Assembly (NCBI GenBank): GCA_964526645.1
Contig: CAZGJN010000013.1
Span: 2,631 to 66,630 of the forward strand
DNA: 64,000 nt
Reading direction: 5' to 3'
Origin: an uncultured Saprospiraceae bacterium
Lineage (GTDB): Bacteria > Bacteroidota > Bacteroidia > Chitinophagales > Saprospiraceae
A model generated the notes under the pieces. It saw nothing but the letters and a program-made list of their open reading frames with translations, made no database searches and was not told the origin of the DNA. Shown piece after piece: positions 1 to 64,000 of this stretch. Positions within the stretch are counted from its first letter, which is position 1; every line of letters begins with the position of its first letter. Position numbers and translations under genes: made by a program.

Positions 1-279
1 CCTGAATGTGCACCATTGTGGCATGAGAAATTATTGGCACTAATGCCTAACGTGAAACTCATTTTACTTATTGGAAAATATGCTCAAAATTATTATTTGG
101 GCAACAATGCCAAAAATACATTGGCAGAAACTGTTCAGAATTTCAAAGATTATTTACCAAAATACTTTCCTTTACCACATCCTTCACCGAGAAATAATAT
201 TTGGCAATTGAAAAACAAATGGTTCGAACAAAAGGTTTTACCAGAGTTAAAAAAACAAATTAAAAATAATTTAAGTTGA
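1..279 (+). CDS. uracil-DNA glycosylase superfamily protein, C-terminal part (5' end lies outside the window)
   Basis: The frame is open from base 1. 'FPLPHPSPRNN' resembles the HPSP(L/R)N motif of family-4-like UDGs. Stop codon at 277-279. Confidence 0.55.
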   Translation, partial: PECAPLWHEKLLALMPNVKLILLIGKYAQNYYLGNNAKNTLAETVQNFKDYLPKYFPLPHPSPRNNIWQLKNKWFEQKVLPELKKQIKNNLS

Positions 280-387
280 CAACATTAACAAGAAGAAAAA
301 CTACTGCTAACATGCGTTTGGCAAAAAAGCGGGTTCAGTGGTTAATTGAACACTCTACCTCGCATCAACTTTTGTGGTGTATTGACA

Positions 388-413
388 GTTTTGTGCTCCG
401 AAATCCGCCCGAA
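388..413 (+). repeat. intergenic repeat module M1, copy A
   Basis: GTTTTGTGCTCCGAAATCCGCCCGAA. The first 19 nt are identical to 7736-7754. Nt 396-413 match 4156-4173 at 17/18. Confidence 0.6.
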
Positions 414-467
414 CGCGAAGCCCAAAAACGTTGATGAAATCCATAGAGAATTAAAAAAATACATCAC

Positions 468-1691
468 ATGCAAAAAATATTTCAACAATTACTATTTTGC
501 TTTCTATTACTCAGTGGTTGCTTACCAGTCCAACAAATGCCAGCGGTTCAACCTGAACAGCGAAATTTAACATTGGAGGCAATTCGAGATATGGAAAAAA
601 ATAATACCAATAATAAAGGTAAAAACAACGGTAATAATAATCCCGCAGCACGTCCATTAGACTCGCCTGAGCCTATCAATTATGCAGAAGAAGTACAGTT
701 TTGCTGGCGTTCAAATGATGGTTATGCCGAGTTTGAACTTCGACCTGATTTCACCTTTTGGTACAGCGATTATTCAAATAAGTTCTACCTTAAAGGATAT
801 TATCAGATAGGTATTGTAGACGTAGGCAAACAGTATTGGACTACTGGGGGCTGGAAAGTTGATATGTCTCCTACAATTCAAATTATCGCAGACGACCAGA
901 ACAGTGGTCGTCAAATTTTTTGGATTGATACTGGTGGCAGTTTTTTTTACTGGCAGAATCAAGAACAATCCAAGTGGTCTATACATAAGATAGTATGTAC
1001 GCAGCCGCCACAACCCGCGCCTAAGCAGCCAGAAGATTTTAATCCCTATCTTGGTGATAATTGGCGTGGGAATGGTAGCGGCTTTGTGATACATACTTCA
1101 GGTTTAATTGTTACCAATCGTCATGTAGTAGAAGGTGCCTCAGAAATTGAAATTGAGATAAATGGGAAAAAGAGTACGCGTAAATATAAATGTGTAGTAG
1201 TAGATCAAGACCCTATTGTGGATATTGCTGTAATACAAATTATTGATCCTGAATTTACTGCCTTTCCAGCGTTACCATACAAACTTTCAACAACTGAAAT
1301 TAGTTCTGGCACCAAAGTATATGCTCTTGGTTTTCCAAAGGCTTTTGAATATGGAAGCGAGATAAAAGTGACTTCGGGCATAGTTTCGGCGACTACTGGT
1401 ATACGTAATGATCCATCTATGTATACCCTGTCCGTACCAATTCAACCAGGAAATTCAGGCGGCCCCTTACTTGATATGTCAGGAAATTTGATTGGCATTA
1501 ACACTTCTAAAATAATTAGCCCTGATGTTGATAATATTTCTTATGCTATCAAAAGCAAGTATATTGCAGAGTTTCTAAGTAAAATAGCGCCAAATAAGTC
1601 CTTGCCTGTTGGTATCAGTCTTAAAGGAAAATCGCTTCAACAACAAGTAGAGATTATGTCTGAATTTGTACCAATGATAAAAATAAAATAA
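468..1691 (+). CDS. secreted trypsin-like (S1C/HtrA-like, no PDZ) serine protease with an N-terminal domain of unknown function
   Basis: Signal or lipoprotein-like N-terminus (LLLSGC). Catalytic triad context is 'TNRHVVEG', 'VDIAVIQI', 'GNSGGPLLD'. Low-complexity Asn-rich linker. Confidence 0.8.
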   Translation: MQKIFQQLLFCFLLLSGCLPVQQMPAVQPEQRNLTLEAIRDMEKNNTNNKGKNNGNNNPAARPLDSPEPINYAEEVQFCWRSNDGYAEFELRPDFTFWYSDYSNKFYLKGYYQIGIVDVGKQYWTTGGWKVDMSPTIQIIADDQNSGRQIFWIDTGGSFFYWQNQEQSKWSIHKIVCTQPPQPAPKQPEDFNPYLGDNWRGNGSGFVIHTSGLIVTNRHVVEGASEIEIEINGKKSTRKYKCVVVDQDPIVDIAVIQIIDPEFTAFPALPYKLSTTEISSGTKVYALGFPKAFEYGSEIKVTSGIVSATTGIRNDPSMYTLSVPIQPGNSGGPLLDMSGNLIGINTSKIISPDVDNISYAIKSKYIAEFLSKIAPNKSLPVGISLKGKSLQQQVEIMSEFVPMIKIK

Positions 1692-1711
1692 TCTTATTTC
1701 AACAATTAATC

Positions 1712-2005
1712 ATGAGTAGAAATAAAAAACAAACAATCGTTAAAAAAGAAATTTGAAGAGTAGTATTCTTCATCATTTTCCTTTTATTTTTATATTCTTT
1801 ATTAACATACTTCAAACAAGGCATCCTCGAAGAGATTAATAATTCAGGTAGTACGACAATAGGGAGAAAACAAATATTAGATAGTTCAATAAGAATAATT
1901 GATCTCCTTTTCGCTATCGCAAAATTTATAGCGATAATAGGCGGAATGGGAGCACTTCTTTTGCTATCTAAAACGTTTAAATCATATTTAAATGACAAAC
2001 ATTAA
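1712..2005 (+). pseudogene. small two-TM membrane protein ORF interrupted by an in-frame TGA at 1754-1756
   Basis: ATG at 1712 gives MSRNKKQTIVKKEI, then TGA. The same frame continues RVVFFIIFLLFLYSLLTYFKQGILEE...IIDLLFAIAKFIAIIGGMGALLLLSKTFKSYLNDKH, ending at TAA 2003-2005. That gives two clear hydrophobic helices and a positive-inside N-terminus. The listed antisense ORF 1699..1998 looks less protein-like. Confidence 0.4.
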
Positions 2006-2103
2006 ATACAGTTAAATTCATCGAACAATCGTGTCCTCTTCCCAAACAGCGCAACCACATAAAAGTAGAGAGTTAGTCAAAAATTTTCTAACTTTCAAAA
2101 AAT

Positions 2104-2406
2104 TTGGAAATGCGTCAAAGTAGTTTTACCGAATCCCAACGCTTAGCGATCCTGGCGGAGCAAGACGCTGGTCAATCTGTAGAAGCAATCTGTCCTAAAC
2201 ATCAGATTAGTCCGGCCACCTTTTACAAATGGAAAAAGGAACTAGCAGTAGAACAAGACGAGGACAAACGGCGATTGAAGGAATTGGAAGAAGAGAATGC
2301 ACGGCTTAAGAAAATGTATGCGGAGTTAAGCCTGGATCATGACCTTTTACAGCACGGATACGAGATGCTAAAAAAGTGGCAAGCCCAGGGTTATTACATA
2401 GGGTAA
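2104..2406 (+). CDS. IS3-family transposase OrfA (HTH plus leucine-zipper-like coiled coil)
   Basis: 'FTESQRLAILAEQDAGQSVEAICPKHQISPATFYKWKK' followed by 'RLKELEEENARLKKMYAELSLD' is the typical IS3/IS911 OrfA layout. Confidence 0.85.
   Translation: MEMRQSSFTESQRLAILAEQDAGQSVEAICPKHQISPATFYKWKKELAVEQDEDKRRLKELEEENARLKKMYAELSLDHDLLQHGYEMLKKWQAQGYYIG
2370..2376 (+). other. candidate programmed -1 ribosomal frameshift heptamer A AAA AAG of the IS3 element
   Basis: AAAAAAG lies near the end of OrfA. The -1 frame is open from here into the rve-domain frame. Confidence 0.6.
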
Positions 2407-3095
2407 CCAAACGTTTTGTAGCCCGGGGCTTTTGGATGGTGTTTCATTATTTACCCCGCCAGGGGCATCCCTAGAACCATAAACGGGTATATCGGATATG
2501 GAAAGCAGCGGGTTTGCATCTACGGCTTCCACCCAAACGCTCCAAAATCAAACGGGAATACCAGAATCTATTGGCTCCTGGCAGGATCAATGAGGGCTGG
2601 GCTATGGACTTTGTGAGCGATTGGGTAGTTGGTCCTGGTCAGGAAAAAGTTCGCATCATCCATATCATGGACGAGTATTCTCGAAAAGCCTTATGGCCAG
2701 AAGCCTACGCCAGTATTTGTGCCAAAACCCTGGTCGAAGTACTCGATAAAATAGTGGAATACAGCGGCGTACCTGCATATATCCGCTGCGATAATGGTCC
2801 GGAGTTCATCTCCGCCCGTTTAGAAAAATGGACGGATGACCATCAAATTGAGTTAAAGTTCATTCAACCGGGAAAGCCCTCTCAGAATGGATTGATCGAA
2901 CGATTGAATGGAACACTCAGAACAGAATGTCTGAATCTGGAGTGGTTCAAAAGCATTCCAGCGCTCAATAACCAAATACAGGAATGGCGTGTCATTTACA
3001 ATACGCTCCGGCCTCATAGTTCTATCGACTATCTGACACCGGATGAATTAGAGCAAATTAATCATAGACTCTACCTTAAAATGGTGGCAGCTTAG
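2370..3095 (+). pseudogene. IS3-family transposase OrfB (DDE/rve integrase core), inactivated
   Basis: The -1 frame reads KKVASPGLLHRVTKRFVARGFWMVFHYLPRQGHP, then TAG (2472-2474), then NHKRVYRIWKAAGLHLRLPPKR...WAMDFV...DNGPEF...NGLIERLNGTLRTE (DDE core). The stretch between the frameshift site and 'NHKRVY' is only about 34 codons, so an internal deletion is likely. Confidence 0.8.
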
Positions 3096-3171
3096 GGGAA
3101 GAGGATATTAGACATTTGAACAGGCGAATAAAAGAACTTGAAGATAAGAGATATGAATAAATTTAAAAAAA

Positions 3172-4041
3172 ATGCCATTTAACATTGCTTTTAGGAGGCA
3201 TTTAAAAGATGCAATATTTATCATTTTGGGCGTTTCTATGGCTTCTATTGGATTTAAAGGCTTTATATTGCCCAATAATTTTTTGGACGGTGGAGCAATG
3301 GGGGTTTCACTTTTATTAGAAATGCTAACTAAAATAGAGCTTTCCTACCTTATCATTTTAGTGAACCTACCGTTTATTATTATTGGTGCCAAGCAAATTT
3401 CAATTGAGTTTGCTATTAAAAGTATTATTGCAATTTTAGCATTAGCAATTTTAGTTTACTTCCTAACTTTGCCCGACATAACAAGCGACAAATTACTTAT
3501 TTCTTTGTTTGGTGGCTTTTTCTTGGGAGCAGGCATTGGACTTACAATTCGTGGAGGTGGAGTAATTGACGGAACAGAAGTATTAGCGATAACAATAAGT
3601 AGAAAAAGTAGTTTAACAGTTGGCGATTTTATTGCTGTTTTCAATATTTTATTGTTTTGTTCAGCCATATTTCTAGTCGGTATAGAAACTGCAATGTATT
3701 CAATGCTTACATATTTATCCGCATCAAAGACTGTAGATTTTGTATTAAATGGAATTGAAGAATATTTAGGAGTAATTATTGTTTCGGAAAAAGCGGAAGA
3801 AATCAAGCACCATATAACAAAGAATTTGGGACGAGGGGTAACCGCATTCAAATCAGACAGAGGGTTTGGTTCTCGTGGTGAATTTGGAGAAGAAGGGAAA
3901 GTTTTATTTTGTGTTATTACAAGATTAGAAGTTACAAAATTGTTACTAGAAATTGAAAAAATTGACGCTACCGCATTTGTCGTGCAACACTCAATAAAAG
4001 ACACAAAGGGAGGAATGATCAAAAAAAGACCACTGCACTAA
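3172..4041 (+). CDS. YitT-family membrane protein (DUF161 repeats plus a DUF2179 C-terminal domain)
   Basis: Multi-TM N-terminal half with 'GGGVIDGTEVLAI'. Soluble C-terminal 'GRGVTAFKSDRGFG...LFCVITRLEVTKL' domain. Confidence 0.8.
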   Translation: MPFNIAFRRHLKDAIFIILGVSMASIGFKGFILPNNFLDGGAMGVSLLLEMLTKIELSYLIILVNLPFIIIGAKQISIEFAIKSIIAILALAILVYFLTLPDITSDKLLISLFGGFFLGAGIGLTIRGGGVIDGTEVLAITISRKSSLTVGDFIAVFNILLFCSAIFLVGIETAMYSMLTYLSASKTVDFVLNGIEEYLGVIIVSEKAEEIKHHITKNLGRGVTAFKSDRGFGSRGEFGEEGKVLFCVITRLEVTKLLLEIEKIDATAFVVQHSIKDTKGGMIKKRPLH

Positions 4042-4155
4042 ATCGGGCAAGCCACTAACACGGTTTTTTTTCGTCAGGCGGGGTGATGTGCCCTGATAGC
4101 TATCGGGATGCTTCTATTCAAGTTCAGTGCTGGTTGATCCCAAAGCTTCGGGATA

Positions 4156-4173
4156 CTCCGAAATCTGCCCGAA
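4156..4173 (+). repeat. intergenic repeat module M1, copy B (3' part)
   Basis: CTCCGAAATCTGCCCGAA matches 396-413 at 17/18. Confidence 0.55.
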
Positions 4174-4215
4174 AACATTGGTGGCAAGTGTAAACAACCG
4201 AAACAAGATGAAATC

Positions 4216-4797
4216 ATGCAAGACATATTATTTGACTTTTTAGCAAAATATGTATCGCTGACAGACGAAGAGAAGAATGCAATCATCTCTTTAGACATTT
4301 TTCGCTCAGTGAAGAAGGGAACCATTTTACTCAAAGAAGGACAAAAAACGAAGGAAAGTTTCTTTGTTTTAAAGGGTTGCATTCGGGCATTCTACATAAT
4401 AGACGGAGAAGAAAAAACAACCGCTTTCTACACGGAAATGGAAGGTCTGACACCCCATTGTGTTCTGAATAATACTCCTTCTGAATATTTTATCAGTTGT
4501 GTTGAAGACAGCATCATTACCATTTCAAATTCCGATATAGAAGCTAAAGTAAATAGTAAATTTCCAAAGTTTGAAACCCTGTGCCGAATGATGTCCGAAG
4601 AACAATTAGCCAAACAACAAATAGACTTTGACGAATTCAAGACTTCCTCCCCTCAACAACGCTACCTGAATTTATTACAGAAAAGACCCGACCTGATTCA
4701 ACGAGTTCCGCAGCACCAATTGGCGAGTTATTTAGGAATTACACCACAATCGTTGAGCAGACTAAGAGCCAGGATTTTAAAAAAAGACAAAGCGTAA
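4216..4797 (+). CDS. Crp/Fnr-family transcriptional regulator
   Basis: cNMP-binding-like N-terminus ('KKGTILLKEGQKTKESFFVLKGCIR') and a C-terminal HTH ('QHQLASYLGITPQSLSRLR'). Confidence 0.8.
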   Translation: MQDILFDFLAKYVSLTDEEKNAIISLDIFRSVKKGTILLKEGQKTKESFFVLKGCIRAFYIIDGEEKTTAFYTEMEGLTPHCVLNNTPSEYFISCVEDSIITISNSDIEAKVNSKFPKFETLCRMMSEEQLAKQQIDFDEFKTSSPQQRYLNLLQKRPDLIQRVPQHQLASYLGITPQSLSRLRARILKKDKA

Positions 4798-4881
4798 AGT
4801 CATTTCTTAACTTAAGTGAACGAATAATTGCCTCTCGCCAATCTACTTTTGCAGTATCATTAAACATTAACTCACAAAGAT

Positions 4882-5508
4882 ATGCAAAAGGGAAGTTTTT
4901 GGTTTGGACTTGTCCTAGCGCTAGCGGGCAGCTTACAGTTAAAGGCGCAATATGATCAGTTGGACAGCACGCACAAGCGTTGGTTTGTTGGCAGCACCTT
5001 GTTTTTATTGGGTAATCTGGCTCCCACGAATCCGCCCGACTTCGTTCAACTCAATATCGGGTATCGGCTTTCAGGTAAAGACGTAATTGCACTAGAACCC
5101 AAAACATGGAAATATGCCTGGCCCAATGGTATTCATCCGTTTTTTAACGATGCATATGGCACGGAAGAAGAAAAATTTCCAGGCTATGTTCGTGAATATG
5201 GCCTTGCCATCTCGTATCAACGATTTTTTTGGAAAGGTATCTATACCGAGCTGAATGTGATGCCAACCTTTCAAAAATTTGTAAATGACGAAGGCATTAA
5301 AATTGACAATGGATCTCAGATTTTTAATACCTACCGAACGGGTTATCATATTAAAGTTTTCAAAGACAGATTTTTTATTCAACCATCCATTGCAATCACG
5401 CATCGTGCTTATCACACAAAATTGCCCGATGGGTTTAAGCAGAAAGATGATAAATGGTCTAAATTCATCTTCGGAGAGCCAGGACTTCATTTTGGCTTTA
5501 ATTTCTAA
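4882..5508 (+). CDS. small secreted protein, probable outer-membrane beta-barrel (hypothetical)
   Basis: Signal peptide ending 'LKAQ', alternating amphipathic segments, and a C-terminal 'GLHFGFNF' ending in Phe. Confidence 0.45.
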   Translation: MQKGSFWFGLVLALAGSLQLKAQYDQLDSTHKRWFVGSTLFLLGNLAPTNPPDFVQLNIGYRLSGKDVIALEPKTWKYAWPNGIHPFFNDAYGTEEEKFPGYVREYGLAISYQRFFWKGIYTELNVMPTFQKFVNDEGIKIDNGSQIFNTYRTGYHIKVFKDRFFIQPSIAITHRAYHTKLPDGFKQKDDKWSKFIFGEPGLHFGFNF

Positions 5509-5522
5509 GTACACCCAACAAC

Positions 5523-6437
5523 ATGAAGGCAGCCATTTGTACCTCATACGGTAGTCCTGAAGTAATACAAGTTCAGGAAGTAACTAAACCCGTTCCGAAA
5601 AACAATGAAATTCTCGTCAAAATAATGGCATCGGTATTAAACTCAGGTGATGTAAGAGTACGAAGCCTTGATGTTACTGGATTGTTGAAAATCATCATGC
5701 GGCTGGTATTGGGCATTTCAAAACCAAGAAAATCGATTTTAGGCACTGTCTTTTCAGGAGTAGTTGAGCAAATAGGGAGTAAGGTTTCCAGATTTAAAGC
5801 AGGTGATAAAGTGTTTGGAATGACCGGATTTAATTTTGGGACTCATGCCGAGTACATTGCTATTCATCAAAACAGTAATGTGCTCCAAATGCCCAACAAT
5901 GCAAGTTTCGAAGAAGCGGCTGCTATCATTTTTGGCGGACAAACCGCATTGTATTATTTATCTAAAGCAAAAATTGTGGATAAGGCTAAGGCCAAAGCAC
6001 TCATTTTGGGTACAACAGGTTCCGTTGGAATTGCTGCCATTCAGATAGCAAATTATTACAATGCTCATGTAACCGCAGTATGCAGTTCTGGCGGTCAAAA
6101 ATTAGTGAAAGAATTAGGTGTTCATGACATCATACTTTATGACAAAGAAGAGCTGACACATCTTTCAAAAAAGTTTGATATCATCTTTGATGCCGTAGGA
6201 AAATATTCAGCCAAACAATGCAAACATCTGTTGCATAATGAAGGTGTGTATGTAAGTGTAAGTAAGGGTTATGCTTCTGAAACTATTTGGCAATTGCAAC
6301 AACTGAAAGAGATTTTTGAGAAAGGGATGTTAAAGGCTACTATTGATAAAACTTATACTTTGGACGAAATCGTGGAAGCCCACAGGTATGTGGATACGGG
6401 TAGAAAAAAAGGAAATGTAGCGTTGAAAATATATTAA
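5523..6437 (+). CDS. NAD(P)-dependent MDR-family (quinone oxidoreductase/alcohol dehydrogenase-like) oxidoreductase
   Basis: GroES-like N-terminus ('VKIMASVLNSGDVRV') and a Rossmann segment ('LILGTTGSVGIAAIQIA'). Confidence 0.8.
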   Translation: MKAAICTSYGSPEVIQVQEVTKPVPKNNEILVKIMASVLNSGDVRVRSLDVTGLLKIIMRLVLGISKPRKSILGTVFSGVVEQIGSKVSRFKAGDKVFGMTGFNFGTHAEYIAIHQNSNVLQMPNNASFEEAAAIIFGGQTALYYLSKAKIVDKAKAKALILGTTGSVGIAAIQIANYYNAHVTAVCSSGGQKLVKELGVHDIILYDKEELTHLSKKFDIIFDAVGKYSAKQCKHLLHNEGVYVSVSKGYASETIWQLQQLKEIFEKGMLKATIDKTYTLDEIVEAHRYVDTGRKKGNVALKIY

Positions 6438-6458
6438 GAATAATAAACAGAATAAATT

Positions 6459-7676
6459 ATGAATTTACGAAATCACTTCAGCTTTTTTATAATTCTTATT
6501 AACTTACTGTCAAGTTGTAACGGACAGACAAACACCAACCAACAAAGCCAAATTACACCCAAATCAAATACGAATCAAATAATTGGAGGTGGTTGTGAAG
6601 GTTGCGAATTGATGTATGTGGGAATGCCTGAAAAAATAGCATCAGAGCATACGAGTCTTGGTTGGACAGAGGGTAAGCAGAAACTTATCCTGACGGGCAA
6701 AGTATATCAGCTTGATGGTAAGACACCTGCCGCCGATGTTATCATTTACTATTGGCACACAGACGATAAAGGTTTGTATTCATCAAATAGCGAAACCCCC
6801 GAAGAGGTAAAAGAACACGGCAAGTATAGAGGCTGGGTGAAGTCGGACGAAAATGGGTATTACAAAATAAAAACCTCACGGCCTGCACCATATCCTGAGC
6901 AAGATATACCGCAGCATATTCATTTATCAATTAAAGAGCCTGATATTAAAAATGAATATTTTGCTGATTTGTATTTTGATGATGACCCACTATACCTAAA
7001 ACACAAAAAGAAGCATGGTAAGAAAGATAGAGCGGGAACGGAAATTTTACGAGTTGTATTGGACAAGGATATTCAGATTGCCGAGCATAATATTGTGCTC
7101 GGGTTGAATATTCCTCACTATCCTGCAAAAAATAATATAGAAAATCAGTCAGGTTTAAATATCGGAGAAGACCAACCTTCGTTTATGCCCTACCACGCTT
7201 TTGGACCCGACAAAGGGACGAGAACTTGTCCTGTTTGTAAATATGGCAGGTATCACGGTATTGTTTATTTTGTAGGAGACCATCCCAATTGGGAAGAAAC
7301 AAAAAAATGGCTCAACTATTTGGATGATGAAAGCATAAAAAGGGAGAAATACCTGAAAGCCTATTTCGTTTACGGAAATTCAAAAAACTATAATAAGCAA
7401 TCCCGACAAACAGAGCTTGAAAAAATCGGTATGCAATTAGGACTTCAGAAAATTGCTTTGACTTTTGTTCCTTCTTTTGCAGATAGCGAAAGCGAAGCGA
7501 CCCTAAACCGCATCAACCCAAAAGTAGAAAATACATTTGTTATTTACCGACACAGAACAATTGTTGATAAGTATGTAAACCTAAAACCAACCGAAGGAAA
7601 TTTCAACAAAATATCAGAAGCGTTAAACAAGACAAAGAGTGAGTATTTTGAGTTATCTGAACCAAAACACCAGTGA
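6459..7676 (+). CDS. secreted protein with an intradiol-dioxygenase-like N-terminal domain and an unassigned C-terminal domain
   Basis: Signal peptide. 'LILTGKVYQLDGKTPAADVIIYYWHTDDKGLY...YRGWVKSDENGYYKIKTSRPAPYP...QHIHL' resembles the dioxygenase_C fold. The C-terminal ~200 aa contain 'CPVCKYGRYHG'. Confidence 0.55.
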   Translation: MNLRNHFSFFIILINLLSSCNGQTNTNQQSQITPKSNTNQIIGGGCEGCELMYVGMPEKIASEHTSLGWTEGKQKLILTGKVYQLDGKTPAADVIIYYWHTDDKGLYSSNSETPEEVKEHGKYRGWVKSDENGYYKIKTSRPAPYPEQDIPQHIHLSIKEPDIKNEYFADLYFDDDPLYLKHKKKHGKKDRAGTEILRVVLDKDIQIAEHNIVLGLNIPHYPAKNNIENQSGLNIGEDQPSFMPYHAFGPDKGTRTCPVCKYGRYHGIVYFVGDHPNWEETKKWLNYLDDESIKREKYLKAYFVYGNSKNYNKQSRQTELEKIGMQLGLQKIALTFVPSFADSESEATLNRINPKVENTFVIYRHRTIVDKYVNLKPTEGNFNKISEALNKTKSEYFELSEPKHQ

Positions 7677-7735
7677 TAAAAGGGCCTGCCCATAATAAGG
7701 GTTTTGCATCAGACAGACTGATTTACAAACTTAGC

Positions 7736-7754
7736 GTTTTGTGCTCCGAAATCC
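7736..7754 (+). repeat. intergenic repeat module M1, copy C
   Basis: GTTTTGTGCTCCGAAATCC is identical to 388-406. Confidence 0.6.
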
Positions 7755-7843
7755 TCTCACTACGGCAAGCGGCAAACCGTCAGCGGGTATGCTGATTAAA
7801 CTTTTTTCGAAATTGACAGTCCAACGGTGAAAAAATAGCTGAA

Positions 7844-9406
7844 ATGAAAAAAATATTGAATATCCTAATCTGCAGTTGGCTAATAAACAGTTCAATTGCA
7901 CAAACATCTAACCACGGAGTTGACGCCAATTGGTATCAATCTCCAAAGCCGGCTGCTACTTCCACGACAAACAACCTGAGTGGTTCTGTTGCAAATAATG
8001 TTGTTGTAAAATCCGATGGGACTGTTATCATTTTTTACAGACAAGGTGGACAAAATAAATGGATACAATCATCCGATGGCGGTAATTCCTGGACTAGCCC
8101 AGGGACGCTCTATGCTCCTGCTGTTAATGGACTATCCACCATTACTGCTGATATTGACCAAAACGACAACATATACATTGCCTGGAAATCAGGAAGTTTC
8201 TCTCTCGGGTTTGCAAAACATAATGGCAGTTCATGGGTAAACACATACACCATAAACACAAAGACCCAAACTGCTTCTGATACCGTTCAATTTTCGCAAA
8301 TCACCGTTGACCGAAAAAATAGAATTCACCTCATGTGGCAACAGGGTAACCACCAAAACTACAGCTCAGGGATAAAATCAACTTGCTGGTATGCCCGTTC
8401 TACCGATGGCGGAAATACATTTACAACAACATTATTGTCTCAGGGTAATAATTATCATGCTGCATTTCCGGTGGCTGATTTTGGGGGCTCAGCCCATGAT
8501 ACTATAATGATTGCCTGGAGAGAAAATGTGAATGGATATCATAACACAAATCCAGGCATGGGATATCCGAATGGTTGGAACTGGGATGTAAAAGGACGAT
8601 TAAGTTACGACGGCGGAGCAACGTGGAATACTGTGTTTACAGTGGCAGGTAGTGGATTAAATAATAGCGACGATGATCAGTGGGACCCAAATGTGGTTGT
8701 TGATAGAAACGGGGTTCTACACGTATTTTATCATGTTTATCACAATAACACTTTCCCAGATTATAATGCGAATATTATGTATCAATATTCCCTCAATGGG
8801 GGTATTACTTGGTCTGCCCCACTACAACTATCTACTACTAATATCCGAAGTCATTTAATCAAAACCGCTTATGACTATACCAATAATTATGTTTGGTGCA
8901 CCTGGAAAGATGAAATGGATTTTGGAAATATTCCTAATAATCCACAAGCAGACCTTAAAGCGGTTTATATACAAAATACAGGAACACCCATTATAAGTAA
9001 TCAGGAGTTCTTGTGCGACCATTTAAGTAGTGAAACAGCATTACATAACTTTAAAGTTGGCAATGATGGTATTATGCGTGCCACCTACAACATTTCTAAA
9101 CTCACAGGAAAAGGCGATACCATCTTTTACACTCAAAGGGGTAGTCTTAATACAGTAGTTGGAATAACTGATCAAAACAATCCCTTGTCATCCATTAAAA
9201 TATTTCCTAATCCAACTAAAAATGAAATATTCATAACCGGTTTAGCAAGCAATAAAACAACGATTCATATTTACAACGCAATGGGTTCATTAATATATTC
9301 AAATTCTGATTTGGTAAAAAAAATACAACTTCCAAATGCTGGTATTTATTTTATTGTACTGACAGACGGAACGAATAAACAGACATGGAAAATTTTAAAG
9401 GAATAG
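7844..9406 (+). CDS. BNR/Asp-box repeat (sialidase-like beta-propeller) protein with a T9SS C-terminal sorting domain
   Basis: Asp-boxes 'SSDGGNSWTS', 'STDGGNTFT', 'SYDGGATWNT', 'SLNGGITWSA'. C-terminal 'IKIFPNPTKNEIFITGL...GIYFIVLTDG' is a typical T9SS CTD. Confidence 0.75.
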   Translation: MKKILNILICSWLINSSIAQTSNHGVDANWYQSPKPAATSTTNNLSGSVANNVVVKSDGTVIIFYRQGGQNKWIQSSDGGNSWTSPGTLYAPAVNGLSTITADIDQNDNIYIAWKSGSFSLGFAKHNGSSWVNTYTINTKTQTASDTVQFSQITVDRKNRIHLMWQQGNHQNYSSGIKSTCWYARSTDGGNTFTTTLLSQGNNYHAAFPVADFGGSAHDTIMIAWRENVNGYHNTNPGMGYPNGWNWDVKGRLSYDGGATWNTVFTVAGSGLNNSDDDQWDPNVVVDRNGVLHVFYHVYHNNTFPDYNANIMYQYSLNGGITWSAPLQLSTTNIRSHLIKTAYDYTNNYVWCTWKDEMDFGNIPNNPQADLKAVYIQNTGTPIISNQEFLCDHLSSETALHNFKVGNDGIMRATYNISKLTGKGDTIFYTQRGSLNTVVGITDQNNPLSSIKIFPNPTKNEIFITGLASNKTTIHIYNAMGSLIYSNSDLVKKIQLPNAGIYFIVLTDGTNKQTWKILKE

Positions 9407-9426
9407 TACACCCCGCGAACAGCACC

Positions 9427-9461
9427 TTTGCAATAGGCGAGGTTTTGTGCTCTGCAGACAG
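9427..9461 (+). repeat. intergenic repeat module M1, copy D (diverged)
   Basis: TTTGCAATAGGCGAGGTTTTGTGCTCTGCAGACAG. It shares GTTTTGTGCTC with copies A and C. Its TTTG..TA.GGCGAG prefix resembles 13355-13372 (TTTGGCGTAATGGCGAG). Confidence 0.45.
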
Positions 9462-9681
9462 TGAAAAGGAAAATAAAATGCACAATCCTGTGCGAAATTA
9501 AAAGAATTGCAAGCCGACACAAAAGCCAACGCTTTTAAGGCAACTTTTTATTTTGCCCGACTACACCCAAAGCCCACCCACCACCCTGACATTCAGTAGT
9601 CTGACAAATTTTTTTCCAAATTCCCGACCGTTTTGAGCGGCTCAACAGTCAAAAGGGTATCAACAACAAAAAGATACTCTT

Positions 9682-10482
9682 ATGACAAATCTCAACAACA
9701 AGGTAGCCGCTGTTTTTGCTGCTTCTGGAGCAATTGCAGGTGCGGTTGCTCAATCATTTGCCCGACACGGAGCAAAAGTGTATGTATCCGCTCGAAACAT
9801 TGAAGCCGTAAAAAAATTGGCAGATACAATTAAACAAGATGGTGGCTGGGCAGAAGCAGCACAGGTGGATGCCATGAATGAAGGCGAAATTGAAAACTAC
9901 ATCCAAAAAATTGTAGCGGACAATGGAAAATTGGACATTGTATTCAACGGAATTGGGGCAAGACCAAGCGAAAGTGATTACGGCACTTACACCACCCAAA
10001 TTTCCTTCGAGCAGTTTATGAAGCCCATCCATTTGCACGTAGGCTCGCAATTTCTAACTTCACGAATCGCTGCAAAATATATGATGCAAAGCCGATCACA
10101 GGGAACAATACTAACACTTACCGCCAGTTTATCAAGACTAAAATTGCCTTTTATGGCTGGTGTTACCGCTTCTTGCACTGCTATTGAAGGCTTGACAAGG
10201 GTTATGGCTGCCGAGTTCGGACAAGCGGGCATTAAAGTGATATGCATCAACCCAACGGCTATGCCCGAAACACGAACCATTCAAGAAACCTCTGTGGCTA
10301 ATGCCAAGGCAATGGGCATTTCAATAGAGGAATTTGGAAGAATGCAAAGTCCTTCTTTATTGGGCAAACCACTATCATTAAAAAGTATGGCAGACGCCGC
10401 CGCTTTTTTGGTAAGTGATGCAGGTGCAGTGTTCAATAGCCACATTATGGATGTAGATTTTGGAAATATGTCCGTTATTTAA
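9682..10482 (+). CDS. SDR-fold protein, atypical (catalytic Tyr/Lys apparently replaced)
   Basis: Rossmann N-terminus 'AAVFAASGAIAGAVA'. The usual 'Y-x-A-S-K-A-A-x-E-G-L-T-R' stretch reads 'VTASCTAIEGLTR'. Confidence 0.75.
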   Translation: MTNLNNKVAAVFAASGAIAGAVAQSFARHGAKVYVSARNIEAVKKLADTIKQDGGWAEAAQVDAMNEGEIENYIQKIVADNGKLDIVFNGIGARPSESDYGTYTTQISFEQFMKPIHLHVGSQFLTSRIAAKYMMQSRSQGTILTLTASLSRLKLPFMAGVTASCTAIEGLTRVMAAEFGQAGIKVICINPTAMPETRTIQETSVANAKAMGISIEEFGRMQSPSLLGKPLSLKSMADAAAFLVSDAGAVFNSHIMDVDFGNMSVI

Positions 10483-10506
10483 TTGCTAACCTTAAAACAG
10501 AAATAA

Positions 10507-10881
10507 ATGAATCATATCATCAAATTAGGAAAATGGTTTTTCATACTTCCTTTCGCAATCTTTGGCTTCTTACATTTCGGACCATTAGAATTTAGTTTGC
10601 CATATGTTCCCAAGTGGCTTCCATTTCCCGCATTTTGGGTATATTTTGTGGGCGTTTGCTTTTTTGCTTTCACCCTTAGTGCCATTATCAAAAAATACGA
10701 CAAGTTAGCGGCTGTGCTTTTAGCCTTGTGCTTATTTTTATTTGTAATTCTTGTTCACATTCCGGGTGCAGCAGGTGGCGATTTTAAATCTGTCATTGGG
10801 GCAATAAGAGATATAACCATGTGCGGTGCAGCGTTAATGTACGCAGGTGCATTTGCAAAAGATAATCGCATAATCGGATAA
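10507..10881 (+). CDS. DoxX-family small membrane protein
   Basis: 124 aa with four hydrophobic helices, placed between oxidoreductase genes as DoxX genes commonly are. Confidence 0.65.
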   Translation: MNHIIKLGKWFFILPFAIFGFLHFGPLEFSLPYVPKWLPFPAFWVYFVGVCFFAFTLSAIIKKYDKLAAVLLALCLFLFVILVHIPGAAGGDFKSVIGAIRDITMCGAALMYAGAFAKDNRIIG

Positions 10882-10882
10882 A

Positions 10883-11920
10883 ATGGAGAGAAGAAAAGCA
10901 ACTATAAAACAATTTGGTTCGGCAAATGAAATTCAGATTTCTACTGAAGATCATTTGCCCGAACTAAAACCCAATGAGGTTTTGATAAAAATAGAAGCAT
11001 CTACCGTTTCGGCAACAGACATTATTATACGTAAAGGCATTTATCCTTTGCTTAAAGAAAAACCACCTTTTACATTAGGTTACGATTTTGTTGGTTGCAT
11101 TGAAGCCATTGGAAGCAATGTAACCAAATGGAATATTGGCGACCGTGTGGCAGATGTTTGTATGACAGGAGGTAATGCCGATTACATTAGTCGCAAGGAA
11201 AATAGCTTATTAAAAGTGAACAAAGAAATAAATGCGGAAAAAGCTGCTTGTTTGGTAATGACTGGTATGACTGCTTTCCAAATTTTCAAATCGCTAAACT
11301 TAAAAAGTGGCGACAGTTTTCTTATTCACGGTGGGGCAGGGGCAATAGGCACTACTTTAATACAACTTTGCAAACTTAAAAACATTAAAGTTGTTGCTAC
11401 TTCCTCTACCTCAAAAATTGATTTTCTTAATTCGCAAAATGTGATTGCAATTGATTATACCAACTCAAATTATTTTCAATCGCTTAAATTAAACGCAGGT
11501 GATGGTTTTGATGCCGCTGTTGATTTCACCAATCAAAGAAGTTTCAATCATTCATTTCGTTTGCTTAAAAAAAGTGGAAAACTCATTACCTGTGCGGTGT
11601 TTACATCTGGCAAAAAAATTAGCAAGAAAACGTTTTTCAACTTTATTGGCTTTGGTCTTGACTTTGGGTTGATGATGATGAAATTAGCGATTTGGAATGT
11701 ATTGCCAAATGGCAAGTCTGCTTCTTTCTTTGGCATATTGGACAGCAAAAAGAACAATCTGAACCGATTTCAAAAAGATTTTGATGAATTGCAACAATTA
11801 GTGTTAACTAAACTGATAAATCCACATATACACCAAATATTTTCTCTTCCCGAAATTGCAGCGGCTCACCAAATACTGGAAAGCGGAAAAGCAATCGGAT
11901 TTGTCGTAATCAAAAATTAA
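10883..11920 (+). CDS. MDR-family zinc-type/quinone oxidoreductase
   Basis: 'VLIKIEASTVSATD', 'FLIHGGAGAIGTTLIQL'. The start lies 2 nt after the DoxX stop. Confidence 0.8.
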   Translation: MERRKATIKQFGSANEIQISTEDHLPELKPNEVLIKIEASTVSATDIIIRKGIYPLLKEKPPFTLGYDFVGCIEAIGSNVTKWNIGDRVADVCMTGGNADYISRKENSLLKVNKEINAEKAACLVMTGMTAFQIFKSLNLKSGDSFLIHGGAGAIGTTLIQLCKLKNIKVVATSSTSKIDFLNSQNVIAIDYTNSNYFQSLKLNAGDGFDAAVDFTNQRSFNHSFRLLKKSGKLITCAVFTSGKKISKKTFFNFIGFGLDFGLMMMKLAIWNVLPNGKSASFFGILDSKKNNLNRFQKDFDELQQLVLTKLINPHIHQIFSLPEIAAAHQILESGKAIGFVVIKN

Positions 11921-11937
11921 ATCACGAACTTTAAACA

Positions 11938-12273
11938 ATGAATAAAGCGGAACAACTTTATACCGAGATTGGCAAAGGCATAATGGATGCAAAAGCAGGA
12001 AATATGTTTGGTTGGAAATGTTTTAAAGTAGGCAAAAAGCCTTTCCTGTTTTTTGATAAAAACTCTGAAAATGCAATGGTTTTTAAATTGGACAAAAAAG
12101 GAGTAAACGATGCTCTGAGTTTAAGCGGTTGTGAGATTTTTAATCCGGGCGACAAAGGCAAACCGATGAATAATTGGGCAACTGTGCCTTATGAACACAA
12201 AGAATACTGGAAAGCATTTGCTTTGAAATCTTATGAACTCATTCTAAAAGAACTAAAAAATGCAAAACGATAA
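11938..12273 (+). CDS. small hypothetical protein (TfoX-N/YjbR-like by eye)
   Basis: 111 aa. 'GNMFGWKCFKVGKKPFLFFDKNSENAMVFKL' is reminiscent of TfoX_N/YjbR-type folds. It overlaps the sigma-factor gene by 14 nt. Confidence 0.4.
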   Translation: MNKAEQLYTEIGKGIMDAKAGNMFGWKCFKVGKKPFLFFDKNSENAMVFKLDKKGVNDALSLSGCEIFNPGDKGKPMNNWATVPYEHKEYWKAFALKSYELILKELKNAKR

Positions 12274-13093
12274 TACACTTAAAGAAGCGTTGAATGGAAA
12301 CATTAATGCTTTTCAAAAACTCTTTTCGGAGTTTCAAACCCAATTGAAATCGTATCTGTATCGGCTACTTACAGATAGAAACGATGCAGATGATTTAACA
12401 CACGATACTTTTGTAAAAGCATTTGACAAAATTGCTACGTTTAAAGGTACATCTTCCTTAAAAACTTGGGTATTTACCATTGCTACACATTTGGCATACG
12501 ACCACTTAAAGAAATACAAACGCTGGACACCCGATGCACAAGACCAATCCAAGGCATTGGCATTAAGTAATAAAGATGTATATGATGCTATTAACTTTGT
12601 TAGTTATACAATCGGTGAAGGTGCTTACGAAATGAAAGAACACATTGACTTTTGCTTTACTTGTATTTCAAAAACTTTGCCCATAGAAAACCAAGTGGCT
12701 CTAATCTTAAAAGACATTTATGATTTTTCGGTGCATGACATTTGTCTGATACTTGAAAAGACGGAAGGCGTTGTAAAACACTTACTCATTGACGCAAGAA
12801 AAACAATGACAGAGATTTTTGACCACCGTTGTGCATTGGTAAATAAAAATGGAGTGTGCAATCAATGCTCTGAATTAAATGGAGTGCATAATCCCAAACA
12901 AAATCAACAAGAGGAATTGATGAAATTGGAATTGGTAAAAGCCTCAAAAAAATTCAACAGAGAAGAATTATTTGAATTACGGACGCAATTGATAAAAGTA
13001 ATAGACCCTCTTCGTGGCAAGGGTGCAGACTTACAAGACATCATTATGAAATGTACCCGCAAGGCGATTGGCGAAATTGAATCATTAAATTAA
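12260..13093 (+). CDS. ECF-type sigma-70 family factor with Cys/His clusters and a ~85-aa C-terminal extension
   Basis: Region 2 is 'DADDLTHDTFVKAF...LKTWVFTIATHLAYDHLKK'. Region 4 HTH is 'LPIENQVALILKDIYDFSVHDICLILEKTEGVVKHLL'. An HxxxCxxC motif ('HIDFCFTC') sits in the linker and 'HRCALVNKNGVCNQC' follows region 4. Confidence 0.8.
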   Translation: MQNDNTLKEALNGNINAFQKLFSEFQTQLKSYLYRLLTDRNDADDLTHDTFVKAFDKIATFKGTSSLKTWVFTIATHLAYDHLKKYKRWTPDAQDQSKALALSNKDVYDAINFVSYTIGEGAYEMKEHIDFCFTCISKTLPIENQVALILKDIYDFSVHDICLILEKTEGVVKHLLIDARKTMTEIFDHRCALVNKNGVCNQCSELNGVHNPKQNQQEELMKLELVKASKKFNREELFELRTQLIKVIDPLRGKGADLQDIIMKCTRKAIGEIESLN

Positions 13094-13105
13094 ATCTATC
13101 ATAAA

Positions 13106-13297
13106 ATGAAAAAGGTAAAAATTGCACTTTTGATTATCAGTGCACTTCTGATCTTGTTGAATCTGTTGTCCATTGATTTTAATAATTCATCATGGACGAA
13201 CAATCGGAGCAGTTATTTAGGAATACTATCTATGATTGCATTGGTGGCGAGCCTTTGGATCAGCATATATTCCGATAAGGCGAAGCACAAGAGTTAG
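13106..13297 (+). CDS. small two-TM membrane protein (hypothetical)
   Basis: 63 aa with two hydrophobic helices. It starts 12 nt downstream of the sigma-factor gene. Confidence 0.45.
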   Translation: MKKVKIALLIISALLILLNLLSIDFNNSSWTNNRSSYLGILSMIALVASLWISIYSDKAKHKS

Positions 13298-13402
13298 ATA
13301 CGACGGTGAAGTCGTTGGCAAATGGGAGCGAAGAAAAGTAGCACTTAACGGCAGTTTGGCGTAATGGCGAGTGAAATCTTGTCCACCACGCCTGAGCAAG
13401 CT

Positions 13403-16231
13403 TCACCCCAGTTGATTGAGATAACTATATAAATCTTGATCATGACGTAGATTGAGTTTTTTTCGCAACCGCGAGCGACTGACATTTATACTTGATGGCA
13501 GTATATTTAGGATTTCTGAAATTTCTTTGGAGTTCAATCCCATTTTCAGGTAGGCACATAAGCGAAGGTCATATAAAGATAAATCAGGGAATTGTTCCCT
13601 CATTTTTTGAAAAAACGCCTGGTACAAATCATCTATTTGAATTTCAAAGATTTTGCTATCTGTTGTTTCCAGATGTAAATCTAATAAGCGTTTTATTTCC
13701 ATCCAATGCAATTTGCTTGTTACGGCTTCATGCTGTATTTCATCTATTTTTTCTTTCAATAGGCGTAATAGCCGATTTTTATTCTCGTTATCTCGAGATT
13801 GCTTCGCCAATTCTATTTTTTTTTGTTTAATCTGCTGTTTCAAAAGCTGTTGTTCTTGCTCCAATTGCTGTTGCTGTAGGAGCAAGGCTTCCTGTTTGTA
13901 CTTTTCAGCCTGTTCTTGCAAAGCATTCTGTTCTTGTTCCTGCAGGATTTTCTTTTGCGCGCGCAATCGAAGATTTTGCCATGCTCGTATAAGGAAAAAT
14001 AGCAAAATCACCAGTGCAGTATAAGCTAAATATGCTAAGTTGCTGCGGTACCAGGGCGGTGCGATTTGGAAAGTGACTTCGGTTGTATTAGAAACTTTCC
14101 CGTCCACTTTACCTCTTATTTTTAGTGTGTAGCTACCTTCCCAAAGGTTCAGGAAATCAACAGTGGTGTTTGTTGTCCAATCACTCCATTCTTTCGAAAA
14201 ATTATTGAGTTGGTATTGATACAACGCCTGACTTTCATGTGGAATAATATATTGGATACTCAGATTATTAAGTGAATACGGGATGGATGCATTCCATGGA
14301 ATCAATTGCCTGGTCAGGTTATTGAATACTTCTATTTTTCGGATGAGTAATAAGGACCTATTACTTCTTTTAGGAACTGCTGATGCCTGTACAAGTGCAA
14401 AGCCATTATAAATTGGATAAAACTGGAAATTGGTATCGAGCGGGGTCGTCGTATATATGGCATCGGGCAGCCCGACGATATTTTCAGGTACCTTGTTGAT
14501 GCCTTGCTGAACGAACTCTTTTTTAACCGGATCATACCAATATCGGTATCTATTGCTCAAAAGGTTTATTCCTCGTTCATCTTTCAGCAGGTACAATGCC
14601 CCTCCGGCGAAGGAAGCTGCCGGAAAAATGATTCTGTTTTGCGGATAAAAATCATCGTCCAGTTCAAAGCGTATTAAACCGTAATTTGGGATATTCACCC
14701 AAAAGATATTGTCTTTTTCGTTGAGTAATTGATTGCAAGAGCCTAAGATGAGTGCTAATTTTTTTAGAAAGGTGTATTTGCCGCCCTCTATTTTGAAAAC
14801 CGAAATCCCATTGTAATTTCCAGTAAGCAGGTACTCGTTTTTGTATCGAATAAAATTCCATACACCGGGTTCATTATGAACGGATTGTAGTGCATGCCCC
14901 GATACCGTGAACAAGCCCTTGTCGTGTCCGCATAAAATCGTACCATCGAGTTCCCCTATCGTCCAGACTTGCCCTTCCGAGCCTTGAATAAGGGAGAATG
15001 GTTTTGTGTTTACATAATTGTTGAGTGCTTCCCATTTGGCATGGTACAATCCCTGGTTTGTACCCAAGTAAAATTGATCCTTATAGAGTAAAGCAGATTG
15101 TCCACTCCCGTAATATCCTTGATAATCAATAAAATAAGTAATGTTGTTGTATAAATGGATGGCAGCGATACCATAATCCATTCCGAGCCAAATCATGCCA
15201 TTGGCTGCATAGTGCATACTCAGAATGGTATTGTTCAGCAATCCGTTTTTCCTGTTAATATGCTGTATGATATGGCCATCCAGGTCCGTGATATACAATC
15301 CGTTGAGTATGGTTCCGAAGGCGTAATAGGAATTGTCTATTTGCATAGAGCAAAATACCTGATCCTCTTTCAAAGAGCCGGAAACGGCATTGTTCAGTGG
15401 AGACAGCTTTCCGTCGTGCCATAAAAACAAGCCATTGTATTTGGTTACGAGGATCAAGCCGTTTGGGGTTTCAAATACGCCAGCAATCTGAAGCGGAACT
15501 TCATTGGGATATTCAAACAGCAGCTTTAGCGTCATTCCATCGAATACATAGAGTCCATTTTTCTTGTCTGTCAGGTATATTTTATCCTTATTTTGAAAAC
15601 TACCTGAAAATCGCGTAGGTGCCGCAATTTTTGTGAGTTGTTTGTTTTTGTAAACATAAATGTTCGTAAACGAGACAAATACGACATAGTCTTTGGTACA
15701 GAATACATCCCAAAATTCTTCGTTTTCTTCATTTGGATTTTTGCTAAAGGGATACAAAGAGGTATATACGAATTGCCCGTACTTATTTTTATTCCATACC
15801 CCGAAATCCAAATCCGAACCCGAATAAATAAGCGAATCGTTGACTACCGACAAGGAACGTGTGTACCCCTCGCTTCCTTTAAATTGATTCCAGGTTTGTC
15901 CATCGTATTCCAGTAAGCCGGCATTGCCTGCCATGTAGATGATACCGTTTTTGGCAGAGGCTATATCCCAAATTTTTCCATGGTTTTTATAATGCGCAGG
16001 GCTGTAATTATCAATCCAGGGTACACCTTTCTCAGCGATCTTTTGCGCATGAAGTGCTTGAAGACCGAACAGGAGTAGCCATAAAATGGACTTTTGTTTA
16101 AGCCGAAATAAATATATCAATACTAAAATTATTTCTGGAACAAGTAGCTTTGTTGTAAAACTAAATTTCATTTGGAGAAAAATATAATCCGACCCAATAT
16201 AATTCAGAATCTCGTCGGCGATTTTATTCAA
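13403..16231 (-). CDS. membrane-anchored one-component regulator: beta-propeller (Reg_prop-like) plus Y_Y_Y sensor, TM helix, Gln-rich coiled coil, LuxR-type HTH
   Basis: 'YQYQLNNFSKEWSDWTTNTTVDFLNLWEGSYTLKIRGK' is Y_Y_Y-like. TM helix 'LAYLAYTALVILLFFLIRAW'. Coiled coil 'EQEQNALQEQAEKYKQEALLLQQQQLEQEQQLLKQQ'. C-terminal 'LNSKEISEILNILPSSINVSRSRLRKKL'. No HisKA, HATPase or REC motifs were seen. The true start may be M21 (nt 16171), immediately before the signal/TM segment. Confidence 0.8.
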   Translation of the reverse strand: MNKIADEILNYIGSDYIFLQMKFSFTTKLLVPEIILVLIYLFRLKQKSILWLLLFGLQALHAQKIAEKGVPWIDNYSPAHYKNHGKIWDIASAKNGIIYMAGNAGLLEYDGQTWNQFKGSEGYTRSLSVVNDSLIYSGSDLDFGVWNKNKYGQFVYTSLYPFSKNPNEENEEFWDVFCTKDYVVFVSFTNIYVYKNKQLTKIAAPTRFSGSFQNKDKIYLTDKKNGLYVFDGMTLKLLFEYPNEVPLQIAGVFETPNGLILVTKYNGLFLWHDGKLSPLNNAVSGSLKEDQVFCSMQIDNSYYAFGTILNGLYITDLDGHIIQHINRKNGLLNNTILSMHYAANGMIWLGMDYGIAAIHLYNNITYFIDYQGYYGSGQSALLYKDQFYLGTNQGLYHAKWEALNNYVNTKPFSLIQGSEGQVWTIGELDGTILCGHDKGLFTVSGHALQSVHNEPGVWNFIRYKNEYLLTGNYNGISVFKIEGGKYTFLKKLALILGSCNQLLNEKDNIFWVNIPNYGLIRFELDDDFYPQNRIIFPAASFAGGALYLLKDERGINLLSNRYRYWYDPVKKEFVQQGINKVPENIVGLPDAIYTTTPLDTNFQFYPIYNGFALVQASAVPKRSNRSLLLIRKIEVFNNLTRQLIPWNASIPYSLNNLSIQYIIPHESQALYQYQLNNFSKEWSDWTTNTTVDFLNLWEGSYTLKIRGKVDGKVSNTTEVTFQIAPPWYRSNLAYLAYTALVILLFFLIRAWQNLRLRAQKKILQEQEQNALQEQAEKYKQEALLLQQQQLEQEQQLLKQQIKQKKIELAKQSRDNENKNRLLRLLKEKIDEIQHEAVTSKLHWMEIKRLLDLHLETTDSKIFEIQIDDLYQAFFQKMREQFPDLSLYDLRLCAYLKMGLNSKEISEILNILPSSINVSRSRLRKKLNLRHDQDLYSYLNQLG

Positions 16232-16491
16232 ATTTTGAAATTTTCTCTGAAATCAAAGTATTGATAGCCACGCAGCAAAGTCGGAATAAGTAGTACAACC
16301 CTCCACCTTGCGAAAAGTTGAGCAAAGGCGCTTTGGGGCAAATTCAGGCTAGTCCATTGTCCTGGATTGAAGGGAATATCCATATAGTTAATACCCGCAA
16401 TGTTTGAATAAGCATCGCCACATATTGCAATTACATCCGATGTATTTCTTATAGGCGGTACAAGAGCGCCCGTTGTGGGTTGAATCTGCAT
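16228..16491 (-). pseudogene. collapsed remnant of a glycan-binding repeat module (relic ORF, 87 aa)
   Basis: 'PIRNTSDVIAICGDAYSNIAGINYMDIPFNPGQWTSLNLPQSAFAQ' matches repeat 2 of the 788-aa lipoprotein in two pieces: 'PTKNPANVLSIFSDAYANIPGTDFNPNWGQ' and 'GWSSIDIPLSAFAG'. There is no signal peptide, and a TAG lies directly upstream of the ATG. Confidence 0.45.
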
Positions 16492-16568
16492 CTAAATAGC
16501 CGCTAAAACATTAAAATAGTTGTAAAATATTTCATAATGAAAATTTTTAAAGACGAACTGTTGCGTTG

Positions 16569-17504
16569 TTAGTTGGTATTAAAAATTGATTCCATCACTT
16601 TTTTGGGCGTTCGATTAATATAGAAAACACCCCAGTGTTTCTCTGGCTCAAGCGGTTCGGGAGAACCTTTCCAGGATTCATCAAAAGCCTCAAAGAAGAA
16701 AGTAGGTATATTTTGCGCTGCCGTCCAGCACATCAAGTCTTCATAATATATTTTTTGATTTTCTTCGCTGACGTGTTCAGGGGCAATTCCCCTTCCGTTT
16801 GAGTTTGTTGCCCAGCCAGCTTCCGTAATCACCACCGGCTTATCTGGGTACAGCTGAGCGACAGCATCGTAGTTTTCCTTCGTATACTCCAGCGATTCAT
16901 GGATTTTTTTGTATTCCCAAACAGGGTAGGTATGTATTGAAATAAAATCTACGACAGCAGCCAAGGGCTTTAATTTGCTTAGCCAGGGCACATAGTTTTC
17001 GCAATAGGTAATGGGTTGTTTCGTTACTTCCTTTACACTTTTTGCGTATTCAATGACTTGATTAACAGACACATAATGATCCGTCCAATCAACACAGGCT
17101 TCGTTACCCACGGAAAGAGAAAAAATTATTTCAGGGTACTGATTCGCGAGTTTTATGAGTTTATGAATTTTTTGGGCATTATTTCTTCGATTAAGGACTA
17201 ACTGTGCTTCCGAATACACGCCGCCGCCCCAGGGGCAGCCAAAATTGTTCATTTCCGCTTCGATATAAGCACCGAGCATAATCCTCAAATCCAGCTTTTC
17301 TTGTTTTATGACTTCCAGAACGGTTTCACTGTGCTGATCTACATCATAGAGCCTGAGGTATTTCCAATGAGGCTGCAACAACTGCAAGTCTTCTTTTACC
17401 TCATCATAAGTCGGATAGATTCCTCCTGGCATTTGCCCCTCTCGAAACCCCGAATAACATATCCCCTTCGCTGGCGCTAATCCTATAGCAGTAAAGGCGT
17501 TCAT
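16569..17504 (-). CDS. GH17-like beta-1,3-glucanase/transglycosylase, no signal peptide
   Basis: 'LSVGNEACVDW' (acid/base context) and 'VVITEAGWATNSNG' (nucleophile context). The start overlaps the upstream GH17 stop (ATGA). Confidence 0.7.
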   Translation of the reverse strand: MNAFTAIGLAPAKGICYSGFREGQMPGGIYPTYDEVKEDLQLLQPHWKYLRLYDVDQHSETVLEVIKQEKLDLRIMLGAYIEAEMNNFGCPWGGGVYSEAQLVLNRRNNAQKIHKLIKLANQYPEIIFSLSVGNEACVDWTDHYVSVNQVIEYAKSVKEVTKQPITYCENYVPWLSKLKPLAAVVDFISIHTYPVWEYKKIHESLEYTKENYDAVAQLYPDKPVVITEAGWATNSNGRGIAPEHVSEENQKIYYEDLMCWTAAQNIPTFFFEAFDESWKGSPEPLEPEKHWGVFYINRTPKKVMESIFNTN

Positions 17505-18406
17505 CTGTTTTGGAATTTTAATTTTTCATCTTTATCCCAAATCCCCCAGTAAGCACCAACCGTCCCTTCTGCACCTACTTTCCAGGATTCATCAAATGAA
17601 GAAAAATAGAATACTTCCACATCCTCGTCAATTGCCCACATTTGGGTATTAATAAAATAGGCCAGTGCGTTTTGTTCCGAAGGTATTGCGCCTTTCAGAT
17701 TTTCACCCTGGCTTGGCCAGCCGGTTTCTGTGATAATTACTTTTTTACCGTTTCCAGCCTCTACTGCTTGGCGATACATTTTTTTCAGATAATCCAGTGA
17801 ATTTTCGAATGGACAGCCTTCCCAAAACGGATAGCAATTAGCTAGGATCAAATCGCAGGCTTCCGTGATTTTCGGGCGATGAGAAAATTCATAATAGGCA
17901 TCTACATAACCGACCGGTATCTCCGGAATAGCTTGCTTCACCCGATAGATGAAATGCAACAGTTCTTCTTCCGATAAATCGTTTCGGTACAGTACTTCAT
18001 TTCCTACCGCGGCAATGTCAACCAGCCCTTCTTTTGCTAATTCAATCAAGCCGTTTGCTTCCCGTTCGTTTACTTGGGGGTCCTTGCCGAGCCATGCGCC
18101 AACCATCGTTTTTAAACCGAATTCTTTGGCAATTTTTGGAATAAGGTCATTATCTTCCGTACAGGAAAAGGATCGAACCCCTTGCGTATGCGGTTTTAGA
18201 ATTTGCATACGTCGTCTGATTTGTTCTGCCGAAATGTTATCGCCCGGTTTCTGCCCTTCTGCATACATGCTAAAGCAAAAGCCATGTACGCCATTATTTA
18301 AGATTTCGAGAAACAAATCTTGAATTTCCTCCTGGGAGACCCCAGCGAGGTAATGCTCTGTATTGACATTGGCCAGAGACTGGTATCGTTCTGCTCTATA
18401 AGACAT
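17501..18406 (-). CDS. GH17 beta-1,3-glucanase/transglycosylase, no signal peptide
   Basis: 'AAVGNEVLYRND' and 'VIITETGWPSQG' are classical GH17 motifs. 'FYFSSFDESWK' near the C-terminus. Confidence 0.85.
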   Translation of the reverse strand: MSYRAERYQSLANVNTEHYLAGVSQEEIQDLFLEILNNGVHGFCFSMYAEGQKPGDNISAEQIRRRMQILKPHTQGVRSFSCTEDNDLIPKIAKEFGLKTMVGAWLGKDPQVNEREANGLIELAKEGLVDIAAVGNEVLYRNDLSEEELLHFIYRVKQAIPEIPVGYVDAYYEFSHRPKITEACDLILANCYPFWEGCPFENSLDYLKKMYRQAVEAGNGKKVIITETGWPSQGENLKGAIPSEQNALAYFINTQMWAIDEDVEVFYFSSFDESWKVGAEGTVGAYWGIWDKDEKLKFQNR

Positions 18407-18422
18407 CTTATTTAGAATTTAA

Positions 18423-19853
18423 TTATAATTCACCTCTCCTGCTGACGAGTTCCTCTTTGATTTCGCGGGCTTTTTCTTCTGTCAAGTCATAGTTCCACAT
18501 TACCAAAATGGCTAATGCGGCTGTAATAGCAGGGATAGAAATATCCGCAAGCCGTAGTTTGATAATCGTATCTGCAGCCTGGATAGAGGCATTTTGATCA
18601 AACCCCACTACTTTCAGTACCAGGCCGCCCAACACCAGCGCCAGCCCTTGCCCCAGCTTCACCATCCACCAATAGATGGCTCCAAAAGTTCCTTCTTTTC
18701 TCGGCATGCCGTTGTTTAGTTCGTCCAGATCACATACATCCGCTGTCATTGACATCATAAGCGTGAACAAACCGCCGATTCCAAATGCGATCAACGGCAC
18801 AGGGATAAACATTAGCAAGGGATTTTCTGGAGAAAACCCCCACCATTTTAAAATATAGCCAACGATAGAAATGGCGGTAGAAATGATAAAAGCTTTTCGT
18901 TTGCCCCATTTGTTTGACATCCAGGTGATGATTGGGATAATCAAAAACGCGGTAGCGAAGGCGCTGATCGTGGAAAACCAGGCAGGCCAATTGCCTGCAG
19001 CTTCATATTGTCCATTAAATAAATAGAATACGATAATAAAATAGCTGAAAGATGCCACCATTTGAAAGCCATTAAATACCAGGAAGGTAGCGCCACAGAG
19101 TCGCATGAATGGCTTATTTTTTGCGATAAGTATCATGTTCCGAATCAAGCCTTTCATATTCTTCAGCAAATTTTTCAAAGTAATATCATCCCTGTTTTGC
19201 AGGTTGGTTTGATCTATTTCCTTACAAAATAAGGCTGGTAAAATACCCAGAAGTAGGCAAATCATCCCCACCACTAAAGAAAGTTTTTGCACCCCCTCTG
19301 CTTGGGTCTCAAATAAGTTTGGATTGGCAATAATCACCCAAAACCAGGGAACGATCATCCAGGCGATCTGGCTAATCGTTTGGGAAAAGCCCATCAGGCG
19401 GGTGCGTTCGTTGTAATCGGAGGTCATTTCATAGCCCAGACCAATCAGAGGCGTGGAGAAGATGGTATTCCCAGTCAAATAGATGATTGAAAAAATCAAA
19501 AAATACCAAAAATTGTATTGCTGAGAGTTTTCCGGGTTGAGCTGCCACAATAAGGCAAAAAACCCCCCGCTCAATATGGCGCCAGCAAAAATATACGGTT
19601 TTCTGCGCCCCCATCTGGATTTGGTATTGTCGGAGATATAACCCATGATTGGATCGGATATGGCATCGTAAATTCTTGGTAAGCCGCCGAGTAAACCTGC
19701 CAGAAAAGGATCCATCCCAAATGCAGTGAGTAGAAAAAATGAAAATATGCCCAAGGATCCGGGCAATAAATTATTTACCAGATGGCCGGCACCGAAAGCA
19801 GCTTTCTGAATTGCCGGTACTCTGTCTTTTGCTGCTGTTTGGTAATGTGCCAT
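18423..19853 (-). CDS. MFS/GPH-family (MelB-like) glycoside:cation symporter
   Basis: 12-TM profile. 'DAISDPIMGYISDNTKSRWGRRKPYI' is the GPH signature region. Confidence 0.85.
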   Translation of the reverse strand: MAHYQTAAKDRVPAIQKAAFGAGHLVNNLLPGSLGIFSFFLLTAFGMDPFLAGLLGGLPRIYDAISDPIMGYISDNTKSRWGRRKPYIFAGAILSGGFFALLWQLNPENSQQYNFWYFLIFSIIYLTGNTIFSTPLIGLGYEMTSDYNERTRLMGFSQTISQIAWMIVPWFWVIIANPNLFETQAEGVQKLSLVVGMICLLLGILPALFCKEIDQTNLQNRDDITLKNLLKNMKGLIRNMILIAKNKPFMRLCGATFLVFNGFQMVASFSYFIIVFYLFNGQYEAAGNWPAWFSTISAFATAFLIIPIITWMSNKWGKRKAFIISTAISIVGYILKWWGFSPENPLLMFIPVPLIAFGIGGLFTLMMSMTADVCDLDELNNGMPRKEGTFGAIYWWMVKLGQGLALVLGGLVLKVVGFDQNASIQAADTIIKLRLADISIPAITAALAILVMWNYDLTEEKAREIKEELVSRRGEL

Positions 19854-19858
19854 TTTCT

Positions 19859-21358
19859 TTAATTTACTTGATTGAATACCACAGTTTGAAGCGCTTTTGC
19901 ACTAATTTTTGTATAAAAATCTTGCCCTTCCAGGTTTATTTTCAATAGTTTTTCTTGATCGCCCGGATTAAATACGATCATAGCGACAGAGCCATCTGTA
20001 TTTTTGGCGGCGGTTATCATCAAGTCTTTGTCGGGGTTTTCAAAACCGATCCGAACGGCATCGGGGCGAATGAATTTGCTGAAATGCGCCATTGTGTAAT
20101 AGAGCGGCGTGAAATAAACGGCATCATTTTCGGGGTCTACGATAACCGGCGCGACGCACCAGTTTTTGAACCAGTTGGGCCCGCCTTGTCTGTCCAACAC
20201 CATATTCCAGTCAATCCAACCATCAACATAATTGTTGAGGCAGCCAATAATATCCCGCGCATAACGGAACACCGGCACGTATTTCGGGTGCAGGTATTTT
20301 TGATTTTCGGGTGCCCAGTCCCAGCCCCAATCTGTTGCTTCTTTGCTCCAATACCAGGCATCGTCGTTCCATTTGGGCACTTCTGCATCTACACATGCTT
20401 CCGTTTGAATTAGGTGTTTGTCGGGTGCCTTTTTGTGTGCATATTGCAGGGCATCTGGAAAATAATCGTAGGTGCTTTCGTACCAATGAATGGCTGTACC
20501 GGCAAAATATTTTGCCGTGTTTTCGTCCTTAAACATTTCGTCCACCCAAGCTTTCAGTTCGGCTCGGTTTTGGTCGTAGCCTAATATTTTTACACCTGCC
20601 AAGCCTTCCTGTTCCAACTTAGGGCCCAAGTAATACTGAACAAAATCGGTCATTTCCTGAGGTGTGAAGAGCATGCTCTCCCAGTTGTCACCATTGCCAT
20701 GCGGTTCGTTTTCCACAGTAATTCCCCAGATATCAATGCCTTCTTTTTGATACGCTTTTATGTATTTTGAAAAAAACAGCGCCCAAGTTTCGCGGTATTC
20801 CGGCAATAATTTTCCACCGACCCAGTGCTTGTTGTCTTTCATCCAGGGTGGTGCTGTCCAGGGTGAGGCAATAATTTTGAACCCGGACTTGGATACCGCT
20901 TTGGCTTTTTTTATCATCGGAATTAGATCTTCTTGATCCTCTTCAACAGAAAAGTGCTCAAGGGCTTTGTCATCAGGAACCGGCGCATAGGAATATTGCC
21001 CTAACGAAAAATCGCAGGAATTGATATGTGTTCTGGTCAATGAATAATTAGCGCCTGCCTCGCTAAAGTAAGCCTCTATTATTTTGGACTGATTTTCTTT
21101 GCTGAGCCGATTGAGCAAGTAAGCCGAGCTCTCTGTGAAAGCGCCGCCAAAACCAAGGATTTTTTGATAGGTTTCTTCCGGTTTTACCACAATTTCCAAA
21201 GCAGATGACGCAGCTGCGGCGGCTTTTAGTTCTTGCAGTTTGTTTCCTCCTGCAGCCGTTTCATAAATGACTGCATGCCATATTTTTTTTGAAGAGTTAC
21301 AATGTACGACCACGATACTTAGCACGAGTATGAATAAAATTTGTTTTATACGCATCAA
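19859..21358 (-). CDS. GH30 glycosidase (beta-1,6-glucosidase/glucosylceramidase-like), secreted
   Basis: Signal peptide with Cys ('VVVHCNSS'). 'WGITVENEPHG' (acid/base) and 'HLIQTEACVD' (nucleophile) are GH30-type motifs. Confidence 0.85.
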   Translation of the reverse strand: MMRIKQILFILVLSIVVVHCNSSKKIWHAVIYETAAGGNKLQELKAAAAASSALEIVVKPEETYQKILGFGGAFTESSAYLLNRLSKENQSKIIEAYFSEAGANYSLTRTHINSCDFSLGQYSYAPVPDDKALEHFSVEEDQEDLIPMIKKAKAVSKSGFKIIASPWTAPPWMKDNKHWVGGKLLPEYRETWALFFSKYIKAYQKEGIDIWGITVENEPHGNGDNWESMLFTPQEMTDFVQYYLGPKLEQEGLAGVKILGYDQNRAELKAWVDEMFKDENTAKYFAGTAIHWYESTYDYFPDALQYAHKKAPDKHLIQTEACVDAEVPKWNDDAWYWSKEATDWGWDWAPENQKYLHPKYVPVFRYARDIIGCLNNYVDGWIDWNMVLDRQGGPNWFKNWCVAPVIVDPENDAVYFTPLYYTMAHFSKFIRPDAVRIGFENPDKDLMITAAKNTDGSVAMIVFNPGDQEKLLKINLEGQDFYTKISAKALQTVVFNQVN

Positions 21359-21563
21359 ATCTGTTTTAGCTATTGATTATTAAAAATTAATTATTTTGAA
21401 AACCAATGATTTACACCAAAAAACATATATTTTAGAATAAGTATGTTGTGAATTTAGTTGTCTAATAAAGGTTTTTGATCCTTATAAATCTGGCACATTT
21501 CTAAAATGAGCCTGATCAGATTACAAAATTTAATTCACAGTATAATAAATGTTTTATGATACA

Positions 21564-24500
21564 TTAACACAACAAATGATCCTGGTTTATAAATACATTT
21601 ACTTGCTGAATCGCGCCACTCCTACTCCATATTTTCCTGCTGACTTCCGCGTTCAAAAGCAACTGTTCAGACTGTTCAATTTGCCCGTTTTCATAAAGTA
21701 TCGAGAGCCCTTCTTGCTCGGATAGGATATAAATTACCGGCACCTGGCAATAGGTAAAAAACAAGGCGTTCGCGCCTACAACAATTTGTCTGGACGTGCC
21801 GCTTATATCGAAATAGCCGATAGTTTTGGGCGATTTTAAGAATTCATTTTTCTGTAGTAAGCTGGGTTGCAAGTGTAGTTGCCCGTTTTGTACCCGAACG
21901 CCCAATTCGCCGAGCCTGCATAAAATATCCTCCTTCACTTGTCCAGTCATACCAGGTTGTTGAGCACCTTTGCCAAGCGGCGTGTGGGAATAAGGGTCGG
22001 TAGGAAAGGCACCGTATAATTCCGGCGATTTGTGAACACCAATCCCTTCCGCGATCTCGTAGTAATGAGCCAGTAGCTTTTTAACTAATGCCTCGTCAGC
22101 TTGTTCCGTTTGGGCATTGATGATCGTTTCCAGCACAGCCAACCGCAGTTTGGACACCATGTGCCAATAGATAGAACCTAAGCCTTCGTAACCGAAGAAT
22201 GTTCCACTTCTTCCGGTGAAAGCTTTGTGGTGGAACACCGCTTCGAAGAGTCGGAGCAAGGCATCTTTGAGTGCTGGCTCTGCCCCCTGTACATCGTCCA
22301 GCGCAGCTTCCAGATCGTTTGCATTTCTGAAGTTTCCATTAAAATGATAATTCCCTAAAACATCCTTTTCAAGGATCGTGGCATAGTTGTTATTCGAAAG
22401 TTTTTCCAAAATCTCGTATTGAGCTAATAGTTCGCTGGAAATCGTATTTTTTTGCAAAAAACCAGGTAATTGTTTGTTTGGATAAAGCATGTAGCTGTGC
22501 TGGTCGCTTCGGTACATTGAGCTCGATCTTAGCGCTTCCAATAGTTTCAAACTTGCCTCCACAGAAAGACACCATGCGCTGAGTGCGGCTACTTGCCCTT
22601 CCAGCATTTCGTTCAGATGAGCAACCGCAACGAAATCATCGCCCGATGACATTAAATTGTATCCATGATACAGGTGATCCTGTCGTTGATTGGCCTTTAT
22701 CGAATGAGTGATAAATGTAAGTGAAAGCGATACAAACTGGCGCAATCCATCCAGATCAATGGCGCGCTTCGTTCCACCGAACCCCTGTTCATAGACCTGC
22801 CAACGGAAATCGCTGGCGGCATGACCCAAGCGATCTAATAGCTTTTTGCGCTCATAATCGCTGATTTTTCCATTCAGCAAGGCTTGATTTTCCAGCAGTG
22901 CATAACCTATCTGGGTGTAGCATTCCGCCAACTCGTCGGAGATGTTTACCTGCTCCAGCTTAGTTTGCATAAGCAGTTTATCAAAAAACTGCATAAACCG
23001 TCTTAAATAATACAGGGTAACCATGGACACACCGTTTCCGACCAGCGCATTGTTCGCGTCGTTCCACTCTGGCCGTTGCGTATTCATCCAGATGCCCCCT
23101 TCTGGTATAAAGTTGGAGAGCTTTGAGAGCGTAATAGCCAGTATTTTTTCCACCAGGTTTACATGCAGCACCTGTCCATTTTTATCCTGTAGCAAAGCGC
23201 CATCCGCCCCGAGTTCACTTCTTTGCACCCTGATCTTTTTATCCAATTCAAAATCAAACGCTATCGTATCTTTTGGATTTTTGAGTATATCCCGATAGGG
23301 TTTAATCTTGTAGGGCACATTTGCATACACCAAATATTCTTTATCTAAAAGGTTGGGTAGCAGTTCTGGGTAGTAGTTGGACGCGAATTCCAAAAATTTC
23401 AACAGGTAAATAACCTGGTGATCCCCCCAATATCCGATATAAGACCAGGGGTCATCGTGCTCTATGACTTCCCAGTCGAAGCCATCCTTTGTCACCCGAT
23501 ATGGATTATAACCATCGAATGTGGAAGCGTTGAGAAATTTAAAAATCATCCCCTCGATAAAGGCAGGATAAGAATGGGCAAGCGCTTCCCAGTTTTGAAA
23601 GATATCGCGCCAATTTCCCTCGTAGTCCAGTATCTTGGAACCATCCACCTCACTTCGGGTATTGATTGAGAACTTATTCCAGGGGCGAGAAGGATCGCCG
23701 TGTCTTCGGCTGAATTTTAAAGGCAGGTATTCCGTATTTAGTCGGATAAAATCGGGGTCTTCACTATCCTGCAACTGTGTTTTTAACACTTGCAAGGGGA
23801 ATTTGTCCGGCAGTAGCCGCAGCGCTTCCTTGTGATTGGCAAAAACGAGGCGATTTGCATTTTCCAGGTATTTGAGGAAATCCCACCGTTCTATTTGGTA
23901 GTTCTCATCAAAAATCCCGCCACGCATGATATTGAACAACACATTTGAAAAGTGACGGGAGTCGCGGAGTGCATCTTCACTATACTGCAATCCATCAGCG
24001 GCAGCAACCAATTTTACCAGATTTTCGGTACCCAGTTCGATGTCTTCTCTAATGCGCTTGCTCAGATCGGTATTGCTTTTTATGGTTTCAACCAGGCTTA
24101 TGATAGCACTGTGATTTTGATTCACATTTGCAACCAACATCCACTCTTTTTCAGTACCTGGCGGGAGTTCGATTGTAGCATGTACAAAGTAAGCTCCTTT
24201 CTCGCCTTTTACATCAACCTCCTGCGTGATGTTTTGACAAGCTCGGAATCTTTTTAATTGCAACGAAGACAATAAGTATTGCGGCTTTTCCAAGCCAATT
24301 GAAAATGCCACATTAGCGCGGAGGGCTTCGCTTGGCTCGGCTTTATCAACAATAATGGCGCTGAGCGCATAAATACCCAAGCCCGATTCTTGCTCCAATT
24401 CGCTGCGCTTATAGGCATCGGTCAAATTGCTGGCGCTGTTCTGAAGGTCACTATTCACACCACACGGAACGATATTCTGGATGCCGTCCAGTACAATTAT

Positions 24501-24986
24501 TTTCTGATAATCGTTGGAATGGTTGATCAGTTTGGATTTTTTTACAAAACCAAATACATCGCTGGAATTCCACTGGTACTGAAAAGTTAAACCTAAATCA
24601 TGGTTGATCTCTTCAAATAGGATTTTGTTATTGTAGGCGCTTTTATACAAATTTCTTTGTATGATAAATTTTCCTGCACCGCGAAAAGAAAACGGCTCCC
24701 AAACTACAACTTCATTTTTCTTCAACACCTGAAAGATAGATTTGCTGCCAGTATTTTCTGCCGACTCCGTAATCTTATCATCGGTGTAATAGGGGAATAA
24801 AGCATATTCAGCGTTTTTTCTACCTGCGGTTAGGCCCCCATTGCTGGAAATAAACATCCAGTGATTGGAATCACTGACGATACTCATAAAAAACGGACGC
24901 AGTTCGTCTATATCCGAAATCTTATAAAATTGTTCCCCATTGATTTTTACAAAACTCAATTTTATGTTTGCCCTTTCTTGTTTCAT
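21564..24986 (-). CDS. large cytoplasmic glycoside-phosphorylase-like protein, candidate beta-1,3-glucan phosphorylase (GH149-like)
   Basis: 1140 aa with no signal peptide. 'QRPEWNDANNALVGNG' (around nt 23046-23075) resembles the DWND catalytic-Asp motif of GH94-clan phosphorylases as I recall it. Size and laminarin-locus context fit GH149. Confidence 0.5.
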   Translation of the reverse strand: MKQERANIKLSFVKINGEQFYKISDIDELRPFFMSIVSDSNHWMFISSNGGLTAGRKNAEYALFPYYTDDKITESAENTGSKSIFQVLKKNEVVVWEPFSFRGAGKFIIQRNLYKSAYNNKILFEEINHDLGLTFQYQWNSSDVFGFVKKSKLINHSNDYQKIIVLDGIQNIVPCGVNSDLQNSASNLTDAYKRSELEQESGLGIYALSAIIVDKAEPSEALRANVAFSIGLEKPQYLLSSLQLKRFRACQNITQEVDVKGEKGAYFVHATIELPPGTEKEWMLVANVNQNHSAIISLVETIKSNTDLSKRIREDIELGTENLVKLVAAADGLQYSEDALRDSRHFSNVLFNIMRGGIFDENYQIERWDFLKYLENANRLVFANHKEALRLLPDKFPLQVLKTQLQDSEDPDFIRLNTEYLPLKFSRRHGDPSRPWNKFSINTRSEVDGSKILDYEGNWRDIFQNWEALAHSYPAFIEGMIFKFLNASTFDGYNPYRVTKDGFDWEVIEHDDPWSYIGYWGDHQVIYLLKFLEFASNYYPELLPNLLDKEYLVYANVPYKIKPYRDILKNPKDTIAFDFELDKKIRVQRSELGADGALLQDKNGQVLHVNLVEKILAITLSKLSNFIPEGGIWMNTQRPEWNDANNALVGNGVSMVTLYYLRRFMQFFDKLLMQTKLEQVNISDELAECYTQIGYALLENQALLNGKISDYERKKLLDRLGHAASDFRWQVYEQGFGGTKRAIDLDGLRQFVSLSLTFITHSIKANQRQDHLYHGYNLMSSGDDFVAVAHLNEMLEGQVAALSAWCLSVEASLKLLEALRSSSMYRSDQHSYMLYPNKQLPGFLQKNTISSELLAQYEILEKLSNNNYATILEKDVLGNYHFNGNFRNANDLEAALDDVQGAEPALKDALLRLFEAVFHHKAFTGRSGTFFGYEGLGSIYWHMVSKLRLAVLETIINAQTEQADEALVKKLLAHYYEIAEGIGVHKSPELYGAFPTDPYSHTPLGKGAQQPGMTGQVKEDILCRLGELGVRVQNGQLHLQPSLLQKNEFLKSPKTIGYFDISGTSRQIVVGANALFFTYCQVPVIYILSEQEGLSILYENGQIEQSEQLLLNAEVSRKIWSRSGAIQQVNVFINQDHLLC

Positions 24987-25053
24987 TGTTACTGGTATAA
25001 ATCATTCCCATCTTTAAGGAACATGATGCCTTGCTTTCAGCGATCAATAAAAA

Positions 25054-25905
25054 TCAGTTTACTTCCCGATAGGCGCGTACATAATCTATCGTCATCTGTT
25101 GTGGAAATGGTGTTTGTGAGGTCGGAAATCCTACATAATTTCCACCTACTGCTACGTTCAAAATGATGAAAAAAGGACGGTCAAACACCCATTCGCCAGA
25201 CAGATCAGCTGGGGTGATGCGTTGATACAATGTTTCATCAACAAAATAGTCAATATAATCTTCGCCCCACTCTATGGCAAAAAGGTGAAAATCGGTATCA
25301 AATCGCATATTCGTGTATGAAAAGCTTTGAGTAATGGCAGCTCCGCCTGAGTACCCCGGGCCATGCACAGAACCATTGATGATATTGGGTTCTTGTCCTC
25401 GCAATTCCATAATATCAATTTCCCCACATTGCGGCCAGCCCTCCGTATCAATATTGTCACCAAGCATCCAGAAAGCCGGCCATAAACCTGGACCGTAAGG
25501 CGTTTTCAGCCGGGCTTCAATTCTACCGTAAGCTTGTGTGAATAGCCCTTGGGTTTTTATACGAGCCGATGTAAACGGGGCACCGGCAAATGTTTCTTTT
25601 TTAGCCGTGATTATCAGGTTGCCTTCTCCATCCAATGCCACATTTTCGGGGCGATTCGTGTAATACTGCAATTCCTGATTTCCCCAGCCATTACTTCCGG
25701 TGCCGATGTCATAAGTCCATTTCGCTGGATCAGGTGAGACGCCGGCAGTTCCGGTGAAGTCATCGCTCCACACCAGTTGCCAGTTGCGTTGCTCAAGCAC
25801 CTGTTCTTCATCTGCTTCACAACCAGATAGACTGAGAAGTAAGCCGGCTGATAGGATGCTGATGGAAAAACGGCTATACATAGATTTTGGAATATAATAC
25901 TTCAT
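25054..25905 (-). CDS. GH16 endo-beta-1,3-glucanase (laminarinase) lipoprotein
   Basis: Lipobox 'LSLSGC'. Catalytic 'GEIDIMELRG' (ExDxxE). 'WPAFWMLG'. Confidence 0.9.
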   Translation of the reverse strand: MKYYIPKSMYSRFSISILSAGLLLSLSGCEADEEQVLEQRNWQLVWSDDFTGTAGVSPDPAKWTYDIGTGSNGWGNQELQYYTNRPENVALDGEGNLIITAKKETFAGAPFTSARIKTQGLFTQAYGRIEARLKTPYGPGLWPAFWMLGDNIDTEGWPQCGEIDIMELRGQEPNIINGSVHGPGYSGGAAITQSFSYTNMRFDTDFHLFAIEWGEDYIDYFVDETLYQRITPADLSGEWVFDRPFFIILNVAVGGNYVGFPTSQTPFPQQMTIDYVRAYREVN

Positions 25906-25947
25906 GGTATAGTTTATAAGCTTGTTAAAAAAAAGTAACTGCTTGGA

Positions 25948-28314
25948 TTAGTTATGGAAATACAAATTATCCACATAAATAGTATTGGCGCCAGTAGGTC
26001 GTCCAACCAAGATAAACTGGGCGATATGGTTTCGGGTAGTAAGCCCGATGAAGTCGCTCAAGGGTATATCATAACTGATCCATTGCCCGGTGGCTGGCAT
26101 ATTGAAGTTGACTTGATGCTCTACATCATCACCGCCACCAAAGGCACCATTCGCACCAAAATCAACCAATTTTAGACCGAAAAAGCTAAAGTCTGCTGAC
26201 CAAACATCAATATGAAAATGCGTCATGCCGGCTGCGTTAATCTGGTTGGCTACCGTTTCGATACCTACAAAATCAAGGGTAGTGTATTTTTTCACAGCAT
26301 TGCCGGCTATGGATACATCTTCAAATGTAGCAGATGACCAACCCGTACGCCAGGTATCAACCGGTACATTGTTATAAACCTCGCTAAAAAGCGAAATAAC
26401 ATTTGCTTGAGGAAGCGTGGGTGCGGGCGCGGCTACTGCCGGCACTGTGGCACTTCCCTCCTTATAAAAGAAAATATTGTCCAAATAAATAGTACCGTTT
26501 CCATCAAACTTCATCTGAAAAATGTCAGCAAGGTTCACTCCTGCAAAAGCGGACAGCGGAATATCAATGCTAGACCATCCGGTGGTAGGCACAGGCAGTG
26601 TGTATGCCTTTTCCTTTGGGCCAGGGCTGATCAAGTAAACGTTGAGCGAAGAAGAATTGGCAGTCCATACATCGAGGTGGATATAATCCATCTCGGAAAC
26701 GTTCTGGCTGCTGCCCAATTGGATACCTTGGTAATTTAGTCCGCTATATTTCAGAGTATTGTTACCGGCGATCAATTCCTGGGTGACAACAGTAGCCTGC
26801 CCCCAATTGGGGTTAAAATCCGTACCGGGGATATTTGCATAAGCATCACTGAAAATGGAAAGGACATTCGCTGGATTTTTAGTGGGCGTAGGCGCAGCAA
26901 CGACTGGGTTATTATTGCCTTTATCATAGAAATAAATGTTGTCCACAAAAAGATTGGGTAAATCGCCCGATAAGACGATTTGAGCCAGGTGTGCCCTGGA
27001 GTTTAGCCCAGTGAAAGCAGAAAATGGGATATCTAAACTTATCCAAGATTCGGTTGCCAGCATAGCGCGGTTGATCGTAATTTCATGCGACGAATCATCG
27101 CCTCCGCCAAACGCTCCGTTCGCACCGAGGTCGAATAAAAGTACTTTGAATACCGTGGAAGTACCAATCAGATCAGGTGTCCAAATGTCCATGTGAAAAT
27201 GAGTCATGCTGGTCGCATTGATCGTAGGTGCCGTAAACTGGATGCCTACAAAATTCAGTTGGGTATAGCGCTTGACATCATCTCCATTTATCTTTATATC
27301 AAAAGTTTGGGCAGTGGAGAATTGCCAATAACCGTTAAAAAAATCAACAGGAACGTTATCATAGACATTGCTAAAAACGGAAATCACCTTATCTTTAGGT
27401 ACCAACGGAATTGGAGCAGCCACCTGCGGTAAAATAGGTGCTCCTTTCGATACGATCGTCAGCGAACCTTCCGATTTTACTCCAGCAAGAGCAGCGCTGA
27501 TCACGGCTGTGCCAGCATCCATTACTTTTACGACACCAGCATCGCTTACACTGGCTACGCTGGTATTCGTTGATGTAAAATCAAAATAACCAGGTGCCGC
27601 TTCTACCCGTTGGTCTACACCATTTGGCAAGTTAGCCAGCACATAAGCCTGCAGGGTAAAGGAACTGCCAGTCTCCGCGTTTTCAGTTACATCCTCCCCG
27701 TTCAGAATGCCAGAGCGCAGGTGCGCGATTGTCCCCAGGTTTTCAAACTGCACTTCATCAAGCCAAAAGGTATATCCTCTGCCGTCTTCAGGACCTTCCG
27801 AGAAAAACAGCAAGCCCCGTTCGCTCAAGAGCTTGGAAGGGTCTGGTATCGGTATGTAATATTTTTTCCAATTTGTATTCAACTTCAACCCGTTAATGGC
27901 AGCTTGATATTTGTTTTCTCCCAGATCGTTGCCAAATCCGATAAGGTCTATCGAAGCCGATTTGGAGGCTTTTGCCCAAAAGGTCAGCACATTATAACCA
28001 GAAAGGTCACGCCCTTTATTGCTGAAATATACCCCACCAGCATAGGCACCGGCAGGATCATCAAAATCCGGAACGGCTATCCGCATAGAGGACGTACCTT
28101 TGTATTTTATCTCGGTGTCTACATCGAAAGCTCGTACATCGGAACCGCCAAATGCGGCATAGTTCATATCAGAGCTAAAGCCATCTATAAAAACTTCGGC
28201 GGTGGTGGGATATGTTGCGGGAACCAATTCGTTCAAATCCCTTTCACAGCTCAGAAAAAGCAGTGTGTAAGCCGAAAAAATGATGATAATTAAGTAGGAA
28301 TATGTATGTTTCAT
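25948..28314 (-). CDS. surface glycan-binding lipoprotein (SusE/F-position SGBP): N-terminal CBM-like module, Big_2-like domain, three tandem CBM-like repeats
   Basis: Lipobox 'LLFLSC'. Ig-like 'SVASVSDAGVVKVMDAGTAVISAAL'. Three ~150-165-aa repeats each begin 'V(I/L)S(V/I/L)FS(N/D/E)(V/A)Y.N(V/I)P' and end 'DN(I/L)(Y/F)F(Y/H)'. Confidence 0.65.
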   Translation of the reverse strand: MKHTYSYLIIIIFSAYTLLFLSCERDLNELVPATYPTTAEVFIDGFSSDMNYAAFGGSDVRAFDVDTEIKYKGTSSMRIAVPDFDDPAGAYAGGVYFSNKGRDLSGYNVLTFWAKASKSASIDLIGFGNDLGENKYQAAINGLKLNTNWKKYYIPIPDPSKLLSERGLLFFSEGPEDGRGYTFWLDEVQFENLGTIAHLRSGILNGEDVTENAETGSSFTLQAYVLANLPNGVDQRVEAAPGYFDFTSTNTSVASVSDAGVVKVMDAGTAVISAALAGVKSEGSLTIVSKGAPILPQVAAPIPLVPKDKVISVFSNVYDNVPVDFFNGYWQFSTAQTFDIKINGDDVKRYTQLNFVGIQFTAPTINATSMTHFHMDIWTPDLIGTSTVFKVLLFDLGANGAFGGGDDSSHEITINRAMLATESWISLDIPFSAFTGLNSRAHLAQIVLSGDLPNLFVDNIYFYDKGNNNPVVAAPTPTKNPANVLSIFSDAYANIPGTDFNPNWGQATVVTQELIAGNNTLKYSGLNYQGIQLGSSQNVSEMDYIHLDVWTANSSSLNVYLISPGPKEKAYTLPVPTTGWSSIDIPLSAFAGVNLADIFQMKFDGNGTIYLDNIFFYKEGSATVPAVAAPAPTLPQANVISLFSEVYNNVPVDTWRTGWSSATFEDVSIAGNAVKKYTTLDFVGIETVANQINAAGMTHFHIDVWSADFSFFGLKLVDFGANGAFGGGDDVEHQVNFNMPATGQWISYDIPLSDFIGLTTRNHIAQFILVGRPTGANTIYVDNLYFHN
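25951..27426 (-). repeat. three tandem in-frame coding repeats (CBM-like modules) inside the 788-aa lipoprotein gene
   Basis: R1 is aa ~297-465 (nt 26920-27426), R2 is aa ~470-618 (nt 26461-26907), R3 is aa ~626-788 (nt 25951-26439). R1 and R3 share the 'D(L/F)GANGAFGGGDD' insert that R2 lacks. Confidence 0.7.
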
Positions 28315-28339
28315 CTTGATAGTTTATGCGTTGTAAGAC

Positions 28340-31300
28340 CTACTGAAAAATGTTGATTTGTATATATGTCCTGATTTCCCATTCGTTACCGTTGCCATAA
28401 CCTGGCGCATTCGGGTTGCATTCCATTTCACCGGCTGCATTGAGAAAATGCGTTGGGCAATAGCGCGGAGAGTATTTATCCAGGGTACGATAGATGCCCT
28501 GAACCCCTATTTTTGTGTTGGGCAGTTCAAGCCAGTTTGGTTTGCCCAGGGCGGTAGAGATATCCAGCATAAATTGCTGTGGGAAAGTAAGGTTGAAATC
28601 GCGATGGTAATCGTAGGGACCCCAATCATTTATTTTTACGGCAGAGACCAGTTTGACATTTTTATAAACCATGCGCAAATCAACTCCGAAGCGCTGAATG
28701 GTACGCGCATCGTCACCATTTGCTTGGGCGTTCCCAATGTAGGCATTTGCGATGAATCCCAGATCAGGGTTCAACTTGGACACGATACGCGTATAAGCTT
28801 CCCATAGGTCTTGGGCAGGGGCAGAGCCAGGAAAGGCAAAGGTCGTACGGCCATCGGGTAGGATACCGATGGCTGCGTCCTGGATGGTTGGCAAATGCCG
28901 GAATACAAACCCTGCACTTACCGCCAGCCTGGCATCTTCGGCTTTGTCATTATCCCATTCATACATCCAAGTGGCGGGTGTTGGGTCGTAGGTGATGAGG
29001 AGCTCCCCGGCCACCGTTTCGCGGTTTGATCGTACAGAGAAAGGGTCATCCAGGATATTTCGGGGTCTGGCGGGTGCCTGCACATCGGCGGGTATAGGGT
29101 CTTCAATCGGGCGTTGCCACAAAAAATTAGGCGCTAATTGAAAATCGCCAATCCCGTAGGTAAACCCAGTAAGGAAGTTATATTGATTTCCGCTTCCGCT
29201 GTCTTTTAACCGCCAACCGGTAAAAGTTTTAGTATAATCAGCACCGCCATTTGCTACCAGTGCCATAGCAGCAGCTTGTGCATACCAGTTAATTCTTCCC
29301 TTTGTAAATGTCAACTTCACCTTTCCGCCCCAGTTGTCCTCGGGCTTAATTTTATCTTGGTAGATTGTATAATCCCCCTTTGATCCATCAACGATCTGAA
29401 AGGTTCTGCCTATGAGGGGATCTCCCCCCCAGATTCCACCTAATTCGATACCCAGGCTACCCACTTTTGTTTTTGCATGCAGGGTTGCTCTGCGCGTCTT
29501 TGGCACCGGTATCGCAAAAGAGCTTTCTGTTGTACCGCGTTGTTCTAAGTCTTCATGGAAAATTCCGGTCAGGTCAATGCCCCCCAGTGTCCGGCTGTAT
29601 TTAACCAAAATAGCAGGGTTAGCACCCCACCACAGTTCGGGACCCATGGCAATACTCAATCCTTTGAGTTTCCGCTTGCCGTCCAACTCAAATCCCAGCG
29701 GCGCTTGACCATTGTAAATGTCAATGTTGGGCCCATAATTTGCTTCTGGATACAATCCGAAAAAATCACCCTCGTAGCCCCAGTGGTAATGACCAGTCCT
29801 GTAAAATCCTGTAAGATCAAAATCTTTGTGATTCCAGGTGATATCAGCCCTATATACTTGTAAGCGGTTGACATCGCGCAACTCGACTGGCCCATTGTTT
29901 GTGTTCGCTACCACTGTGCGCCCCCGATTTTCATAAAATATTTCGTTGATGGGGTTTTGTGCCACATTGCCCAAAACGTTTACCTCCACATTTGCTCGCA
30001 GGTTGGGGGCTGGATTCCCCGCCACGCCTACAAAAAAGGATTGCATGTGATCAAATCCTAATTGGTTGGGAAATACTTCCTTTTCAGGATCAGCCTCCTT
30101 CGGTGTGGATATTAAGCTACCACCTGTATTAAATGTAGTAATTTCAGCGCTCAAGCGGCTGAGCCGGATTTTGCCAGTTTGCTCGCTTTCCAGGGCGGCC
30201 TTGTCGCCCCTGGCTTTTACAACAGCGTCCATCAATTGGATTTGCTCAAAATATTGGTTGACAGCTTCGGAAGTAGCGCCCTCACCATAGGGCTTGAAGG
30301 CATGTACTTCCTGCAAGGCGTAATAGGCGGCGCGAGGGTATAAATGGTAAAGACCACGCTCATTCGTAGGCCCTTTGGCGCATATACCAAACCATTCTTC
30401 GTTCATGTTATTCTCGCCTGGCTCATAATCGTTGAGATAACCCCCATTTGACCAGGAGGCATTGTTGTCGTGTACATCCAGGTTGCTGGTTTGACCAAAC
30501 TTCCACCAGCCATCGCTAAATTGGAAAGTAAACCCACCGATAGAATTTTCTGCTTTCCCCAAGCCTGCGGCGTTTTCATATATTTCTTTCCAATTACCAA
30601 CAAGGTAGTGGGCTTGCGCTTGCTGGTCTTCACTATTAGAAAGGGCATTAAAGGCATCTGAGCCAAACTCCGTAAACATAAGGGGCTTGCCATATTCTTT
30701 TCTCACCCGCTCAAAGGCATCCCCAAACGAAAGGCCGCGGTACATATTGACACCCAATATATCCACATCCGGGCACCGCCGCGCGATAATATCCAAAAAC
30801 AGCAGATCGCCGTTGCAAATAGCAATTGGATGCGACCCATCAATACCTTTCATTTGTTGCACCGCTTCATTGAATAGCTGATACATGGCTTCCGCTCGGA
30901 TGGTTGACTTTCGGTCTTCCTGGGGGATATCTTCTGTTTCAGCTCCATCCCAAAAAAGCCCGTAGTTGTTTTCATTACCCAGCAGGTATAGCAAAAGCCC
31001 GGGTGTATCCTTGTATTCCTGGGCCATTTCCTGAACCTCGCGCATTAAAAGCGCCCGCACCCGCGGATCGGCGTACTCTGTATTACCGACCCAAGCGCCA
31101 TCCAGCGTAAGCCCATAACGCCCAAACGAGTGGTTGAGCACAGTGTATATGCCGTATTTTTTATAGATATAACTTATCCATTTAGCTGGCACTCCTGTGT
31201 ATTGCCGTATGGCGTTTACGCCCATGTTCTTGAGCATAGACATTTCCTCATCCAGCGCTGCCCTGATAATATCGTCCGATTGTTTCCAAAGACTATAATT

Positions 31301-31477
31301 GAAGTTGGTGCCAATAGGAAAATAGTCCCAGTTCATACCATTAATCATGAAATCCCTTCCATCTACCTGTAATTTCATGCCTTGACCTTGTTGTACTACG
31401 GAAATTTTTTCCGTTTGCGCATGAAGCGTTATTGCCCATAACAGCAATCCTGAGTATAAGAGTAGATTTTTCATCAA
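28340..31477 (-). CDS. fusion protein: secreted clan GH-A (TIM-barrel) glycosidase domain plus a ~600-aa predicted outer-membrane beta-barrel
   Basis: Signal peptide 'LLLWAITLHAQ'. 'LYLLGNENNYG' (E169) and 'PLMFTEFGSD' (E270) are typical retaining GH-A acid/base and nucleophile contexts. From about aa 440 there are long runs of alternating amphipathic strands ('RLAVSAGFVFRH', 'FGVDLRMVYKNVKLVSAVKI', 'KIGVQGIYRT') ending '...EIRTYIQINIFQ'. Confidence 0.6.
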   Translation of the reverse strand: MMKNLLLYSGLLLWAITLHAQTEKISVVQQGQGMKLQVDGRDFMINGMNWDYFPIGTNFNYSLWKQSDDIIRAALDEEMSMLKNMGVNAIRQYTGVPAKWISYIYKKYGIYTVLNHSFGRYGLTLDGAWVGNTEYADPRVRALLMREVQEMAQEYKDTPGLLLYLLGNENNYGLFWDGAETEDIPQEDRKSTIRAEAMYQLFNEAVQQMKGIDGSHPIAICNGDLLFLDIIARRCPDVDILGVNMYRGLSFGDAFERVRKEYGKPLMFTEFGSDAFNALSNSEDQQAQAHYLVGNWKEIYENAAGLGKAENSIGGFTFQFSDGWWKFGQTSNLDVHDNNASWSNGGYLNDYEPGENNMNEEWFGICAKGPTNERGLYHLYPRAAYYALQEVHAFKPYGEGATSEAVNQYFEQIQLMDAVVKARGDKAALESEQTGKIRLSRLSAEITTFNTGGSLISTPKEADPEKEVFPNQLGFDHMQSFFVGVAGNPAPNLRANVEVNVLGNVAQNPINEIFYENRGRTVVANTNNGPVELRDVNRLQVYRADITWNHKDFDLTGFYRTGHYHWGYEGDFFGLYPEANYGPNIDIYNGQAPLGFELDGKRKLKGLSIAMGPELWWGANPAILVKYSRTLGGIDLTGIFHEDLEQRGTTESSFAIPVPKTRRATLHAKTKVGSLGIELGGIWGGDPLIGRTFQIVDGSKGDYTIYQDKIKPEDNWGGKVKLTFTKGRINWYAQAAAMALVANGGADYTKTFTGWRLKDSGSGNQYNFLTGFTYGIGDFQLAPNFLWQRPIEDPIPADVQAPARPRNILDDPFSVRSNRETVAGELLITYDPTPATWMYEWDNDKAEDARLAVSAGFVFRHLPTIQDAAIGILPDGRTTFAFPGSAPAQDLWEAYTRIVSKLNPDLGFIANAYIGNAQANGDDARTIQRFGVDLRMVYKNVKLVSAVKINDWGPYDYHRDFNLTFPQQFMLDISTALGKPNWLELPNTKIGVQGIYRTLDKYSPRYCPTHFLNAAGEMECNPNAPGYGNGNEWEIRTYIQINIFQ

Positions 31478-31929
31478 CTTTCCTTGATTTAACTAACTAT
31501 TCTGCGAAAATAGCCAATGGGAAAATGAAATTTTTTGATTCTGTGAATTTAAAGTTTTTAATTTGAATTTTGCATACATACTTTCGATATACAACATTTC
31601 ACCCTCCCTGAAAGGCAACACAAAATCAACACTAATTCGCTGAAAATAAATTCTTTGTAAGCGTTTCACTATACAGTAAAAGTAGTATGCATGTATACCG
31701 ATTTTCAAGCACGGCCGTGTTCTTTTCTGAAGCGGCAAGTACTGAAAAGTAGTGCTGCGGATAGGAAGCGTGCAAGTACCCTCAGGACACTAAACCGGTA
31801 GGTGGCTTGTGCTTGCAGGCATCTCCTCCATAATTTTCATCGTCTCCACGCTCACGGTCGTGACGCGCTGAATCAGATCCATCACTTGTTATTTATAATC
31901 TGTAAACCGGTAGATGAGATTTTTCTTAG

Positions 31930-32260
31930 ATCTTTGGGAGGTTGCCGATGAAGCTAAAAGACCCCGGCACCCTCCTGGACGCTGCTGCCGTGTTAGACAC
32001 CTTTGATGGGAAAAAAGCTTACAAATTGGGCGTTCGGTACGATGTAGCAGTGGGTAGTGATGTTTGTTTATTTCGATGCCATGACTTTCGCCTTGATCGG
32101 CTACCGTTTTTATCACGATGAGTCAAAAAATGACGGAGAGTACATTCTGCTTTCGGGAGAAAAAACCATCAATGGTATGCGCTTGCCGAAAGTGCGGAAA
32201 TGGTACACCCATCAGGCAGATAAATTTCTTGGAACGGACACCTTAGTGAGCGGGCAATAG
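31930..32260 (+). pseudogene. frameshifted C-terminal remnant of a conserved hypothetical protein (I believe DUF6503-like)
   Basis: Frame 1 reads IFGRLPMKLKDPGTLLDAAAVLDTFDGKKAYKLGVRYDVAVGSD. The sequence shifts frame near 32057-32062 and continues MFVYFDAMTFALIGYRFYHDESKNDGEYILLSGEKTINGMRLPKVRKWYTHQADKFLGTDTLVSGQ. There is no N-terminal half and a TAG lies at 31927. Confidence 0.45.
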
Positions 32261-32296
32261 TGCCAAACCGATTTGATACCGGCATTGAATACCGCA

Positions 32297-33556
32297 CTAT
32301 CCCAGGGCTTTCAGCGCCGCTACGAAAGTATCCAATTCCTTTGTAGTGGTATAAACATTCGGCGTAATGCGGCAACCGTGCACCCCAGCCCCGTCAATGG
32401 CGACCGTCCAGATGCGATATTTTTTCATCAGCGTTTCTGCCAATTCGGCGGGTTTCATCCCTTTTACCCCTACATTAGCGATGGCACAGGAGCGGTGGGG
32501 CTCTTTGGGCGTATTCAAAATGATATGCGGCAGATCGCGTACTTGCTTAGTCCAATAATTTTGTAAATACCGCAGGCGCGCCTCTTTTCTTTCCGGCCCC
32601 AGGCGGAGGTAGTATTCGATGGCGTTATTGATTGCCAAATCGGTATGAACCGGATGCGTACCCGTATGATTGAGGCGGAGGATGTCATCCTCTTTTCGGC
32701 CCATCTCCCCAAACAATTGCCAGATTGGAGCAATCCGCTCCTTTTTTACAAACAAAAATCCGGCGCCCAGCGGCGTGCTCAGCCATTTGTGTAGGCTGCA
32801 ACCGTAATAATCACAATCCAAATCTTTCATCGAAAACTGGATGTGGGCGAAAGCGTGTGCGCCATCTACCATTACCTGCACGCCCTTGCGATGCGCCATA
32901 TCGCAAATTTTACGAATCGGCAGGATATGCCCCGTAATGTTGATCATGTGGCAAACCATGAGCAGGCGTGTTTTGGAAGTGATCGCATTTTCGTAAAGTG
33001 CCACAATTTCCTCATCCGAGGTTGGATGATTTGGCACAGAAACCATTTTTAAAACAATGCCGTGCCGTTTCTCCACCAATTTGAACATATCCAGCATGGC
33101 ACCGTAGTCTTGCATAGCCATCACGGCTTCATCGCCTGCTTGCCAGGGGAATCCCCCGATGATGGTATCAAGCGATTCCGTTGTATTGCGGGTGATGATG
33201 AGTTCATCGGCCTCACAGCCCGCCAATTCCGCTAATTTTGCCGCTACTGCTTTTTTGTTATCCCACTGGACTGTGCGCATGTAGTACGAGCCCTGATAGT
33301 TAATTTCTCGGACGTGATGGATAAAGTTTTCCAGGGTTTCCTGGGGTGTAATGCAATAGTAGCCGTTTTCCAAATTGATATAATCGGGTTTGATGCGATA
33401 ACCGCTTCGGATTTGCATCCAAAAGTCTTCATTCTCGGCAGTGGCGGCCGGGTTGAGGTGCTCCACGGTGCGGACCATGCGGTCCAAATTTTTAAAAAGT
33501 AGCGGCGCGCTAAGCCCCAACAATGGCAATTGCTTGATAAATGTCCGTTTATCCAT
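32297..33556 (-). CDS. class-V-fold PLP-dependent aminotransferase/epimerase-like enzyme with a Tat-like signal
   Basis: 'MDKRTFIKQLPLLGLSAPLL' N-terminus. PLP-lysine context 'CSLHKWLSTPLG'. 'MVDGAHAFAH'. Confidence 0.8.
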   Translation of the reverse strand: MDKRTFIKQLPLLGLSAPLLFKNLDRMVRTVEHLNPAATAENEDFWMQIRSGYRIKPDYINLENGYYCITPQETLENFIHHVREINYQGSYYMRTVQWDNKKAVAAKLAELAGCEADELIITRNTTESLDTIIGGFPWQAGDEAVMAMQDYGAMLDMFKLVEKRHGIVLKMVSVPNHPTSDEEIVALYENAITSKTRLLMVCHMINITGHILPIRKICDMAHRKGVQVMVDGAHAFAHIQFSMKDLDCDYYGCSLHKWLSTPLGAGFLFVKKERIAPIWQLFGEMGRKEDDILRLNHTGTHPVHTDLAINNAIEYYLRLGPERKEARLRYLQNYWTKQVRDLPHIILNTPKEPHRSCAIANVGVKGMKPAELAETLMKKYRIWTVAIDGAGVHGCRITPNVYTTTKELDTFVAALKALG

Positions 33557-33643
33557 CTTGTTTTGATTTTAGCTATCAAAATAGAAATATTCTACCAAAT
33601 TTCGTATTACTTTTCGTATGCAAACTTTTTCAATCGGAAAATC

Positions 33644-34780
33644 CTATTTAAGTACGATTCCGTTGCTCGCCATCCAGTCGCTCAAATCTTGCTTTTGAAT
33701 AATATTTGCCATCAGGGAAGGAAATAAAAGAGGCGTACAAGCAAAGGACGGGATGCCTAACTGGGCAAAAAAACTGGCGTTGCTGCGGTCGTAGGCAGGT
33801 GCCCCATCATCGTTGAGAGCAAGCAGACAAATAAATTCGATGCCCGAATGCTTGAGCATAGCCGCTTTTTCCCGCATTTCTGCCTCGTTTCCACCTTCAT
33901 ACAAATCACTTATCAGTACGAGAATGGTTTCCTGCGGCTGGTTGACAAGTGATTGCGCATAGGACAGCGCATTCCCGATATGCGTGCCGCCGCCCAGTTG
34001 GGTGGCAAATAGTAGCTCGACAGGATCATCCGATAAACCCGACAAATCCACTACATTCGTATCAAAAACGACAATATGGGTGCGAACAGCCGCCAAAGAA
34101 GCTAAGATAGAACCAAAGACAGCGGCATACACCACGGATGTAGCCATCGAGCCACTTTGGTCTATGAGTAGGAGGATGTGCTGGAGTTGGCGTTGTTTTT
34201 TACCAAATCCAATTTGCTTTTCAGGAATAATTGTTTTCAAGGCTGGTTGATAGTGTTTCAAATTAGCGCTGATGGTTCGCTTCCAATCCATTTCGTTAGA
34301 TTTTGGGCGAACGTTTTTGGCTGCCCTGTTGAGGCTACCGCGAATCGCTTGTTCCAAGGGGTAACGCAGCTGTTTTTCCAGGTCTTCTACGATGTGGCGT
34401 ACCAGTCTTCGGGCAGATTCGCGTGTTTTTTCGGGAAGAATTTTATTGAGGCTAAGGATTACACTTGCCAGATGCACATCCGGCACGATGGTGTCCAGGA
34501 GTTCGGGTTCCAGTAGCATTTGCTTTAAATGCAGGCGTTCCAGTGCATCTTTTTGTAGCAATTGCACCACCGGGCTTGGGAAGTAGCTTCGGATGTCTTG
34601 GAGCCATCGGTTGATGGTAGGCGCAGAATTCATCAGCCCCCGTTGGCGTTGCTCCCCCTCGTACAACATTTCGAGCGCCTTATCCATACCAGCCTGTTGT
34701 TTGGAAAGTGCGACAGCCCCCGATTCATCTGCTTGGCGCCCCAAAATGAGGCGCCACTTGAGTAATTTTTCCTCCTGCAT
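33644..34780 (-). CDS. VWA-domain protein (YehP-like by eye)
   Basis: N-terminal 'LLKWRLILGRQ'. MIDAS 'LLIDQSGSM'. 'LVLISDLYEGG'. Confidence 0.7.
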   Translation of the reverse strand: MQEEKLLKWRLILGRQADESGAVALSKQQAGMDKALEMLYEGEQRQRGLMNSAPTINRWLQDIRSYFPSPVVQLLQKDALERLHLKQMLLEPELLDTIVPDVHLASVILSLNKILPEKTRESARRLVRHIVEDLEKQLRYPLEQAIRGSLNRAAKNVRPKSNEMDWKRTISANLKHYQPALKTIIPEKQIGFGKKQRQLQHILLLIDQSGSMATSVVYAAVFGSILASLAAVRTHIVVFDTNVVDLSGLSDDPVELLFATQLGGGTHIGNALSYAQSLVNQPQETILVLISDLYEGGNEAEMREKAAMLKHSGIEFICLLALNDDGAPAYDRSNASFFAQLGIPSFACTPLLFPSLMANIIQKQDLSDWMASNGIVLK

Positions 34781-35037
34781 TATTTTCTTCTCACCAAGCT
34801 CGCAATAAACAGCAGGACAATAGCGCCGATAAGCCCGTAAACAATGTCATTCACAATAGCATTACCGAGGTTAATCGGGCTATTGAGTACAGTTTTGAGC
34901 AGCCAGTTGCCTAAAAAGCCACCCAGGATACCGACAATAATGTTGCCGATGATACCAAAGCCAGTACCTTTCATAATTTGACCAGCGAGCCAACCGGCAA
35001 CTGCACCGATGATCAAAGCGTAAATCAGACCGTTCAT
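34780..35037 (-). CDS. GlsB/YeaQ/YmgE-family small stress membrane protein
   Basis: 85 aa with Gly-zipper helices ('IIGAVAGWLAGQIMKGTGFGIIGNIIVGILGGFLG'). Its stop shares one nucleotide with the downstream VWA start (TAATG). Confidence 0.8.
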   Translation of the reverse strand: MNGLIYALIIGAVAGWLAGQIMKGTGFGIIGNIIVGILGGFLGNWLLKTVLNSPINLGNAIVNDIVYGLIGAIVLLFIASLVRRK

Positions 35038-35211
35038 AAAGTTGGAATTTTGTTTAACAATATGGGCAATTTATGAAAATTTGTTTAATCTTTTGCATTT
35101 TTGACGTAAACAAAAAGTTAACAAAACTTGATATGGCATTTTTTGTTGCAAGCGAATTAAATTCTAAGATTAACCCGAACTGTATTACCTTAGCAACCAT
35201 AACTTACAGCA

Positions 35212-36339
35212 GTGAAAGAGCAAAAACTGGATCATTCCTTTACACAAGAGCAGGAGGATGTACTTCGTTCCATCCGTATATCGCGTATTTTTTTACCGAT
35301 TGTGATTGGCATTGGGGCTGTTATTTATCTGGTATGGAAACAGTTTGACACAAAGGATTTCGCTAATATAAATTGGACGCAGCATACTTTGCTGTGGATG
35401 GGAATAGCTGTTTTTTTGTTTTTGCTGTGGCATTTTATTTATTCTGCGCGGCTGCGGGTATTGTCTGGAGGAGCATTTAGCTGGTGGAAATGTATTGAGC
35501 TGATTGTCATCTGGGAGTTTGCATCCGCTGTATCCCCTTCTGCGGTGGGGGGGTCTACGGTTGCTTTTTTTATCCTTGCCCAAGAAAAGCTGCCGATAGC
35601 CAAAACGACCATGATAGTGCTTTATACCATTGCACTGGATGGCTTATTTTTTATTATTACAATCCCTTTTCTTTATCTGATTTTCGGCAATCGAATCATA
35701 GAACCTGATGTTGCCCATATCAGTGAGGTAGGCGCTTGGGGCATTTATTTTATTATTGCGTATCTGGTGATGAGCACTTATAGTTTATTTTTTATGTATG
35801 GCATTTTTATCAATCCCGGTCAGCTCCGCCGAATTTTGGTCTTTTTCACCAGCTTAAAATGGCTACAACGCTACCGCCCAAAGGCAGAAAAACTGGGTGA
35901 AGATATGATCATTGCCTCCCAGGAATTGCGGCAGCAAGGCTTTCGACTCCATTTTTGGGCAGCCTTTTCTACTTTTTGTGTATGGGTGGTTCGCTTTTTG
36001 ATTTTGAATTGTAGCATTATTGCTTTTATGGATGACATTCCAGCTACTTTTTCCTTGCAATTTGAACTTTATGCTCGCCTCGAAACCATGTTCCTGATTT
36101 TTTTATTCAGCCCTACTCCTGGCGGCGCGGGTGTAGTGGAGTTGGTATTAGGCGGTTTTTTAAAAGACTTTGCGACCAATCCGACCATTGCTACGGTGAT
36201 CACTACATTTTGGCGGCTGCTCACTTATTACAGCTATCTGCTTTTGGGGGCAATTGTAATACCCAACTGGATCAGAAACCTGCTCAATGAACGCCGCAAA
36301 CACAAACAACATACAGAACAGGAAGTGCAAGTTTCTTAA
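35212..36339 (+). CDS. flippase-like (UPF0104/lysyl-PG-synthase TM-region family) membrane protein
   Basis: GTG start, about 8 TM helices, 'SPTPGGAGVVELVLGGFL' motif. Confidence 0.7.
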   Translation: MKEQKLDHSFTQEQEDVLRSIRISRIFLPIVIGIGAVIYLVWKQFDTKDFANINWTQHTLLWMGIAVFLFLLWHFIYSARLRVLSGGAFSWWKCIELIVIWEFASAVSPSAVGGSTVAFFILAQEKLPIAKTTMIVLYTIALDGLFFIITIPFLYLIFGNRIIEPDVAHISEVGAWGIYFIIAYLVMSTYSLFFMYGIFINPGQLRRILVFFTSLKWLQRYRPKAEKLGEDMIIASQELRQQGFRLHFWAAFSTFCVWVVRFLILNCSIIAFMDDIPATFSLQFELYARLETMFLIFLFSPTPGGAGVVELVLGGFLKDFATNPTIATVITTFWRLLTYYSYLLLGAIVIPNWIRNLLNERRKHKQHTEQEVQVS

Positions 36340-38063
36340 AACTTTAGGTCTTTTACCTGCAATTGCAGATAAGTATTATCATTCCAGTTGTTTTCATTTA
36401 GCGAAAAGCACAGATCAAAGGGCTGTTTTGTAGCTATTTTGGCATGCCAAGCGCCACTATCAAATGCAATGCCATAAAAAGGAGCAGAATCATCTTGTTT
36501 TATTGCAAGCCGTAAATGATTGCCACTTAATACTTTTGAATAGCCAATATCCTTCACTTGCCGGGCTACAAAAACGGGGCTCATATTCCCCGGACCAAAG
36601 GGTGCAAATTGTTTTAAAATATTCCAAAAAGCAGGGGTAAGGTCTTTTAAGCTCATTTCCGAAGCAAGCTCAATGACAGGAACTAACATTTCATCCGAGA
36701 TCATCAAATCTGCTACAGCTTCAAATCTTTCCTGAAAAAACAGCACATCTCCGGGTCGCAGCGTAAGTCCCGCCGCGTGGGTATGACCGCCAAAGCTGAT
36801 CAGTAAATCTTCGCACTTTTTGATGGCTTGGTGCATATCAAAGCCCGGAATAGAACGCGCCGAACCAACAACCATTTGCTCCGACTTGGTGAGGATAATG
36901 GCAGGGCGATGAAATTGTTCTACCATTCGGGCTGCTGCGATGCCTATTACACCTTTATGCCAGTGGGGTTGGTACAATACGATGCTACGCGTAGTTGCCC
37001 AATCAGGATTTTGCTGAAAAAGCGCTTTTGCTTCCGTAGCAATCCGCTGGTCAAATTCCTTTCGAAGCGTGTTGCGATGTACCAATACCCTGCCATAGTC
37101 AAATGCCACCTCTTTACTTTTTGACAATAATAACCGCACCGCCTGGTCTGCATCTGCCAATCGCCCTGCGGCATTGATGATAGGGCCCAAGCCAAATACA
37201 ATGTCGCTAATACACAGGGGACGTTGGCGCTTGCTCAGCTCTATGAGTGCTTTCAAACCTGGACGCTCTGTGGCGTTGAGTTTTTGCAAGCCATAGGAAG
37301 CCAGGATTCTATTTTCATCTACGATAGGTACAATATCAGCAGCAATACTGATAACGAGGAAATCGAGCAGGTCTTCCAACTGCCGCCAATCCAGATCATG
37401 TGTTTCTACATAAGCCTGTGCAAGTTTAAAAGCAACCCCGCAGCCGCTCAACTCCTTGAAAGGGTAAGCACAATCGAGTTGTTTTGGATCTAAAATGGCA
37501 GTTGCTTCAGGTCGTTTTTCATCAGGCAGGTGATGATCACAGACAATAACGTCTATGCCGTAATTCCTGGCACGCCGAATGGGTTGTATTGCGTTGATCC
37601 CGCAATCCAGGGTGATGATAAGTGAAATACCCGCCTGATGGGCATATTCCACCCCCTCCATGGATACCCCGTAACCTTCCTTGTAGCGGTCGGGAATGTA
37701 GTAATCCAGCATAGCCGCATGCCGCTCCAAAAAGCTGTACATCATGGCAATAGCAGTAGTGCCATCCACATCATAGTCTCCGTAGAGTAGTATTTTTTCT
37801 TTATTTTGAATGGCTTTGGTCAAACGATCCACGGCGATTGCCATGTCCTTCATCAGTAAAGGATCATGCAAATGGCTCAAATCCGGGCGGAAAAATCGCC
37901 GGGCTTGTTCAAAAGAAGAGATACCTCGTTGCACCAACAATTTACAAAACAAAGGATGGATGCCAAGGTGCTGCTGCAACACCGCTGCTGCCGCTTCATC
38001 CACTGGTAGCGTTTTCCATCTTTTTTCCATTATAGGTGTTTTAGTTGCTGTTATCGTTTTCAA
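36336..38063 (-). CDS. recJ: single-stranded-DNA-specific exonuclease RecJ
   Basis: DHH motifs 'LLYGDYDVDGTT', 'VIVCDHHLPD'. DHHA1 motif 'GGHTHAAGLTL'. Confidence 0.9.
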   Translation of the reverse strand: MKTITATKTPIMEKRWKTLPVDEAAAAVLQQHLGIHPLFCKLLVQRGISSFEQARRFFRPDLSHLHDPLLMKDMAIAVDRLTKAIQNKEKILLYGDYDVDGTTAIAMMYSFLERHAAMLDYYIPDRYKEGYGVSMEGVEYAHQAGISLIITLDCGINAIQPIRRARNYGIDVIVCDHHLPDEKRPEATAILDPKQLDCAYPFKELSGCGVAFKLAQAYVETHDLDWRQLEDLLDFLVISIAADIVPIVDENRILASYGLQKLNATERPGLKALIELSKRQRPLCISDIVFGLGPIINAAGRLADADQAVRLLLSKSKEVAFDYGRVLVHRNTLRKEFDQRIATEAKALFQQNPDWATTRSIVLYQPHWHKGVIGIAAARMVEQFHRPAIILTKSEQMVVGSARSIPGFDMHQAIKKCEDLLISFGGHTHAAGLTLRPGDVLFFQERFEAVADLMISDEMLVPVIELASEMSLKDLTPAFWNILKQFAPFGPGNMSPVFVARQVKDIGYSKVLSGNHLRLAIKQDDSAPFYGIAFDSGAWHAKIATKQPFDLCFSLNENNWNDNTYLQLQVKDLKF

Positions 38064-38213
38064 AGCTATTGTATTCTGATGATAAATAATAAGAAATTGA
38101 CACTGGATGACAGTTGCGCCTTAAAAGTGAGCTTTTTGCAGAATTTTTTCAACAATTCTTTTGACGTAGCGTATGTTTGTAAGTACACATTTTTTTGCAA
38201 AAAAAAAATTCTG

Positions 38214-40556
38214 ATGCCTTGCCGACTGATTTTTCTGCTGCTGTTTTGCTTTGCTTCGACGCTGCGGGGGCAGCCACAGTTCACCATTAGCGGCAGGGTT
38301 ATTGATGGGAATAGCGGAGAAACGCTCATCGGCGCTACGATTGCTGTTTTACAAACGGGCACAGGCACCTTGACCAATGAGTACGGCTTCTACTCTCTTT
38401 CTGTTCCTGCTAATGACTCCTTTGATATTGAATTCAGCTATGTGGGATTCCAATCGAAGCGACTCAAGGTTTTTCTGATCAATGATTTGGAAATAAATAT
38501 TGAATTGGGCGGCGGCGTTGAACTGGAAGAGGTGCTTGTAAAAGCGAATGCCTTTCGGGAGCAACTCCAATCAACCGAAATGAGCGTAGAGCAAATTTCA
38601 ACGAAAGAAGCCAGGGCGATTCCGCTCGTTTTTGGCGAAAGCGATATTCTCAAGGTGATTCAATTAAAGCCGGGGATTCCTTCGGGTTCGGAGGGTACAA
38701 CGGGCTTGTTTGTGCGCGGTGGCGGCAACGACCAAAACCTCATCATCCTCGATGAAGCGATCGTTTATAACCCCAATCACCTTTTTGGTTTTTTCAGCAC
38801 TTTTAATACAGATGCCGTCAAAGATTTGAAGCTGTACAAAGGCGGATTTCCAGCACAGTACGGCGGACGCTTGTCTTCTGTGATTGATGTAAAACTGAAA
38901 GAAGGCAATAGCAAGGCATTTGCCGGATCAGGCGGATTGGGGCTGATTGCTTCGCGGCTCACACTCGAAGGCCCCATCAAAAAAAATGAGTCCAGCTTTA
39001 TCGTTTCTGGTCGGCGCACGTATGTAGATATTTTTACCAGAGCCATCAACCGCGCCAATGAAGGCAAAGAGAATTTTAATCCGATACCCGACTACTATTT
39101 CTACGATTTGAATACCAAAATCAATTTCCGTTTGGGCAACAAAGACCGGCTTTTTGTAAGTGGCTATTTTGGGCGCGATGTGTTTGGGTTTGAAGGCGAT
39201 TTTTTCGATTTTGATTTTGATTGGGGCAATGCCACCGGCACACTGCGCTGGAATCATACTTTCAATCCGAAGTTATTTGCTAATACAACCTTCACTTACT
39301 CTGATTATCAATACAATATAAAAAATGCGGTCACCGGCTTTTCGTTCAATCTCGGTTCCAACATCCGGGATGCCAATTTAAAAGCAGATTTTTATTTTGT
39401 ACCCAACAATCGGCATACCTTTCGTTTTGGTGGCAATGCTACTTACCACCGCTTCACGGTAGGCAGGTTAAAAGCTGGCAGCGATGACGGCGTGGTTTCT
39501 TTCTCTGCAGGGCAAGACTATGATGGGATAGAGCTGGGGGCTTACGTTTCGGATGAATTTGTGGCTACGCCCAAGTTAAAGTTCAACGCTGGGCTTCGAT
39601 TCAGCGGTTTTAGCAATGATGAGCAATTTTATACAGGCGTAGAGCCACGGCTGGCAAGCAATTATGAAATAAATGACAATTTGTCCGTCAAGGGCAGCTA
39701 TGCGCGCATGTACCAGTACTTGCACTTGGTTGCCAATGCAGGAGTGGCCTTGCCTACGGATATTTGGTACCCTTCCACCAAACGCATACAGCCACAGCGG
39801 TCAGATCAAGTAGCCCTGGGATTGTCCTTCATTTGGAAGAAAAACTACCTGGTCAATATTGAAACCTACTATAAAAACTTAGCCAATCAGGTAGAATTTG
39901 TAGATGGTGCAGAGGTGTTCGCCAATGATGAACTGGAAGAAGAATTCGCTATCGGTCGGGGTGATACCTATGGGTTGGAATGGAGCATTGAAAAAAAAGA
40001 AGGCAAGCTTACGGGTTGGATCGGCTACACCCTGGCGCTCACCCAGCGCGGCGAGTTCAAAACTATTGTGCCCGAAGCCAGCTTTGCCCAAGAAGGCTAT
40101 TTTTCTCCGATCTATGATCGAAGGCACGACCTTTCGGTGGTGGCGCTGTATGACATCAGTCGCCGCCTGAGTTTCACAGCTACCTTCGTGTATGGTTCTG
40201 GCGATCTGCGATGGCTTCCTACGGGCAGGTTTTCTTTCCAGGATGTGTACGGTGCTGGTTTTGAAGCGATCGTACCCATTTATGGCGATAGAAATAACTA
40301 TCGCTTGCCGCCATACCACCGACTTGATTTGGGTTTGGTTATCAATCTTTTTCCAAAATGGGGCAAAAGTGACCTGACGATTAATGTAATCAATGCCTAC
40401 GACCGCCGAAATACCTTTTTTATTTACTTCGAACCCGTGTATAAAGAAGTGCAAGATGGGCAGGGCGGCATGGTGGAGCTACCGGAGCGAATTGCAGCTA
40501 AACAAGTATCGCTATTTCCCATTCTACCTTCCGTCACCTGGAATTTTCAATTCTGA
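38214..40556 (+). CDS. TonB-dependent receptor (CarboxypepD_reg, plug and barrel), not SusC/SusD-type
   Basis: The likely start is the ATG at 38214 ('MPCRLIFLLLFCFASTLRGQ'), not 38079. 'ISGRVIDGNSGETLIGATIAV'. C-terminal 'SVTWNFQF'. Confidence 0.85.
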   Translation: MPCRLIFLLLFCFASTLRGQPQFTISGRVIDGNSGETLIGATIAVLQTGTGTLTNEYGFYSLSVPANDSFDIEFSYVGFQSKRLKVFLINDLEINIELGGGVELEEVLVKANAFREQLQSTEMSVEQISTKEARAIPLVFGESDILKVIQLKPGIPSGSEGTTGLFVRGGGNDQNLIILDEAIVYNPNHLFGFFSTFNTDAVKDLKLYKGGFPAQYGGRLSSVIDVKLKEGNSKAFAGSGGLGLIASRLTLEGPIKKNESSFIVSGRRTYVDIFTRAINRANEGKENFNPIPDYYFYDLNTKINFRLGNKDRLFVSGYFGRDVFGFEGDFFDFDFDWGNATGTLRWNHTFNPKLFANTTFTYSDYQYNIKNAVTGFSFNLGSNIRDANLKADFYFVPNNRHTFRFGGNATYHRFTVGRLKAGSDDGVVSFSAGQDYDGIELGAYVSDEFVATPKLKFNAGLRFSGFSNDEQFYTGVEPRLASNYEINDNLSVKGSYARMYQYLHLVANAGVALPTDIWYPSTKRIQPQRSDQVALGLSFIWKKNYLVNIETYYKNLANQVEFVDGAEVFANDELEEEFAIGRGDTYGLEWSIEKKEGKLTGWIGYTLALTQRGEFKTIVPEASFAQEGYFSPIYDRRHDLSVVALYDISRRLSFTATFVYGSGDLRWLPTGRFSFQDVYGAGFEAIVPIYGDRNNYRLPPYHRLDLGLVINLFPKWGKSDLTINVINAYDRRNTFFIYFEPVYKEVQDGQGGMVELPERIAAKQVSLFPILPSVTWNFQF

Positions 40557-40573
40557 CAAAAAAGAGACATCCT

Positions 40574-41419
40574 ATGAATCAGTTAAAAAATATCATCCCT
40601 GCGCTTTTCCTTTTGTTCGCCATTTCATGCGATCTGGAGCAAGAAATTGATATTCAGCTACCAGATTACGACAATGGTTTGGTGTTGGAATGCTATCTCG
40701 AACCAGGGCAGCCCTTTGCCCTCCTGCTCTCCAAAAGTGCGGCTTACTTCGATCCTTTCCCCACGCTTGATGCGGCGTTTTTGGATCATATTTTGGAAGA
40801 CAGCGCACAGGTGTCCATTAGCTATCGTGGGAACGTTTTTCCATTATCCAATCGGACTATTTTTAATCCGCTGACTAGAAAGATTTATAATTATATCAAT
40901 TTTGAATTAGTCCCTGCAGATTTTGAGCACGATTTTGAGTTAAAAATTGTAACAAAAGACGGCAAAACCATCGAAGCAGTGACGCGCATACTGCCCAAAA
41001 TTCCAATTGATAGCGTGGTGGTGCAATTTGATGAAAAAAATGATTCCCTTGCCAGAGTGTTGACTTACCTCACGGATGATCCCAACCAAAAAAATTATTT
41101 CAGAAGGATGCTGCACAAAGGTGATTTGGATACTTTGCCAGAGCAGGATTTTATCAGTGATGACCGGATCGTGGAAGATTTGCTGGTTTTCGGTACGGGG
41201 TATGATTACAAATTGGGGGATACTATCATCAACACCATATACCACATTGATGACCATTATTTCAACTTTCTGGAAAGTTACCTTCGTGCCTCCGTCGCCA
41301 ACGGCAATCCTTTCACCCAACCCAGCCCAATCATTTCTAATCTGAATGGTACTGCCAATGCCATTGGAATTTTTACGGGATTGAGCTTCGACCGAAAAGT
41401 GACTATCCTCAAAAGATAA
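40574..41419 (+). CDS. DUF4249-like lipoprotein partner of the TonB-dependent receptor
   Basis: Lipobox 'LFAISC'. The size and position directly after a CarboxypepD_reg-type TBDR match the usual TBDR-DUF4249 pairing. Confidence 0.55.
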   Translation: MNQLKNIIPALFLLFAISCDLEQEIDIQLPDYDNGLVLECYLEPGQPFALLLSKSAAYFDPFPTLDAAFLDHILEDSAQVSISYRGNVFPLSNRTIFNPLTRKIYNYINFELVPADFEHDFELKIVTKDGKTIEAVTRILPKIPIDSVVVQFDEKNDSLARVLTYLTDDPNQKNYFRRMLHKGDLDTLPEQDFISDDRIVEDLLVFGTGYDYKLGDTIINTIYHIDDHYFNFLESYLRASVANGNPFTQPSPIISNLNGTANAIGIFTGLSFDRKVTILKR

Positions 41420-41421
41420 AA

Positions 41422-41449
41422 AACCGTTCAATTGTAGGATTGAACGGTT
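41422..41449. terminator. bidirectional rho-independent terminator between convergent genes
   Basis: Perfect 11-bp stem AACCGTTCAAT / ATTGAACGGTT with loop TGTAGG. It is flanked by A-run and T-run sequence (aaaa...ttttc). Confidence 0.75.
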
Positions 41450-41475
41450 TTTCTATTTTTTATGAGAAGCAGGTA

Positions 41476-42237
41476 TTAATTACCTTTTTTCAAGCTGCCC
41501 AGGTTTGGATCTGGAGCAACCTCTGTTCTTCTGTTCTTTGCACGTCCAGCGGAAGTACCATTATCAGCAGTAGGAGCAGCTTCCCCCCTGCCTACGGCAG
41601 CCACTTGATTAGGATTGACACCCTTCTTCAACAACTCGCGTACGACACTCATGGCGCGCGCAACGCTCAAATCCCAGTTGTCCATACCAGCCCCAGCAGC
41701 GAACTGCTTATTGTCAGTATGACCTTCCACGAGGATTTTCACGCCTGGGTTGTTCTTCAGCGTAGTAGCCAATTCAGCGATTGCCTTTTTCTGGTCTCTT
41801 GTCAACTTAGAAGAGCCAGATTTGTAGTTGACAGGATTATTGGTTACTACGTACAATCTGCCGTCTCTGTCTTCCAGTTTCAACCCACTGTTTTCGTAAG
41901 AAGCAAAGATGCCATCAATCTGAGCCTTGATGTTTTTCAATTCCTCTTCTGTCATTTTCAACTTAGATTCCATAGAAGCCATTTGGTTCTTAGAAGCATC
42001 CAGTTGAGATTTGATAGAAGAAATTTCACCGTTCAGGCGGTTTTTCTCAGATTCCAGGGTAGCCTGGAGGTTCTTGTTGTCTTCCTGAAGCGTTTTCAAT
42101 TGTGATTGAGTTTCAGCTAATGCTTTATCTGTAGCTTCTTTGGCAGCTTGCAGTTCATCAAATTTTTTCTTAGATACGCAAGACTGGAAAGAACCGATAA
42201 CAAGGCTGAAAATCAGTAAGCTGATTATTTGACGCAT
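41476..42237 (-). CDS. OmpA-family peptidoglycan-binding lipoprotein with an N-terminal coiled coil
   Basis: 'SFQSCVSKK' lipobox. Long coiled coil. 'VEGHTDNKQF...NRRTEV' OmpA_C motif. Confidence 0.8.
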   Translation of the reverse strand: MRQIISLLIFSLVIGSFQSCVSKKKFDELQAAKEATDKALAETQSQLKTLQEDNKNLQATLESEKNRLNGEISSIKSQLDASKNQMASMESKLKMTEEELKNIKAQIDGIFASYENSGLKLEDRDGRLYVVTNNPVNYKSGSSKLTRDQKKAIAELATTLKNNPGVKILVEGHTDNKQFAAGAGMDNWDLSVARAMSVVRELLKKGVNPNQVAAVGRGEAAPTADNGTSAGRAKNRRTEVAPDPNLGSLKKGN

Positions 42238-42548
42238 GTCCGTTTGATTTAATTAAAAAATATGAATTTTTAGCGTTTATGCCGATAATTATTTAAGAAG
42301 TTGCTTTCCGGAAAAACAGGTAAGAAAAGCGTCCTTTACTTTCATACTGCAAAACAAGATATATTTTTTGAATTAAACAAAGATACCGCAAAATAAAATT
42401 AAACTTTTGTGGGGCTAAACACTTGTAAAATGAAGGCTTCTCTTGCATTTATGGCTGGATAATTGAACTAAAGCAATAAAAAAGCTATTTTTGCCACAAC
42501 ACAAAGGGACAAAAATATTTTTTAAACGACCACAAGTAGCTCTATTGA

Positions 42549-43319
42549 ATGAATTACGAAATAAAACAGGAAGGAAAATTTAAGTATATTGAGACAAAGG
42601 GTGGCGATGAGAATTTGTTGTTGCTTCATGGATTGTTTGGCGCGTTAAGCAATTTTGAGGGTATCCTTGAATATTTTTCGAGCAAAATGAACGTAGTCGT
42701 TCCGATTCTTCCCATTTTCGAGTTGCCGCTCGTTAAGTTGTCTGTAACTGGATTGGCGGATCATGTAGCCGAATTTGTCAACTACAAAGGGTATGACAAG
42801 GTGCATGTTTTGGGCAATTCCTTAGGCGGGCATATCTCGCTGCTGTATGCGCTGGCGCACCCCCAAAAAATTGCGTCGGTGATCCTCACGGGTAGCTCAG
42901 GGCTATTTGAAAGTGCGATGGGCACGAGTTTTCCTAAGCGTGGTGATTATGAGTTTATCAAAGTGAAAACCCAGGCTACTTTTTATAAACCTGAAACCGC
43001 CAGCCAGGAATTAATAGACGAAGTATTCGATATTGTAAACGACCGCAATAAGGCTATTCGTATCATCGCTACTTCCAAATCGGCGGTGCGGCACAATCTG
43101 GGGGACAAACTACAGTCCATTACTGCACCTACTTTGTTGATTTGGGGCAGGGAGGATCAAATCACGCCTGCTTTTGTTGGAGAAAAATTTAGGGAATTGA
43201 TCAAGAATTCTCGGCTTATTTTTATTGAACAATGTGGGCATGCACCTATGATGGAACATCCAGAGCAATTTAACAAGCATTTGGAGGCATTCTTGGAAGA
43301 GGTAATGGCAAAAGCATAG
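42549..43319 (+). CDS. alpha/beta-fold hydrolase
   Basis: 'LLLLHGLFG', nucleophile elbow 'VLGNSLGGH', C-terminal 'CGHAPMMEHP'. Confidence 0.8.
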   Translation: MNYEIKQEGKFKYIETKGGDENLLLLHGLFGALSNFEGILEYFSSKMNVVVPILPIFELPLVKLSVTGLADHVAEFVNYKGYDKVHVLGNSLGGHISLLYALAHPQKIASVILTGSSGLFESAMGTSFPKRGDYEFIKVKTQATFYKPETASQELIDEVFDIVNDRNKAIRIIATSKSAVRHNLGDKLQSITAPTLLIWGREDQITPAFVGEKFRELIKNSRLIFIEQCGHAPMMEHPEQFNKHLEAFLEEVMAKA

Positions 43320-43479
43320 CTTCTCTCGCGAATATACTGCAGATTGCGGTATGAAAACGAACGATAGATAGCCCACTTTTAGCTTTGAATACAATATATC
43401 AACCGCTTCTTACATTTTATCTGAATTGTATTATTCACTGTGTGGCATTTGTTTTCCATTCACATCAATAAATTCTTTT

Positions 43480-46149
43480 ATGAAAAAATGTTTTGATTTG
43501 TTCGTTGTATTATTGGTGCTCCTTTCGGCTTGTAATACACAAAAAAATATTCCTGAAACGACAAGAGCGACCGCAGAGGTACCCAATGAAGTGAGAAACC
43601 TGGATACGGTAGTAGTAGCTCCTGAATGGTCGGGTGGGGAAGAACTTCCAGAAGATACAGTCCAAGAAGAGCTTCCCAACACCTTGCCTATTTATAATCC
43701 TAGCAATACGCGCCAAAATGATCTATTGCATACCAAACTGGATATTCGCTTCGATTGGGAAAAGCAGCAAGTAATAGGAAAGGCCACACTGAAATGCAAG
43801 CCTTACTTGCGGGCGGTCAGTTCGATTACCTTAGATGCCAAAGATTTCGAGTTTCAAAAAATTACTTTTGAAGGTAAAAATGAACCCTTGAAATACAAGT
43901 ACGAAAACGGATTACTGGTGATTGATTTGGGGCGCAGTTTTCAAAAAAATGAGGAATATTCGATTTACATTGAGTACATAGCAAGCCCCGCTGAAACGGG
44001 GGGTAGCGAAGCCATTACCTCCGATCAGGGCTTGTTTTTTATTAATCCGAAAGGAGAAGACCCTGAAAAACCCCAACAAATATGGACGCAAGGAGAGACT
44101 AACTGGAATTCCCGCTGGTTTCCGACCATTGATCACCCCAACGAGCGCTGCACGCAAGAGGTTTCGTTGACGGTGGCCGATAAATACACTACGCTTTCCA
44201 ATGGGTTGTTGGTTTCTTCCAAAAAGAATGCCGATGGCACTCGCACCGATTATTGGAAAATGGACAAACCGCATGCGCCCTATCTTTTTATGATTGCAGT
44301 GGGTGAATACGCCGTGGTAAAGGATAAGTGGAAAGATGTTCCACTGGAATATTATGTAGAAAAGAAGTATGCCGACCATGCCAAGGCAATTTTTGCACAT
44401 ACGCCTGAAATGCTGGATTTTTTCTCCACCAAAACGGGCGTGAAATACCCCTGGCAGAAGCTTTCTCAAATCGTAGTGCGTGACTATGTATCCGGGGCAA
44501 TGGAAAATACAACCGCTATCATCTATGGAGAATTTGTTCAAAAAACAAACCGCGAACTGATTGATAATGACAATGACTACATCGTAGCACATGAAATATT
44601 CCATCATTGGTTTGGCGATTATGTCACTTGCGAAAGCTGGGCGAACCTCACCATGAATGAGGGCTTCGCCAACTACAGTGAGTATCTTTGGTTTGAACAC
44701 AAATACGGAGCAGATCGCGCTGATTTCCACTTGCTTAATGAATGGAGTGGCTACATCGGCTCGGCGGGCGGCGGCAATGTGCACCCGCTTATCCACTTTG
44801 GCTACAATAACAACGAAGATATGTTTGACGCACACAGCTACAATAAAGGCGGTGCGACCTTGCACATGCTGCGAAACTATGTAGGCGACGAGGCTTTCTG
44901 GATGGCGCTCAACAAATACTTGATGGACAACGCCTACAAATCAGTGGAAGTCCATAACCTCCGATTGGCTTTTGAAGAAGTGACCGGCGAAGACCTCAAC
45001 TGGTTTTTCAATCAATGGTACCTGGCTGCCGGGCATCCGATTTTGAATATCAATTACGCCTATGACGAAGCAAGCCAACTGGTGAGCCTAACCGTTGAAC
45101 AACAACAAAGCACAAAAGGAGGGGTACCAGCTATTTTTCAACTCCCTGTGAATGTAGATATTTATACCGCTGAAGGTACACCCCAAAGAACGCGCATCTG
45201 GGTAAACGAACGCAATCAAACCTTTACTTTTCCAATAAGCCAAAAACCGAAGTTGGTGACTTTTGATGCGGATAGGATGTTGCTTTGCGAAAAAACAGAG
45301 AACAAAACCGAGGAAGAATATATTTTCCAGTTTTATAATACGCCAAAGTTCTATGACCGTTATGAGGCGCTTACAGCATTGATAGAAAGTGAAAACCCAG
45401 CAGCAAAGGACCTCATGCGAGCCGGGCTAAAAGACAAATTTTGGGTGATTCGGGCAATAGCGCTTAATCAGCTTTTGAAAGAAGACATAGACCAAGCTAC
45501 TAAAGCCGTCTTGCTCAATATCGCTGCCAATGATCCTAATGCCCAAATGCGCATGAGTGCTATTGATAAGCTCGCGGAATTGGGAGATGAAGCCTTGCTT
45601 GAAATCGCTAAAAAAGCAGTGGAAAAAGATTCTGCTTACAATGTGATCGCTTCAGGGTTGCAGGCACTCTCGGCCCTTGAGCCGCAAACGGCGCTCGAGT
45701 ATGCAAAAAAGCTGGAAAATGTGAAAAACGATGATATCCTGCTGGTGGTGAGTAATGTGTATGGGGAAAATGGCAGTGCTCAAAACTTAGCTTTTTTTGA
45801 AAGGAATTTTGAAAATACCGATGGCTACACGGCGCTCTATTTTATTGAAAATTACCAAAAGTTATTCAAAAAAGGGGAAGATGCCACGCTTTGGGCTGGT
45901 GTAGAAAACCTGAAAAAAATGGCATTGGATCAGAAACAAAGTCTCTGGCGCAGATTTGCTTCTACCAAATCGCTCAACGATTTGCGCAATGAGTGCAATG
46001 CTGCTGCAAAAGAGCAAAGTGATAGCGCCCAAAAGGAAAAACTAATGACTCAGGTGACCAAGCTTTCGGAAATAATCGAGGCAATTAAAAGCACAGAGAC
46101 CAATAGCCAACTGATTGCTTTGTATGGCCAAATGATTATTAATGAATGA
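43480..46149 (+). CDS. pepN: M1-family aminopeptidase (aminopeptidase N-like) with C-terminal HEAT-like repeats
   Basis: 'SGAMENTT', 'HEIFHHWFGD', 'NEGFANYSE'. The likely start is the ATG at 43480 ('MKKCFDLFVVLLVLLSAC'). Confidence 0.9.
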   Translation: MKKCFDLFVVLLVLLSACNTQKNIPETTRATAEVPNEVRNLDTVVVAPEWSGGEELPEDTVQEELPNTLPIYNPSNTRQNDLLHTKLDIRFDWEKQQVIGKATLKCKPYLRAVSSITLDAKDFEFQKITFEGKNEPLKYKYENGLLVIDLGRSFQKNEEYSIYIEYIASPAETGGSEAITSDQGLFFINPKGEDPEKPQQIWTQGETNWNSRWFPTIDHPNERCTQEVSLTVADKYTTLSNGLLVSSKKNADGTRTDYWKMDKPHAPYLFMIAVGEYAVVKDKWKDVPLEYYVEKKYADHAKAIFAHTPEMLDFFSTKTGVKYPWQKLSQIVVRDYVSGAMENTTAIIYGEFVQKTNRELIDNDNDYIVAHEIFHHWFGDYVTCESWANLTMNEGFANYSEYLWFEHKYGADRADFHLLNEWSGYIGSAGGGNVHPLIHFGYNNNEDMFDAHSYNKGGATLHMLRNYVGDEAFWMALNKYLMDNAYKSVEVHNLRLAFEEVTGEDLNWFFNQWYLAAGHPILNINYAYDEASQLVSLTVEQQQSTKGGVPAIFQLPVNVDIYTAEGTPQRTRIWVNERNQTFTFPISQKPKLVTFDADRMLLCEKTENKTEEEYIFQFYNTPKFYDRYEALTALIESENPAAKDLMRAGLKDKFWVIRAIALNQLLKEDIDQATKAVLLNIAANDPNAQMRMSAIDKLAELGDEALLEIAKKAVEKDSAYNVIASGLQALSALEPQTALEYAKKLENVKNDDILLVVSNVYGENGSAQNLAFFERNFENTDGYTALYFIENYQKLFKKGEDATLWAGVENLKKMALDQKQSLWRRFASTKSLNDLRNECNAAAKEQSDSAQKEKLMTQVTKLSEIIEAIKSTETNSQLIALYGQMIINE

Positions 46150-46210
46150 AATACAAAGGTTAAATTTTCGACATTTTTCTCATCTATCTATCCATTTTTT
46201 ATAAATAGAA

Positions 46211-46242
46211 ATGCGCCTGGCAATGTAGATTGCCAGGCGCAT
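46211..46242. terminator. bidirectional rho-independent terminator between convergent genes
   Basis: Perfect 14-bp stem ATGCGCCTGGCAAT / ATTGCCAGGCGCAT with loop GTAG, followed by CTTTGTTT. Confidence 0.8.
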
Positions 46243-46258
46243 CTTTGTTTGAAAGATT

Positions 46259-48394
46259 TTATTTTATCGAAATGACATCATGCATAATGTACAGTGCCTC
46301 CTTAAGGTAAATATCCTTGGATACAGCATCAATCAAATCTTTGTATTCAGCTGCCTCCACCGCAACATCTGCATTTGCCAAGGGTTGCGTTCCTGCACCA
46401 ACGCTTCGAACCCCCTTGATCACCGTGTTTTTGAAAAGTTCTCGATATTCCTTATTTTGTTCTTTTCGGGCTTCCTCCATGGCCAGGTAGCGTTCCATCT
46501 GAAGCGGATAGGAAGTCTCCTTGCGTTGCTGCTGCACTCGCCTTGCATTTTGATCTATCTTTTTGAAAAGATCACTCTGTGCGATTCTATTCTCGCTATT
46601 TGCCTTGATCTCCTTTAGCTTATGAATTTTATAAACATTTTGGCTATAATTCAAACCCTTTATCTGCGTCCAGGGCAAGGGATTTTTCTCTTCTTCTTCA
46701 ATAATGTTGATGTAAGAATAATTATCGGGCAAAATAATATCAGGTGTAACGCCCTTCAGTTGCGTAGAACTACCATTTATCCGATAAAATTTTTGCATCG
46801 TTACCTTCACTTCGCCCAGCGGTTTTAGTTCTTCAAAACCGCGCACCCCTCTGTCGAGATTGATAAAACGCTGTACCGTACCCTTGCCATAAGTGGATTT
46901 GCTACCCACAATGATCGCCCTGCCGTAATCCTGCAAAGCACCCGCCAAAATCTCGGAAGCAGAAGCACTAAAAGAATTGACCATCACAACCAGCGGCCCA
47001 TTGTATTGCACCTGGGGGTTCTGGTCCTCCAGAATTTCTGGCTCACTGTCCTTTGATTTCACCTGAACGATGGGCCCTTTTTCAATAAAAAAACCTGACA
47101 TTTCGACGGCCTCGTATAGCGCCCCGCCCGTATTGTTGCGCAAATCAAGGATGATACCATTTACATTTTCGGCTTTTAATTTTTCCAGTTCGGCTGCCAC
47201 ATCTTTTGCACAAAAGCGACCATTGGCATCATCGAAATTAGCGTAGAACTTGGGCAAAAAGATGTACCCGATTTTTTCGCCCTCATTAGCACCGTCTATG
47301 ATGAGCGACTTTGCAAAACTCTCTTCCAGCACTACCAAATCCCTGATAATGACAATATCTTTGATCGTCCCATCTGTTTTTTTCACGTTGAGACGCACTT
47401 TTGTCCCTTTTTTTCCTCTGATGAGTTGCACCACATCATCGCCATTCATACCAACTACATCCTTGAACTCTCCGTCGCCTTGCGCCACCTTCAGAATCAC
47501 ATCGTTTTCTTGCAATTCCTTCCCTTTCCAGGCGGGTCCCCCCACCACGATTTCCGAAACTTTTGTGTAATCTCCAATAGTGAGCAATCTTGCTCCAATA
47601 CCCTCCAATTGACCATAGAAGTCAATCTCAAATCGCTGTTTTTCAACAGGTTCGAAGTAAATGGATTGCGGGTCAAAAATATTGGTAAACGCCGTGAGAT
47701 AATCCCCAAACCGCGAAGAACGCTTGATTTTCTTAAAATTGCTAAAGCGCAAATCCATGTTTTCCAAAACCTTGGCGCGTGCTTCTTTCTCAATCTCAGC
47801 TAATGGTATATTATTACCCTCTTCTCCTGCTTCTTTCATGCCTTCCAGCTTATCTGCTACACGGCTCAATACTTCGAATTTTAGATACTTGCGCCAGTAT
47901 TCCTTCAGTTCTTTCTCATTGGCAGCAAAAGGACGTTTATCGCCACTCAATTCCACATATTCTTCGGTAGAAAAATCAAAAGGCTGGGCAAGAATCTCCT
48001 TATAAAATGTCTGCGCGCGATTGATCCCATTATCGAGTAAAGATAAAGAAAGATCAAAAAAATCATGATTACTGGCGAGCAACTGGTCGTCCAGATTTTT
48101 TTTATGAACACTCAGGCGATTGACTTCTTCCTGGGTGAGGAAATTGCGCCCGCTGTCAATCCGATCGAGGTATAAATCATATAATTTTTCCGAAAATTTG
48201 TCATCTAAAACCTGCGGCTGAAAGTGCGCCTGATTCATTACACTTAAAACAATCCGCATTAGCACAGCCTCTTTCTCCTGGGGATCCGCTTTGGGATAAA
48301 AAGCTGCTACAATCAGGGTGACTACCAACACCGAGAAGAATATCGGTCCTCTCAATTTCATAAGTTTTCGTTTTACAGATGTGAAAAAAGACAT
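46259..48394 (-). CDS. S41-family carboxy-terminal processing (tail-specific) peptidase
   Basis: PDZ region followed by 'LDLRNNTGGAL', 'VNSFSASASEILAGALQDYGRA' and 'TYGKGTVQ'. Confidence 0.85.
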   Translation of the reverse strand: MSFFTSVKRKLMKLRGPIFFSVLVVTLIVAAFYPKADPQEKEAVLMRIVLSVMNQAHFQPQVLDDKFSEKLYDLYLDRIDSGRNFLTQEEVNRLSVHKKNLDDQLLASNHDFFDLSLSLLDNGINRAQTFYKEILAQPFDFSTEEYVELSGDKRPFAANEKELKEYWRKYLKFEVLSRVADKLEGMKEAGEEGNNIPLAEIEKEARAKVLENMDLRFSNFKKIKRSSRFGDYLTAFTNIFDPQSIYFEPVEKQRFEIDFYGQLEGIGARLLTIGDYTKVSEIVVGGPAWKGKELQENDVILKVAQGDGEFKDVVGMNGDDVVQLIRGKKGTKVRLNVKKTDGTIKDIVIIRDLVVLEESFAKSLIIDGANEGEKIGYIFLPKFYANFDDANGRFCAKDVAAELEKLKAENVNGIILDLRNNTGGALYEAVEMSGFFIEKGPIVQVKSKDSEPEILEDQNPQVQYNGPLVVMVNSFSASASEILAGALQDYGRAIIVGSKSTYGKGTVQRFINLDRGVRGFEELKPLGEVKVTMQKFYRINGSSTQLKGVTPDIILPDNYSYINIIEEEEKNPLPWTQIKGLNYSQNVYKIHKLKEIKANSENRIAQSDLFKKIDQNARRVQQQRKETSYPLQMERYLAMEEARKEQNKEYRELFKNTVIKGVRSVGAGTQPLANADVAVEAAEYKDLIDAVSKDIYLKEALYIMHDVISIK

Positions 48395-48657
48395 TTGCTA
48401 TGATTCAAAATGTTGCATAATAACGTTGAATCTCCAATAAAGATATTGTTTTTGATTAAAATGTTTGGCGATAATCAGGCCAATGGCGTTTTTAACAAAA
48501 CAATAACAGCGTTTTCTTGCTATCCATTTAAAAGTGGAGCTTTAGGCTAAAAGGGATTGTAAAAATACAATCTTTTGGAGAGTAACGCAAGTATCAAACA
48601 AAAACGCCCCATCCAGAAGGAAGAGGCGATTTTGCTATTTCGGGTGATGTTTGTTTT

Positions 48658-50844
48658 TTATAGCAATGGCGCAATCACCAAGGCTACAACTGACATCAAT
48701 TTCAAAAGAATATTCAGGGATGGACCCGATGTATCCTTAAATGGATCACCTACGGTATCGCCTACTACAGCTGCTTTGTGTGGTGCAGAGCCTTTGTAGA
48801 AGACTTCCCCTTTGATGGTTACCCCTTCTTCAAACATTTTTTTCGCGTTATCCCAAGCGCCACCTGCGTTGGATTGGAAAATGGCCATCAAAACCCCTGA
48901 AACAGTCACCCCTGCCAACAAGCCACCCAACATCTCGGAACCGCCAAGAAATCCAACTAACACAGGTGCTGCTACTGCTAACAAACCCGGCAAAACCATT
49001 TCGCGAATTGCAGCACGGGTAGAAATGTCCACACACTTGCCGTATTCAGCTTTGCCATCGGCTTCTTCGAATGTATTGCGATCTGCTTCATTCCACTCGC
49101 TCATTTCCTTGCCCTCATTTTTAAGCATGACTGCCAAAGCTGCTTTCAAAGCTGGAATCTCTCTAAACTGGCGGCGTACCTCGTCAATCATGCGCTCTGC
49201 GGCACGCCCTACTGCTTGCATGGCTAAGGCAGAAAATACAAATGGCAACATCCCCCCGATGAGCAAACCAGCCATCACAACCGCCTTGGAAATGTCAATA
49301 CTGGCAATATTAGCCGAAGTCATATATGCCCCAAAAAGCGCCAGGGCAGTCAGAGCAGCAGACGCAATTGCAAATCCTTTTCCAATCGCAGCAGTCGTAT
49401 TGCCTACGGCATCCAATTTGTCGGTACGCTTACGCACTTCTTTTGGCAATTCACTCATTTCTGCAATACCGCCTGCATTATCCGAAATGGGTCCATACGC
49501 ATCTACCGCCAATTGAATGCCGAGGTTGGACAACATACCCACCGCAGCGATAGCAATACCATACAAACCCGCCACGTTAAATGCTAAAATGATGGAAATC
49601 GCAATAATGATGATCGGAATCGCTGTAGAAATCATCCCTACGCCCAATCCTGCGATGATATTCGTGGCCGCCCCTGTGGATGACTGGCGCACAATGTTTA
49701 GCACTGGGCGCTTACCTGTGCCCGTGTAGTACTCCGTAATCATGCCCACCAACAAACCTGCGACCAAGCCAATGATAGTGGCAAAAAAGACATTAGTGGA
49801 AGTCATCTCGCGAGTAACGCCGTAGAGCTTGTCTTCAAATATCCATTCCGCTGGCAAAACACCTTTGATGATGAACCAGGAAGCAATAATCATTACGATA
49901 GAAGAACCGAATTCTCCGATATTCAAAGCCCGCTGCGGACTGCCCCCTTCTTTCACCCTTACGAAAAAAGTACCGATAATGGAGGTCACAATGCCTGCGC
50001 CTGCCAAAATCAGTGGCAACAACACCGCTGAAAGTCCATTAAAATCATCCGAAAAAGTAGAGCTGGTCATAAATACAGCACCCAACACCATGGTGGAAAC
50101 GATAGAACCAACGTAAGATTCAAACAAATCGGCACCCATGCCTGCCACGTCACCTACATTGTCGCCTACGTTGTCAGCAATAGTAGCGGGATTCAAAGGG
50201 TGATCTTCCGGGATGCCGGCTTCCACTTTGCCTACAAGGTCTGCCCCTACGTCTGCTGCTTTGGTATAAATACCGCCGCCTACCCTTGCAAATAAAGCAA
50301 TGGAAGAAGCCCCAAAAGAAAAACCTGTGATAACTGTGATCACGCGGTTTACATCATCATAAGTACCATTTCCAAACATGTAGCTATAAACAATAAACAA
50401 CACACTCAATCCTAACACACCCAAACCTACTACACCCATCCCCATCACAGAACCACCGGCAAAAGCGATCTCCAGCGCCTTGCCCAGACTAACGCGCGCT
50501 GCATTGGTCGTACGCACATTGGCTTTCGTAGCTACACGCATCCCAATAAAACCTGCCAATGCAGAACAAAAAGCACCTAAAATAAACGATACCGCTACCA
50601 ATGGCGAAGAATCCGGTGTGTTCCCGCTCAAGCCTAATAGAATCGCAACTGCCCCAACAAAAATGGCGAGAATACGATATTCCGCCTTCAAAAATGCCAT
50701 GGCACCCTCTGCGATTGCATTTGCAATTTTTTTCATTTTGTCACTACCAGCATCCTGCCGATTGACCCAAGCTGTTTTCCATAAGGTGTACAACAAAGCA
50801 AGTATGCCAAAAGCCGGAATCACATAAGTAATTGTAGCACTCAT
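48658..50844 (-). CDS. hppA: membrane-bound ion-translocating pyrophosphatase, K+-dependent subtype signature
   Basis: '[20 protein letters not shown]'. '[13 protein letters not shown]' has Ala rather than Lys after GNTT, which marks the K+-dependent type. '[16 protein letters not shown]'. Confidence 0.95.
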
Positions 50845-51056
50845 ACGAGTCTCTTTTTAAGTTTTCGTGGTGAAATTTTAGTTACGCGCTGAAGGTTGGA
50901 AGCTTCCTTCTATAAGGTCACAAAAGCTTACAACAAATCGCATTTTTAAAAATACGCCCGCAAAAGTAAATCAATATTTTGGCTTGTCCAAACGAAATAA
51001 GGGATTGAAATACAGGATGATTTTATAAATGGCGATAATCTTCATCCGAAAATAGA

Positions 51057-53915
51057 TCAATACCCAAATACCTGCTCCATACTCAGCTCTTCTACAGTGC
51101 CGAATTGATCAAAATAAGGCAAATCCACTTCTTTTTTGCTGCCCAATATCAGAAAAGTATAAGCCCTGCCTTTGATATATTGCTGGTGGAAAGCTGCTAA
51201 GGTTTTGGCATCTGCCTGTTGCATGGTTTCATACAAATCGCGGCGCAAATCGTGCTCATAGCCTAAATCCCTCACTGCCCTGGATTCCCAATACAGGTTG
51301 CGCGGGGTGATGCGCTCACTCTCTATCCTTTTTAGAATAGATAACTTGGCATTTTCTATCTGATTTTCTACAAAAGGCATGTTTTCCATAATATGCAGCA
51401 TGGCAGGGACAGCGTCCGAAATTTTATCCGGTTGGGTACCTACATACGCTTGCAGGTAGTGCGACAAATCTTTTTTGCGCGGGGAGGTGTAAAAAGCATA
51501 GGTGGAATAAGCCAAGGCCTTGGATTCCCGAATCTCTTGAAAAACAATGGAAGATAAGCCATAGCCGAAGTAATCATTGTACAATTCCCGCATCACATGC
51601 TCTTCCAGGTTGAAAAATGGCGTTCCTTTTGAAACCAACATGATGTCCGTTTGTACAATCGGAAATTCAAGAAAAAACACGCGATTTTGTGTTGTTTCTA
51701 CCTGCGTGAAAGCCCTCGGCAGCAGGGTATCTTGCCTTGTACCTACCTGGTGGCACTGCTCCAGCAATCGAGCCACCTCTTCCATTGGCTTTTGACCATA
51801 ATAATAAATGCGGTGCTCAAAAGAGGTCAAGGTGTGGATGCGATGTGTCAATTCCGTAGCTTGTAGCTGCTGAAGTGCCGCTTGTGGCAAGCGATAGGCA
51901 AAGGGCGAATCCGTACCGTACCGCGCATAGCTGCCCAGCGCATCGCGCAGAATCACATTCCGATCTTTTTTGGCATTGTCCCTTTTTGTCAGAATATCGG
52001 CGATCATATTTTGCAAAGCAGGCGTATCTTCCTGCACGCTGGCGAGCACATGCTCAAAAAGCTGGATGCCTTCCTGGAGGGATTCCTCCAGACCAGAGAG
52101 GGTCACATAAGCCCGTTCGTCGCCGCAATACACATCAAAAGATAATCCCAGCCGATAAAACTCCTGCTGCAAGCGCGCCGGCGTATAACGAACTGTGCCC
52201 AAGTAAGGGAGGTATTGCAAGGCCAGCGCCAGTTTCAAATCGCTGTTTTTGCCCATTTCAAAAATGTAATCGAGCCGGAAAAGTGGATTTTGAGCATTGT
52301 AAACATAATCCAATTGTAATCCATTCGGAAGGTGCATCCGCTGAATATGGTTTTCAAAATCAACGAATTGGGGTGTCAATCGCGGCACGATCCTGGATAG
52401 AAAAGTGCTGGCAAAAGGCGTGACGGCTTCCCGATTCAATTCTACGGGTGTGATTGGGGGTTTTTGTACCCGAATTACGTTGGGGTCTTCGCCTTGTTTT
52501 TTATAAACAACTGCGTAATTTTTATCTACTTTTTTGCTAACAAAATCCATTATTTGCTGCTTGGTGAGTCCTTTCATTTCATCCAGATGCCGCACAAATA
52601 CAGCCCAATCCACACCTTGCACATAAGCATTCGCCATGGCACTAACCCTTGCCTGGTTGGATTCCCCTTCGCGCCACTCTTCCAGGCGGTAGTTTTTGAC
52701 AATGGCATCTATCAGCCAATCTTCAAAATCTCCTTGCTGAAGCTTCTCCACTATTGAAAACAAGAGTGCCTCTACTTCTTCAAGGGATTGCCCTTCTCGG
52801 GGTTGCCCATACAAACCCAGCAATGAGTAATCTTCCAGTAGCCAATGCCAGGCTTCCGATTCTAGTATTTTTTGCTGCTGGTTCAGATGAATGTCCATCA
52901 AGCCTGCCTGCTGGTTGTACAGCAAACTTTTGATGAGTACTAATAGCAGCGCATCTTCCGACCGGCTTCCGCCCAATCGCCAAGCCATTTCTACATACGG
53001 CGCTTCTTTGCCAAACACCTCCCTGCGAATCGGTGCTTCAATAGGCGGCTGGGGTTCGAATACGAAAGGCGGAATTGGCTTTGCCTGGTAATCTCCAAAA
53101 TACTGCTCTGCCAGGGCAACTGCCTCGTCCGGTTCAAAATCACCTGCCAATATGATCGCCATGTTATTCGGCACATAGTACTGCTGGAAATATTCCTGAA
53201 TTTTGACGTGAGAAGGATTTTTTAAATGCTCTGGGCTGCCAATCGTAGTTTGAGTGCCATAAGGATGGCTTGGGAAAAGCATTTCCCGAAGGGCTTTATT
53301 CACTTTTCTAAAATCAGAATCTTGCCCGATGTTAAATTCTTCGTACACCGTTTCCAGTTCCGTGTGAAAAAGACGCAGCGCCAACAGGCGGAAGCGTTCT
53401 GATTCCAGTATCATCCAGCGCTCCAGTTCGTTGGAAGGAATATCGTTGATGTAAATAACACGCTCCAGCCAGGTATTGGCATTGGTATCTGTAGCGCCGA
53501 TGGCAGTAGCCAGCTTGTCGTATTCATTGGGTGCCACCAATTTGGCTGCTTCAAAAGAGACCTGATCAATTTCAGCGTAGATTTTTTTGCGATCCGCTTC
53601 GTCCGTCGCTTGGCGATGCTGTTCGTACAAATCTGAAATTTTATCGAGCAGCACTTTCTCTTGTTCCCAATCCATGGCCCCGATATGGCTGGTACCTTTG
53701 AAAAACATGTGCTCCATATAATGCGCCAACCCCGTAGCATCCGCCGGATCATGCTTAGAACCTGCCCTGACGACAATATTGGTGTAAATACGCGGCTCGT
53801 TGGGATTTACGCTGAGGAATAACTTCAGACCATTGGAAAGCGTATAAATTTTTACATTAAAAGGATCATTGGGCGTAGTTTGAAAGGTATATTGTTTCAA
53901 TTGGGTGTCCGTCAT
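51057..53915 (-). CDS. M16-family (insulinase/pitrilysin-like) tandem-domain zinc peptidase
   Basis: 'GLAHYMEHMFFKGT' (HxxEH). The 952-aa length fits a double M16 unit. Confidence 0.85.
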   Translation of the reverse strand: MTDTQLKQYTFQTTPNDPFNVKIYTLSNGLKLFLSVNPNEPRIYTNIVVRAGSKHDPADATGLAHYMEHMFFKGTSHIGAMDWEQEKVLLDKISDLYEQHRQATDEADRKKIYAEIDQVSFEAAKLVAPNEYDKLATAIGATDTNANTWLERVIYINDIPSNELERWMILESERFRLLALRLFHTELETVYEEFNIGQDSDFRKVNKALREMLFPSHPYGTQTTIGSPEHLKNPSHVKIQEYFQQYYVPNNMAIILAGDFEPDEAVALAEQYFGDYQAKPIPPFVFEPQPPIEAPIRREVFGKEAPYVEMAWRLGGSRSEDALLLVLIKSLLYNQQAGLMDIHLNQQQKILESEAWHWLLEDYSLLGLYGQPREGQSLEEVEALLFSIVEKLQQGDFEDWLIDAIVKNYRLEEWREGESNQARVSAMANAYVQGVDWAVFVRHLDEMKGLTKQQIMDFVSKKVDKNYAVVYKKQGEDPNVIRVQKPPITPVELNREAVTPFASTFLSRIVPRLTPQFVDFENHIQRMHLPNGLQLDYVYNAQNPLFRLDYIFEMGKNSDLKLALALQYLPYLGTVRYTPARLQQEFYRLGLSFDVYCGDERAYVTLSGLEESLQEGIQLFEHVLASVQEDTPALQNMIADILTKRDNAKKDRNVILRDALGSYARYGTDSPFAYRLPQAALQQLQATELTHRIHTLTSFEHRIYYYGQKPMEEVARLLEQCHQVGTRQDTLLPRAFTQVETTQNRVFFLEFPIVQTDIMLVSKGTPFFNLEEHVMRELYNDYFGYGLSSIVFQEIRESKALAYSTYAFYTSPRKKDLSHYLQAYVGTQPDKISDAVPAMLHIMENMPFVENQIENAKLSILKRIESERITPRNLYWESRAVRDLGYEHDLRRDLYETMQQADAKTLAAFHQQYIKGRAYTFLILGSKKEVDLPYFDQFGTVEELSMEQVFGY

Positions 53916-54063
53916 TTTGTTTTAATTGATGATTTTGTTAGCCACAGGTGTAATTCAAGTAAGCAAACGATACCATTATAAAAAAGGTTGCCAAAGACAC
54001 CTGTTCAGAGATACCCTTGGCAATATTTTGATTTTTTAGATTTTCGATTGGCAGCAAGCCAAA

Positions 54064-56019
54064 TTATTTGAGCCGCTCGCCATCCTGATAAGGTACAATG
54101 TATGCTTTGGAAAAGCCTTGCTGTTTGACCAAAGCCAAAGCGGCATCTGCTTCTTCCTGGCTGAAGTAATCCCCCAGTAGCACCCTGGTCAATTTTTTAT
54201 CCACGATATATTCCGTCACCAAAGTGCCCATCTCCTTGACTGCTTTGTAGTTTTCGTCATTTTCATTAAATTTCTTCAGCGCCGCCAGTTGGATTCGATA
54301 ATAAGCACCTTCGTACTTAGGCGCGGAAGTCACAATTTCAAAGTTGTTTTTATCTCGCGAGGTATAAGGCTCCGCAGTAGCAGCGCCGGTTTTTGGCTTG
54401 GTGTTTTCCTTTTTGGAACTTGGTTCAATTACCCCAGAAACATTCTCTTGTGGTTTTTTCAAATAAACTGGTTGCCCATAAACATACAAATCCGGGTCGT
54501 CCGTCGTAAAGCGGAAGGAGTAGGTTTCATACCCTGGGCTTTCCACGCTCACTTTGAACGTTTTATTTTGCTGCACCTGGAACATATACGCGCCCTCGGG
54601 AAAACTTTCGCGGGCGATTTCCGTCTCCTGAATGCCCGATACCTCGTAGAGGGTGAGGGTCGCCGCGGTTGGTTCGTTGGATACTTCGTCGTACACACTG
54701 CCTTTGAGGCTGATCACCTTTTTGCCACTGGAAAATTCAAAGATGTCTTCGTCGCGGGTAGTGGTTTTATTGCCACTAAAAGCGCGATTGGAAACTAAAA
54801 AGCCGCCTGCGCCTGATTTATTTTTTGTATAACCAAAATCATCCGCTCCTGAGTTGGTAGGCATACCGGCGTTTTCAGGATTCGACCAGCGCGTGCCATC
54901 GCCTTTTGCTTTAAAAACATCGAACCCACCGATAGAAATATGACCATTGGATGCAAAGTAGAGCGTACCTTCTATTGGATCGAAATAGGGCGTGATCTCA
55001 TCGCCCAAGGTATTGACGACACTACCCAGATTGACGGGAAATGAAAACTCTGAACGCTCGTTTGCCAGGTCACGCGTGGAGTACCAAATATCCATACCAC
55101 CTCTGCCGCCTTCCCGATTGGATACAAAATAAAGGATTTCCCGCCCCGCTTGGTGCACCACGCTGGGGTGTGTGGCAGTAGATTTGTCCATATTGATATA
55201 GTCCGGCAGTCGTTCTGGTTGCGACCAAGTGCTGCCTCGTCTTTTTAGAACAAAAATTTCGCAACGGGTAGTCAAGTCACTCCAGCTCTGTGAGCCACTA
55301 CAAATGGTGAAGTAAAACCTTGTGCCATCGGGAGATAACGCGCCATTGCAGAAATGTTGCTCATTGGCGATCACCGGAAAATTTTCGGGTAAGGAAGCCT
55401 TCGCCCATTGCGCGCCCTGCCGTTGCGAGCGGTAGATTCGGGCTTTTCCCCCCATCGTGGAAGAGAAATAGATCACATCATCGCTAAATGCAAAGGGTGC
55501 AAACTCCGTCGAAGAAGAATTGACGCCGCCGGTTGGGTAACGGATTTCCATTTGTTTATCAATTTGCAAGGGAAGCTTCGCGCCCAGTTCGCAGCCTGCG
55601 ATTTCAGTTTTGATGATATCTTCCAAAATAGATTTGGACTCTCCGCTGTAGGAAGCAAAAAAGCTATTGAAAGCCTCGCGGGCTTTGTCGTACTGACCAT
55701 CTTGCTTGAGGCTTCGGGCGTATTTAAGCCCCACCAGCGGATAATCTTCTCCATCGTCCTTCACATTTCGATAAGCCTCGGCCGCTTTTCGGTAATCTTT
55801 AATCAGGTAGTAGCATTCGCCAGCATTGAAGATAAATTCTTTTTTCTTGGATTTTTGCCGCCAGGCTTTTTCGTAATGATCGGCAGCTTCGGCGTATTTA
55901 CCTTCTTTGTAGAGGTCGTCTGCCAATTTAGCGTGTTTTTTCCAGCTAAGATTGTCCTGAGCAGGAAGTAGCGCATACGCACACAGCGCGAAGGCGAGGA
56001 GGATTGTTCTTTTAGCCAT
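54064..56019 (-). CDS. TPR plus TolB-like (PD40) beta-propeller plus CarboxypepD_reg-like plus C-terminal SPOR-like domain protein
   Basis: TPR 'LADDLYKEGKYAEAADHYEKAW'. PD40-like repeats ('SPDGTRFYF', 'REILYFVSNREGG'). C-terminal 'YYRIQLAALKKF...EADAALALVKQQGFSKAYIV'. Confidence 0.6.
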   Translation of the reverse strand: MAKRTILLAFALCAYALLPAQDNLSWKKHAKLADDLYKEGKYAEAADHYEKAWRQKSKKKEFIFNAGECYYLIKDYRKAAEAYRNVKDDGEDYPLVGLKYARSLKQDGQYDKAREAFNSFFASYSGESKSILEDIIKTEIAGCELGAKLPLQIDKQMEIRYPTGGVNSSSTEFAPFAFSDDVIYFSSTMGGKARIYRSQRQGAQWAKASLPENFPVIANEQHFCNGALSPDGTRFYFTICSGSQSWSDLTTRCEIFVLKRRGSTWSQPERLPDYINMDKSTATHPSVVHQAGREILYFVSNREGGRGGMDIWYSTRDLANERSEFSFPVNLGSVVNTLGDEITPYFDPIEGTLYFASNGHISIGGFDVFKAKGDGTRWSNPENAGMPTNSGADDFGYTKNKSGAGGFLVSNRAFSGNKTTTRDEDIFEFSSGKKVISLKGSVYDEVSNEPTAATLTLYEVSGIQETEIARESFPEGAYMFQVQQNKTFKVSVESPGYETYSFRFTTDDPDLYVYGQPVYLKKPQENVSGVIEPSSKKENTKPKTGAATAEPYTSRDKNNFEIVTSAPKYEGAYYRIQLAALKKFNENDENYKAVKEMGTLVTEYIVDKKLTRVLLGDYFSQEEADAALALVKQQGFSKAYIVPYQDGERLK

Positions 56020-56137
56020 ATCCTTTTTGATTAAAGTTTAATACAAATTGGTTTTTCAGTCAATACTTTGTATCTATTTTTCTGCGATGGGTCAAATCTG
56101 GTTGTTTTACTTTACAGATTTCGCAAATCTTAAAGAT

Positions 56138-56728
56138 TTACGAAATCTCATCCACTCTGTTTTGATCCATGATCAGTTTTTCTATCGTCGGTGCAAAATA
56201 TTTGTATTCCAAAGCATGAATTTTTTTTGCAATGGCATCGGCTGTGTCATTGGGCTTGATCGCACAGGAAGCTTGCAAGACAATGTCCCCTTCGTCATAA
56301 TTTTCGCTCACATAGTGGATCGTAATTCCTGATGTCAAATCTCCTGCTGCTTTCACTGCTTCGTGCACACGCATGCCGTACATGCCTTTCCCCCCGTATT
56401 TGGGCAACAAGGCCGGATGGATATTCACCATTCTTTTGTCAAATGCCTGCACCAGATAGGGCGGCACCAGCCACAAAAAACCAGCCAGCACTATAAAGTC
56501 TATTGCATAAGCATTGAGATCATCCAGTATTTGGGTAGTTTCATAAAAATCTTTTCTGTTGATAATCAAGGTGTCAATATGATGTTCACGGGCAATTTGC
56601 AAAACAGGGGCATCCATTTTATTAGATACAACTAAACGAATCCGAATATAAGGATTGGTATGAAAGTAGTCAATAATTTTCTTTGCATTTGTTCCGGTGC
56701 CTGAAGCAAAAATGGCGACGTTTTTCAT
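56138..56728 (-). CDS. purN: phosphoribosylglycinamide formyltransferase
   Basis: 'IFASGTGTNA', 'MVNIHPALLPKYGGKGMYG', 'GITIHYVSENYDEGDI'. Confidence 0.9.
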   Translation of the reverse strand: MKNVAIFASGTGTNAKKIIDYFHTNPYIRIRLVVSNKMDAPVLQIAREHHIDTLIINRKDFYETTQILDDLNAYAIDFIVLAGFLWLVPPYLVQAFDKRMVNIHPALLPKYGGKGMYGMRVHEAVKAAGDLTSGITIHYVSENYDEGDIVLQASCAIKPNDTADAIAKKIHALEYKYFAPTIEKLIMDQNRVDEIS

Positions 56729-56764
56729 GGTTTTATGGCAGTAATACAGCTATCAGTGCCTACG

Positions 56765-57670
56765 TTATTTTATTTTTCTATAATTAGCTGAATTTGAAGG
56801 GTCTATCCGCGACATGATTTGGATCACCTGATCCTGCTCTGCCAAAGTACCTCGCTTGAATATTTCTATCACTTCTGCCGATTTTGTATTGTTGAACATT
56901 TGCACTGCCATGGAGTTGGGGTAAGCCTGGTTCACTTCTCCTACCTTCTCCAAAACACCTAAGAGTACCTGCCTGCCTTTGGCTACATCTTCTGCCATGA
57001 TATCCAGCCCCAAGCGATGGTATTCATAAGTACCTTGGCGTAAAGGACGCACCCTGGGCGATAACAAATTTTCGATAATCCAATAGCGATTGCGGTTGCC
57101 ATCTAAGGATCGCCAGCCAGCATTGGCAGCAGCAGCAGCAGAGGGTATGTTATTCAGAATCTCTTGGGCTACTTGGAAGTATTTTTCACCGCCTAATGGA
57201 AAAAAAGAATCATAGTCCATCCCTAAAATAATATAGGCATAAAATGAGAGTACTGCCGAAAGATTATCATTGTAGGCATTCCTACTGAAAATGAGTGGTT
57301 GAAACTGCTCGTAGGAAAAGGTGACTTCCCTGTCAATGTGATTGAACGTAGCAGTCTCTTCCGAGCTGCCGTATATGGGACGCGAAGCCTGGATTGCCAA
57401 ATCTGCCTTAAAAGTTGTCGGAGAGCGCTCTTCCTGGATCGTCAGTACAATATTGCAATTAATCCGCTCATCCAATTCAAACACATCTTCTGTCCACTTT
57501 TGGCTATTCATAAATTCTCGAATCGTTTGTTCCAAGGTTTGGAAGACCTTTGGATCAACGGTTTGGAGCTTTTGGATGTTAATCTTGACAGTGGCATTTA
57601 GTTCTTGCGCCTGCACGGCAAAGCGGCACGCCACGATAGAAAGCAAGCATAGTAAGAGGAATTTTCTCAT
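56765..57670 (-). CDS. DUF4835-family protein (PorD-like, T9SS-associated)
   Basis: Signal peptide. The size and the conserved position directly downstream of coaBC are as in many Bacteroidota. Confidence 0.55.
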   Translation of the reverse strand: MRKFLLLCLLSIVACRFAVQAQELNATVKINIQKLQTVDPKVFQTLEQTIREFMNSQKWTEDVFELDERINCNIVLTIQEERSPTTFKADLAIQASRPIYGSSEETATFNHIDREVTFSYEQFQPLIFSRNAYNDNLSAVLSFYAYIILGMDYDSFFPLGGEKYFQVAQEILNNIPSAAAAANAGWRSLDGNRNRYWIIENLLSPRVRPLRQGTYEYHRLGLDIMAEDVAKGRQVLLGVLEKVGEVNQAYPNSMAVQMFNNTKSAEVIEIFKRGTLAEQDQVIQIMSRIDPSNSANYRKIK

Positions 57671-57673
57671 CCG

Positions 57674-58879
57674 CTACTTAGATTTTATTAAGGAAACAAG
57701 CTCGTTTACAATATCTTCCGCTACGGCGGCTTTCGATTTTAACTCAAATTTAATCAACTTATTGTTTCTACCTATGATCGTGATCTTGTTGGTGCTTACA
57801 TCAAATCCAGCACCAGGGTCCTGCAAAGAGTTTAGTACGATCAAATCAAAGTTTTTGCGTTCCAGTTTGGATTGTGCATTGGCTATTTCGTCGTTGGTTT
57901 CGAGCGCAAACCCTATCAAGAGCTGATCTTCCCTTTTCTGAGTGCCCAGCATGGCTGCGATATCAGGGTTTTCAACCAATTCGATTGTAAGGTGCTGTTC
58001 CTTTTTTTTGATTTTTTGCTGCGCTACCGCCGCCGGGCGATAGTCAGCAACTGCCGCTGAAAGGATGGTAACATCCGCCGAAGCAAAGTGCTCGGCTGCG
58101 GCTTGCTGCATTTGCAGGGCAGTTTCAACCCGAATGATGGTCATGTTTGAATGCTGAGGATCCAGCTTAGAGGGGCCAAGTATGAGAATCACCGTTGCGC
58201 CTCGTTTTGCGACTTCTTCCGCCAGTGCTACGCCCATTTTGCCGGAAGAGCGATTGCCAATAAAGCGCACAGGATCAATGGGTTCGTACGTTGGTCCTGC
58301 GGTGATCAAAAACTTTTTACCCTGCAAATCCGGTTGTTTTCCAAAAAAATGGTTTAAAAACTGAACGATATGCTCCGGCTCTGCCATGCGGCCTTCGCCA
58401 ACCAAGCCACTCGCCAACTCTCCGTGTGCCACAGGAATTAAATGATTGCCATACTGCTGAAGGGTTTTTACATTTTGCTGAGTGGCCGGATGATGCCACA
58501 TGTCCATGTCCATAGCTGGTGCAAAAAACACAGGACACCGAGCAGATAAGTAAACGGCAGTGAGCAGATTATCACAAATGCCAGTGGCCAGTTTGGCAAG
58601 GCTATTTGCAGAAAGGGGTGCAAGCACCATGGCATCCGCCCAAAGCCCCAATTCTACATGGTTATTCCAGCTTTCTTGGTCGCTTACTTCTGTGAGAACA
58701 GGATTTTTGGAAAGGGTAGAAAGCGTGAGTGGCGCAATAAATCCATTGGCAGCTTTGGTCATCAGGACTTTTACTTCCGCCCCTTCTTTGATGAGTAGCC
58801 TGGCCAAGTGAGCACTTTTGTAAGCGGCAATACTACCAGTGATGCCCAGTAGAATTTTTTTGCCCGTAAGGTGTGCCAT
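57674..58879 (-). CDS. coaBC: bifunctional phosphopantothenoylcysteine decarboxylase / phosphopantothenate-cysteine ligase
   Basis: 'LLGITGSIAAYK' flavoprotein N-terminus. 'ITAGPTYEPIDPVRFIGNRSSGKMG' CoaB motif. Confidence 0.9.
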   Translation of the reverse strand: MAHLTGKKILLGITGSIAAYKSAHLARLLIKEGAEVKVLMTKAANGFIAPLTLSTLSKNPVLTEVSDQESWNNHVELGLWADAMVLAPLSANSLAKLATGICDNLLTAVYLSARCPVFFAPAMDMDMWHHPATQQNVKTLQQYGNHLIPVAHGELASGLVGEGRMAEPEHIVQFLNHFFGKQPDLQGKKFLITAGPTYEPIDPVRFIGNRSSGKMGVALAEEVAKRGATVILILGPSKLDPQHSNMTIIRVETALQMQQAAAEHFASADVTILSAAVADYRPAAVAQQKIKKKEQHLTIELVENPDIAAMLGTQKREDQLLIGFALETNDEIANAQSKLERKNFDLIVLNSLQDPGAGFDVSTNKITIIGRNNKLIKFELKSKAAVAEDIVNELVSLIKSK

Positions 58880-58962
58880 ATTTAGCGTAAAATGAGGAAT
58901 GAATGCGCCGCCACACAGTCATTTGCGAGGCGGTGCACAGCGATTGGCAAAAGATTGAAAAT

Positions 58963-59301
58963 TTATTTTTTCTTCTTCTTGTCATTAAACCGGTAGTAAA
59001 TATCCCCCGCGAGAAATTCTTCGGTAGCAATAACCGCCGGGTTGGGCAGCCGTTCATAAAACTTGGAAATTTCGATCTGCTCTTTGTTTTCGTTCACTTC
59101 TTCGATTGTATCCGAACTCACGGCAAACTCTTCCAGTTTGTTGTGCAATTCATACTTAATGTCCGTATTCAGTTGGCGGGCACGCTTGGCTATGATTGCC
59201 AGTGTTTCATAGATATTGTTGGTATCCTTTACCATTTCGACCACATCGCGGGGTCTCACATTAGGATCCAGTCCTTGTACTTTGGTTTTGATATCTGACA
59301 T
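58963..59301 (-). CDS. rpoZ: DNA-directed RNA polymerase subunit omega (Bacteroidota long form)
   Basis: 'NNIYETLAIIAKRARQLN' core. It sits between bamD and coaBC. The annotated start overlaps the bamD 3' end by 41 nt, so a downstream start is possible. Confidence 0.7.
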   Translation of the reverse strand: MSDIKTKVQGLDPNVRPRDVVEMVKDTNNIYETLAIIAKRARQLNTDIKYELHNKLEEFAVSSDTIEEVNENKEQIEISKFYERLPNPAVIATEEFLAGDIYYRFNDKKKKK

Positions 59302-60106
59302 TATTGAGCTGATTTACTTTTTTTGATGAAATATTCTGAAAGTTAGCAACTTCTTTGTTGTAAGCACTACTGGGGTAGCGACTTAAAAACGCGGCAGCCT
59401 TATCAATTGTTTCCTGGAATCGCTCCTGCTGCTTTTCTACCACGCTGTTTTCAGCAAGTAAATAATACGCTTTGATAATCATATAGCGCACTTCCTCTGC
59501 GTTTTTGGTCTCTGGAAAATCCTTCAAAAGGTTTTCAAAAGTATGCGTTGCAGATTGGTACAGCCTTAGGTTGAAATACAATTTGCCTTCTTCAAAGGAT
59601 TTTTTCTCCAATTTGGCGCGCATTTGGTCTATGAGGATATTGCATTCTTGCACCCGCAGGCTGTTAGGGTACAAATTGGTAAATGCCTGCAACTCGTCAA
59701 TTGCCTTTAAAGTGTAGGTTTGATCCAACCTGAAAGTAGGCGACAATTGATAGTTGGAGTAGGCACTCATAAAATCTGCTTCCTCTCTCAGCGGGCTGAT
59801 CGTATAGGTTTGAGCAAAGTTTTTGAAATAGTAAGATGCCAGAATGTATTCCTCCAAGTAGTAGTAGGTATAAGCGTATTTGAAGTAGATCTGCTCCGCT
59901 TCCGGGCGACCACGAAAGCTGCTGATGATCAATTCATACAAAGTTCGGGCTTTTTGGTACTCTGTGTCATTATAGTATTCCTCTGCTTTTTTGAAGAGGA
60001 GATCAGGATCGCCGCTGGAGCGAATCCGCTCGAACTCACTTTTGCAAGATGTACCAAGCACCAACACAATCAGCGCCCAAAGGGCAAATGCACTGTTTTT
60101 TCTCAT
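59261..60106 (-). CDS. bamD: outer-membrane protein assembly factor BamD (TPR lipoprotein)
   Basis: Lipobox 'VLGTSC'. TPR-like 'LLFKKAEEYYNDTEYQKARTLYELI'. Conserved bamD-rpoZ-coaBC order. Confidence 0.75.
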   Translation of the reverse strand: MRKNSAFALWALIVLVLGTSCKSEFERIRSSGDPDLLFKKAEEYYNDTEYQKARTLYELIISSFRGRPEAEQIYFKYAYTYYYLEEYILASYYFKNFAQTYTISPLREEADFMSAYSNYQLSPTFRLDQTYTLKAIDELQAFTNLYPNSLRVQECNILIDQMRAKLEKKSFEEGKLYFNLRLYQSATHTFENLLKDFPETKNAEEVRYMIIKAYYLLAENSVVEKQQERFQETIDKAAAFLSRYPSSAYNKEVANFQNISSKKVNQLNNVRYQNQSTRTGS

Positions 60107-60273
60107 GAGGTTGCAAAATTACACTTTTTTATAAATCTGCGCAAGATTCTTTCTGGCAGGGTTTGCTGCGCTGCTTCATTTTATGATGAAATTCGGGCTT
60201 GTACAAAGAAATCTTCCACCTATAAAAAGGTTGTATGCACTTTATAATTAACTTTGAACGCAGGCTATGGCTT

Positions 60274-61209
60274 ATGGAAAGATTAGAAGAATTCAGGCTT
60301 TTTTATAATCAAACTATTTATCCGGAGTTGCTCCGAATGGAACGGCGGCGTTTGCGGCTCATCGGGCTTCTATTTGTCTCTTTTTTGCTGATCGTTGGTT
60401 TGGTGGCGCTGCAATTTTACCTCAATCTACTACTGACTGCCCTCCTACTGGCAATTCCAATCGTAGCTTATAGCAGTTATTTGATTTATCAAATTCAGGA
60501 GTTTCGGCGCACATTCAAACCCAATGTGGTAGAATTGCTGCTGGATTTTATTGATGATGGCATCAATTTCGATACCAACCACCCGCTTTCCTACCATCCG
60601 GAGGAAGGCATTACCAAGGCACAATTTTTAGAAAGTGGCTTATTTGTAACCCCTGCACCCTATTATACCTCCGAAGATACCATTAAAGGCAGAATCGGGG
60701 AATTAGAATTCGAGTTATCAGAATTGAATGTCAAGGAGTTATCACCGATTCGCAACGACTTGGAAGAAGTATTCAAGGGCGTTTTCCTGCATGCTACTTT
60801 CAAAGCAGATGTGGAAGGCAGAATGATAGTGCTGCCACGCGAGAAAAGGCAATTCACTACTCGCACCATCAAAGAATTTGTTTTCCGAAAAGGGAAAAAT
60901 AAGGATGAGGAGATTTTGAATCCAACCTTCCGTGAGATTTTCATGACTTATGCTACCGATGATATGCACGTGGCAGGCGTTCTTACCGAGCCTTTGCAGG
61001 AAGCGCTTGTCCAAATTTACCAGGAAACAAGAAGAATGCTTTATTTTTCGTTTATTGACAAAGATTTTTACATCGCTGTTGCAGAACCAAAAGACCTACT
61101 CGAACCTTTTATATTTTGGTCAAATCTAAGTTATGACCTCATCAAAGAATTTATGGAGGATATCAATTTGATTTTGAGGTTAGTGCATGAATTTGACGAA
61201 AAGATTTAA
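60274..61209 (+). CDS. two-TM hypothetical protein (DUF3137-like by eye)
   Basis: The likely start is the ATG at 60274 ('MERLEEFRLFYNQTIYPELLRMERRR'), followed by two TM helices and a soluble domain. Confidence 0.45.
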   Translation: MERLEEFRLFYNQTIYPELLRMERRRLRLIGLLFVSFLLIVGLVALQFYLNLLLTALLLAIPIVAYSSYLIYQIQEFRRTFKPNVVELLLDFIDDGINFDTNHPLSYHPEEGITKAQFLESGLFVTPAPYYTSEDTIKGRIGELEFELSELNVKELSPIRNDLEEVFKGVFLHATFKADVEGRMIVLPREKRQFTTRTIKEFVFRKGKNKDEEILNPTFREIFMTYATDDMHVAGVLTEPLQEALVQIYQETRRMLYFSFIDKDFYIAVAEPKDLLEPFIFWSNLSYDLIKEFMEDINLILRLVHEFDEKI

Positions 61210-61249
61210 CAAAAATCCTTAAAGTTAATCGCTTATACAAAATTTCACC

Positions 61250-62134
61250 ATGAAACGACTGTTATTAGTACTTTTAGCACAAGTCTTTTTTTTCATCTGG
61301 GCATGGTCCCAGCCACCCACTGCCGAGGAAAATTCACTCCTTTGGGAAATCTCTGGTAAGGAACTCAAGCAAACTTCTTATTTGTTTGGCACTATTCACC
61401 TGATCAGCAAAGCTGACTACGCCCTTTCTGATCTCACCAAAAGCTCATTGGAAAAAGCCAAATGGGTGACATTTGAAATCAACATGGAGGAAATGTCTGA
61501 TTTCTCTAATCTGATGCCCTTGATGATGAAAGCCTTCATGGCAGATGGAAAAACGCTACGCAGCTTATTGAATGAAGAAGACTATTCTGTGGTCAAAGCA
61601 CATTTTGAAAAAGTCGGCTTGCCTATGTTTTTGATCGAACGCATCAAACCAATGTTTCTATCCGCGATGGGCAATGAAGATGTGGCTTCCATGCAAAACA
61701 ATGGGGAAATGGTTTCCTACGAAATGGAGTTGATGAAAATTGCAAAGGAACAGAAAAAACAAGTAGCAGGCTTGGAAACTACCGAATATCAAATGAGTAT
61801 GTTCGATAGCATTCCTTACGAAGTGCAAGCAAAGATGTTGGTGGAAAGTATCAAAGCAGGCGAAGGCGACAACGAGGCATTCCAACAAATGGTAGAATTA
61901 TACAAAAAACAGGACATCACCGGCTTGAGCAACATGATACAAGCTGATCAGGAAATGAATAACTACGAAGATGTGTTGCTGGTGCGTCGCAACAAAAACT
62001 GGATTCCTGTGATGGCTAAAATGATGGCGGAAAACCCTACATTTTTTGCCGTGGGTGCCGGGCACTTAGCCGGCGAACAAGGCGTGATAGCGCTCCTCCG
62101 TGCAGCAGGATATAGCGTGAAGCCACTGCGATGA
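61250..62134 (+). CDS. TraB/GumN-family protein
   Basis: Signal peptide. 'LLWEISGKELKQTSYLFGTIHL' and 'FFAVGAGHLAGEQGVIALL' are typical TraB/GumN motifs. Confidence 0.75.
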   Translation: MKRLLLVLLAQVFFFIWAWSQPPTAEENSLLWEISGKELKQTSYLFGTIHLISKADYALSDLTKSSLEKAKWVTFEINMEEMSDFSNLMPLMMKAFMADGKTLRSLLNEEDYSVVKAHFEKVGLPMFLIERIKPMFLSAMGNEDVASMQNNGEMVSYEMELMKIAKEQKKQVAGLETTEYQMSMFDSIPYEVQAKMLVESIKAGEGDNEAFQQMVELYKKQDITGLSNMIQADQEMNNYEDVLLVRRNKNWIPVMAKMMAENPTFFAVGAGHLAGEQGVIALLRAAGYSVKPLR

Positions 62135-62144
62135 GGTGCAGCTT

Positions 62145-62975
62145 TTAATTCACGACCTTCACTTGAGCTACCTGTAACACGTTCTTCTTGTCACCACCAA
62201 GATGAACAAAGGCAATGAGTGTGCATTTTGCTGCATTCCATTCAGCTGGGATGGCGTAAGCGAAATTTTTGGCGATTTTTGTACCCTCGATCAGGGACTC
62301 CGCAAGTGGATTCCCATCAAAGTTGCTGAGCATATCGCGCAAAACGTGCTTGTGCTTATAATTTTCTTGCTTGCCGGTGGGCGTGAGCTGCACATCCTCG
62401 ATGTCATCCTCTGTAATGGCTACACTGAGGCGAACATCGCTGGCATCAATAGTTTCCAAGATTTCAATACTGATGCTCAAGCTGAGTTGCCGGTTGGTTG
62501 GCGTATAATTTTTTTGCAAACCCATTTTCACCATAGCCGGAATGGCAATTTCCTGCGCCACATAACCAGGCCACTGGCCCTGTCCGAGTTGCAGGCGCGG
62601 CTCTCCCTCAAATAAGCTCCGATTAATAACAGCAGCAGGATACCCCAGCGGCGAGCCAAGTAAATTGAGTAAATTATCCCCATCGGGTGTCCGAAAATCA
62701 TATTTGCTCTCTGGATAAGGCGGTGCAAAAAAACCAGCATGAAAGGATACCACCGCCAGCCGATCCCCATAAATGTCAACCAACGCTTGCAAAGCTTCAC
62801 TACCTGCTGGGCAATTGACACATCGAACACCAGTGTATTCTTCCACCAGCACATGGCGCTGTACTTGGCCTGCACCGGAGTCGGTATCAATGGGACTGAG
62901 TACCGGCGGAATTTCTTCGCAGCTATTGAGCAGCAAACAGCAAGAAATAAGAACCAAGCAGCTTATATTTTTCAT
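62145..62975 (-). CDS. Omp28-related/thioredoxin-like outer-membrane lipoprotein
   Basis: Lipobox 'LLLNSC'. 'VLVEEYTGVRCVNCPAGSEAL' (CxxC context) resembles Omp28-related proteins. Confidence 0.5.
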   Translation of the reverse strand: MKNISCLVLISCCLLLNSCEEIPPVLSPIDTDSGAGQVQRHVLVEEYTGVRCVNCPAGSEALQALVDIYGDRLAVVSFHAGFFAPPYPESKYDFRTPDGDNLLNLLGSPLGYPAAVINRSLFEGEPRLQLGQGQWPGYVAQEIAIPAMVKMGLQKNYTPTNRQLSLSISIEILETIDASDVRLSVAITEDDIEDVQLTPTGKQENYKHKHVLRDMLSNFDGNPLAESLIEGTKIAKNFAYAIPAEWNAAKCTLIAFVHLGGDKKNVLQVAQVKVVN

Positions 62976-63016
62976 TTTACATAAATTTTGATTATTTTAC
63001 CAAACCTGGCATCTTC

Positions 63017-64000
63017 TTAAAAAGTAGAATTTACAGTCATTTTTACACCACTAAAAGCAGGCTCCAAGCGGCAAATACCCCCTGCACACACTACTCCTTC
63101 TACTTGTTTTACATAGCTGAGCGAAAAGCGATTCGAACGAATTGTATAATAAACATCAAATCTGGGGTAATGAATATTTAGTTTTTCTCCATTTTCATCC
63201 ACTGGGGAATTTCTCCCTGCCTTGATATTATACATATCCGAAGCGGTGAAGCTCCAGTGCGGCGCAATGCTAAATTCAGCCAAGCCAAAAAGCCAGCTTC
63301 CATAATCCTGTCCTAATTCCACTGCTTTGTCCTCGCCAGTGAACATCGCCTGCGCTTCAATCCTCAGTGCTTTGGTTCGATCAAATCGGTATAAAAACTC
63401 CGCAAAAGGCGTAACCGTTTGCACGTTGGGCACTCCGGGTTTAAATTCATAAACTGATTGGTTGTAAGTTTGCAACTGCAAGCCTCCAAGCAAACCCCAT
63501 TCTCGTTTGTATTTGTAGCCAATTTCAGCATAAATTTCGCGATATAATAATTCGTCTTTCAAGTTTGTAATATTGGAAACATTTACATTTACATTCCAGT
63601 TTTTATTAAACAAATAGCGAATATCCGCCTGGAACGCCAATTCACCCAACTCTTGGGTAGCAGCATTGTAACGCGCCGGCAGGCGGTAAGTGTTCAGGCG
63701 GGCCATAGGTGGTAGAAAATTGACAAAGCCCTGATTCAGCTGTGCCTGAGGGCGTGCACGGAAGGTAAAATTCTCGGTGCGTTTAGCTTCTAAGGTAATC
63801 CCCAGTCCACTTTTTGCATAGCCGATACTGGAATACAGCACCGAGCCGGGTTTTTGGATGAATTTATCTCCGATAATCGCCGCGCTATCTCTTCTGATGA
63901 TGCCAAAGGGGTCGTTGATCGGGTCTTCGGTTTTATAAGCCGCTTCCAAGTACCAAGATACTGCCCCAACGCTTAAAGTATTGTATAATGAAAAAGCATA
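63017..64000 (-). CDS. outer-membrane beta-barrel protein (DUF6029-like), N-terminus outside the window
   Basis: The frame is open to base 64000. Amphipathic strand pattern. C-terminal 'VCAGGICRLEPAFSGVKMTVNSTF'. Confidence 0.5.
   Translation of the reverse strand, partial: YAFSLYNTLSVGAVSWYLEAAYKTEDPINDPFGIIRRDSAAIIGDKFIQKPGSVLYSSIGYAKSGLGITLEAKRTENFTFRARPQAQLNQGFVNFLPPMARLNTYRLPARYNAATQELGELAFQADIRYLFNKNWNVNVNVSNITNLKDELLYREIYAEIGYKYKREWGLLGGLQLQTYNQSVYEFKPGVPNVQTVTPFAEFLYRFDRTKALRIEAQAMFTGEDKAVELGQDYGSWLFGLAEFSIAPHWSFTASDMYNIKAGRNSPVDENGEKLNIHYPRFDVYYTIRSNRFSLSYVKQVEGVVCAGGICRLEPAFSGVKMTVNSTF

Follow-up and report, generated by a model that had tools for sequence, protein, structure and literature searches.

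The locus studied here raises the question of how a beta-1,3-glucan would cross the outer membrane (OM) of a cell whose utilization genes include no SusC/SusD pair. We analyzed a window of 64 kb, i.e., the whole stretch of DNA shown above, from what is inferred to be a Saprospirales bacterium. Region 13403-31477 presented nine co-oriented minus-strand ORFs plus the relic of a CBM gene (Table 1), with intergenic gaps of 25, 42, 67, 205, 5 and 16 bp; the next two genes overlap by 4 bp, and the last gap, of 337 bp, contains the relic. The initial annotation, made from sequence alone, had read nine genes and a relic here as a coherent pathway; all nine ORFs lay at the coordinates it gave, and ORF coordinates together with HMM, PDB and structure searches upheld the reading. 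Its CAZy family calls, on whose survival under HMM search it had staked its interpretation, all held in Pfam, NCBIfam and PDB searches. Its claim that SusC/SusD and GH3 are missing from the window also held: a Pfam/profile scan gave no SusD/RagB or SusC family match on any large ORF of the 64 kb, and GH3 was absent; the ORFs left out of the scan were all ≤401 aa, therefore none could be SusC, SusD or GH3. The sole TonB-dependent receptor of the window, correctly identified at 38214-40556 with a DUF4249-type lipoprotein as partner, starts at either 38079 or 38214, and the DUF4249 protein comes next at 40574-41419. We conclude that the region is a genuine, complete and self-contained beta-1,3-glucan (laminarin-like) operon without SusC/SusD in the window; the family assignments are shown, and localization and mechanism are inferred. 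The substrate would be laminarin, chrysolaminarin or a fungal-type glucan. Since only 64 kb are visible, the locus could be served from elsewhere in the genome by SusC/SusD or some other TonB-dependent transporter (TBDT), and the distant co-induced pair that the initial annotation had considered cannot be excluded.

Table 1 Positions of the locus features in the window
Feature	Position	Strand	Description and evidence
Fusion (gene 1)	28340..31477	-	1044/1045 aa; SPI signal peptide, GH158-like (beta/alpha)8 domain, helical linker, predicted ~26-strand OM barrel
Signal peptide, aa 1-20	31418..31477	-	MMKNLLLYSGLLLWAITLHA/Q; type I, without lipobox; read from sequence, cleavage site inferred
GH158-like clan GH-A catalytic domain, aa 21-400	30278..31417	-	phmmer, family profile, Foldseek
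Linker, aa 401-436	30170..30277	-	predicted by DSSP on both AF2 models as two helices (403-411, 415-434) that lead straight into barrel strand 1
C-terminal OM beta-barrel (predicted), aa 437-1045	28343..30169	-	~26 antiparallel strands, last strand NEWEIRTYIQINIF; AF2 and Foldseek
CBM lipoprotein	25948..28314	-	788 aa (LFLSC/ERDLNE); CBM_11-like N-terminal module, Big_2 module, three tandem CBM-type modules
GH16_3-type endo-beta-1,3-glucanase lipoprotein	25054..25905	-	LSGC/EADEEQ; Pfam GH16 2.7e-24
GH149 beta-1,3-(oligo)glucan phosphorylase	21564..24986	-	1140 aa, leaderless (putatively cytoplasmic); NCBIfam and PDB
GH30	19859..21358	-	N-terminal leader (putatively periplasmic); Pfam GH30 1e-79 and GH30C
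GPH/MFS_2 sugar:cation symporter	18423..19853	-	inner membrane; PF13347 5.5e-65
First GH17	17501..18406	-	301 aa, leaderless; PF00332 47.5 bits; PDB 4WTP beta-1,3-glucanosyltransferase 5e-35
Second GH17	16569..17504	-	311 aa, leaderless; PF00332 34.8 bits; PDB 6FCG (FbGH17A) 1e-26
Relic of CBM-repeat protein gene	16228..16491	-	87-aa ORF; homology to closest relative's locus
Membrane-spanning one-component regulator	13403..16231	-	BguR architecture; Pfam Reg_prop, Y_Y_Y, GerE
Direct repeat, candidate operator	31577..31593	-	TGTATATCGAAAGTATG; 119 bp before ATG of gene 1
Distal boxes	31670..31697	-	TATACA-N16-TGTATA; ~100 bp upstream of the direct repeat

The tandem modules of the CBM lipoprotein, presumably a surface glucan-binding protein, were ~150 aa each (approximately aa 310-463, 483-618 and 638-786); its Pfam matches to CBM_11 and Big_2 were weak, and no PDB sequence match was found. 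The GH16 protein matched the PDB laminarinases 2HYK, 3ATG and 3AZX (4e-78 to 2e-72) and presented an acidic, export-signal-like stretch after the lipobox Cys. GH149 scored 1727 bits with the NCBIfam equivalog NF058639 (cutoff 1150) and 1567 bits over residues 7-1135 with PDB 6HQ6 (Pro_7066), of which it is a full-length close relative; the phosphorolytic end-processing proposed initially is well founded because Pro_7066 is characterized. The closest solved relatives of the GH30 were glucosylceramidase-type GH30 enzymes, and its presumed role, by analogy to FbGH30 (PMC6246565), is the removal of beta-1,6-glucose branches. The symporter reached 190 bits with TIGR00792, below the cutoff of 231. 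Both GH17 scores with PF00332 were above cutoff; the first gene starts 16 bp past the symporter gene and the start of the second overlaps the preceding stop codon by 4 bp, so that both starts are pinned and both proteins are leaderless. The first GH17 is the positional counterpart of MlGH17B and the MFS-fused FbGH17B (PMC11005184, PMC13188888, PMC6246565). The relic matched a multi-CBM protein encoded in the locus of the closest relative (L001_19374_22502), in its first CBM module, at 46% identity over 69 aa (E 9e-11); in 16 other loci a gene for a CBM/T9SS protein lies before that of the regulator. The compartment-by-compartment pathway of the initial annotation held under HMM, PDB and structure searches with one exception. 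Surface placement of the GH16 and multi-CBM lipoproteins was supported by a lipobox followed by acidic residues in both, secretion of the GH30 to the periplasm was supported by its leader, and the cytoplasmic location of the phosphorylase-like protein and the two GH17 proteins held, no leader being present on any of the three. The exception was the placement of the whole GH-A/barrel fusion at the cell surface, which is not established; standard barrel topology puts the GH domain in the periplasm.

The likely start of the fusion is the ATG at 31474, because an identical database protein (P0001) has 1044 aa; more than 5900 homologues were found, nearly all of ~1044 aa. By phmmer its GH domain matched GH158(Pro) 9ORO (5e-4), the NE and TEFG motifs falling in register, the family profile matched BuGH158 6PAL (1.1e-9) and 9ORO (8.5e-9) with GH2 behind at 1.8e-5, and the best Foldseek matches were GH158 (3e-14 to 6e-13). 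The acid/base is E169 (in LGNENNYG) and the nucleophile E270 (in FTEFG); both were invariant in 55 sequences. BuGH158 and GH158(Pro), endo or processive beta-1,3-glucanases (PMC7157763, PMC13195107), are thus the nearest fold by structure and profile and, like the fusion, lie in beta-1,3-glucan loci, but the known GH158 enzymes are soluble or lipoproteins, ~400 aa long and barrel-less, and the characterized ones are only 14-15% identical to the GH domain. Because of this distance, the glucan specificity of the domain is inferred from gene context.

The C-terminal half of the fusion is predicted to be an OM barrel, a model (barrel-only AF2, pLDDT 89.8, pTM 0.84) supported by Foldseek, the strand pattern, the aromatic end and the type I signal peptide. 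The strands were amphipathic, their junctions alternated between turns of 2-3 residues and long, highly conserved, aromatic-rich loops, and the C-terminal residue was aromatic also in distant family members. All the best Foldseek PDB matches were OM barrels (TBDTs, ushers, porins, AlgE and MtrB), none a close relative (TM ≤0.39); no sequence match to the barrel was found in Pfam or PDB, and no plug, TonB-receptor or Autotransporter Pfam match on the fusion. The long loops (e.g., TGHYHWGYEGDFFGLYPEANYGPNIDIYNG) were nearly invariant across orders, unlike ordinary porin surface loops, and we infer that they would fit sugar handling or partner docking. LptD and MtrB (26 strands) and the PapC/FimD ushers (24) are large single-chain barrels of matching size class, and sugar porins (maltoporin, CymA, chitoporin) provide facilitated oligosaccharide entry, the role proposed here for the fusion barrel; with none of them was a sequence relation detectable and none, unlike the gene 1 product, is fused to a glycoside hydrolase.

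The fusion was carried by at least 594 species, and all 80 loci fetched from other species had this gene set with little change of order, hence the arrangement is more than chance. The initial annotation had presented the SusCD-less arrangement as a departure from the norm, which must be qualified: it is neither rare nor exceptional but the common form of this locus, and it is already in the literature (see below). SusC/SusD lay within 10 kb of the fusion in only three of the 80 loci. The fusion was the first gene, followed by the CBM lipoprotein (77/80 loci) and GH16 (71/80); where either was missing the contig ended within ~1.2 kb of the fusion gene, and this order was kept wherever enough sequence followed. 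In a complete Lacinutrix genome the locus comprised regulator, fusion, CBM, GH16, PKD, GH149, GH17 and GH30, without SusCD. Beta-glucan operons of Myxococcota, and operons of other non-Bacteroidota, ran in the order ROK regulator, GH16, ABC or MFS importer, GH1, fusion, with no TBDT gene among their called genes; two small conserved ORFs came after the Myxococcota fusions. In some marine loci the fusion and SusC/SusD co-occur, with similar promoter motifs, so the fusion is not simply a SusCD replacement; in such composite loci SusC, SusD, a PKD protein and GH16 lie directly upstream of the fusion (also L031, L053 and L066), and there SusCD may do the transport.

Compared with known laminarin PULs, as the initial annotation had proposed, the enzyme set matched and the SusC/SusD pair was absent from the window. 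The laminarin PUL 'variant B' of marine Flavobacteriia (Kappelmann 2019, PMC6298971) and the BguR PUL of Formosa agariphila have the same GH16_3, GH17, GH30_1, GH149 and GH158-type gene, and likewise encode a hypothetical protein rich in CBMs, an importer of the MFS type and a ~940-aa propeller/YYY/TM/GerE regulator; TARA locus L088 has the downstream order of the window. Those PULs are described with SusC/SusD beside the regulator, whereas the window, like 77 of its 80 relatives, has none; besides, its regulator is the last operon gene, it has no secreted GH17 between GH149 and GH30, and its leaderless GH17 genes are two. The Muricauda lutaonensis 'laminarin PUL' (PMC13188888, PMC11005184) has the order LuxR, 'GH2', (hypothetical/PKD), GH16, GH149, GH17A, GH30_1, MFS, GH17B; its MlGH17B is a leaderless, characterized beta-1,3-glucanosyltransglycosylase, and SusC/SusD are unmentioned in the main text. 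Its first enzyme was taken for a GH2 beta-glycosidase, without mention of the barrel half; from position and the NCBI name 'GH2 TIM barrel-domain containing protein' we infer that it is the fusion. Bacteroidetes GH149 genes with GH16, GH17 and GH30 had also been noted in 'CAZyme clusters lacking susCD-like pairs' (PMC5827456), so the SusCD-less arrangement is already known from that work and from Muricauda. The window GH149 is itself an ordinary member, leaderless like Pro_7066 (PMC5827456) and without any difference of substance. As an enzyme plus a barrel, the fusion was not found recognized in the literature searched. What appears to be new is a glucanase fused to a very large OM barrel, conserved in hundreds of species, and possibly the missing uptake gate, a role that is inferred and not shown.

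Our preferred reading, which we consider as likely to fail as to hold, takes the fusion/CBM/GH16 module for an OM entry device independent of SusCD; it is an inference, with no experiment or coordinate-level model showing the barrel open to glucans. The glucan would be captured at the surface by the CBM-rich lipoprotein and cut by the GH16_3 lipoprotein, and chains or oligosaccharides would pass the OM through the ~26-strand barrel. The GH158-like domain, by default periplasmic (the side is inferred), would cleave the incoming chain at the pore mouth, which would gate an otherwise dangerously wide pore and make entry irreversible without TonB energy. The GH30 would then remove beta-1,6 branches in the periplasm, the GPH symporter would import laminari-oligosaccharides, the two GH17 enzymes would shorten or disproportionate them in the cytoplasm, and GH149 phosphorolysis would yield glucose-1-phosphate and glucose. 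In the SusC/SusD 'pedal-bin' transporters or utilisomes of Bacteroidota an OM barrel gene likewise heads the operon, and the genes after it encode a glycan-binding lipoprotein and an endo-glycanase, both at the surface; TBDTs were among the nearest barrels. The fusion lacks the plug, the N-terminal extension with a TonB box and the SusD-like TPR lid of those systems, and differs further in its ~26 strands against the 22 of SusC and in the catalytic domain at its N-terminus.

An alternative that we rate as clearly less likely, though still serious, is that the fusion is merely a membrane-anchored laminarinase, the barrel holding or displaying the GH158-like domain in autotransporter-like fashion (N-terminal passenger, linker helix, C-terminal barrel); fragments would enter via SusC/SusD or another TBDT encoded elsewhere, and the locus would merely assist, as a helper module, a PUL system of the ordinary kind. 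The passenger-helix-barrel order does resemble type Va secretion, the composite loci with SusC, SusD, PKD protein and GH16 upstream of the fusion fit such a role, many strains have several laminarin PULs that are possibly helper modules (Kappelmann et al.), and the rest of this genome is unseen. However, ~26 strands in 600 aa are far above any known anchor or autotransporter barrel (12 strands), the Autotransporter Pfam match is lacking, and the loops are nearly invariant across orders. Moreover, in 77 of the 80 species-level loci SusC/SusD is missing from the surrounding 10 kb, though PULs normally keep the pair adjacent, and the Myxococcota operons contain no TBDT gene.

It is unlikely that the barrel is instead a sheath whose lumen is filled by a partner protein (e.g., the CBM or the GH16 lipoprotein) or by a portion of the GH domain, as LptE fills LptD and MtrA fills MtrB, so that products would be passed inward by an enzyme complex spanning the membrane. 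The strand count equals that of LptD and MtrB, MtrB being among the Foldseek matches, the CBM lipoprotein and GH16 genes strictly come after the fusion, two small conserved ORFs follow the Myxococcota fusions, and the conserved loops could be docking surfaces; nevertheless, transport would still run through the barrel, so this is a refinement of the entry-device reading and not a true alternative. We give very little credit to a role in export or remodeling of a self-made beta-glucan, comparable to PgaA, BcsC/BcsZ or AlgE/AlgL, rather than nutrient import. AlgE is among the Foldseek matches, and periplasmic hydrolases are the usual partners of polysaccharide export pores, but every conserved neighbor is catabolic (GH16, GH30, sugar importer, GH17, GH149 phosphorylase, GH1), no glycosyltransferase or synthase gene was found in the locus or its 80 relatives, and induction by external laminarin, with loss of growth on it upon deletion, has already been reported for the related F. 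agariphila PUL (preprint 10.64898/2026.01.10.698779).

The dedicated propeller/YYY/LuxR regulator of the initial annotation was confirmed, its architecture being that of the published BguR type (same preprint). Besides a leader it has a beta-propeller as sensor, a Y_Y_Y domain, a single TM helix (LAYLAYTALVILLFFLIRAW), a linker of coiled-coil type and an HTH of the GerE/LuxR family; kinase and receiver domains are lacking. Its true start is likely downstream of the TTG. In F. agariphila, BguR is required for laminarin growth and for a 70-110-fold PUL induction (same preprint). In the entry-device reading, the regulator would sense periplasmic oligosaccharide and activate the promoter, which carries the TGTATA repeats. 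The candidate direct repeat was unique in the window (0.01 matches expected) and was present in 11 of the 73 upstream regions, between -98 and -141 (shuffle mean 0.09). Eight of these 11 regions, the window included, also had the TATACA box, in all eight at -207 to -239, and a conserved motif precedes the fusion gene in each lineage.

The locus comprised nine co-oriented, tightly spaced minus-strand ORFs between positions 13403 and 31477, separated, from the fusion gene to the regulator gene, by 25, 42, 67, 205, 5 and 16 bp, then by a 4-bp overlap and finally by 337 bp. The initial annotation, made without database searches, had read it as a beta-1,3-glucan utilisation locus, and all its family calls held in HMM and structure-database searches (see table). 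All nine genes pointed to beta-1,3-glucan, with CAZymes, a binding protein, an importer and a regulator for one glycan co-localised. Both GH17 proteins scored above the PF00332 gathering score of 28.2 bits, and the GPH symporter gave 190 bits with TIGR00792, under its strict cutoff of 231. The GH149 protein had no match in the Pfam search and aligned with PDB 6HQ6 (Pro_7066) over residues 7-1135 at 1567 bits. The PDB and Pfam matches of the GH16 enzyme showed that it is of the GH16_3 laminarinase type, closely related to characterised endo-beta-1,3-glucanases. The best PDB matches of the GH30 enzyme were GH30 of the glucosylceramidase type, from which alone its membership of subfamily 1 is inferred. 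The CBM-rich lipoprotein matched nothing in the PDB by sequence at E <=1 and is accordingly not assigned to a CBM family.

Features of the beta-1,3-glucan locus and of the region upstream of its first gene (window positions)
Feature	Position	Strand	Evidence
Regulator	13403-16231	-	Pfam: weak Reg_prop propeller, Y_Y_Y, GerE
GH17	16569-17504	-	PF00332 34.8 bits; PDB 6FCG 1e-26
GH17	17501-18406	-	PF00332 47.5 bits; PDB 4WTP 5e-35
MFS_2/GPH symporter	18423-19853	-	PF13347 220 bits (cutoff 27)
GH30 with C-terminal sandwich	19859-21358	-	Pfam GH30 1e-79 plus GH30C
GH149	21564-24986	-	NCBIfam equivalog NF058639 1727 bits (cutoff 1150)
GH16, laminarinase type	25054-25905	-	Pfam GH16; PDB 2HYK 4e-78, 3ATG, 3AZX, others
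CBM-rich lipoprotein	25948-28314	-	Weak CBM_11 and Big_2 matches; three tandem ~150-aa modules
GH-A/barrel fusion	28340-31477	-	Profile, PDB and structure-model evidence
Conserved barrel loops (residues 560-593, 739-764, 791-820, 950-966)	~29699-29800, 29186-29263, 29018-29107, 28580-28630		Alignment
Direct repeat TGTATATCGAAAGTATG	31577-31593	-	Upstream of fusion gene; single occurrence in window
Distal TATACA/TGTATA boxes	31670-31697	-	~100 bp further upstream than the direct repeat

Reading of the protein sequences placed a type I signal peptide on the fusion, lipoboxes on the CBM lipoprotein and the GH16 enzyme, and a leader on the GH30 enzyme; the GH149 and both GH17 proteins are leaderless, with start codons fixed by the neighbouring genes. 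Acidic residues follow both lipoboxes, which, in view of the lipoprotein export signals of Bacteroidota, suggests surface exposure of the CBM lipoprotein and the GH16 enzyme. An 87-aa ORF between the second GH17 gene and the regulator gene (16228-16491, minus strand) is the remnant of a gene for a CBM-repeat protein; the nearest relative's locus encodes a multi-CBM protein whose first CBM module it matched (46 % identity, E 9e-11). The gene just ahead of the regulator gene in 16 loci of the Flavobacterium type encodes an intact CBM protein that carries a T9SS sorting tail.

The GH half of the fusion gave only weak matches in a single-sequence search, to GH2_C and GH158 structures (E 5e-4 to GH158), with the catalytic NE and TEFG motifs aligned with those of GH158(Pro). 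A profile of 77 family members reached BuGH158 at 1.1e-9 and GH158(Pro) at 8.5e-9, ahead of GH2 at 1.8e-5, and the top Foldseek matches were also GH158, at ~1e-13 but with 14-15 % identity. On the profile and Foldseek evidence this half is GH158-like, distantly related to the characterised GH158 enzymes. Clan GH-A enzymes have a TIM barrel with the acid/base Glu after strand 4 and the nucleophile Glu after strand 7; in agreement with this description, such a barrel was predicted here, and E169 (in GNEN) and E270 (in TEFG) aligned with GH158(Pro) and were invariant in 55 sequences. Residues 322-361 of this domain were invariant yet poorly modelled.

The C-terminal 600 residues had no PDB match with the 77-member profile. 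In the AlphaFold2 model of the whole fusion (pLDDT 73), a TIM barrel at the N-terminus was followed by two linker helices and then by a long series of antiparallel hairpins; for this C-terminal half Foldseek returned TonB-dependent transporters, ushers and porins. Residues 400-1045 were modelled a second time from a deeper and more diverse alignment, which gave ~26 strands, a pLDDT of 89.8 and a pTM of 0.84. All top Foldseek matches of this second model were outer-membrane barrels, including BtuB, PfeA, OprC, FimD, MOMP, AlgE and MtrB; TM-scores did not exceed 0.39, and the barrel thus has no close solved relative. The strands are amphipathic, and at their junctions turns of 2-3 residues alternate with long loops, a pattern by which the barrel begins and ends on the periplasmic side. 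A C-terminal ending of the …YSF, …ISY or …YFF type is the usual outer-membrane insertion signal. Distant family members terminate in these residues, and in the subfamily of the fusion studied here the terminal Phe is penultimate (…INIFQ). Signal peptide, antiparallel amphipathic strands, short turns with long loops and an aromatic beta-signal meet the description of an outer-membrane beta-barrel, which we consider shown at the level of a confident prediction.

Neither of two known barrel classes accommodated the fusion. TonB-dependent transporters and SusC have a 22-strand barrel and an N-terminal plug with a TonB box; the fusion had no Pfam match to PF07715 (Plug) or PF00593 (TonB receptor), ~26 strands and a 380-aa TIM barrel as its N-terminus. 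The N-terminal strand EKISVVQ of the mature protein was rejected as a TonB box: the likeness is superficial, and the strand is predicted to lie inside the N-terminal hairpin of the GH domain. Type Va autotransporters resemble the fusion in domain order only; their 12-strand translocator (PF03797), which has the linker helix in its pore, was not matched in Pfam, and it is only half as large as the fusion barrel. Apparent barrel-only homologues in the representative search, 570-615 aa long, lack signal peptides and look like truncated gene calls, and were not accepted as free-standing barrels. The long loops of the barrel are rich in Tyr, Trp, Phe and His and almost invariant across orders; surface loops of porins are ordinarily neither near-invariant nor aromatic-rich.

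Homologues of the fusion formed more than 5900 clusters at 90 % identity, nearly all of ~1044 aa and named only "glycosidase" or "GH2 TIM barrel-domain containing protein". When one genome was scanned per species, the fusion turned up in no fewer than 594 species, with 63-84 % identity; these include Saprospiraceae, Chitinophagaceae, Flavobacterium, Chryseobacterium, Cloacibacterium, Algoriphagus, Mariniphaga, Lentimicrobium, Aureispira and Balneolales. Two NCBI MAG assemblies contain the identical fusion protein, flanked there by the same genes, and its nearest named relatives were Haliscomenobacteraceae, Saprospiraceae and Lewinellaceae MAGs. The closest relatives are, by name, bioreactor and freshwater MAGs, a habitat which suggests that the substrate need not be marine laminarin.

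We fetched 80 loci bearing the fusion. Every locus with more than ~1.2 kb of sequence beyond the fusion gene kept the order fusion, CBM lipoprotein, GH16, and in most of the 80 the GH149, GH17, GH30 and symporter genes lay downstream or upstream of this module. A regulator of the same architecture was nearby in 38, and SusC/SusD-like genes occurred within 10 kb in only three, leaving 77 without them. The locus in the complete genome of Lacinutrix sp. Bg11-31 reads regulator, fusion, CBM, GH16, PKD, GH149, GH17 and GH30, without SusC/SusD. Four composite loci (L031, L053, L066 and L088) carried a SusC/SusD/PKD/GH16 module beside the fusion/CBM/GH16 module, each with its own GH16, its own binding protein and a similar promoter motif. 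In L088, a widespread TARA Oceans scaffold, the order is regulator, SusC, SusD, PKD, a 298-aa ORF, GH16, a 670-bp gap, and then fusion, CBM, GH16, PKD, GH149, GH17 and GH30. Outside Bacteroidota, the fusion was found in Myxococcota and relatives, in operons with a ROK regulator, a GH16, an ABC or MFS importer, a GH1 and, last of these, the fusion; no TonB-dependent transporter was present in them. In four such loci (L081, L084, L085 and L086) the fusion gene overlapped the preceding GH1 gene by 4 bp. Two small ORFs (~190 and ~225 aa) without a Pfam family followed it in three of the four, and only the first of them in L086; they could possibly encode accessory or plug proteins.

No large ORF of the 64-kb window matched the SusD/RagB or SusD-like families in Pfam, and none of the nine locus genes matched Plug or TonB_dep_Rec; ORFs left out of the window scan were all of 401 aa or less. 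The sole TonB-dependent receptor in the window (38079-40556) lies ~7 kb from the locus and is paired with a DUF4249 protein. Within these limits the statement of the initial annotation that the window has no SusC/SusD was confirmed; the absence is not unique to this locus. Of the features of a canonical Bacteroidota PUL, adjacent susC-like and susD-like genes were missing; co-localised and co-oriented CAZymes, binding proteins, importer and regulator were present, with synteny kept in the 80 loci. The receptor and the DUF4249 protein (38079-41419, plus strand) form a non-SusD pairing of unknown substrate; the receptor has an N-terminal CarboxypepD_reg domain, and housekeeping genes separate the pair from the locus.

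With GH16, GH17 and GH30 plus GH149, which often accompanies them, the locus has the same enzyme set as the laminarin PUL "variant B" (PMC6298971). A 2018 paper (PMC5827456) had already placed Bacteroidetes GH149 genes in "CAZyme clusters lacking susCD", two Muricauda papers (PMC13188888, PMC11005184) describe essentially the same gene order as a laminarin PUL whose first enzyme was read as "GH2", and North Sea MAG studies list "GH149-GH0-GH16_3". The locus thus adds one more member to a type that is known and widespread. The laminarin PUL of Formosa agariphila (preprint 10.64898/2026.01.10.698779) contains the regulator BguR adjoining SusC/SusD, GH16_3, GH17, GH30_1, GH149, GH158 and a CBM-bearing hypothetical protein. 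Since the composite TARA locus fits this text description, we infer that the "GH158" of F. agariphila is likely the fusion. We found no recognition in searchable papers of a large outer-membrane barrel in the first gene, and nothing relevant in the literature searched on GH158 with a porin, laminarin with a fused beta-barrel, or TonB-independent beta-glucan uptake; a paper on GH158 processivity mentions neither barrels nor the outer membrane. The observation of the locus and the fusion is solid and general, while its mechanistic reading remains unproven.

The family assignments are shown, as are the leaders present or missing on the proteins, the conservation of the module, and the lack of SusC/SusD in the window and most related loci; the barrel fold is shown as far as a confident model prediction can. 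The steps of the uptake route that we propose are inferred. The CBM lipoprotein would bind glucan at the surface and GH16 would cut it, and fragments or chains would pass through the barrel of the fusion. The GH158-like domain, periplasmic by default topology (its orientation was not read from the model), would cleave the glucan at the pore exit, which would explain how so wide a barrel stays closed and how entry could be directional without TonB. GH30 would take off branches, the symporter would import the oligosaccharides, the leaderless GH17 pair would hydrolyse or disproportionate them, and GH149 would phosphorolyse them. Homologues of the GH17 enzymes include FbGH17B, which is exo-acting and joined to an MFS transporter (PMC6246565), the transglycosylase MlGH17B and the endo-acting FbGH17A. 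A transglycosylase paired with a phosphorylase would have its parallel in MalQ/MalP, the maltodextrin enzymes of E. coli.

Whether the barrel is the uptake route is unproven, and we see the case for and against as balanced, although it is directly testable. The main rival holds that the fusion is merely a barrel-anchored enzyme and that transport relies on SusC/SusD or another TonB-dependent transporter encoded elsewhere. In its favour are the composite loci with SusC/SusD beside the fusion, and the genome being visible for 64 kb only; against it stand the size of the barrel, the invariance of its loops, the Myxococcota operons and the lack of SusC/SusD in 77 of 80 loci. We consider this rival less likely than not. 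An export or biosynthesis function of the locus was rejected, as the neighbours are all catabolic. Beyond uptake as such, a bolder reading, which taken as a whole we also consider less likely than not, is that fusion, CBM lipoprotein and GH16 make up an unrecognised TonB- and SusC/SusD-independent class of outer-membrane glycan import machine. A ~26-strand pore would have its periplasmic mouth plugged by its own N-terminal GH158-like glucanase, and this domain would cut the beta-1,3-glucan chain as it is threaded through, possibly in a processive manner; hydrolysis, and not proton-motive force, would drive and rectify uptake; and the machine would be common to Bacteroidota and Myxococcota and abundant in ocean metagenomes.

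Laminarin is one of the most abundant glycans in the sea, and models of its turnover by Bacteroidota, like the tracking of this turnover in metaproteomes, rely on SusC/SusD; the fusion bears on the detection of laminarin uptake in ocean data. If an enzyme-barrel fusion is the route by which most lineages import beta-1,3-glucan, whether in place of SusC/SusD or alongside them, counts of laminarin users based on SusC/SusD would be too low, and these loci would escape PUL predictors that depend on susCD. An outer-membrane component would then also lie hidden behind the names "GH2 TIM barrel" or "GH0" given to more than 5900 protein clusters. In addition, the fusion would be a rare example of a transport barrel with a catalytic domain attached, and would offer a directly testable model of energy-independent yet directional polymer uptake.

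The regulator has the architecture published in 2026 for BguR, namely a leader, a tandem propeller sensor, Y_Y_Y, a single TM helix and a GerE HTH; the TM helix and a coiled coil were read from sequence, and the Pfam search found no HisKA, HATPase or REC (kinase or receiver) domain. It is 942 aa long as compared with 940 aa for BguR, and shared 23-30 % identity with Flavobacterium regulators adjoining the fusion and 47 % with a Cloacibacterium one. In F. agariphila, BguR is needed for growth on laminarin and for a 70-110-fold induction of the PUL (preprint 10.64898/2026.01.10.698779). By its architecture the regulator is of the BguR type, and by analogy it may be activated by beta-glucan.

A sigma-70 and terminator scan of positions 13000-32400 gave counts equal to those of shuffles; Bacteroidota promoters are expected to leave such a scan uninformative. 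A direct repeat with the consensus TGTATA-N5-WGTAT was found ~120 bp before the fusion start. Its layout recurred in 11 of 73 upstream regions (shuffle mean 0.09), including those of the fusion-bearing loci L001, L008, L010, L023, L034, L035 and L049. At the same place, Flavobacteriia presented TGTATGTTTTTTGT (18/73 regions), and other Saprospiraceae and Cytophagia presented GTAGTA…GATG repeats (9/73). These motifs are possible operators of lineage-specific BguR-type regulators. The composite TARA locus had the Flavobacteriia motif before the fusion and a close variant before SusC; the two modules thus appear to be co-regulated yet separately promoted.

Frameshifted fragments (~31933-32260, plus strand) lay within the 820-bp gap upstream of the fusion gene; gene calling on the identical MAG contig had made of them a 72-aa ORF, which matched DUF6503 weakly, and they likely represent a second decayed gene. 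Convergent with the regulator gene, a gene at 12260-13093 (plus strand) encodes a sigma-70 family (ECF-like) protein with a ~90-aa C-terminal extension bearing CxxC motifs. The G+C content was ~35-40 % in positions 1-14000 and ~40-48 % in 14000-64000, with the regulator gene at the transition. A BNR-repeat protein with a Por_Secre_tail (type IX secretion) sorting domain, encoded at 7844-9406 (plus strand), fits a Bacteroidota host.

Follow-up and report, generated by a model that had tools for sequence, protein, structure and literature searches.

A glycosidase–β-barrel fusion protein as candidate outer-membrane gate of a bacterial β-1,3-glucan operon

The gene heading a β-1,3-glucan (laminarin-type) operon in the window, by which we mean the whole 64-kb stretch of DNA analysed here, is on balance probably the outer-membrane gate of that operon, a large β-barrel acting as a TonB-independent channel to which a GH158/GH157-like glucanase is tethered. 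Should this hold, the protein would represent an apparently undescribed TonB-independent route for β-glucan across the outer membrane. The architecture was not originally recognised as a characterised family, and no earlier description of it was found in the literature searched.

The fusion gene is a single frame on the minus strand (28340..31477, stop codon at 28340-28342) of 1045 codons counted from TTG. Its start is likely the ATG at 31474, giving a protein of 1044 residues, since codon 2 is ATG and the homologues begin with MK, and translation probably does not begin at the TTG (31475-31477); numbered from this ATG, the glutamates originally listed as E169 and E270 become E168 and E269. 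The cleavable signal peptide claimed for the protein is present, its cleavage context (MKNLLLYSGLLLWAITLHA followed by QTEK) being of the type I kind with no lipobox cysteine, and the MK start and hydrophobic core are common to the homologues. Repeats of the forms TTGATGAAAT and TTGATGAGGT recur upstream of the fusion gene in relatives. Coordinates of the gene's domains and of its neighbours are collected in Table 1.

Table 1. Features of the fusion gene and its operon, in window coordinates
Feature	Position	Strand	Basis
Upstream region, 822 bp, presumed promoter and operator	31475..32296	-	no ORF of at least 100 aa
Signal peptide, aa 1-19 (MKNLLLYSGLLLWAITLHA/Q)	31418..31474	-	type I, no lipobox; sequence
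Predicted clan GH-A (β/α)8 glycosidase domain, aa 20-395	30290..31417	-	AF2 TIM barrel, Foldseek, profile search, invariant residues
Putative acid/base E168	30971-30973	-	GH-A motif alignment
Putative nucleophile E269	30668-30670	-	GH-A motif alignment
Linker, aa 396-435, charged helices ~402-410 and 414-432 (..LMDAVVKARGDKAALESEQ..)	30170..30289	-	DSSP of both AF2 models
Predicted outer-membrane β-barrel, aa 436-1044, 24-26 strands	28343..30169	-	AF2, Foldseek, amphipathic strands
Partner lipoprotein, 788 aa (..LLFLSC/ERDLNE)	25948..28314	-	lipobox; Pfam CBM_11 30.3 bits; Big_2 weak
GH16 laminarinase-type lipoprotein (..SLSGC/EADEEQ)	25054..25905	-	Pfam Glyco_hydro_16 E 2.7e-24; lipobox, then acidic residues
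GH149 β-1,3-glucan phosphorylase, cytoplasmic	21564..24986	-	NCBIfam NF058639, 1727 bits; no signal peptide
GH30 lipoprotein (..VVVHC/NSSKK)	19859..21358	-	Pfam Glyco_hydro_30 E 1e-79
MFS_2 (GPH-type) inner-membrane sugar transporter	18423..19853	-	Pfam MFS_2 E 5.5e-65
Two GH17 genes (17501-18406, 16569-17504)	16569..18406	-	Pfam Glyco_hydro_17; no signal peptides
BguR-type one-component regulator (Y_Y_Y and GerE/LuxR)	13403..16231	-	Pfam

The fusion itself is genuine. An artefactual origin, in which separate glycosidase and porin genes were merged through a frameshift or misassembly, has a negligible probability and is refuted by conservation: both parts reside in one gene in all 80 Bacteroidota genomes examined (median length 1045 aa), more than 5,635 homologues were found at E<=1e-3 (the best 120 measuring ~1018-1079 aa and 69-100% identical), full-length single ORFs recur in independent assemblies and cultured isolates from several phyla, and the mean column identity of 74% continues unbroken across the glycosidase–barrel junction. 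The opposite case also occurs, the fusion gene being split into two ORFs in a few relatives (L007, L050, L065). Homologues were seen solely in diderm lineages (Bacteroidota, Gammaproteobacteria, Desulfuromonadales, Rhodohalobacter), some of them with an added N-terminal CBM4_9 or second GH domain (P0265, P0126). Each half is also found by itself. Gammaproteobacteria possess the barrel as a separate gene devoid of the enzyme domain, located in four contigs within operons comprising LacI, an SBP_bac_5 ABC importer and GH16 (in some cases GH1), while relative L055 has an extra, barrel-less copy of the GH domain; at 418 aa this copy is too short to accommodate a C-terminal secretion domain, and its signal peptide is of type I and without a lipobox.

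All four clan GH-A sequence contexts originally noted in the N-terminal domain (LLGNENNYG, MFTEFG, NMYRG and GFTFQFSDGWWK) were found, and E168 and E269 are invariant across 75 homologues, as are R90, H115, N167, Y245 and W323. AF2 models this part as a TIM barrel, for which the top Foldseek matches are BuGH158 (6pal, E 2.5e-15), LaGH157 (9fz9) and GH158(Pro) (9oro); a profile-versus-PDB search reached GH158 at E 1e-6 and a single-sequence match at E 5e-4, with ~14% identity, and the Pfam model Glyco_hydro_2_C scored a borderline 21.4 bits. The domain is thus predicted to be an intact enzyme of clan GH-A; its closest structures, like its best sequence matches, are endo-β-1,3-glucanases of families GH158 and GH157. 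It has in common with them the clan fold, the aligned catalytic glutamates of the NE and TE(F/W)G motifs (its GNE and TEFG aligning with GNE and TEWG/TEFG of GH158), and an occurrence in β-1,3-glucan loci, but differs in the fused barrel and in a highly conserved ~40-residue loop (aa 320-363, ..WWKFGQT..NNMNEEWFG), for which model confidence is low. Since similarity to GH158 is remote, the β-1,3 specificity of this putative glycosidase rests largely on gene context.

The C-terminal ~600 residues, for which a transmembrane barrel had been claimed, are indeed confidently predicted by AF2 to form a closed barrel rather than a soluble sandwich or Ig fold, with ~26 long antiparallel strands (pLDDT 83.9 and pTM 0.81 when this part is modelled by itself); in the full-length model pTM falls to 0.54 and the domain-to-domain geometry is unreliable. 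Residues 436-1044 form long amphipathic strands of alternating hydrophobicity, ending in TYIQINIFQ, and an aromatic residue occupies the last or next-to-last C-terminal position in the fusion protein and most homologues. Among the best 50 of 345 Foldseek matches to PDB structures (E<=1e-3), nearly all are outer-membrane barrels, the remainder being a small number of engineered proteins whose fold is not stated; none is close (TM 0.18-0.38), and the barrel types listed include TBDT barrels, MOMP, OmpF, the FimD usher, LptD and MtrB. Searches against Pfam, NCBIfam and PDB sequences returned no match covering aa 436-1044, and the barrel is therefore predicted to represent a large, previously unmodelled outer-membrane family. 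Its invariant columns are common to the standalone homologues, and YRTGHYHWGYEGDFFGL (aa 558-574) is among its conserved loops, as is DDPF.V..NRE...TYDPTP.TW.Y.WDN..EDA (aa 809-848). With 24-26 strands, the barrel requires some form of occlusion. The absence of a plug or TonB box, also claimed originally, is borne out by Pfam, which found no Plug or TonB_dep_Rec in the fusion protein. The N-terminal strand ISVVQQG..KLQVDG was rejected as a TonB box and assigned to the GH fold instead, since in alignment it matches the corresponding strand of BuGH158, a soluble enzyme. The linker stops three residues short of barrel strand 1 and is of low to moderate pLDDT; it is conserved among Bacteroidota, with A421, R422 and G423 invariant, and standalone barrels, P0241 among them, lack it.

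As originally proposed, the fusion gene is the first of a tightly packed minus-strand operon, separated by 25 bp from the lipoprotein gene, which is in turn 42 bp from that of GH16. The 788-aa lipoprotein, composed of a CBM11-like N-terminal domain and three ~155-aa repeats, is a putative surface glucan-binding protein or lid, and a homologue of it is the immediately downstream gene in 77 of 78 loci; the lipoprotein may form a physical complex with the fusion protein. GH16 recurs in 68 of 80 related loci and a BguR homologue in 49 of 80, mostly directly upstream of the fusion gene; this regulator has the BguR-type architecture described elsewhere (bioRxiv 10.64898/2026.01.10.698779). The gene order seen in relatives is BguR, fusion, lipoprotein, GH16, GH149, GH17, GH30 and MFS, with MFS and GH17 themselves fused in three of them (L032, L060, L065); in the window the two GH17 genes overlap by 4 bp, and the GH30 protein is probably periplasm-facing since it has no acidic export motif. 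The fusion gene thus holds the slot that SusC/SusD occupy in BguR-regulated laminarin loci, as had been noticed from the sequence. The accompanying idea that it occurs where SusC/SusD do not fared well for most loci, SusC/D being absent within 10 kb in 77 of 80, and failed for three, which carry both in the same cluster, so that fusion and SusC/D are not mutually exclusive and import need not depend on the fusion alone.

These data bear on what the barrel does. Its channel function and substrate are deduced from missing domains and gene context: the claimed diffusion channel operating without TonB stands in so far as plug, TonB-box and SusD features are absent, and beyond this the sequence context suggests that the barrel is probably a TonB-independent channel for laminarin fragments. 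Support comes from the standalone barrels in LacI/ABC-importer/GH16 operons, since those operons otherwise lack an outer-membrane channel. It is improbable that the barrel is a mere anchor or scaffold for enzyme and lipoprotein, with oligosaccharides entering via unlinked TonB-dependent transporters or general porins. The three clusters retaining SusC/D, and a TonB-dependent receptor lying 6.6 kb away in the window, would suit such a role, but that receptor lies on the opposite strand, beyond housekeeping genes, and is not paired with a SusD, most loci lack SusC/D nearby, the barrel occurs enzyme-free in catabolic operons, and 24-26 strands with invariant aromatic loops far exceed what an anchor needs. 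A further proposal is that the protein exports self-made β-glucan and carries a trimming hydrolase. PgaA, BcsC and PelB combine a periplasmic N-terminal domain with a C-terminal porin, a layout the fusion resembles, but this reading is very improbable: glucan synthase, glycosyltransferase and co-polymerase are absent from all 89 loci, the conserved neighbours (GH16, GH30, GH17, GH149 phosphorylase, MFS and ABC importers with SBP) are all catabolic or import functions, and the conserved regulators are BguR, LacI and GntR.

The location of the enzyme is less clear-cut, and here the analysis departs from the original description of a surface glycosidase. In the AF2 barrel, two-residue turns alternate with loops of 7-36 residues, so that strand 1 would begin, and the protein would end, on the short-turn side, taken to be periplasmic; by default this puts the enzyme in the periplasm. 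This position is supported by the plain type I signal peptide of the barrel-less L055 copy, and by the lack of any other signal-peptide-bearing β-1,3-glucanase in the operon, the GH17s and GH149 having no signal peptides. An enzyme at the periplasmic exit is thus the simplest topology for the model, modestly favoured over surface placement. In the alternative, possible though doubtful, the enzyme is exported to the cell surface in autotransporter fashion, with helix 414-432 running through the lumen of the barrel to which it is attached; the enzyme would then cut glucan at the mouth of the channel and feed the products inward. Type Va autotransporters consist of an N-terminal passenger, a helix and a C-terminal barrel, and the fusion protein follows this order (enzyme, ~30-residue hydrophilic helix, three-residue turn, strand 1); the added CBM4_9 or second GH domains of some homologues are more typical of contact with extracellular polymer, and for Proteobacteria a barrel fusion would offer one means of surface anchoring. 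Against this, the barrel has 24-26 strands rather than 12 and matches no Pfam autotransporter model, the standalone barrels occur without helix or passenger, making a helix-filled lumen less parsimonious, and a TIM barrel of 45 kDa, which folds fast, is ill suited as an autotransporter passenger. Moreover, the operon already has a likely surface GH16 and would lose its periplasmic β-1,3-glucanase, and the L055 copy again argues the other way. A point in favour of display is that the characterised GH158 enzymes from Bacteroides PULs feature in a paper on 'cell surface glycosidases' (PMC7157763).

With the enzyme at the periplasmic exit, the following sequence of events may be envisaged. The surface lipoproteins, CBM-bearing 788-aa protein and GH16, would capture and nick the glucan, fragments of which would pass via the barrel, where conserved aromatic loops (YHWGYEGDFFGL and others) may form a specificity constriction. 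The tethered glycosidase would cut incoming chains to MFS-sized pieces, thereby keeping the inward gradient steep, GH30 would debranch them, and the cytoplasmic GH17s and GH149 phosphorylase would complete the breakdown.

Among the closest known systems are the SusC/SusD pairs that import glycans TonB-dependently in Bacteroidota PULs, such as those for laminarin in Formosa agariphila and Bacteroides uniformis. As there, the fusion gene is the first structural gene beside a BguR-type regulator, a barrel gene is followed immediately by a lipoprotein gene, the companion enzymes are alike (GH16, GH17, GH30, GH149 and a GH158-like domain), and the barrels are large, TBDT barrels being top Foldseek matches. 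In contrast, the fusion protein contains no CarboxypepD_reg, Plug, TonB_dep_Rec or TonB box, its partner lipoprotein is not SusD-like, and its barrel has 24-26 strands instead of 22 (TM <=0.38) and carries an enzyme. With the substrate-specific outer-membrane channels for sugars LamB/ScrY, ChiP (chitoporin), CymA and KdgM/NanC it has in common a barrel, here presumed to be TonB-independent, encoded within the operon for its polysaccharide and, here, conserved aromatic-rich internal loops, and as for LamB in the mal regulon, standalone homologues adjoin SBP-dependent ABC importers and LacI regulators; those channels have 12-18 strands, whereas here ~610 residues form 24-26, with no sequence or Pfam relation and a glycosidase attached. 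Type Va/Vd autotransporters (EstA, PlpD, NalP) present the same order of signal peptide, N-terminal enzyme, helical linker and C-terminal barrel, but the barrel here is about twice as large, lacks autotransporter and POTRA domains, and is also found as a gene of its own within catabolic operons. LptD/LptE likewise features a very large barrel (LptD, with 26 strands, is among the Foldseek matches listed), and along with PgaA/BcsC/PelB it parallels the presumed periplasmic N-terminal domain and the dedicated neighbouring lipoprotein of the fusion; the fusion differs in its catabolic context, in the presumed inward direction of transport, and in having no OstA/LptD or TPR domains. A conceptual precedent is the MFS-GH17 transporter–CAZyme fusion of Formosa sp. 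Hel1_33_131 (Unfried et al. 2018, PMC6246565), in which a transporter is joined to a β-1,3-glucanase of the same pathway, at the inner membrane in that case, and here at the outer membrane with a different enzyme family and a β-barrel.

The fusion of a glycosidase domain to an outer-membrane barrel is encoded by a single open reading frame on the minus strand, the plus-strand frame being full of stops, and all the sequence features named for it in the original prediction were found there, including its place at the head of an operon. Its listed start is a TTG codon followed immediately by an ATG (31474), and because all homologues begin with MK the protein is counted as 1044 residues, so that the catalytic glutamates first numbered E169 and E270 become E168 and E269. 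The protein starts with a type I signal peptide that lacks a lipobox cysteine, MKNLLLYSGLLLWAITLHA, followed by QTEK. A frameshift artefact joining two genes is ruled out by the number of homologues, more than 5,635 in a search of 5.8 billion proteins, and by the occurrence of the fusion in all 80 related genomic loci; the fusion is genuine. The best 120 of these homologues are 1018–1079 residues long and 69–100% identical, derive from Saprospiraceae, Haliscomenobacter, Lewinella/Neolewinella, Flavilitoribacter and Bacteroidales, and over 75 of them show a mean column identity of 74% that runs unbroken across the domain junction. When one genome per GTDB species was scanned, at least 593 matches were confirmed, the best 80 of which all belong to Bacteroidota and include the cultured strains Flavobacterium degerlachei DSM 15718, F. 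terrisoli, Cloacibacterium rupense, Lewinella sp. W8 and Neolewinella lacunae. An exhaustive HMMER search with the barrel alone yielded 524 clusters (50%-identity level), comprising fused forms of ~1000–1100 residues and barrel-only proteins of ~575–620 residues, as well as a protein with two tandem glycosidase domains before the barrel (P0126, 1351 aa) and one with an N-terminal CBM4_9 domain (P0265, 1218 aa). The enzyme domain (aa 20–395) also occurs without a barrel, in a 418-residue copy (72% identical, with a type I signal peptide) directly upstream of a full-length fusion gene in locus L055, where it represents either a soluble, functional paralogue or what is left of a duplication.

The C-terminal ~610 residues (436–1044) are predicted to form a large outer-membrane barrel of a new family. 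Neither Pfam nor NCBIfam gave a barrel match for this half or for seven distant homologues, even at E ≤ 1, and PDB sequence and profile searches gave none at E ≤ 10. Foldseek with the full-length model returned glycosidase matches only, and the barrel was examined in a separate AF2 model of aa 400–1044, built on a deliberately diverse alignment of 101 sequences (23–90% identity). This model (pLDDT 83.9, pTM 0.81) contains, according to DSSP, ~26 antiparallel strands of 7–18 residues each, alternating between hydrophobic and polar residues as in lipid-facing barrels; the count is given as 24–26, since two short hydrophilic strands (aa 691–708) could form an external hairpin. Foldseek found 345 PDB matches at E ≤ 1e-3, and the best 50 are nearly all outer-membrane barrels (TM 0.18–0.38), among them the TonB-dependent BtuB, OprC and PfeA, Campylobacter MOMP, OmpF, the FimD usher, LptD and MtrB, with a few engineered proteins of unstated fold. 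The model and these matches support the closed barrel originally proposed, and a soluble β-sandwich, Ig-like or CBM fold was rejected. By prediction, the protein combines a Sec signal peptide with a closed, amphipathic, antiparallel barrel having short turns and long loops, and its named barrel homologues come from diderm lineages only. BAM substrates carry a C-terminal aromatic β-signal; the C-terminus of the fusion, ..YIQINIFQ, has F as its penultimate residue, that of distant homologues is ..YFF, ..ISY, ..LSF or ..YSF, and of 176 aligned rows 83 have F as the final residue and 50 have it in the penultimate position. For 24–26 strands, the standard barrel-radius formula gives a calculated C-alpha diameter of ~45–48 Å, larger than that of a 22-strand TonB-dependent transporter, and a barrel this wide must therefore be occluded by something. 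Candidates are the ~220 residues of conserved long loops, the linker helices and the partner lipoprotein. Two of the loops, YRTGHYHWGYEGDFFGL (558–574) and DDPF.V..NRE..TYDPTP.TW.Y.WDN..EDA (809–848), are largely invariant, even in standalone barrels of 25% identity.

The N-terminal domain is, by prediction, an intact retaining glycosidase of clan GH-A, as follows from its TIM-barrel model, its structural matches to GH158 and GH157 and its invariant catalytic residues. In the full-length AF2 model (75-sequence alignment), aa 24–390 alternate between strand and helix as a (β/α)8 barrel, for which the best PDB matches in Foldseek are the endo-β-1,3-glucanases BuGH158 of Bacteroides uniformis (6pal, E 2.5e-15), LaGH157 (9fz9) and GH158(Pro) (9oro, 9p25 and further entries); GH2 glucuronidases rank next, and the top TIM-barrel matches have a probability of 1.00. 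Residues R90, H115, N167, E168, Y245, E269 and W323 are invariant across 75 homologues, a set of R, H, NE, Y, E and W that is the hallmark of the clan, with the acid/base Glu in an Asn-Glu pair after strand 4 and the nucleophile Glu after strand 7. In a profile alignment, GNEN (E168) and TEFG (E269) match the GNE and TEWG/TEFG motifs of the GH158 structures. Overall similarity to GH158, whose characterised members include BuGH158, VvGH158 and GH158(Pro), is low (phmmer E 5e-4; profiles E 6e-4 to 1e-6; ~14% identity in structural alignment), and the domain may represent either a remote clade of GH158 or a GH-A family of its own; it is the gene context that suggests a putative endo-β-1,3-glucanase activity. 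Public names for homologues of the fusion, 'glycoside hydrolase family 2 TIM barrel-domain containing protein' and 'beta-galactosidase', are unsupported by domain scans: the Pfam match to Glyco_hydro_2_C is borderline (21.4 bits, cutoff 21), the sugar-binding and Ig-like domains of GH2 (Glyco_hydro_2_N, Glyco_hydro_2) were not found in the Pfam scan of the fusion, and NCBIfam gave nothing meaningful, its beta-galactosidase model scoring 22 bits where 1284 are required. A near-invariant loop of ~40 residues (aa 320–363, window ~30386–30517; ..WWKFGQT.NLDVHDNNASWSNGGY..NNMNEEWFG) has pLDDT <50 despite its conservation, and may be a gating loop or a barrel-contact surface.

The operon headed by the fusion (see table; intergenic gaps of -4 to 205 bp) encodes what appears to be a complete β-glucan pathway. 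In Bacteroidota, acidic residues just after the lipid-modified Cys mark surface-exported lipoproteins, and by this rule the 788-aa protein and GH16 are placed at the surface and GH30 in the periplasm, while the lack of signal peptides in both GH17 proteins and in GH149 suggests that β-1,3-oligosaccharides are finished in the cytoplasm. The 788-aa lipoprotein contains three internal repeats of ~155 residues, its relatives in L006 (467 aa) and L002 (781 aa) having one and three, respectively; its Pfam matches are confined to an N-terminal CBM11-like domain, scoring barely over the CBM_11 threshold, and Big_2, and no PDB match was found. The MFS gene is followed 16 bp on by a GH17 gene, and the two form a single ORF in three related loci (L032, L060, L065), so that the pathway has an enzyme–transporter fusion at both membranes. 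The regulator has the membrane-spanning, one-component architecture of BguR, which in laminarin PULs lies directly upstream of a SusCD pair (bioRxiv 10.64898/2026.01.10.698779). In the window its gene is found at the operon's 3' end, in the same orientation, and in most relatives directly upstream of the fusion, often divergently. The gap upstream of the operon holds no ORF of 100 aa or more. An exploratory motif search identified a tandem direct repeat, TTGATGAAAT-N2-TTGATGAGGT, 100–165 bp upstream of the fusion in L021, L053, L057, L064 and other loci, with at least one copy in 26 of 74 upstream regions and GTGTTGATTTT/GTGTTGCCTTT at about -150 in the window; this repeat may serve the BguR-type regulator as an operator.

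Features of the operon, its surroundings and related loci, with the number of related loci (of 80) in which each operon member was found
Feature	Position	Strand	Description	Loci (of 80)
Fusion	28340..31477	-	first gene	80
788-aa lipoprotein	25948-28314	-	CBM11-like domain and Ig-like repeats; lipobox Cys and following residues CERDLNE	
GH16 lipoprotein		-	third gene; lipobox Cys and following residues CEADEEQ	68
GH149 beta-1,3-glucan phosphorylase	21564-24986	-	NCBIfam 1727 bits; no signal peptide	50
GH30 lipoprotein		-	lipobox Cys and following residues CNSSKK	41
MFS_2 transporter		-	inner membrane	38
Two GH17 genes	16569-18406	-	no signal peptide; 4-bp overlap	47
MFS and adjacent GH17 gene	17501-19853	-		
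Y_Y_Y/GerE regulator	13403-16231	-	942 aa, BguR type	49
Upstream gap	31475-32296		822 bp	
TonB-dependent receptor	38079-40556	+	825 aa; CarboxypepD_reg, Plug and barrel	
~210-aa lipoprotein, L003	13003-13629			
~210-aa lipoprotein, L004	13117-13764			
~210-aa lipoprotein, L005	7547-8209			
Barrel-less enzyme domain, L055	7225-8481			
Giant ORF, L003	1-9985		>4,171 aa; several GH16 and CBM domains	

Conservation of this arrangement was followed in the 80 loci, many of them truncated contigs, by calling ORFs and labelling them by BLAST against the window proteins. A homologue of the 788-aa lipoprotein is the next gene in 77 of the 78 loci with downstream sequence. HMMs derived from SusC and SusD sequences that had been verified with Pfam detected a SusC+SusD pair in three loci only (L027, L066, L073), oriented like the fusion, and SusD matches occurred in 3 of 86 loci, each adjoining a true SusC; other SusC-sized neighbouring ORFs were dismissed, since their N-termini look by eye like RND-efflux or UvrA proteins. 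The pair is thus normally absent yet able to coexist with the fusion; the refuting case of a SusC/D pair beside every homologue was rejected, and the proposed SusCD-replacing context stands. The fusion has no match to Plug, CarboxypepD_reg or TonB_dep_Rec in a scan that detects them in the window's TonB-dependent receptor and in the SusCs of the three loci, and a TonB box was rejected, the N-terminal strand being part of the glycosidase fold. The receptor in the window, which has no SusD-like neighbour, is encoded on the opposite strand 6.6 kb away from the operon, with genes for an aminotransferase, a VWA protein, an LPG-synthase-like protein and RecJ in between, and probably has no part in glucan uptake. 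Beyond Bacteroidota (Oleiphilaceae, a Desulfuromonadales MAG and the 1.58-Mb contig L003) the fusion is followed by a conserved lipoprotein of ~210 aa and a GH149-sized protein, surrounded by GH16, GH30, GH17 and MFS or ABC genes, and no TonB-dependent receptor adjoins it. These smaller lipoproteins are 41–49% identical to one another, look helix-rich, match nothing in Pfam or PDB and show no homology by BLAST to the 788-aa lipoprotein (best E 0.058); by analogy with LptE for LptD, they could act as a lid or plug. In L003 a giant ORF lies directly upstream of the fusion.

Further insight into the role of the barrel comes from proteins that consist of it alone. About 50 such proteins cluster in Gammaproteobacteria, and in one of them (P0241) the signal peptide leads straight into strand 1, indicating that barrel-alone forms are genuine. 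The barrel-only gene occurs on four independent gammaproteobacterial contigs, from Marinobacterium sp. and three MAGs, within operons that encode a LacI regulator and an SBP_bac_5 oligosaccharide ABC importer; three of these operons also contain one or two genes for GH16 laminarinases, sometimes together with GH1. Outer-membrane passage is the sole function absent from these operons, and in the mal regulon the same slot is occupied by LamB. Mainly because standalone barrels fill this LamB-like slot, the barrel is read as a glucan-oligosaccharide channel rather than as an anchor.

The side of the membrane on which the enzyme resides is a more delicate question. The C-terminal strand of BAM substrates ends in the periplasm, and in the C-terminal model the connections alternate between short turns (ten of 2 residues, and others of 3, 6, 12 and 21) and loops of 7–36 residues. 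Counting back from the C-terminal strand through an even number of strands places the start of strand 1, and with it the linker, on the short-turn, periplasmic side, so that the surface location originally proposed was not borne out. A periplasmic enzyme hanging under the channel would be the simplest topology, and the N-terminal domains of LptD, PgaA, BcsC and TonB-dependent transporters are likewise periplasmic beneath their barrels. The periplasmic side is also favoured because standalone barrels need no lumen helix, because the barrel-less copy in L055 has a plain type I signal peptide, and because the operon otherwise lacks a signal-peptide-bearing β-1,3-glucanase for trimming chains to the MFS transporter. 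On the other hand, the order of enzyme, 30-residue charged helix, 3-residue turn and strand 1 is also that of an autotransporter, an N-terminal CBM is present in some homologues, and the unreliable domain arrangement of the full-length AF2 model (pTM 0.54) counts against the periplasmic assignment. Autotransporter-like display of the enzyme at the surface thus retains a substantial chance, and the periplasmic location is preferred with some caution. Of the 'enzymatic porin' as first conceived, the enzyme–barrel architecture and the SusCD-replacing context remain, and the surface position of the enzyme does not.

With the enzyme in the periplasm, uptake is proposed to proceed as follows. The CBM lipoprotein and GH16 would capture and nick glucan at the surface, and fragments would pass the barrel passively, independently of TonB, beyond its conserved aromatic loops. 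The tethered GH-A domain would cleave them at once at the exit, providing shorter chains for the MFS transporter and maintaining an inward gradient, while GH30 would remove branches. Import by the MFS transporter would then be followed by cytoplasmic breakdown through GH17 and GH149 phosphorolysis. A bolder version, which we consider unlikely, is that the fusion and its dedicated lipoprotein represent a third, TonB-independent class of glycan import beside SusCD and simple sugar porins, in which a very wide barrel admits long laminarin chains and the tethered GH158-like enzyme, perhaps a processive one, works at the periplasmic exit as a hydrolysis-driven ratchet, pulling the polymer in and trapping products, so that glycosidic-bond energy replaces the proton-motive force delivered by TonB. 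GH158(Pro) is endo-processive (PMC13195107). If true, such a class would have a wide distribution, at least 593 matches (one genome per species) being spread over Bacteroidota, Proteobacteria and Desulfuromonadales.

Laminarin and related β-1,3-glucans form one of the largest organic-carbon fluxes in the ocean, and soils, sludge and fungal biomass are also rich in them. For Bacteroidota, glycan uptake is at present treated as synonymous with SusC/SusD, the pair on which PUL-prediction pipelines rely. A complete, BguR-regulated β-glucan operon in which an enzyme–barrel fusion and a non-SusD lipoprotein occupy the importer slot, an arrangement shared by at least 77 other Bacteroidota species genomes with relatives in hundreds more, contradicts the working assumption that Bacteroidota PULs import via SusCD. 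Should the barrel be the importer, SusCD-based surveys undercount glucan degraders such as Saprospiraceae, Chitinophagaceae, freshwater Flavobacterium and the Gammaproteobacteria with standalone barrels, a new barrel family with no Pfam model and no structural relative above TM 0.38 acquires a function, the public GH2 and beta-galactosidase names prove misleading, and hydrolysis would be covalently coupled to outer-membrane passage in a way that is testable in cultured strains.

In the openly accessible literature, including a 2026 review of glycoside transporters, the 2026 GH158 structure paper and work on laminarin PULs, neither a glycosidase–barrel fusion nor this barrel family was found described, an earlier description in subscription-only papers being possible. 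The nearest conceptual precedent is the MFS–GH17 fusion of Formosa, termed by its authors an undescribed kind of transporter–CAZyme fusion (PMC6246565), which resides at the inner membrane and recurs in three relatives of the window locus; what Unfried et al. 2018 (PMC6246565) call a 'porin' belongs to a nitrogen cluster and has no relation to this barrel. TonB-dependent transporters, including SusC, have a plug in the barrel and a TonB box, both lacking in the fusion, and SusC adjoins a SusD-family lipoprotein, whereas the lipoprotein neighbouring the fusion is not SusD-like. Type V autotransporters have 12 strands (Va) or 16 strands with POTRA (Vd), in contrast to the 24–26 predicted here with no Autotransporter or POTRA match, and the fusion does not qualify as an LptD. 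Classical sugar porins and channels (LamB/ScrY, OprB, KdgM, ChiP) belong to Pfam families and have 12–18 strands, unlike this barrel, which has no Pfam match, although its function may be analogous. By that analogy, the fusion appears most like a substrate-specific sugar channel of the LamB, ChiP, CymA or KdgM kind placed in the position of SusC, and would constitute a substrate-specific outer-membrane channel of a new barrel family, very large, tethered to an enzyme and paired with a lipoprotein.
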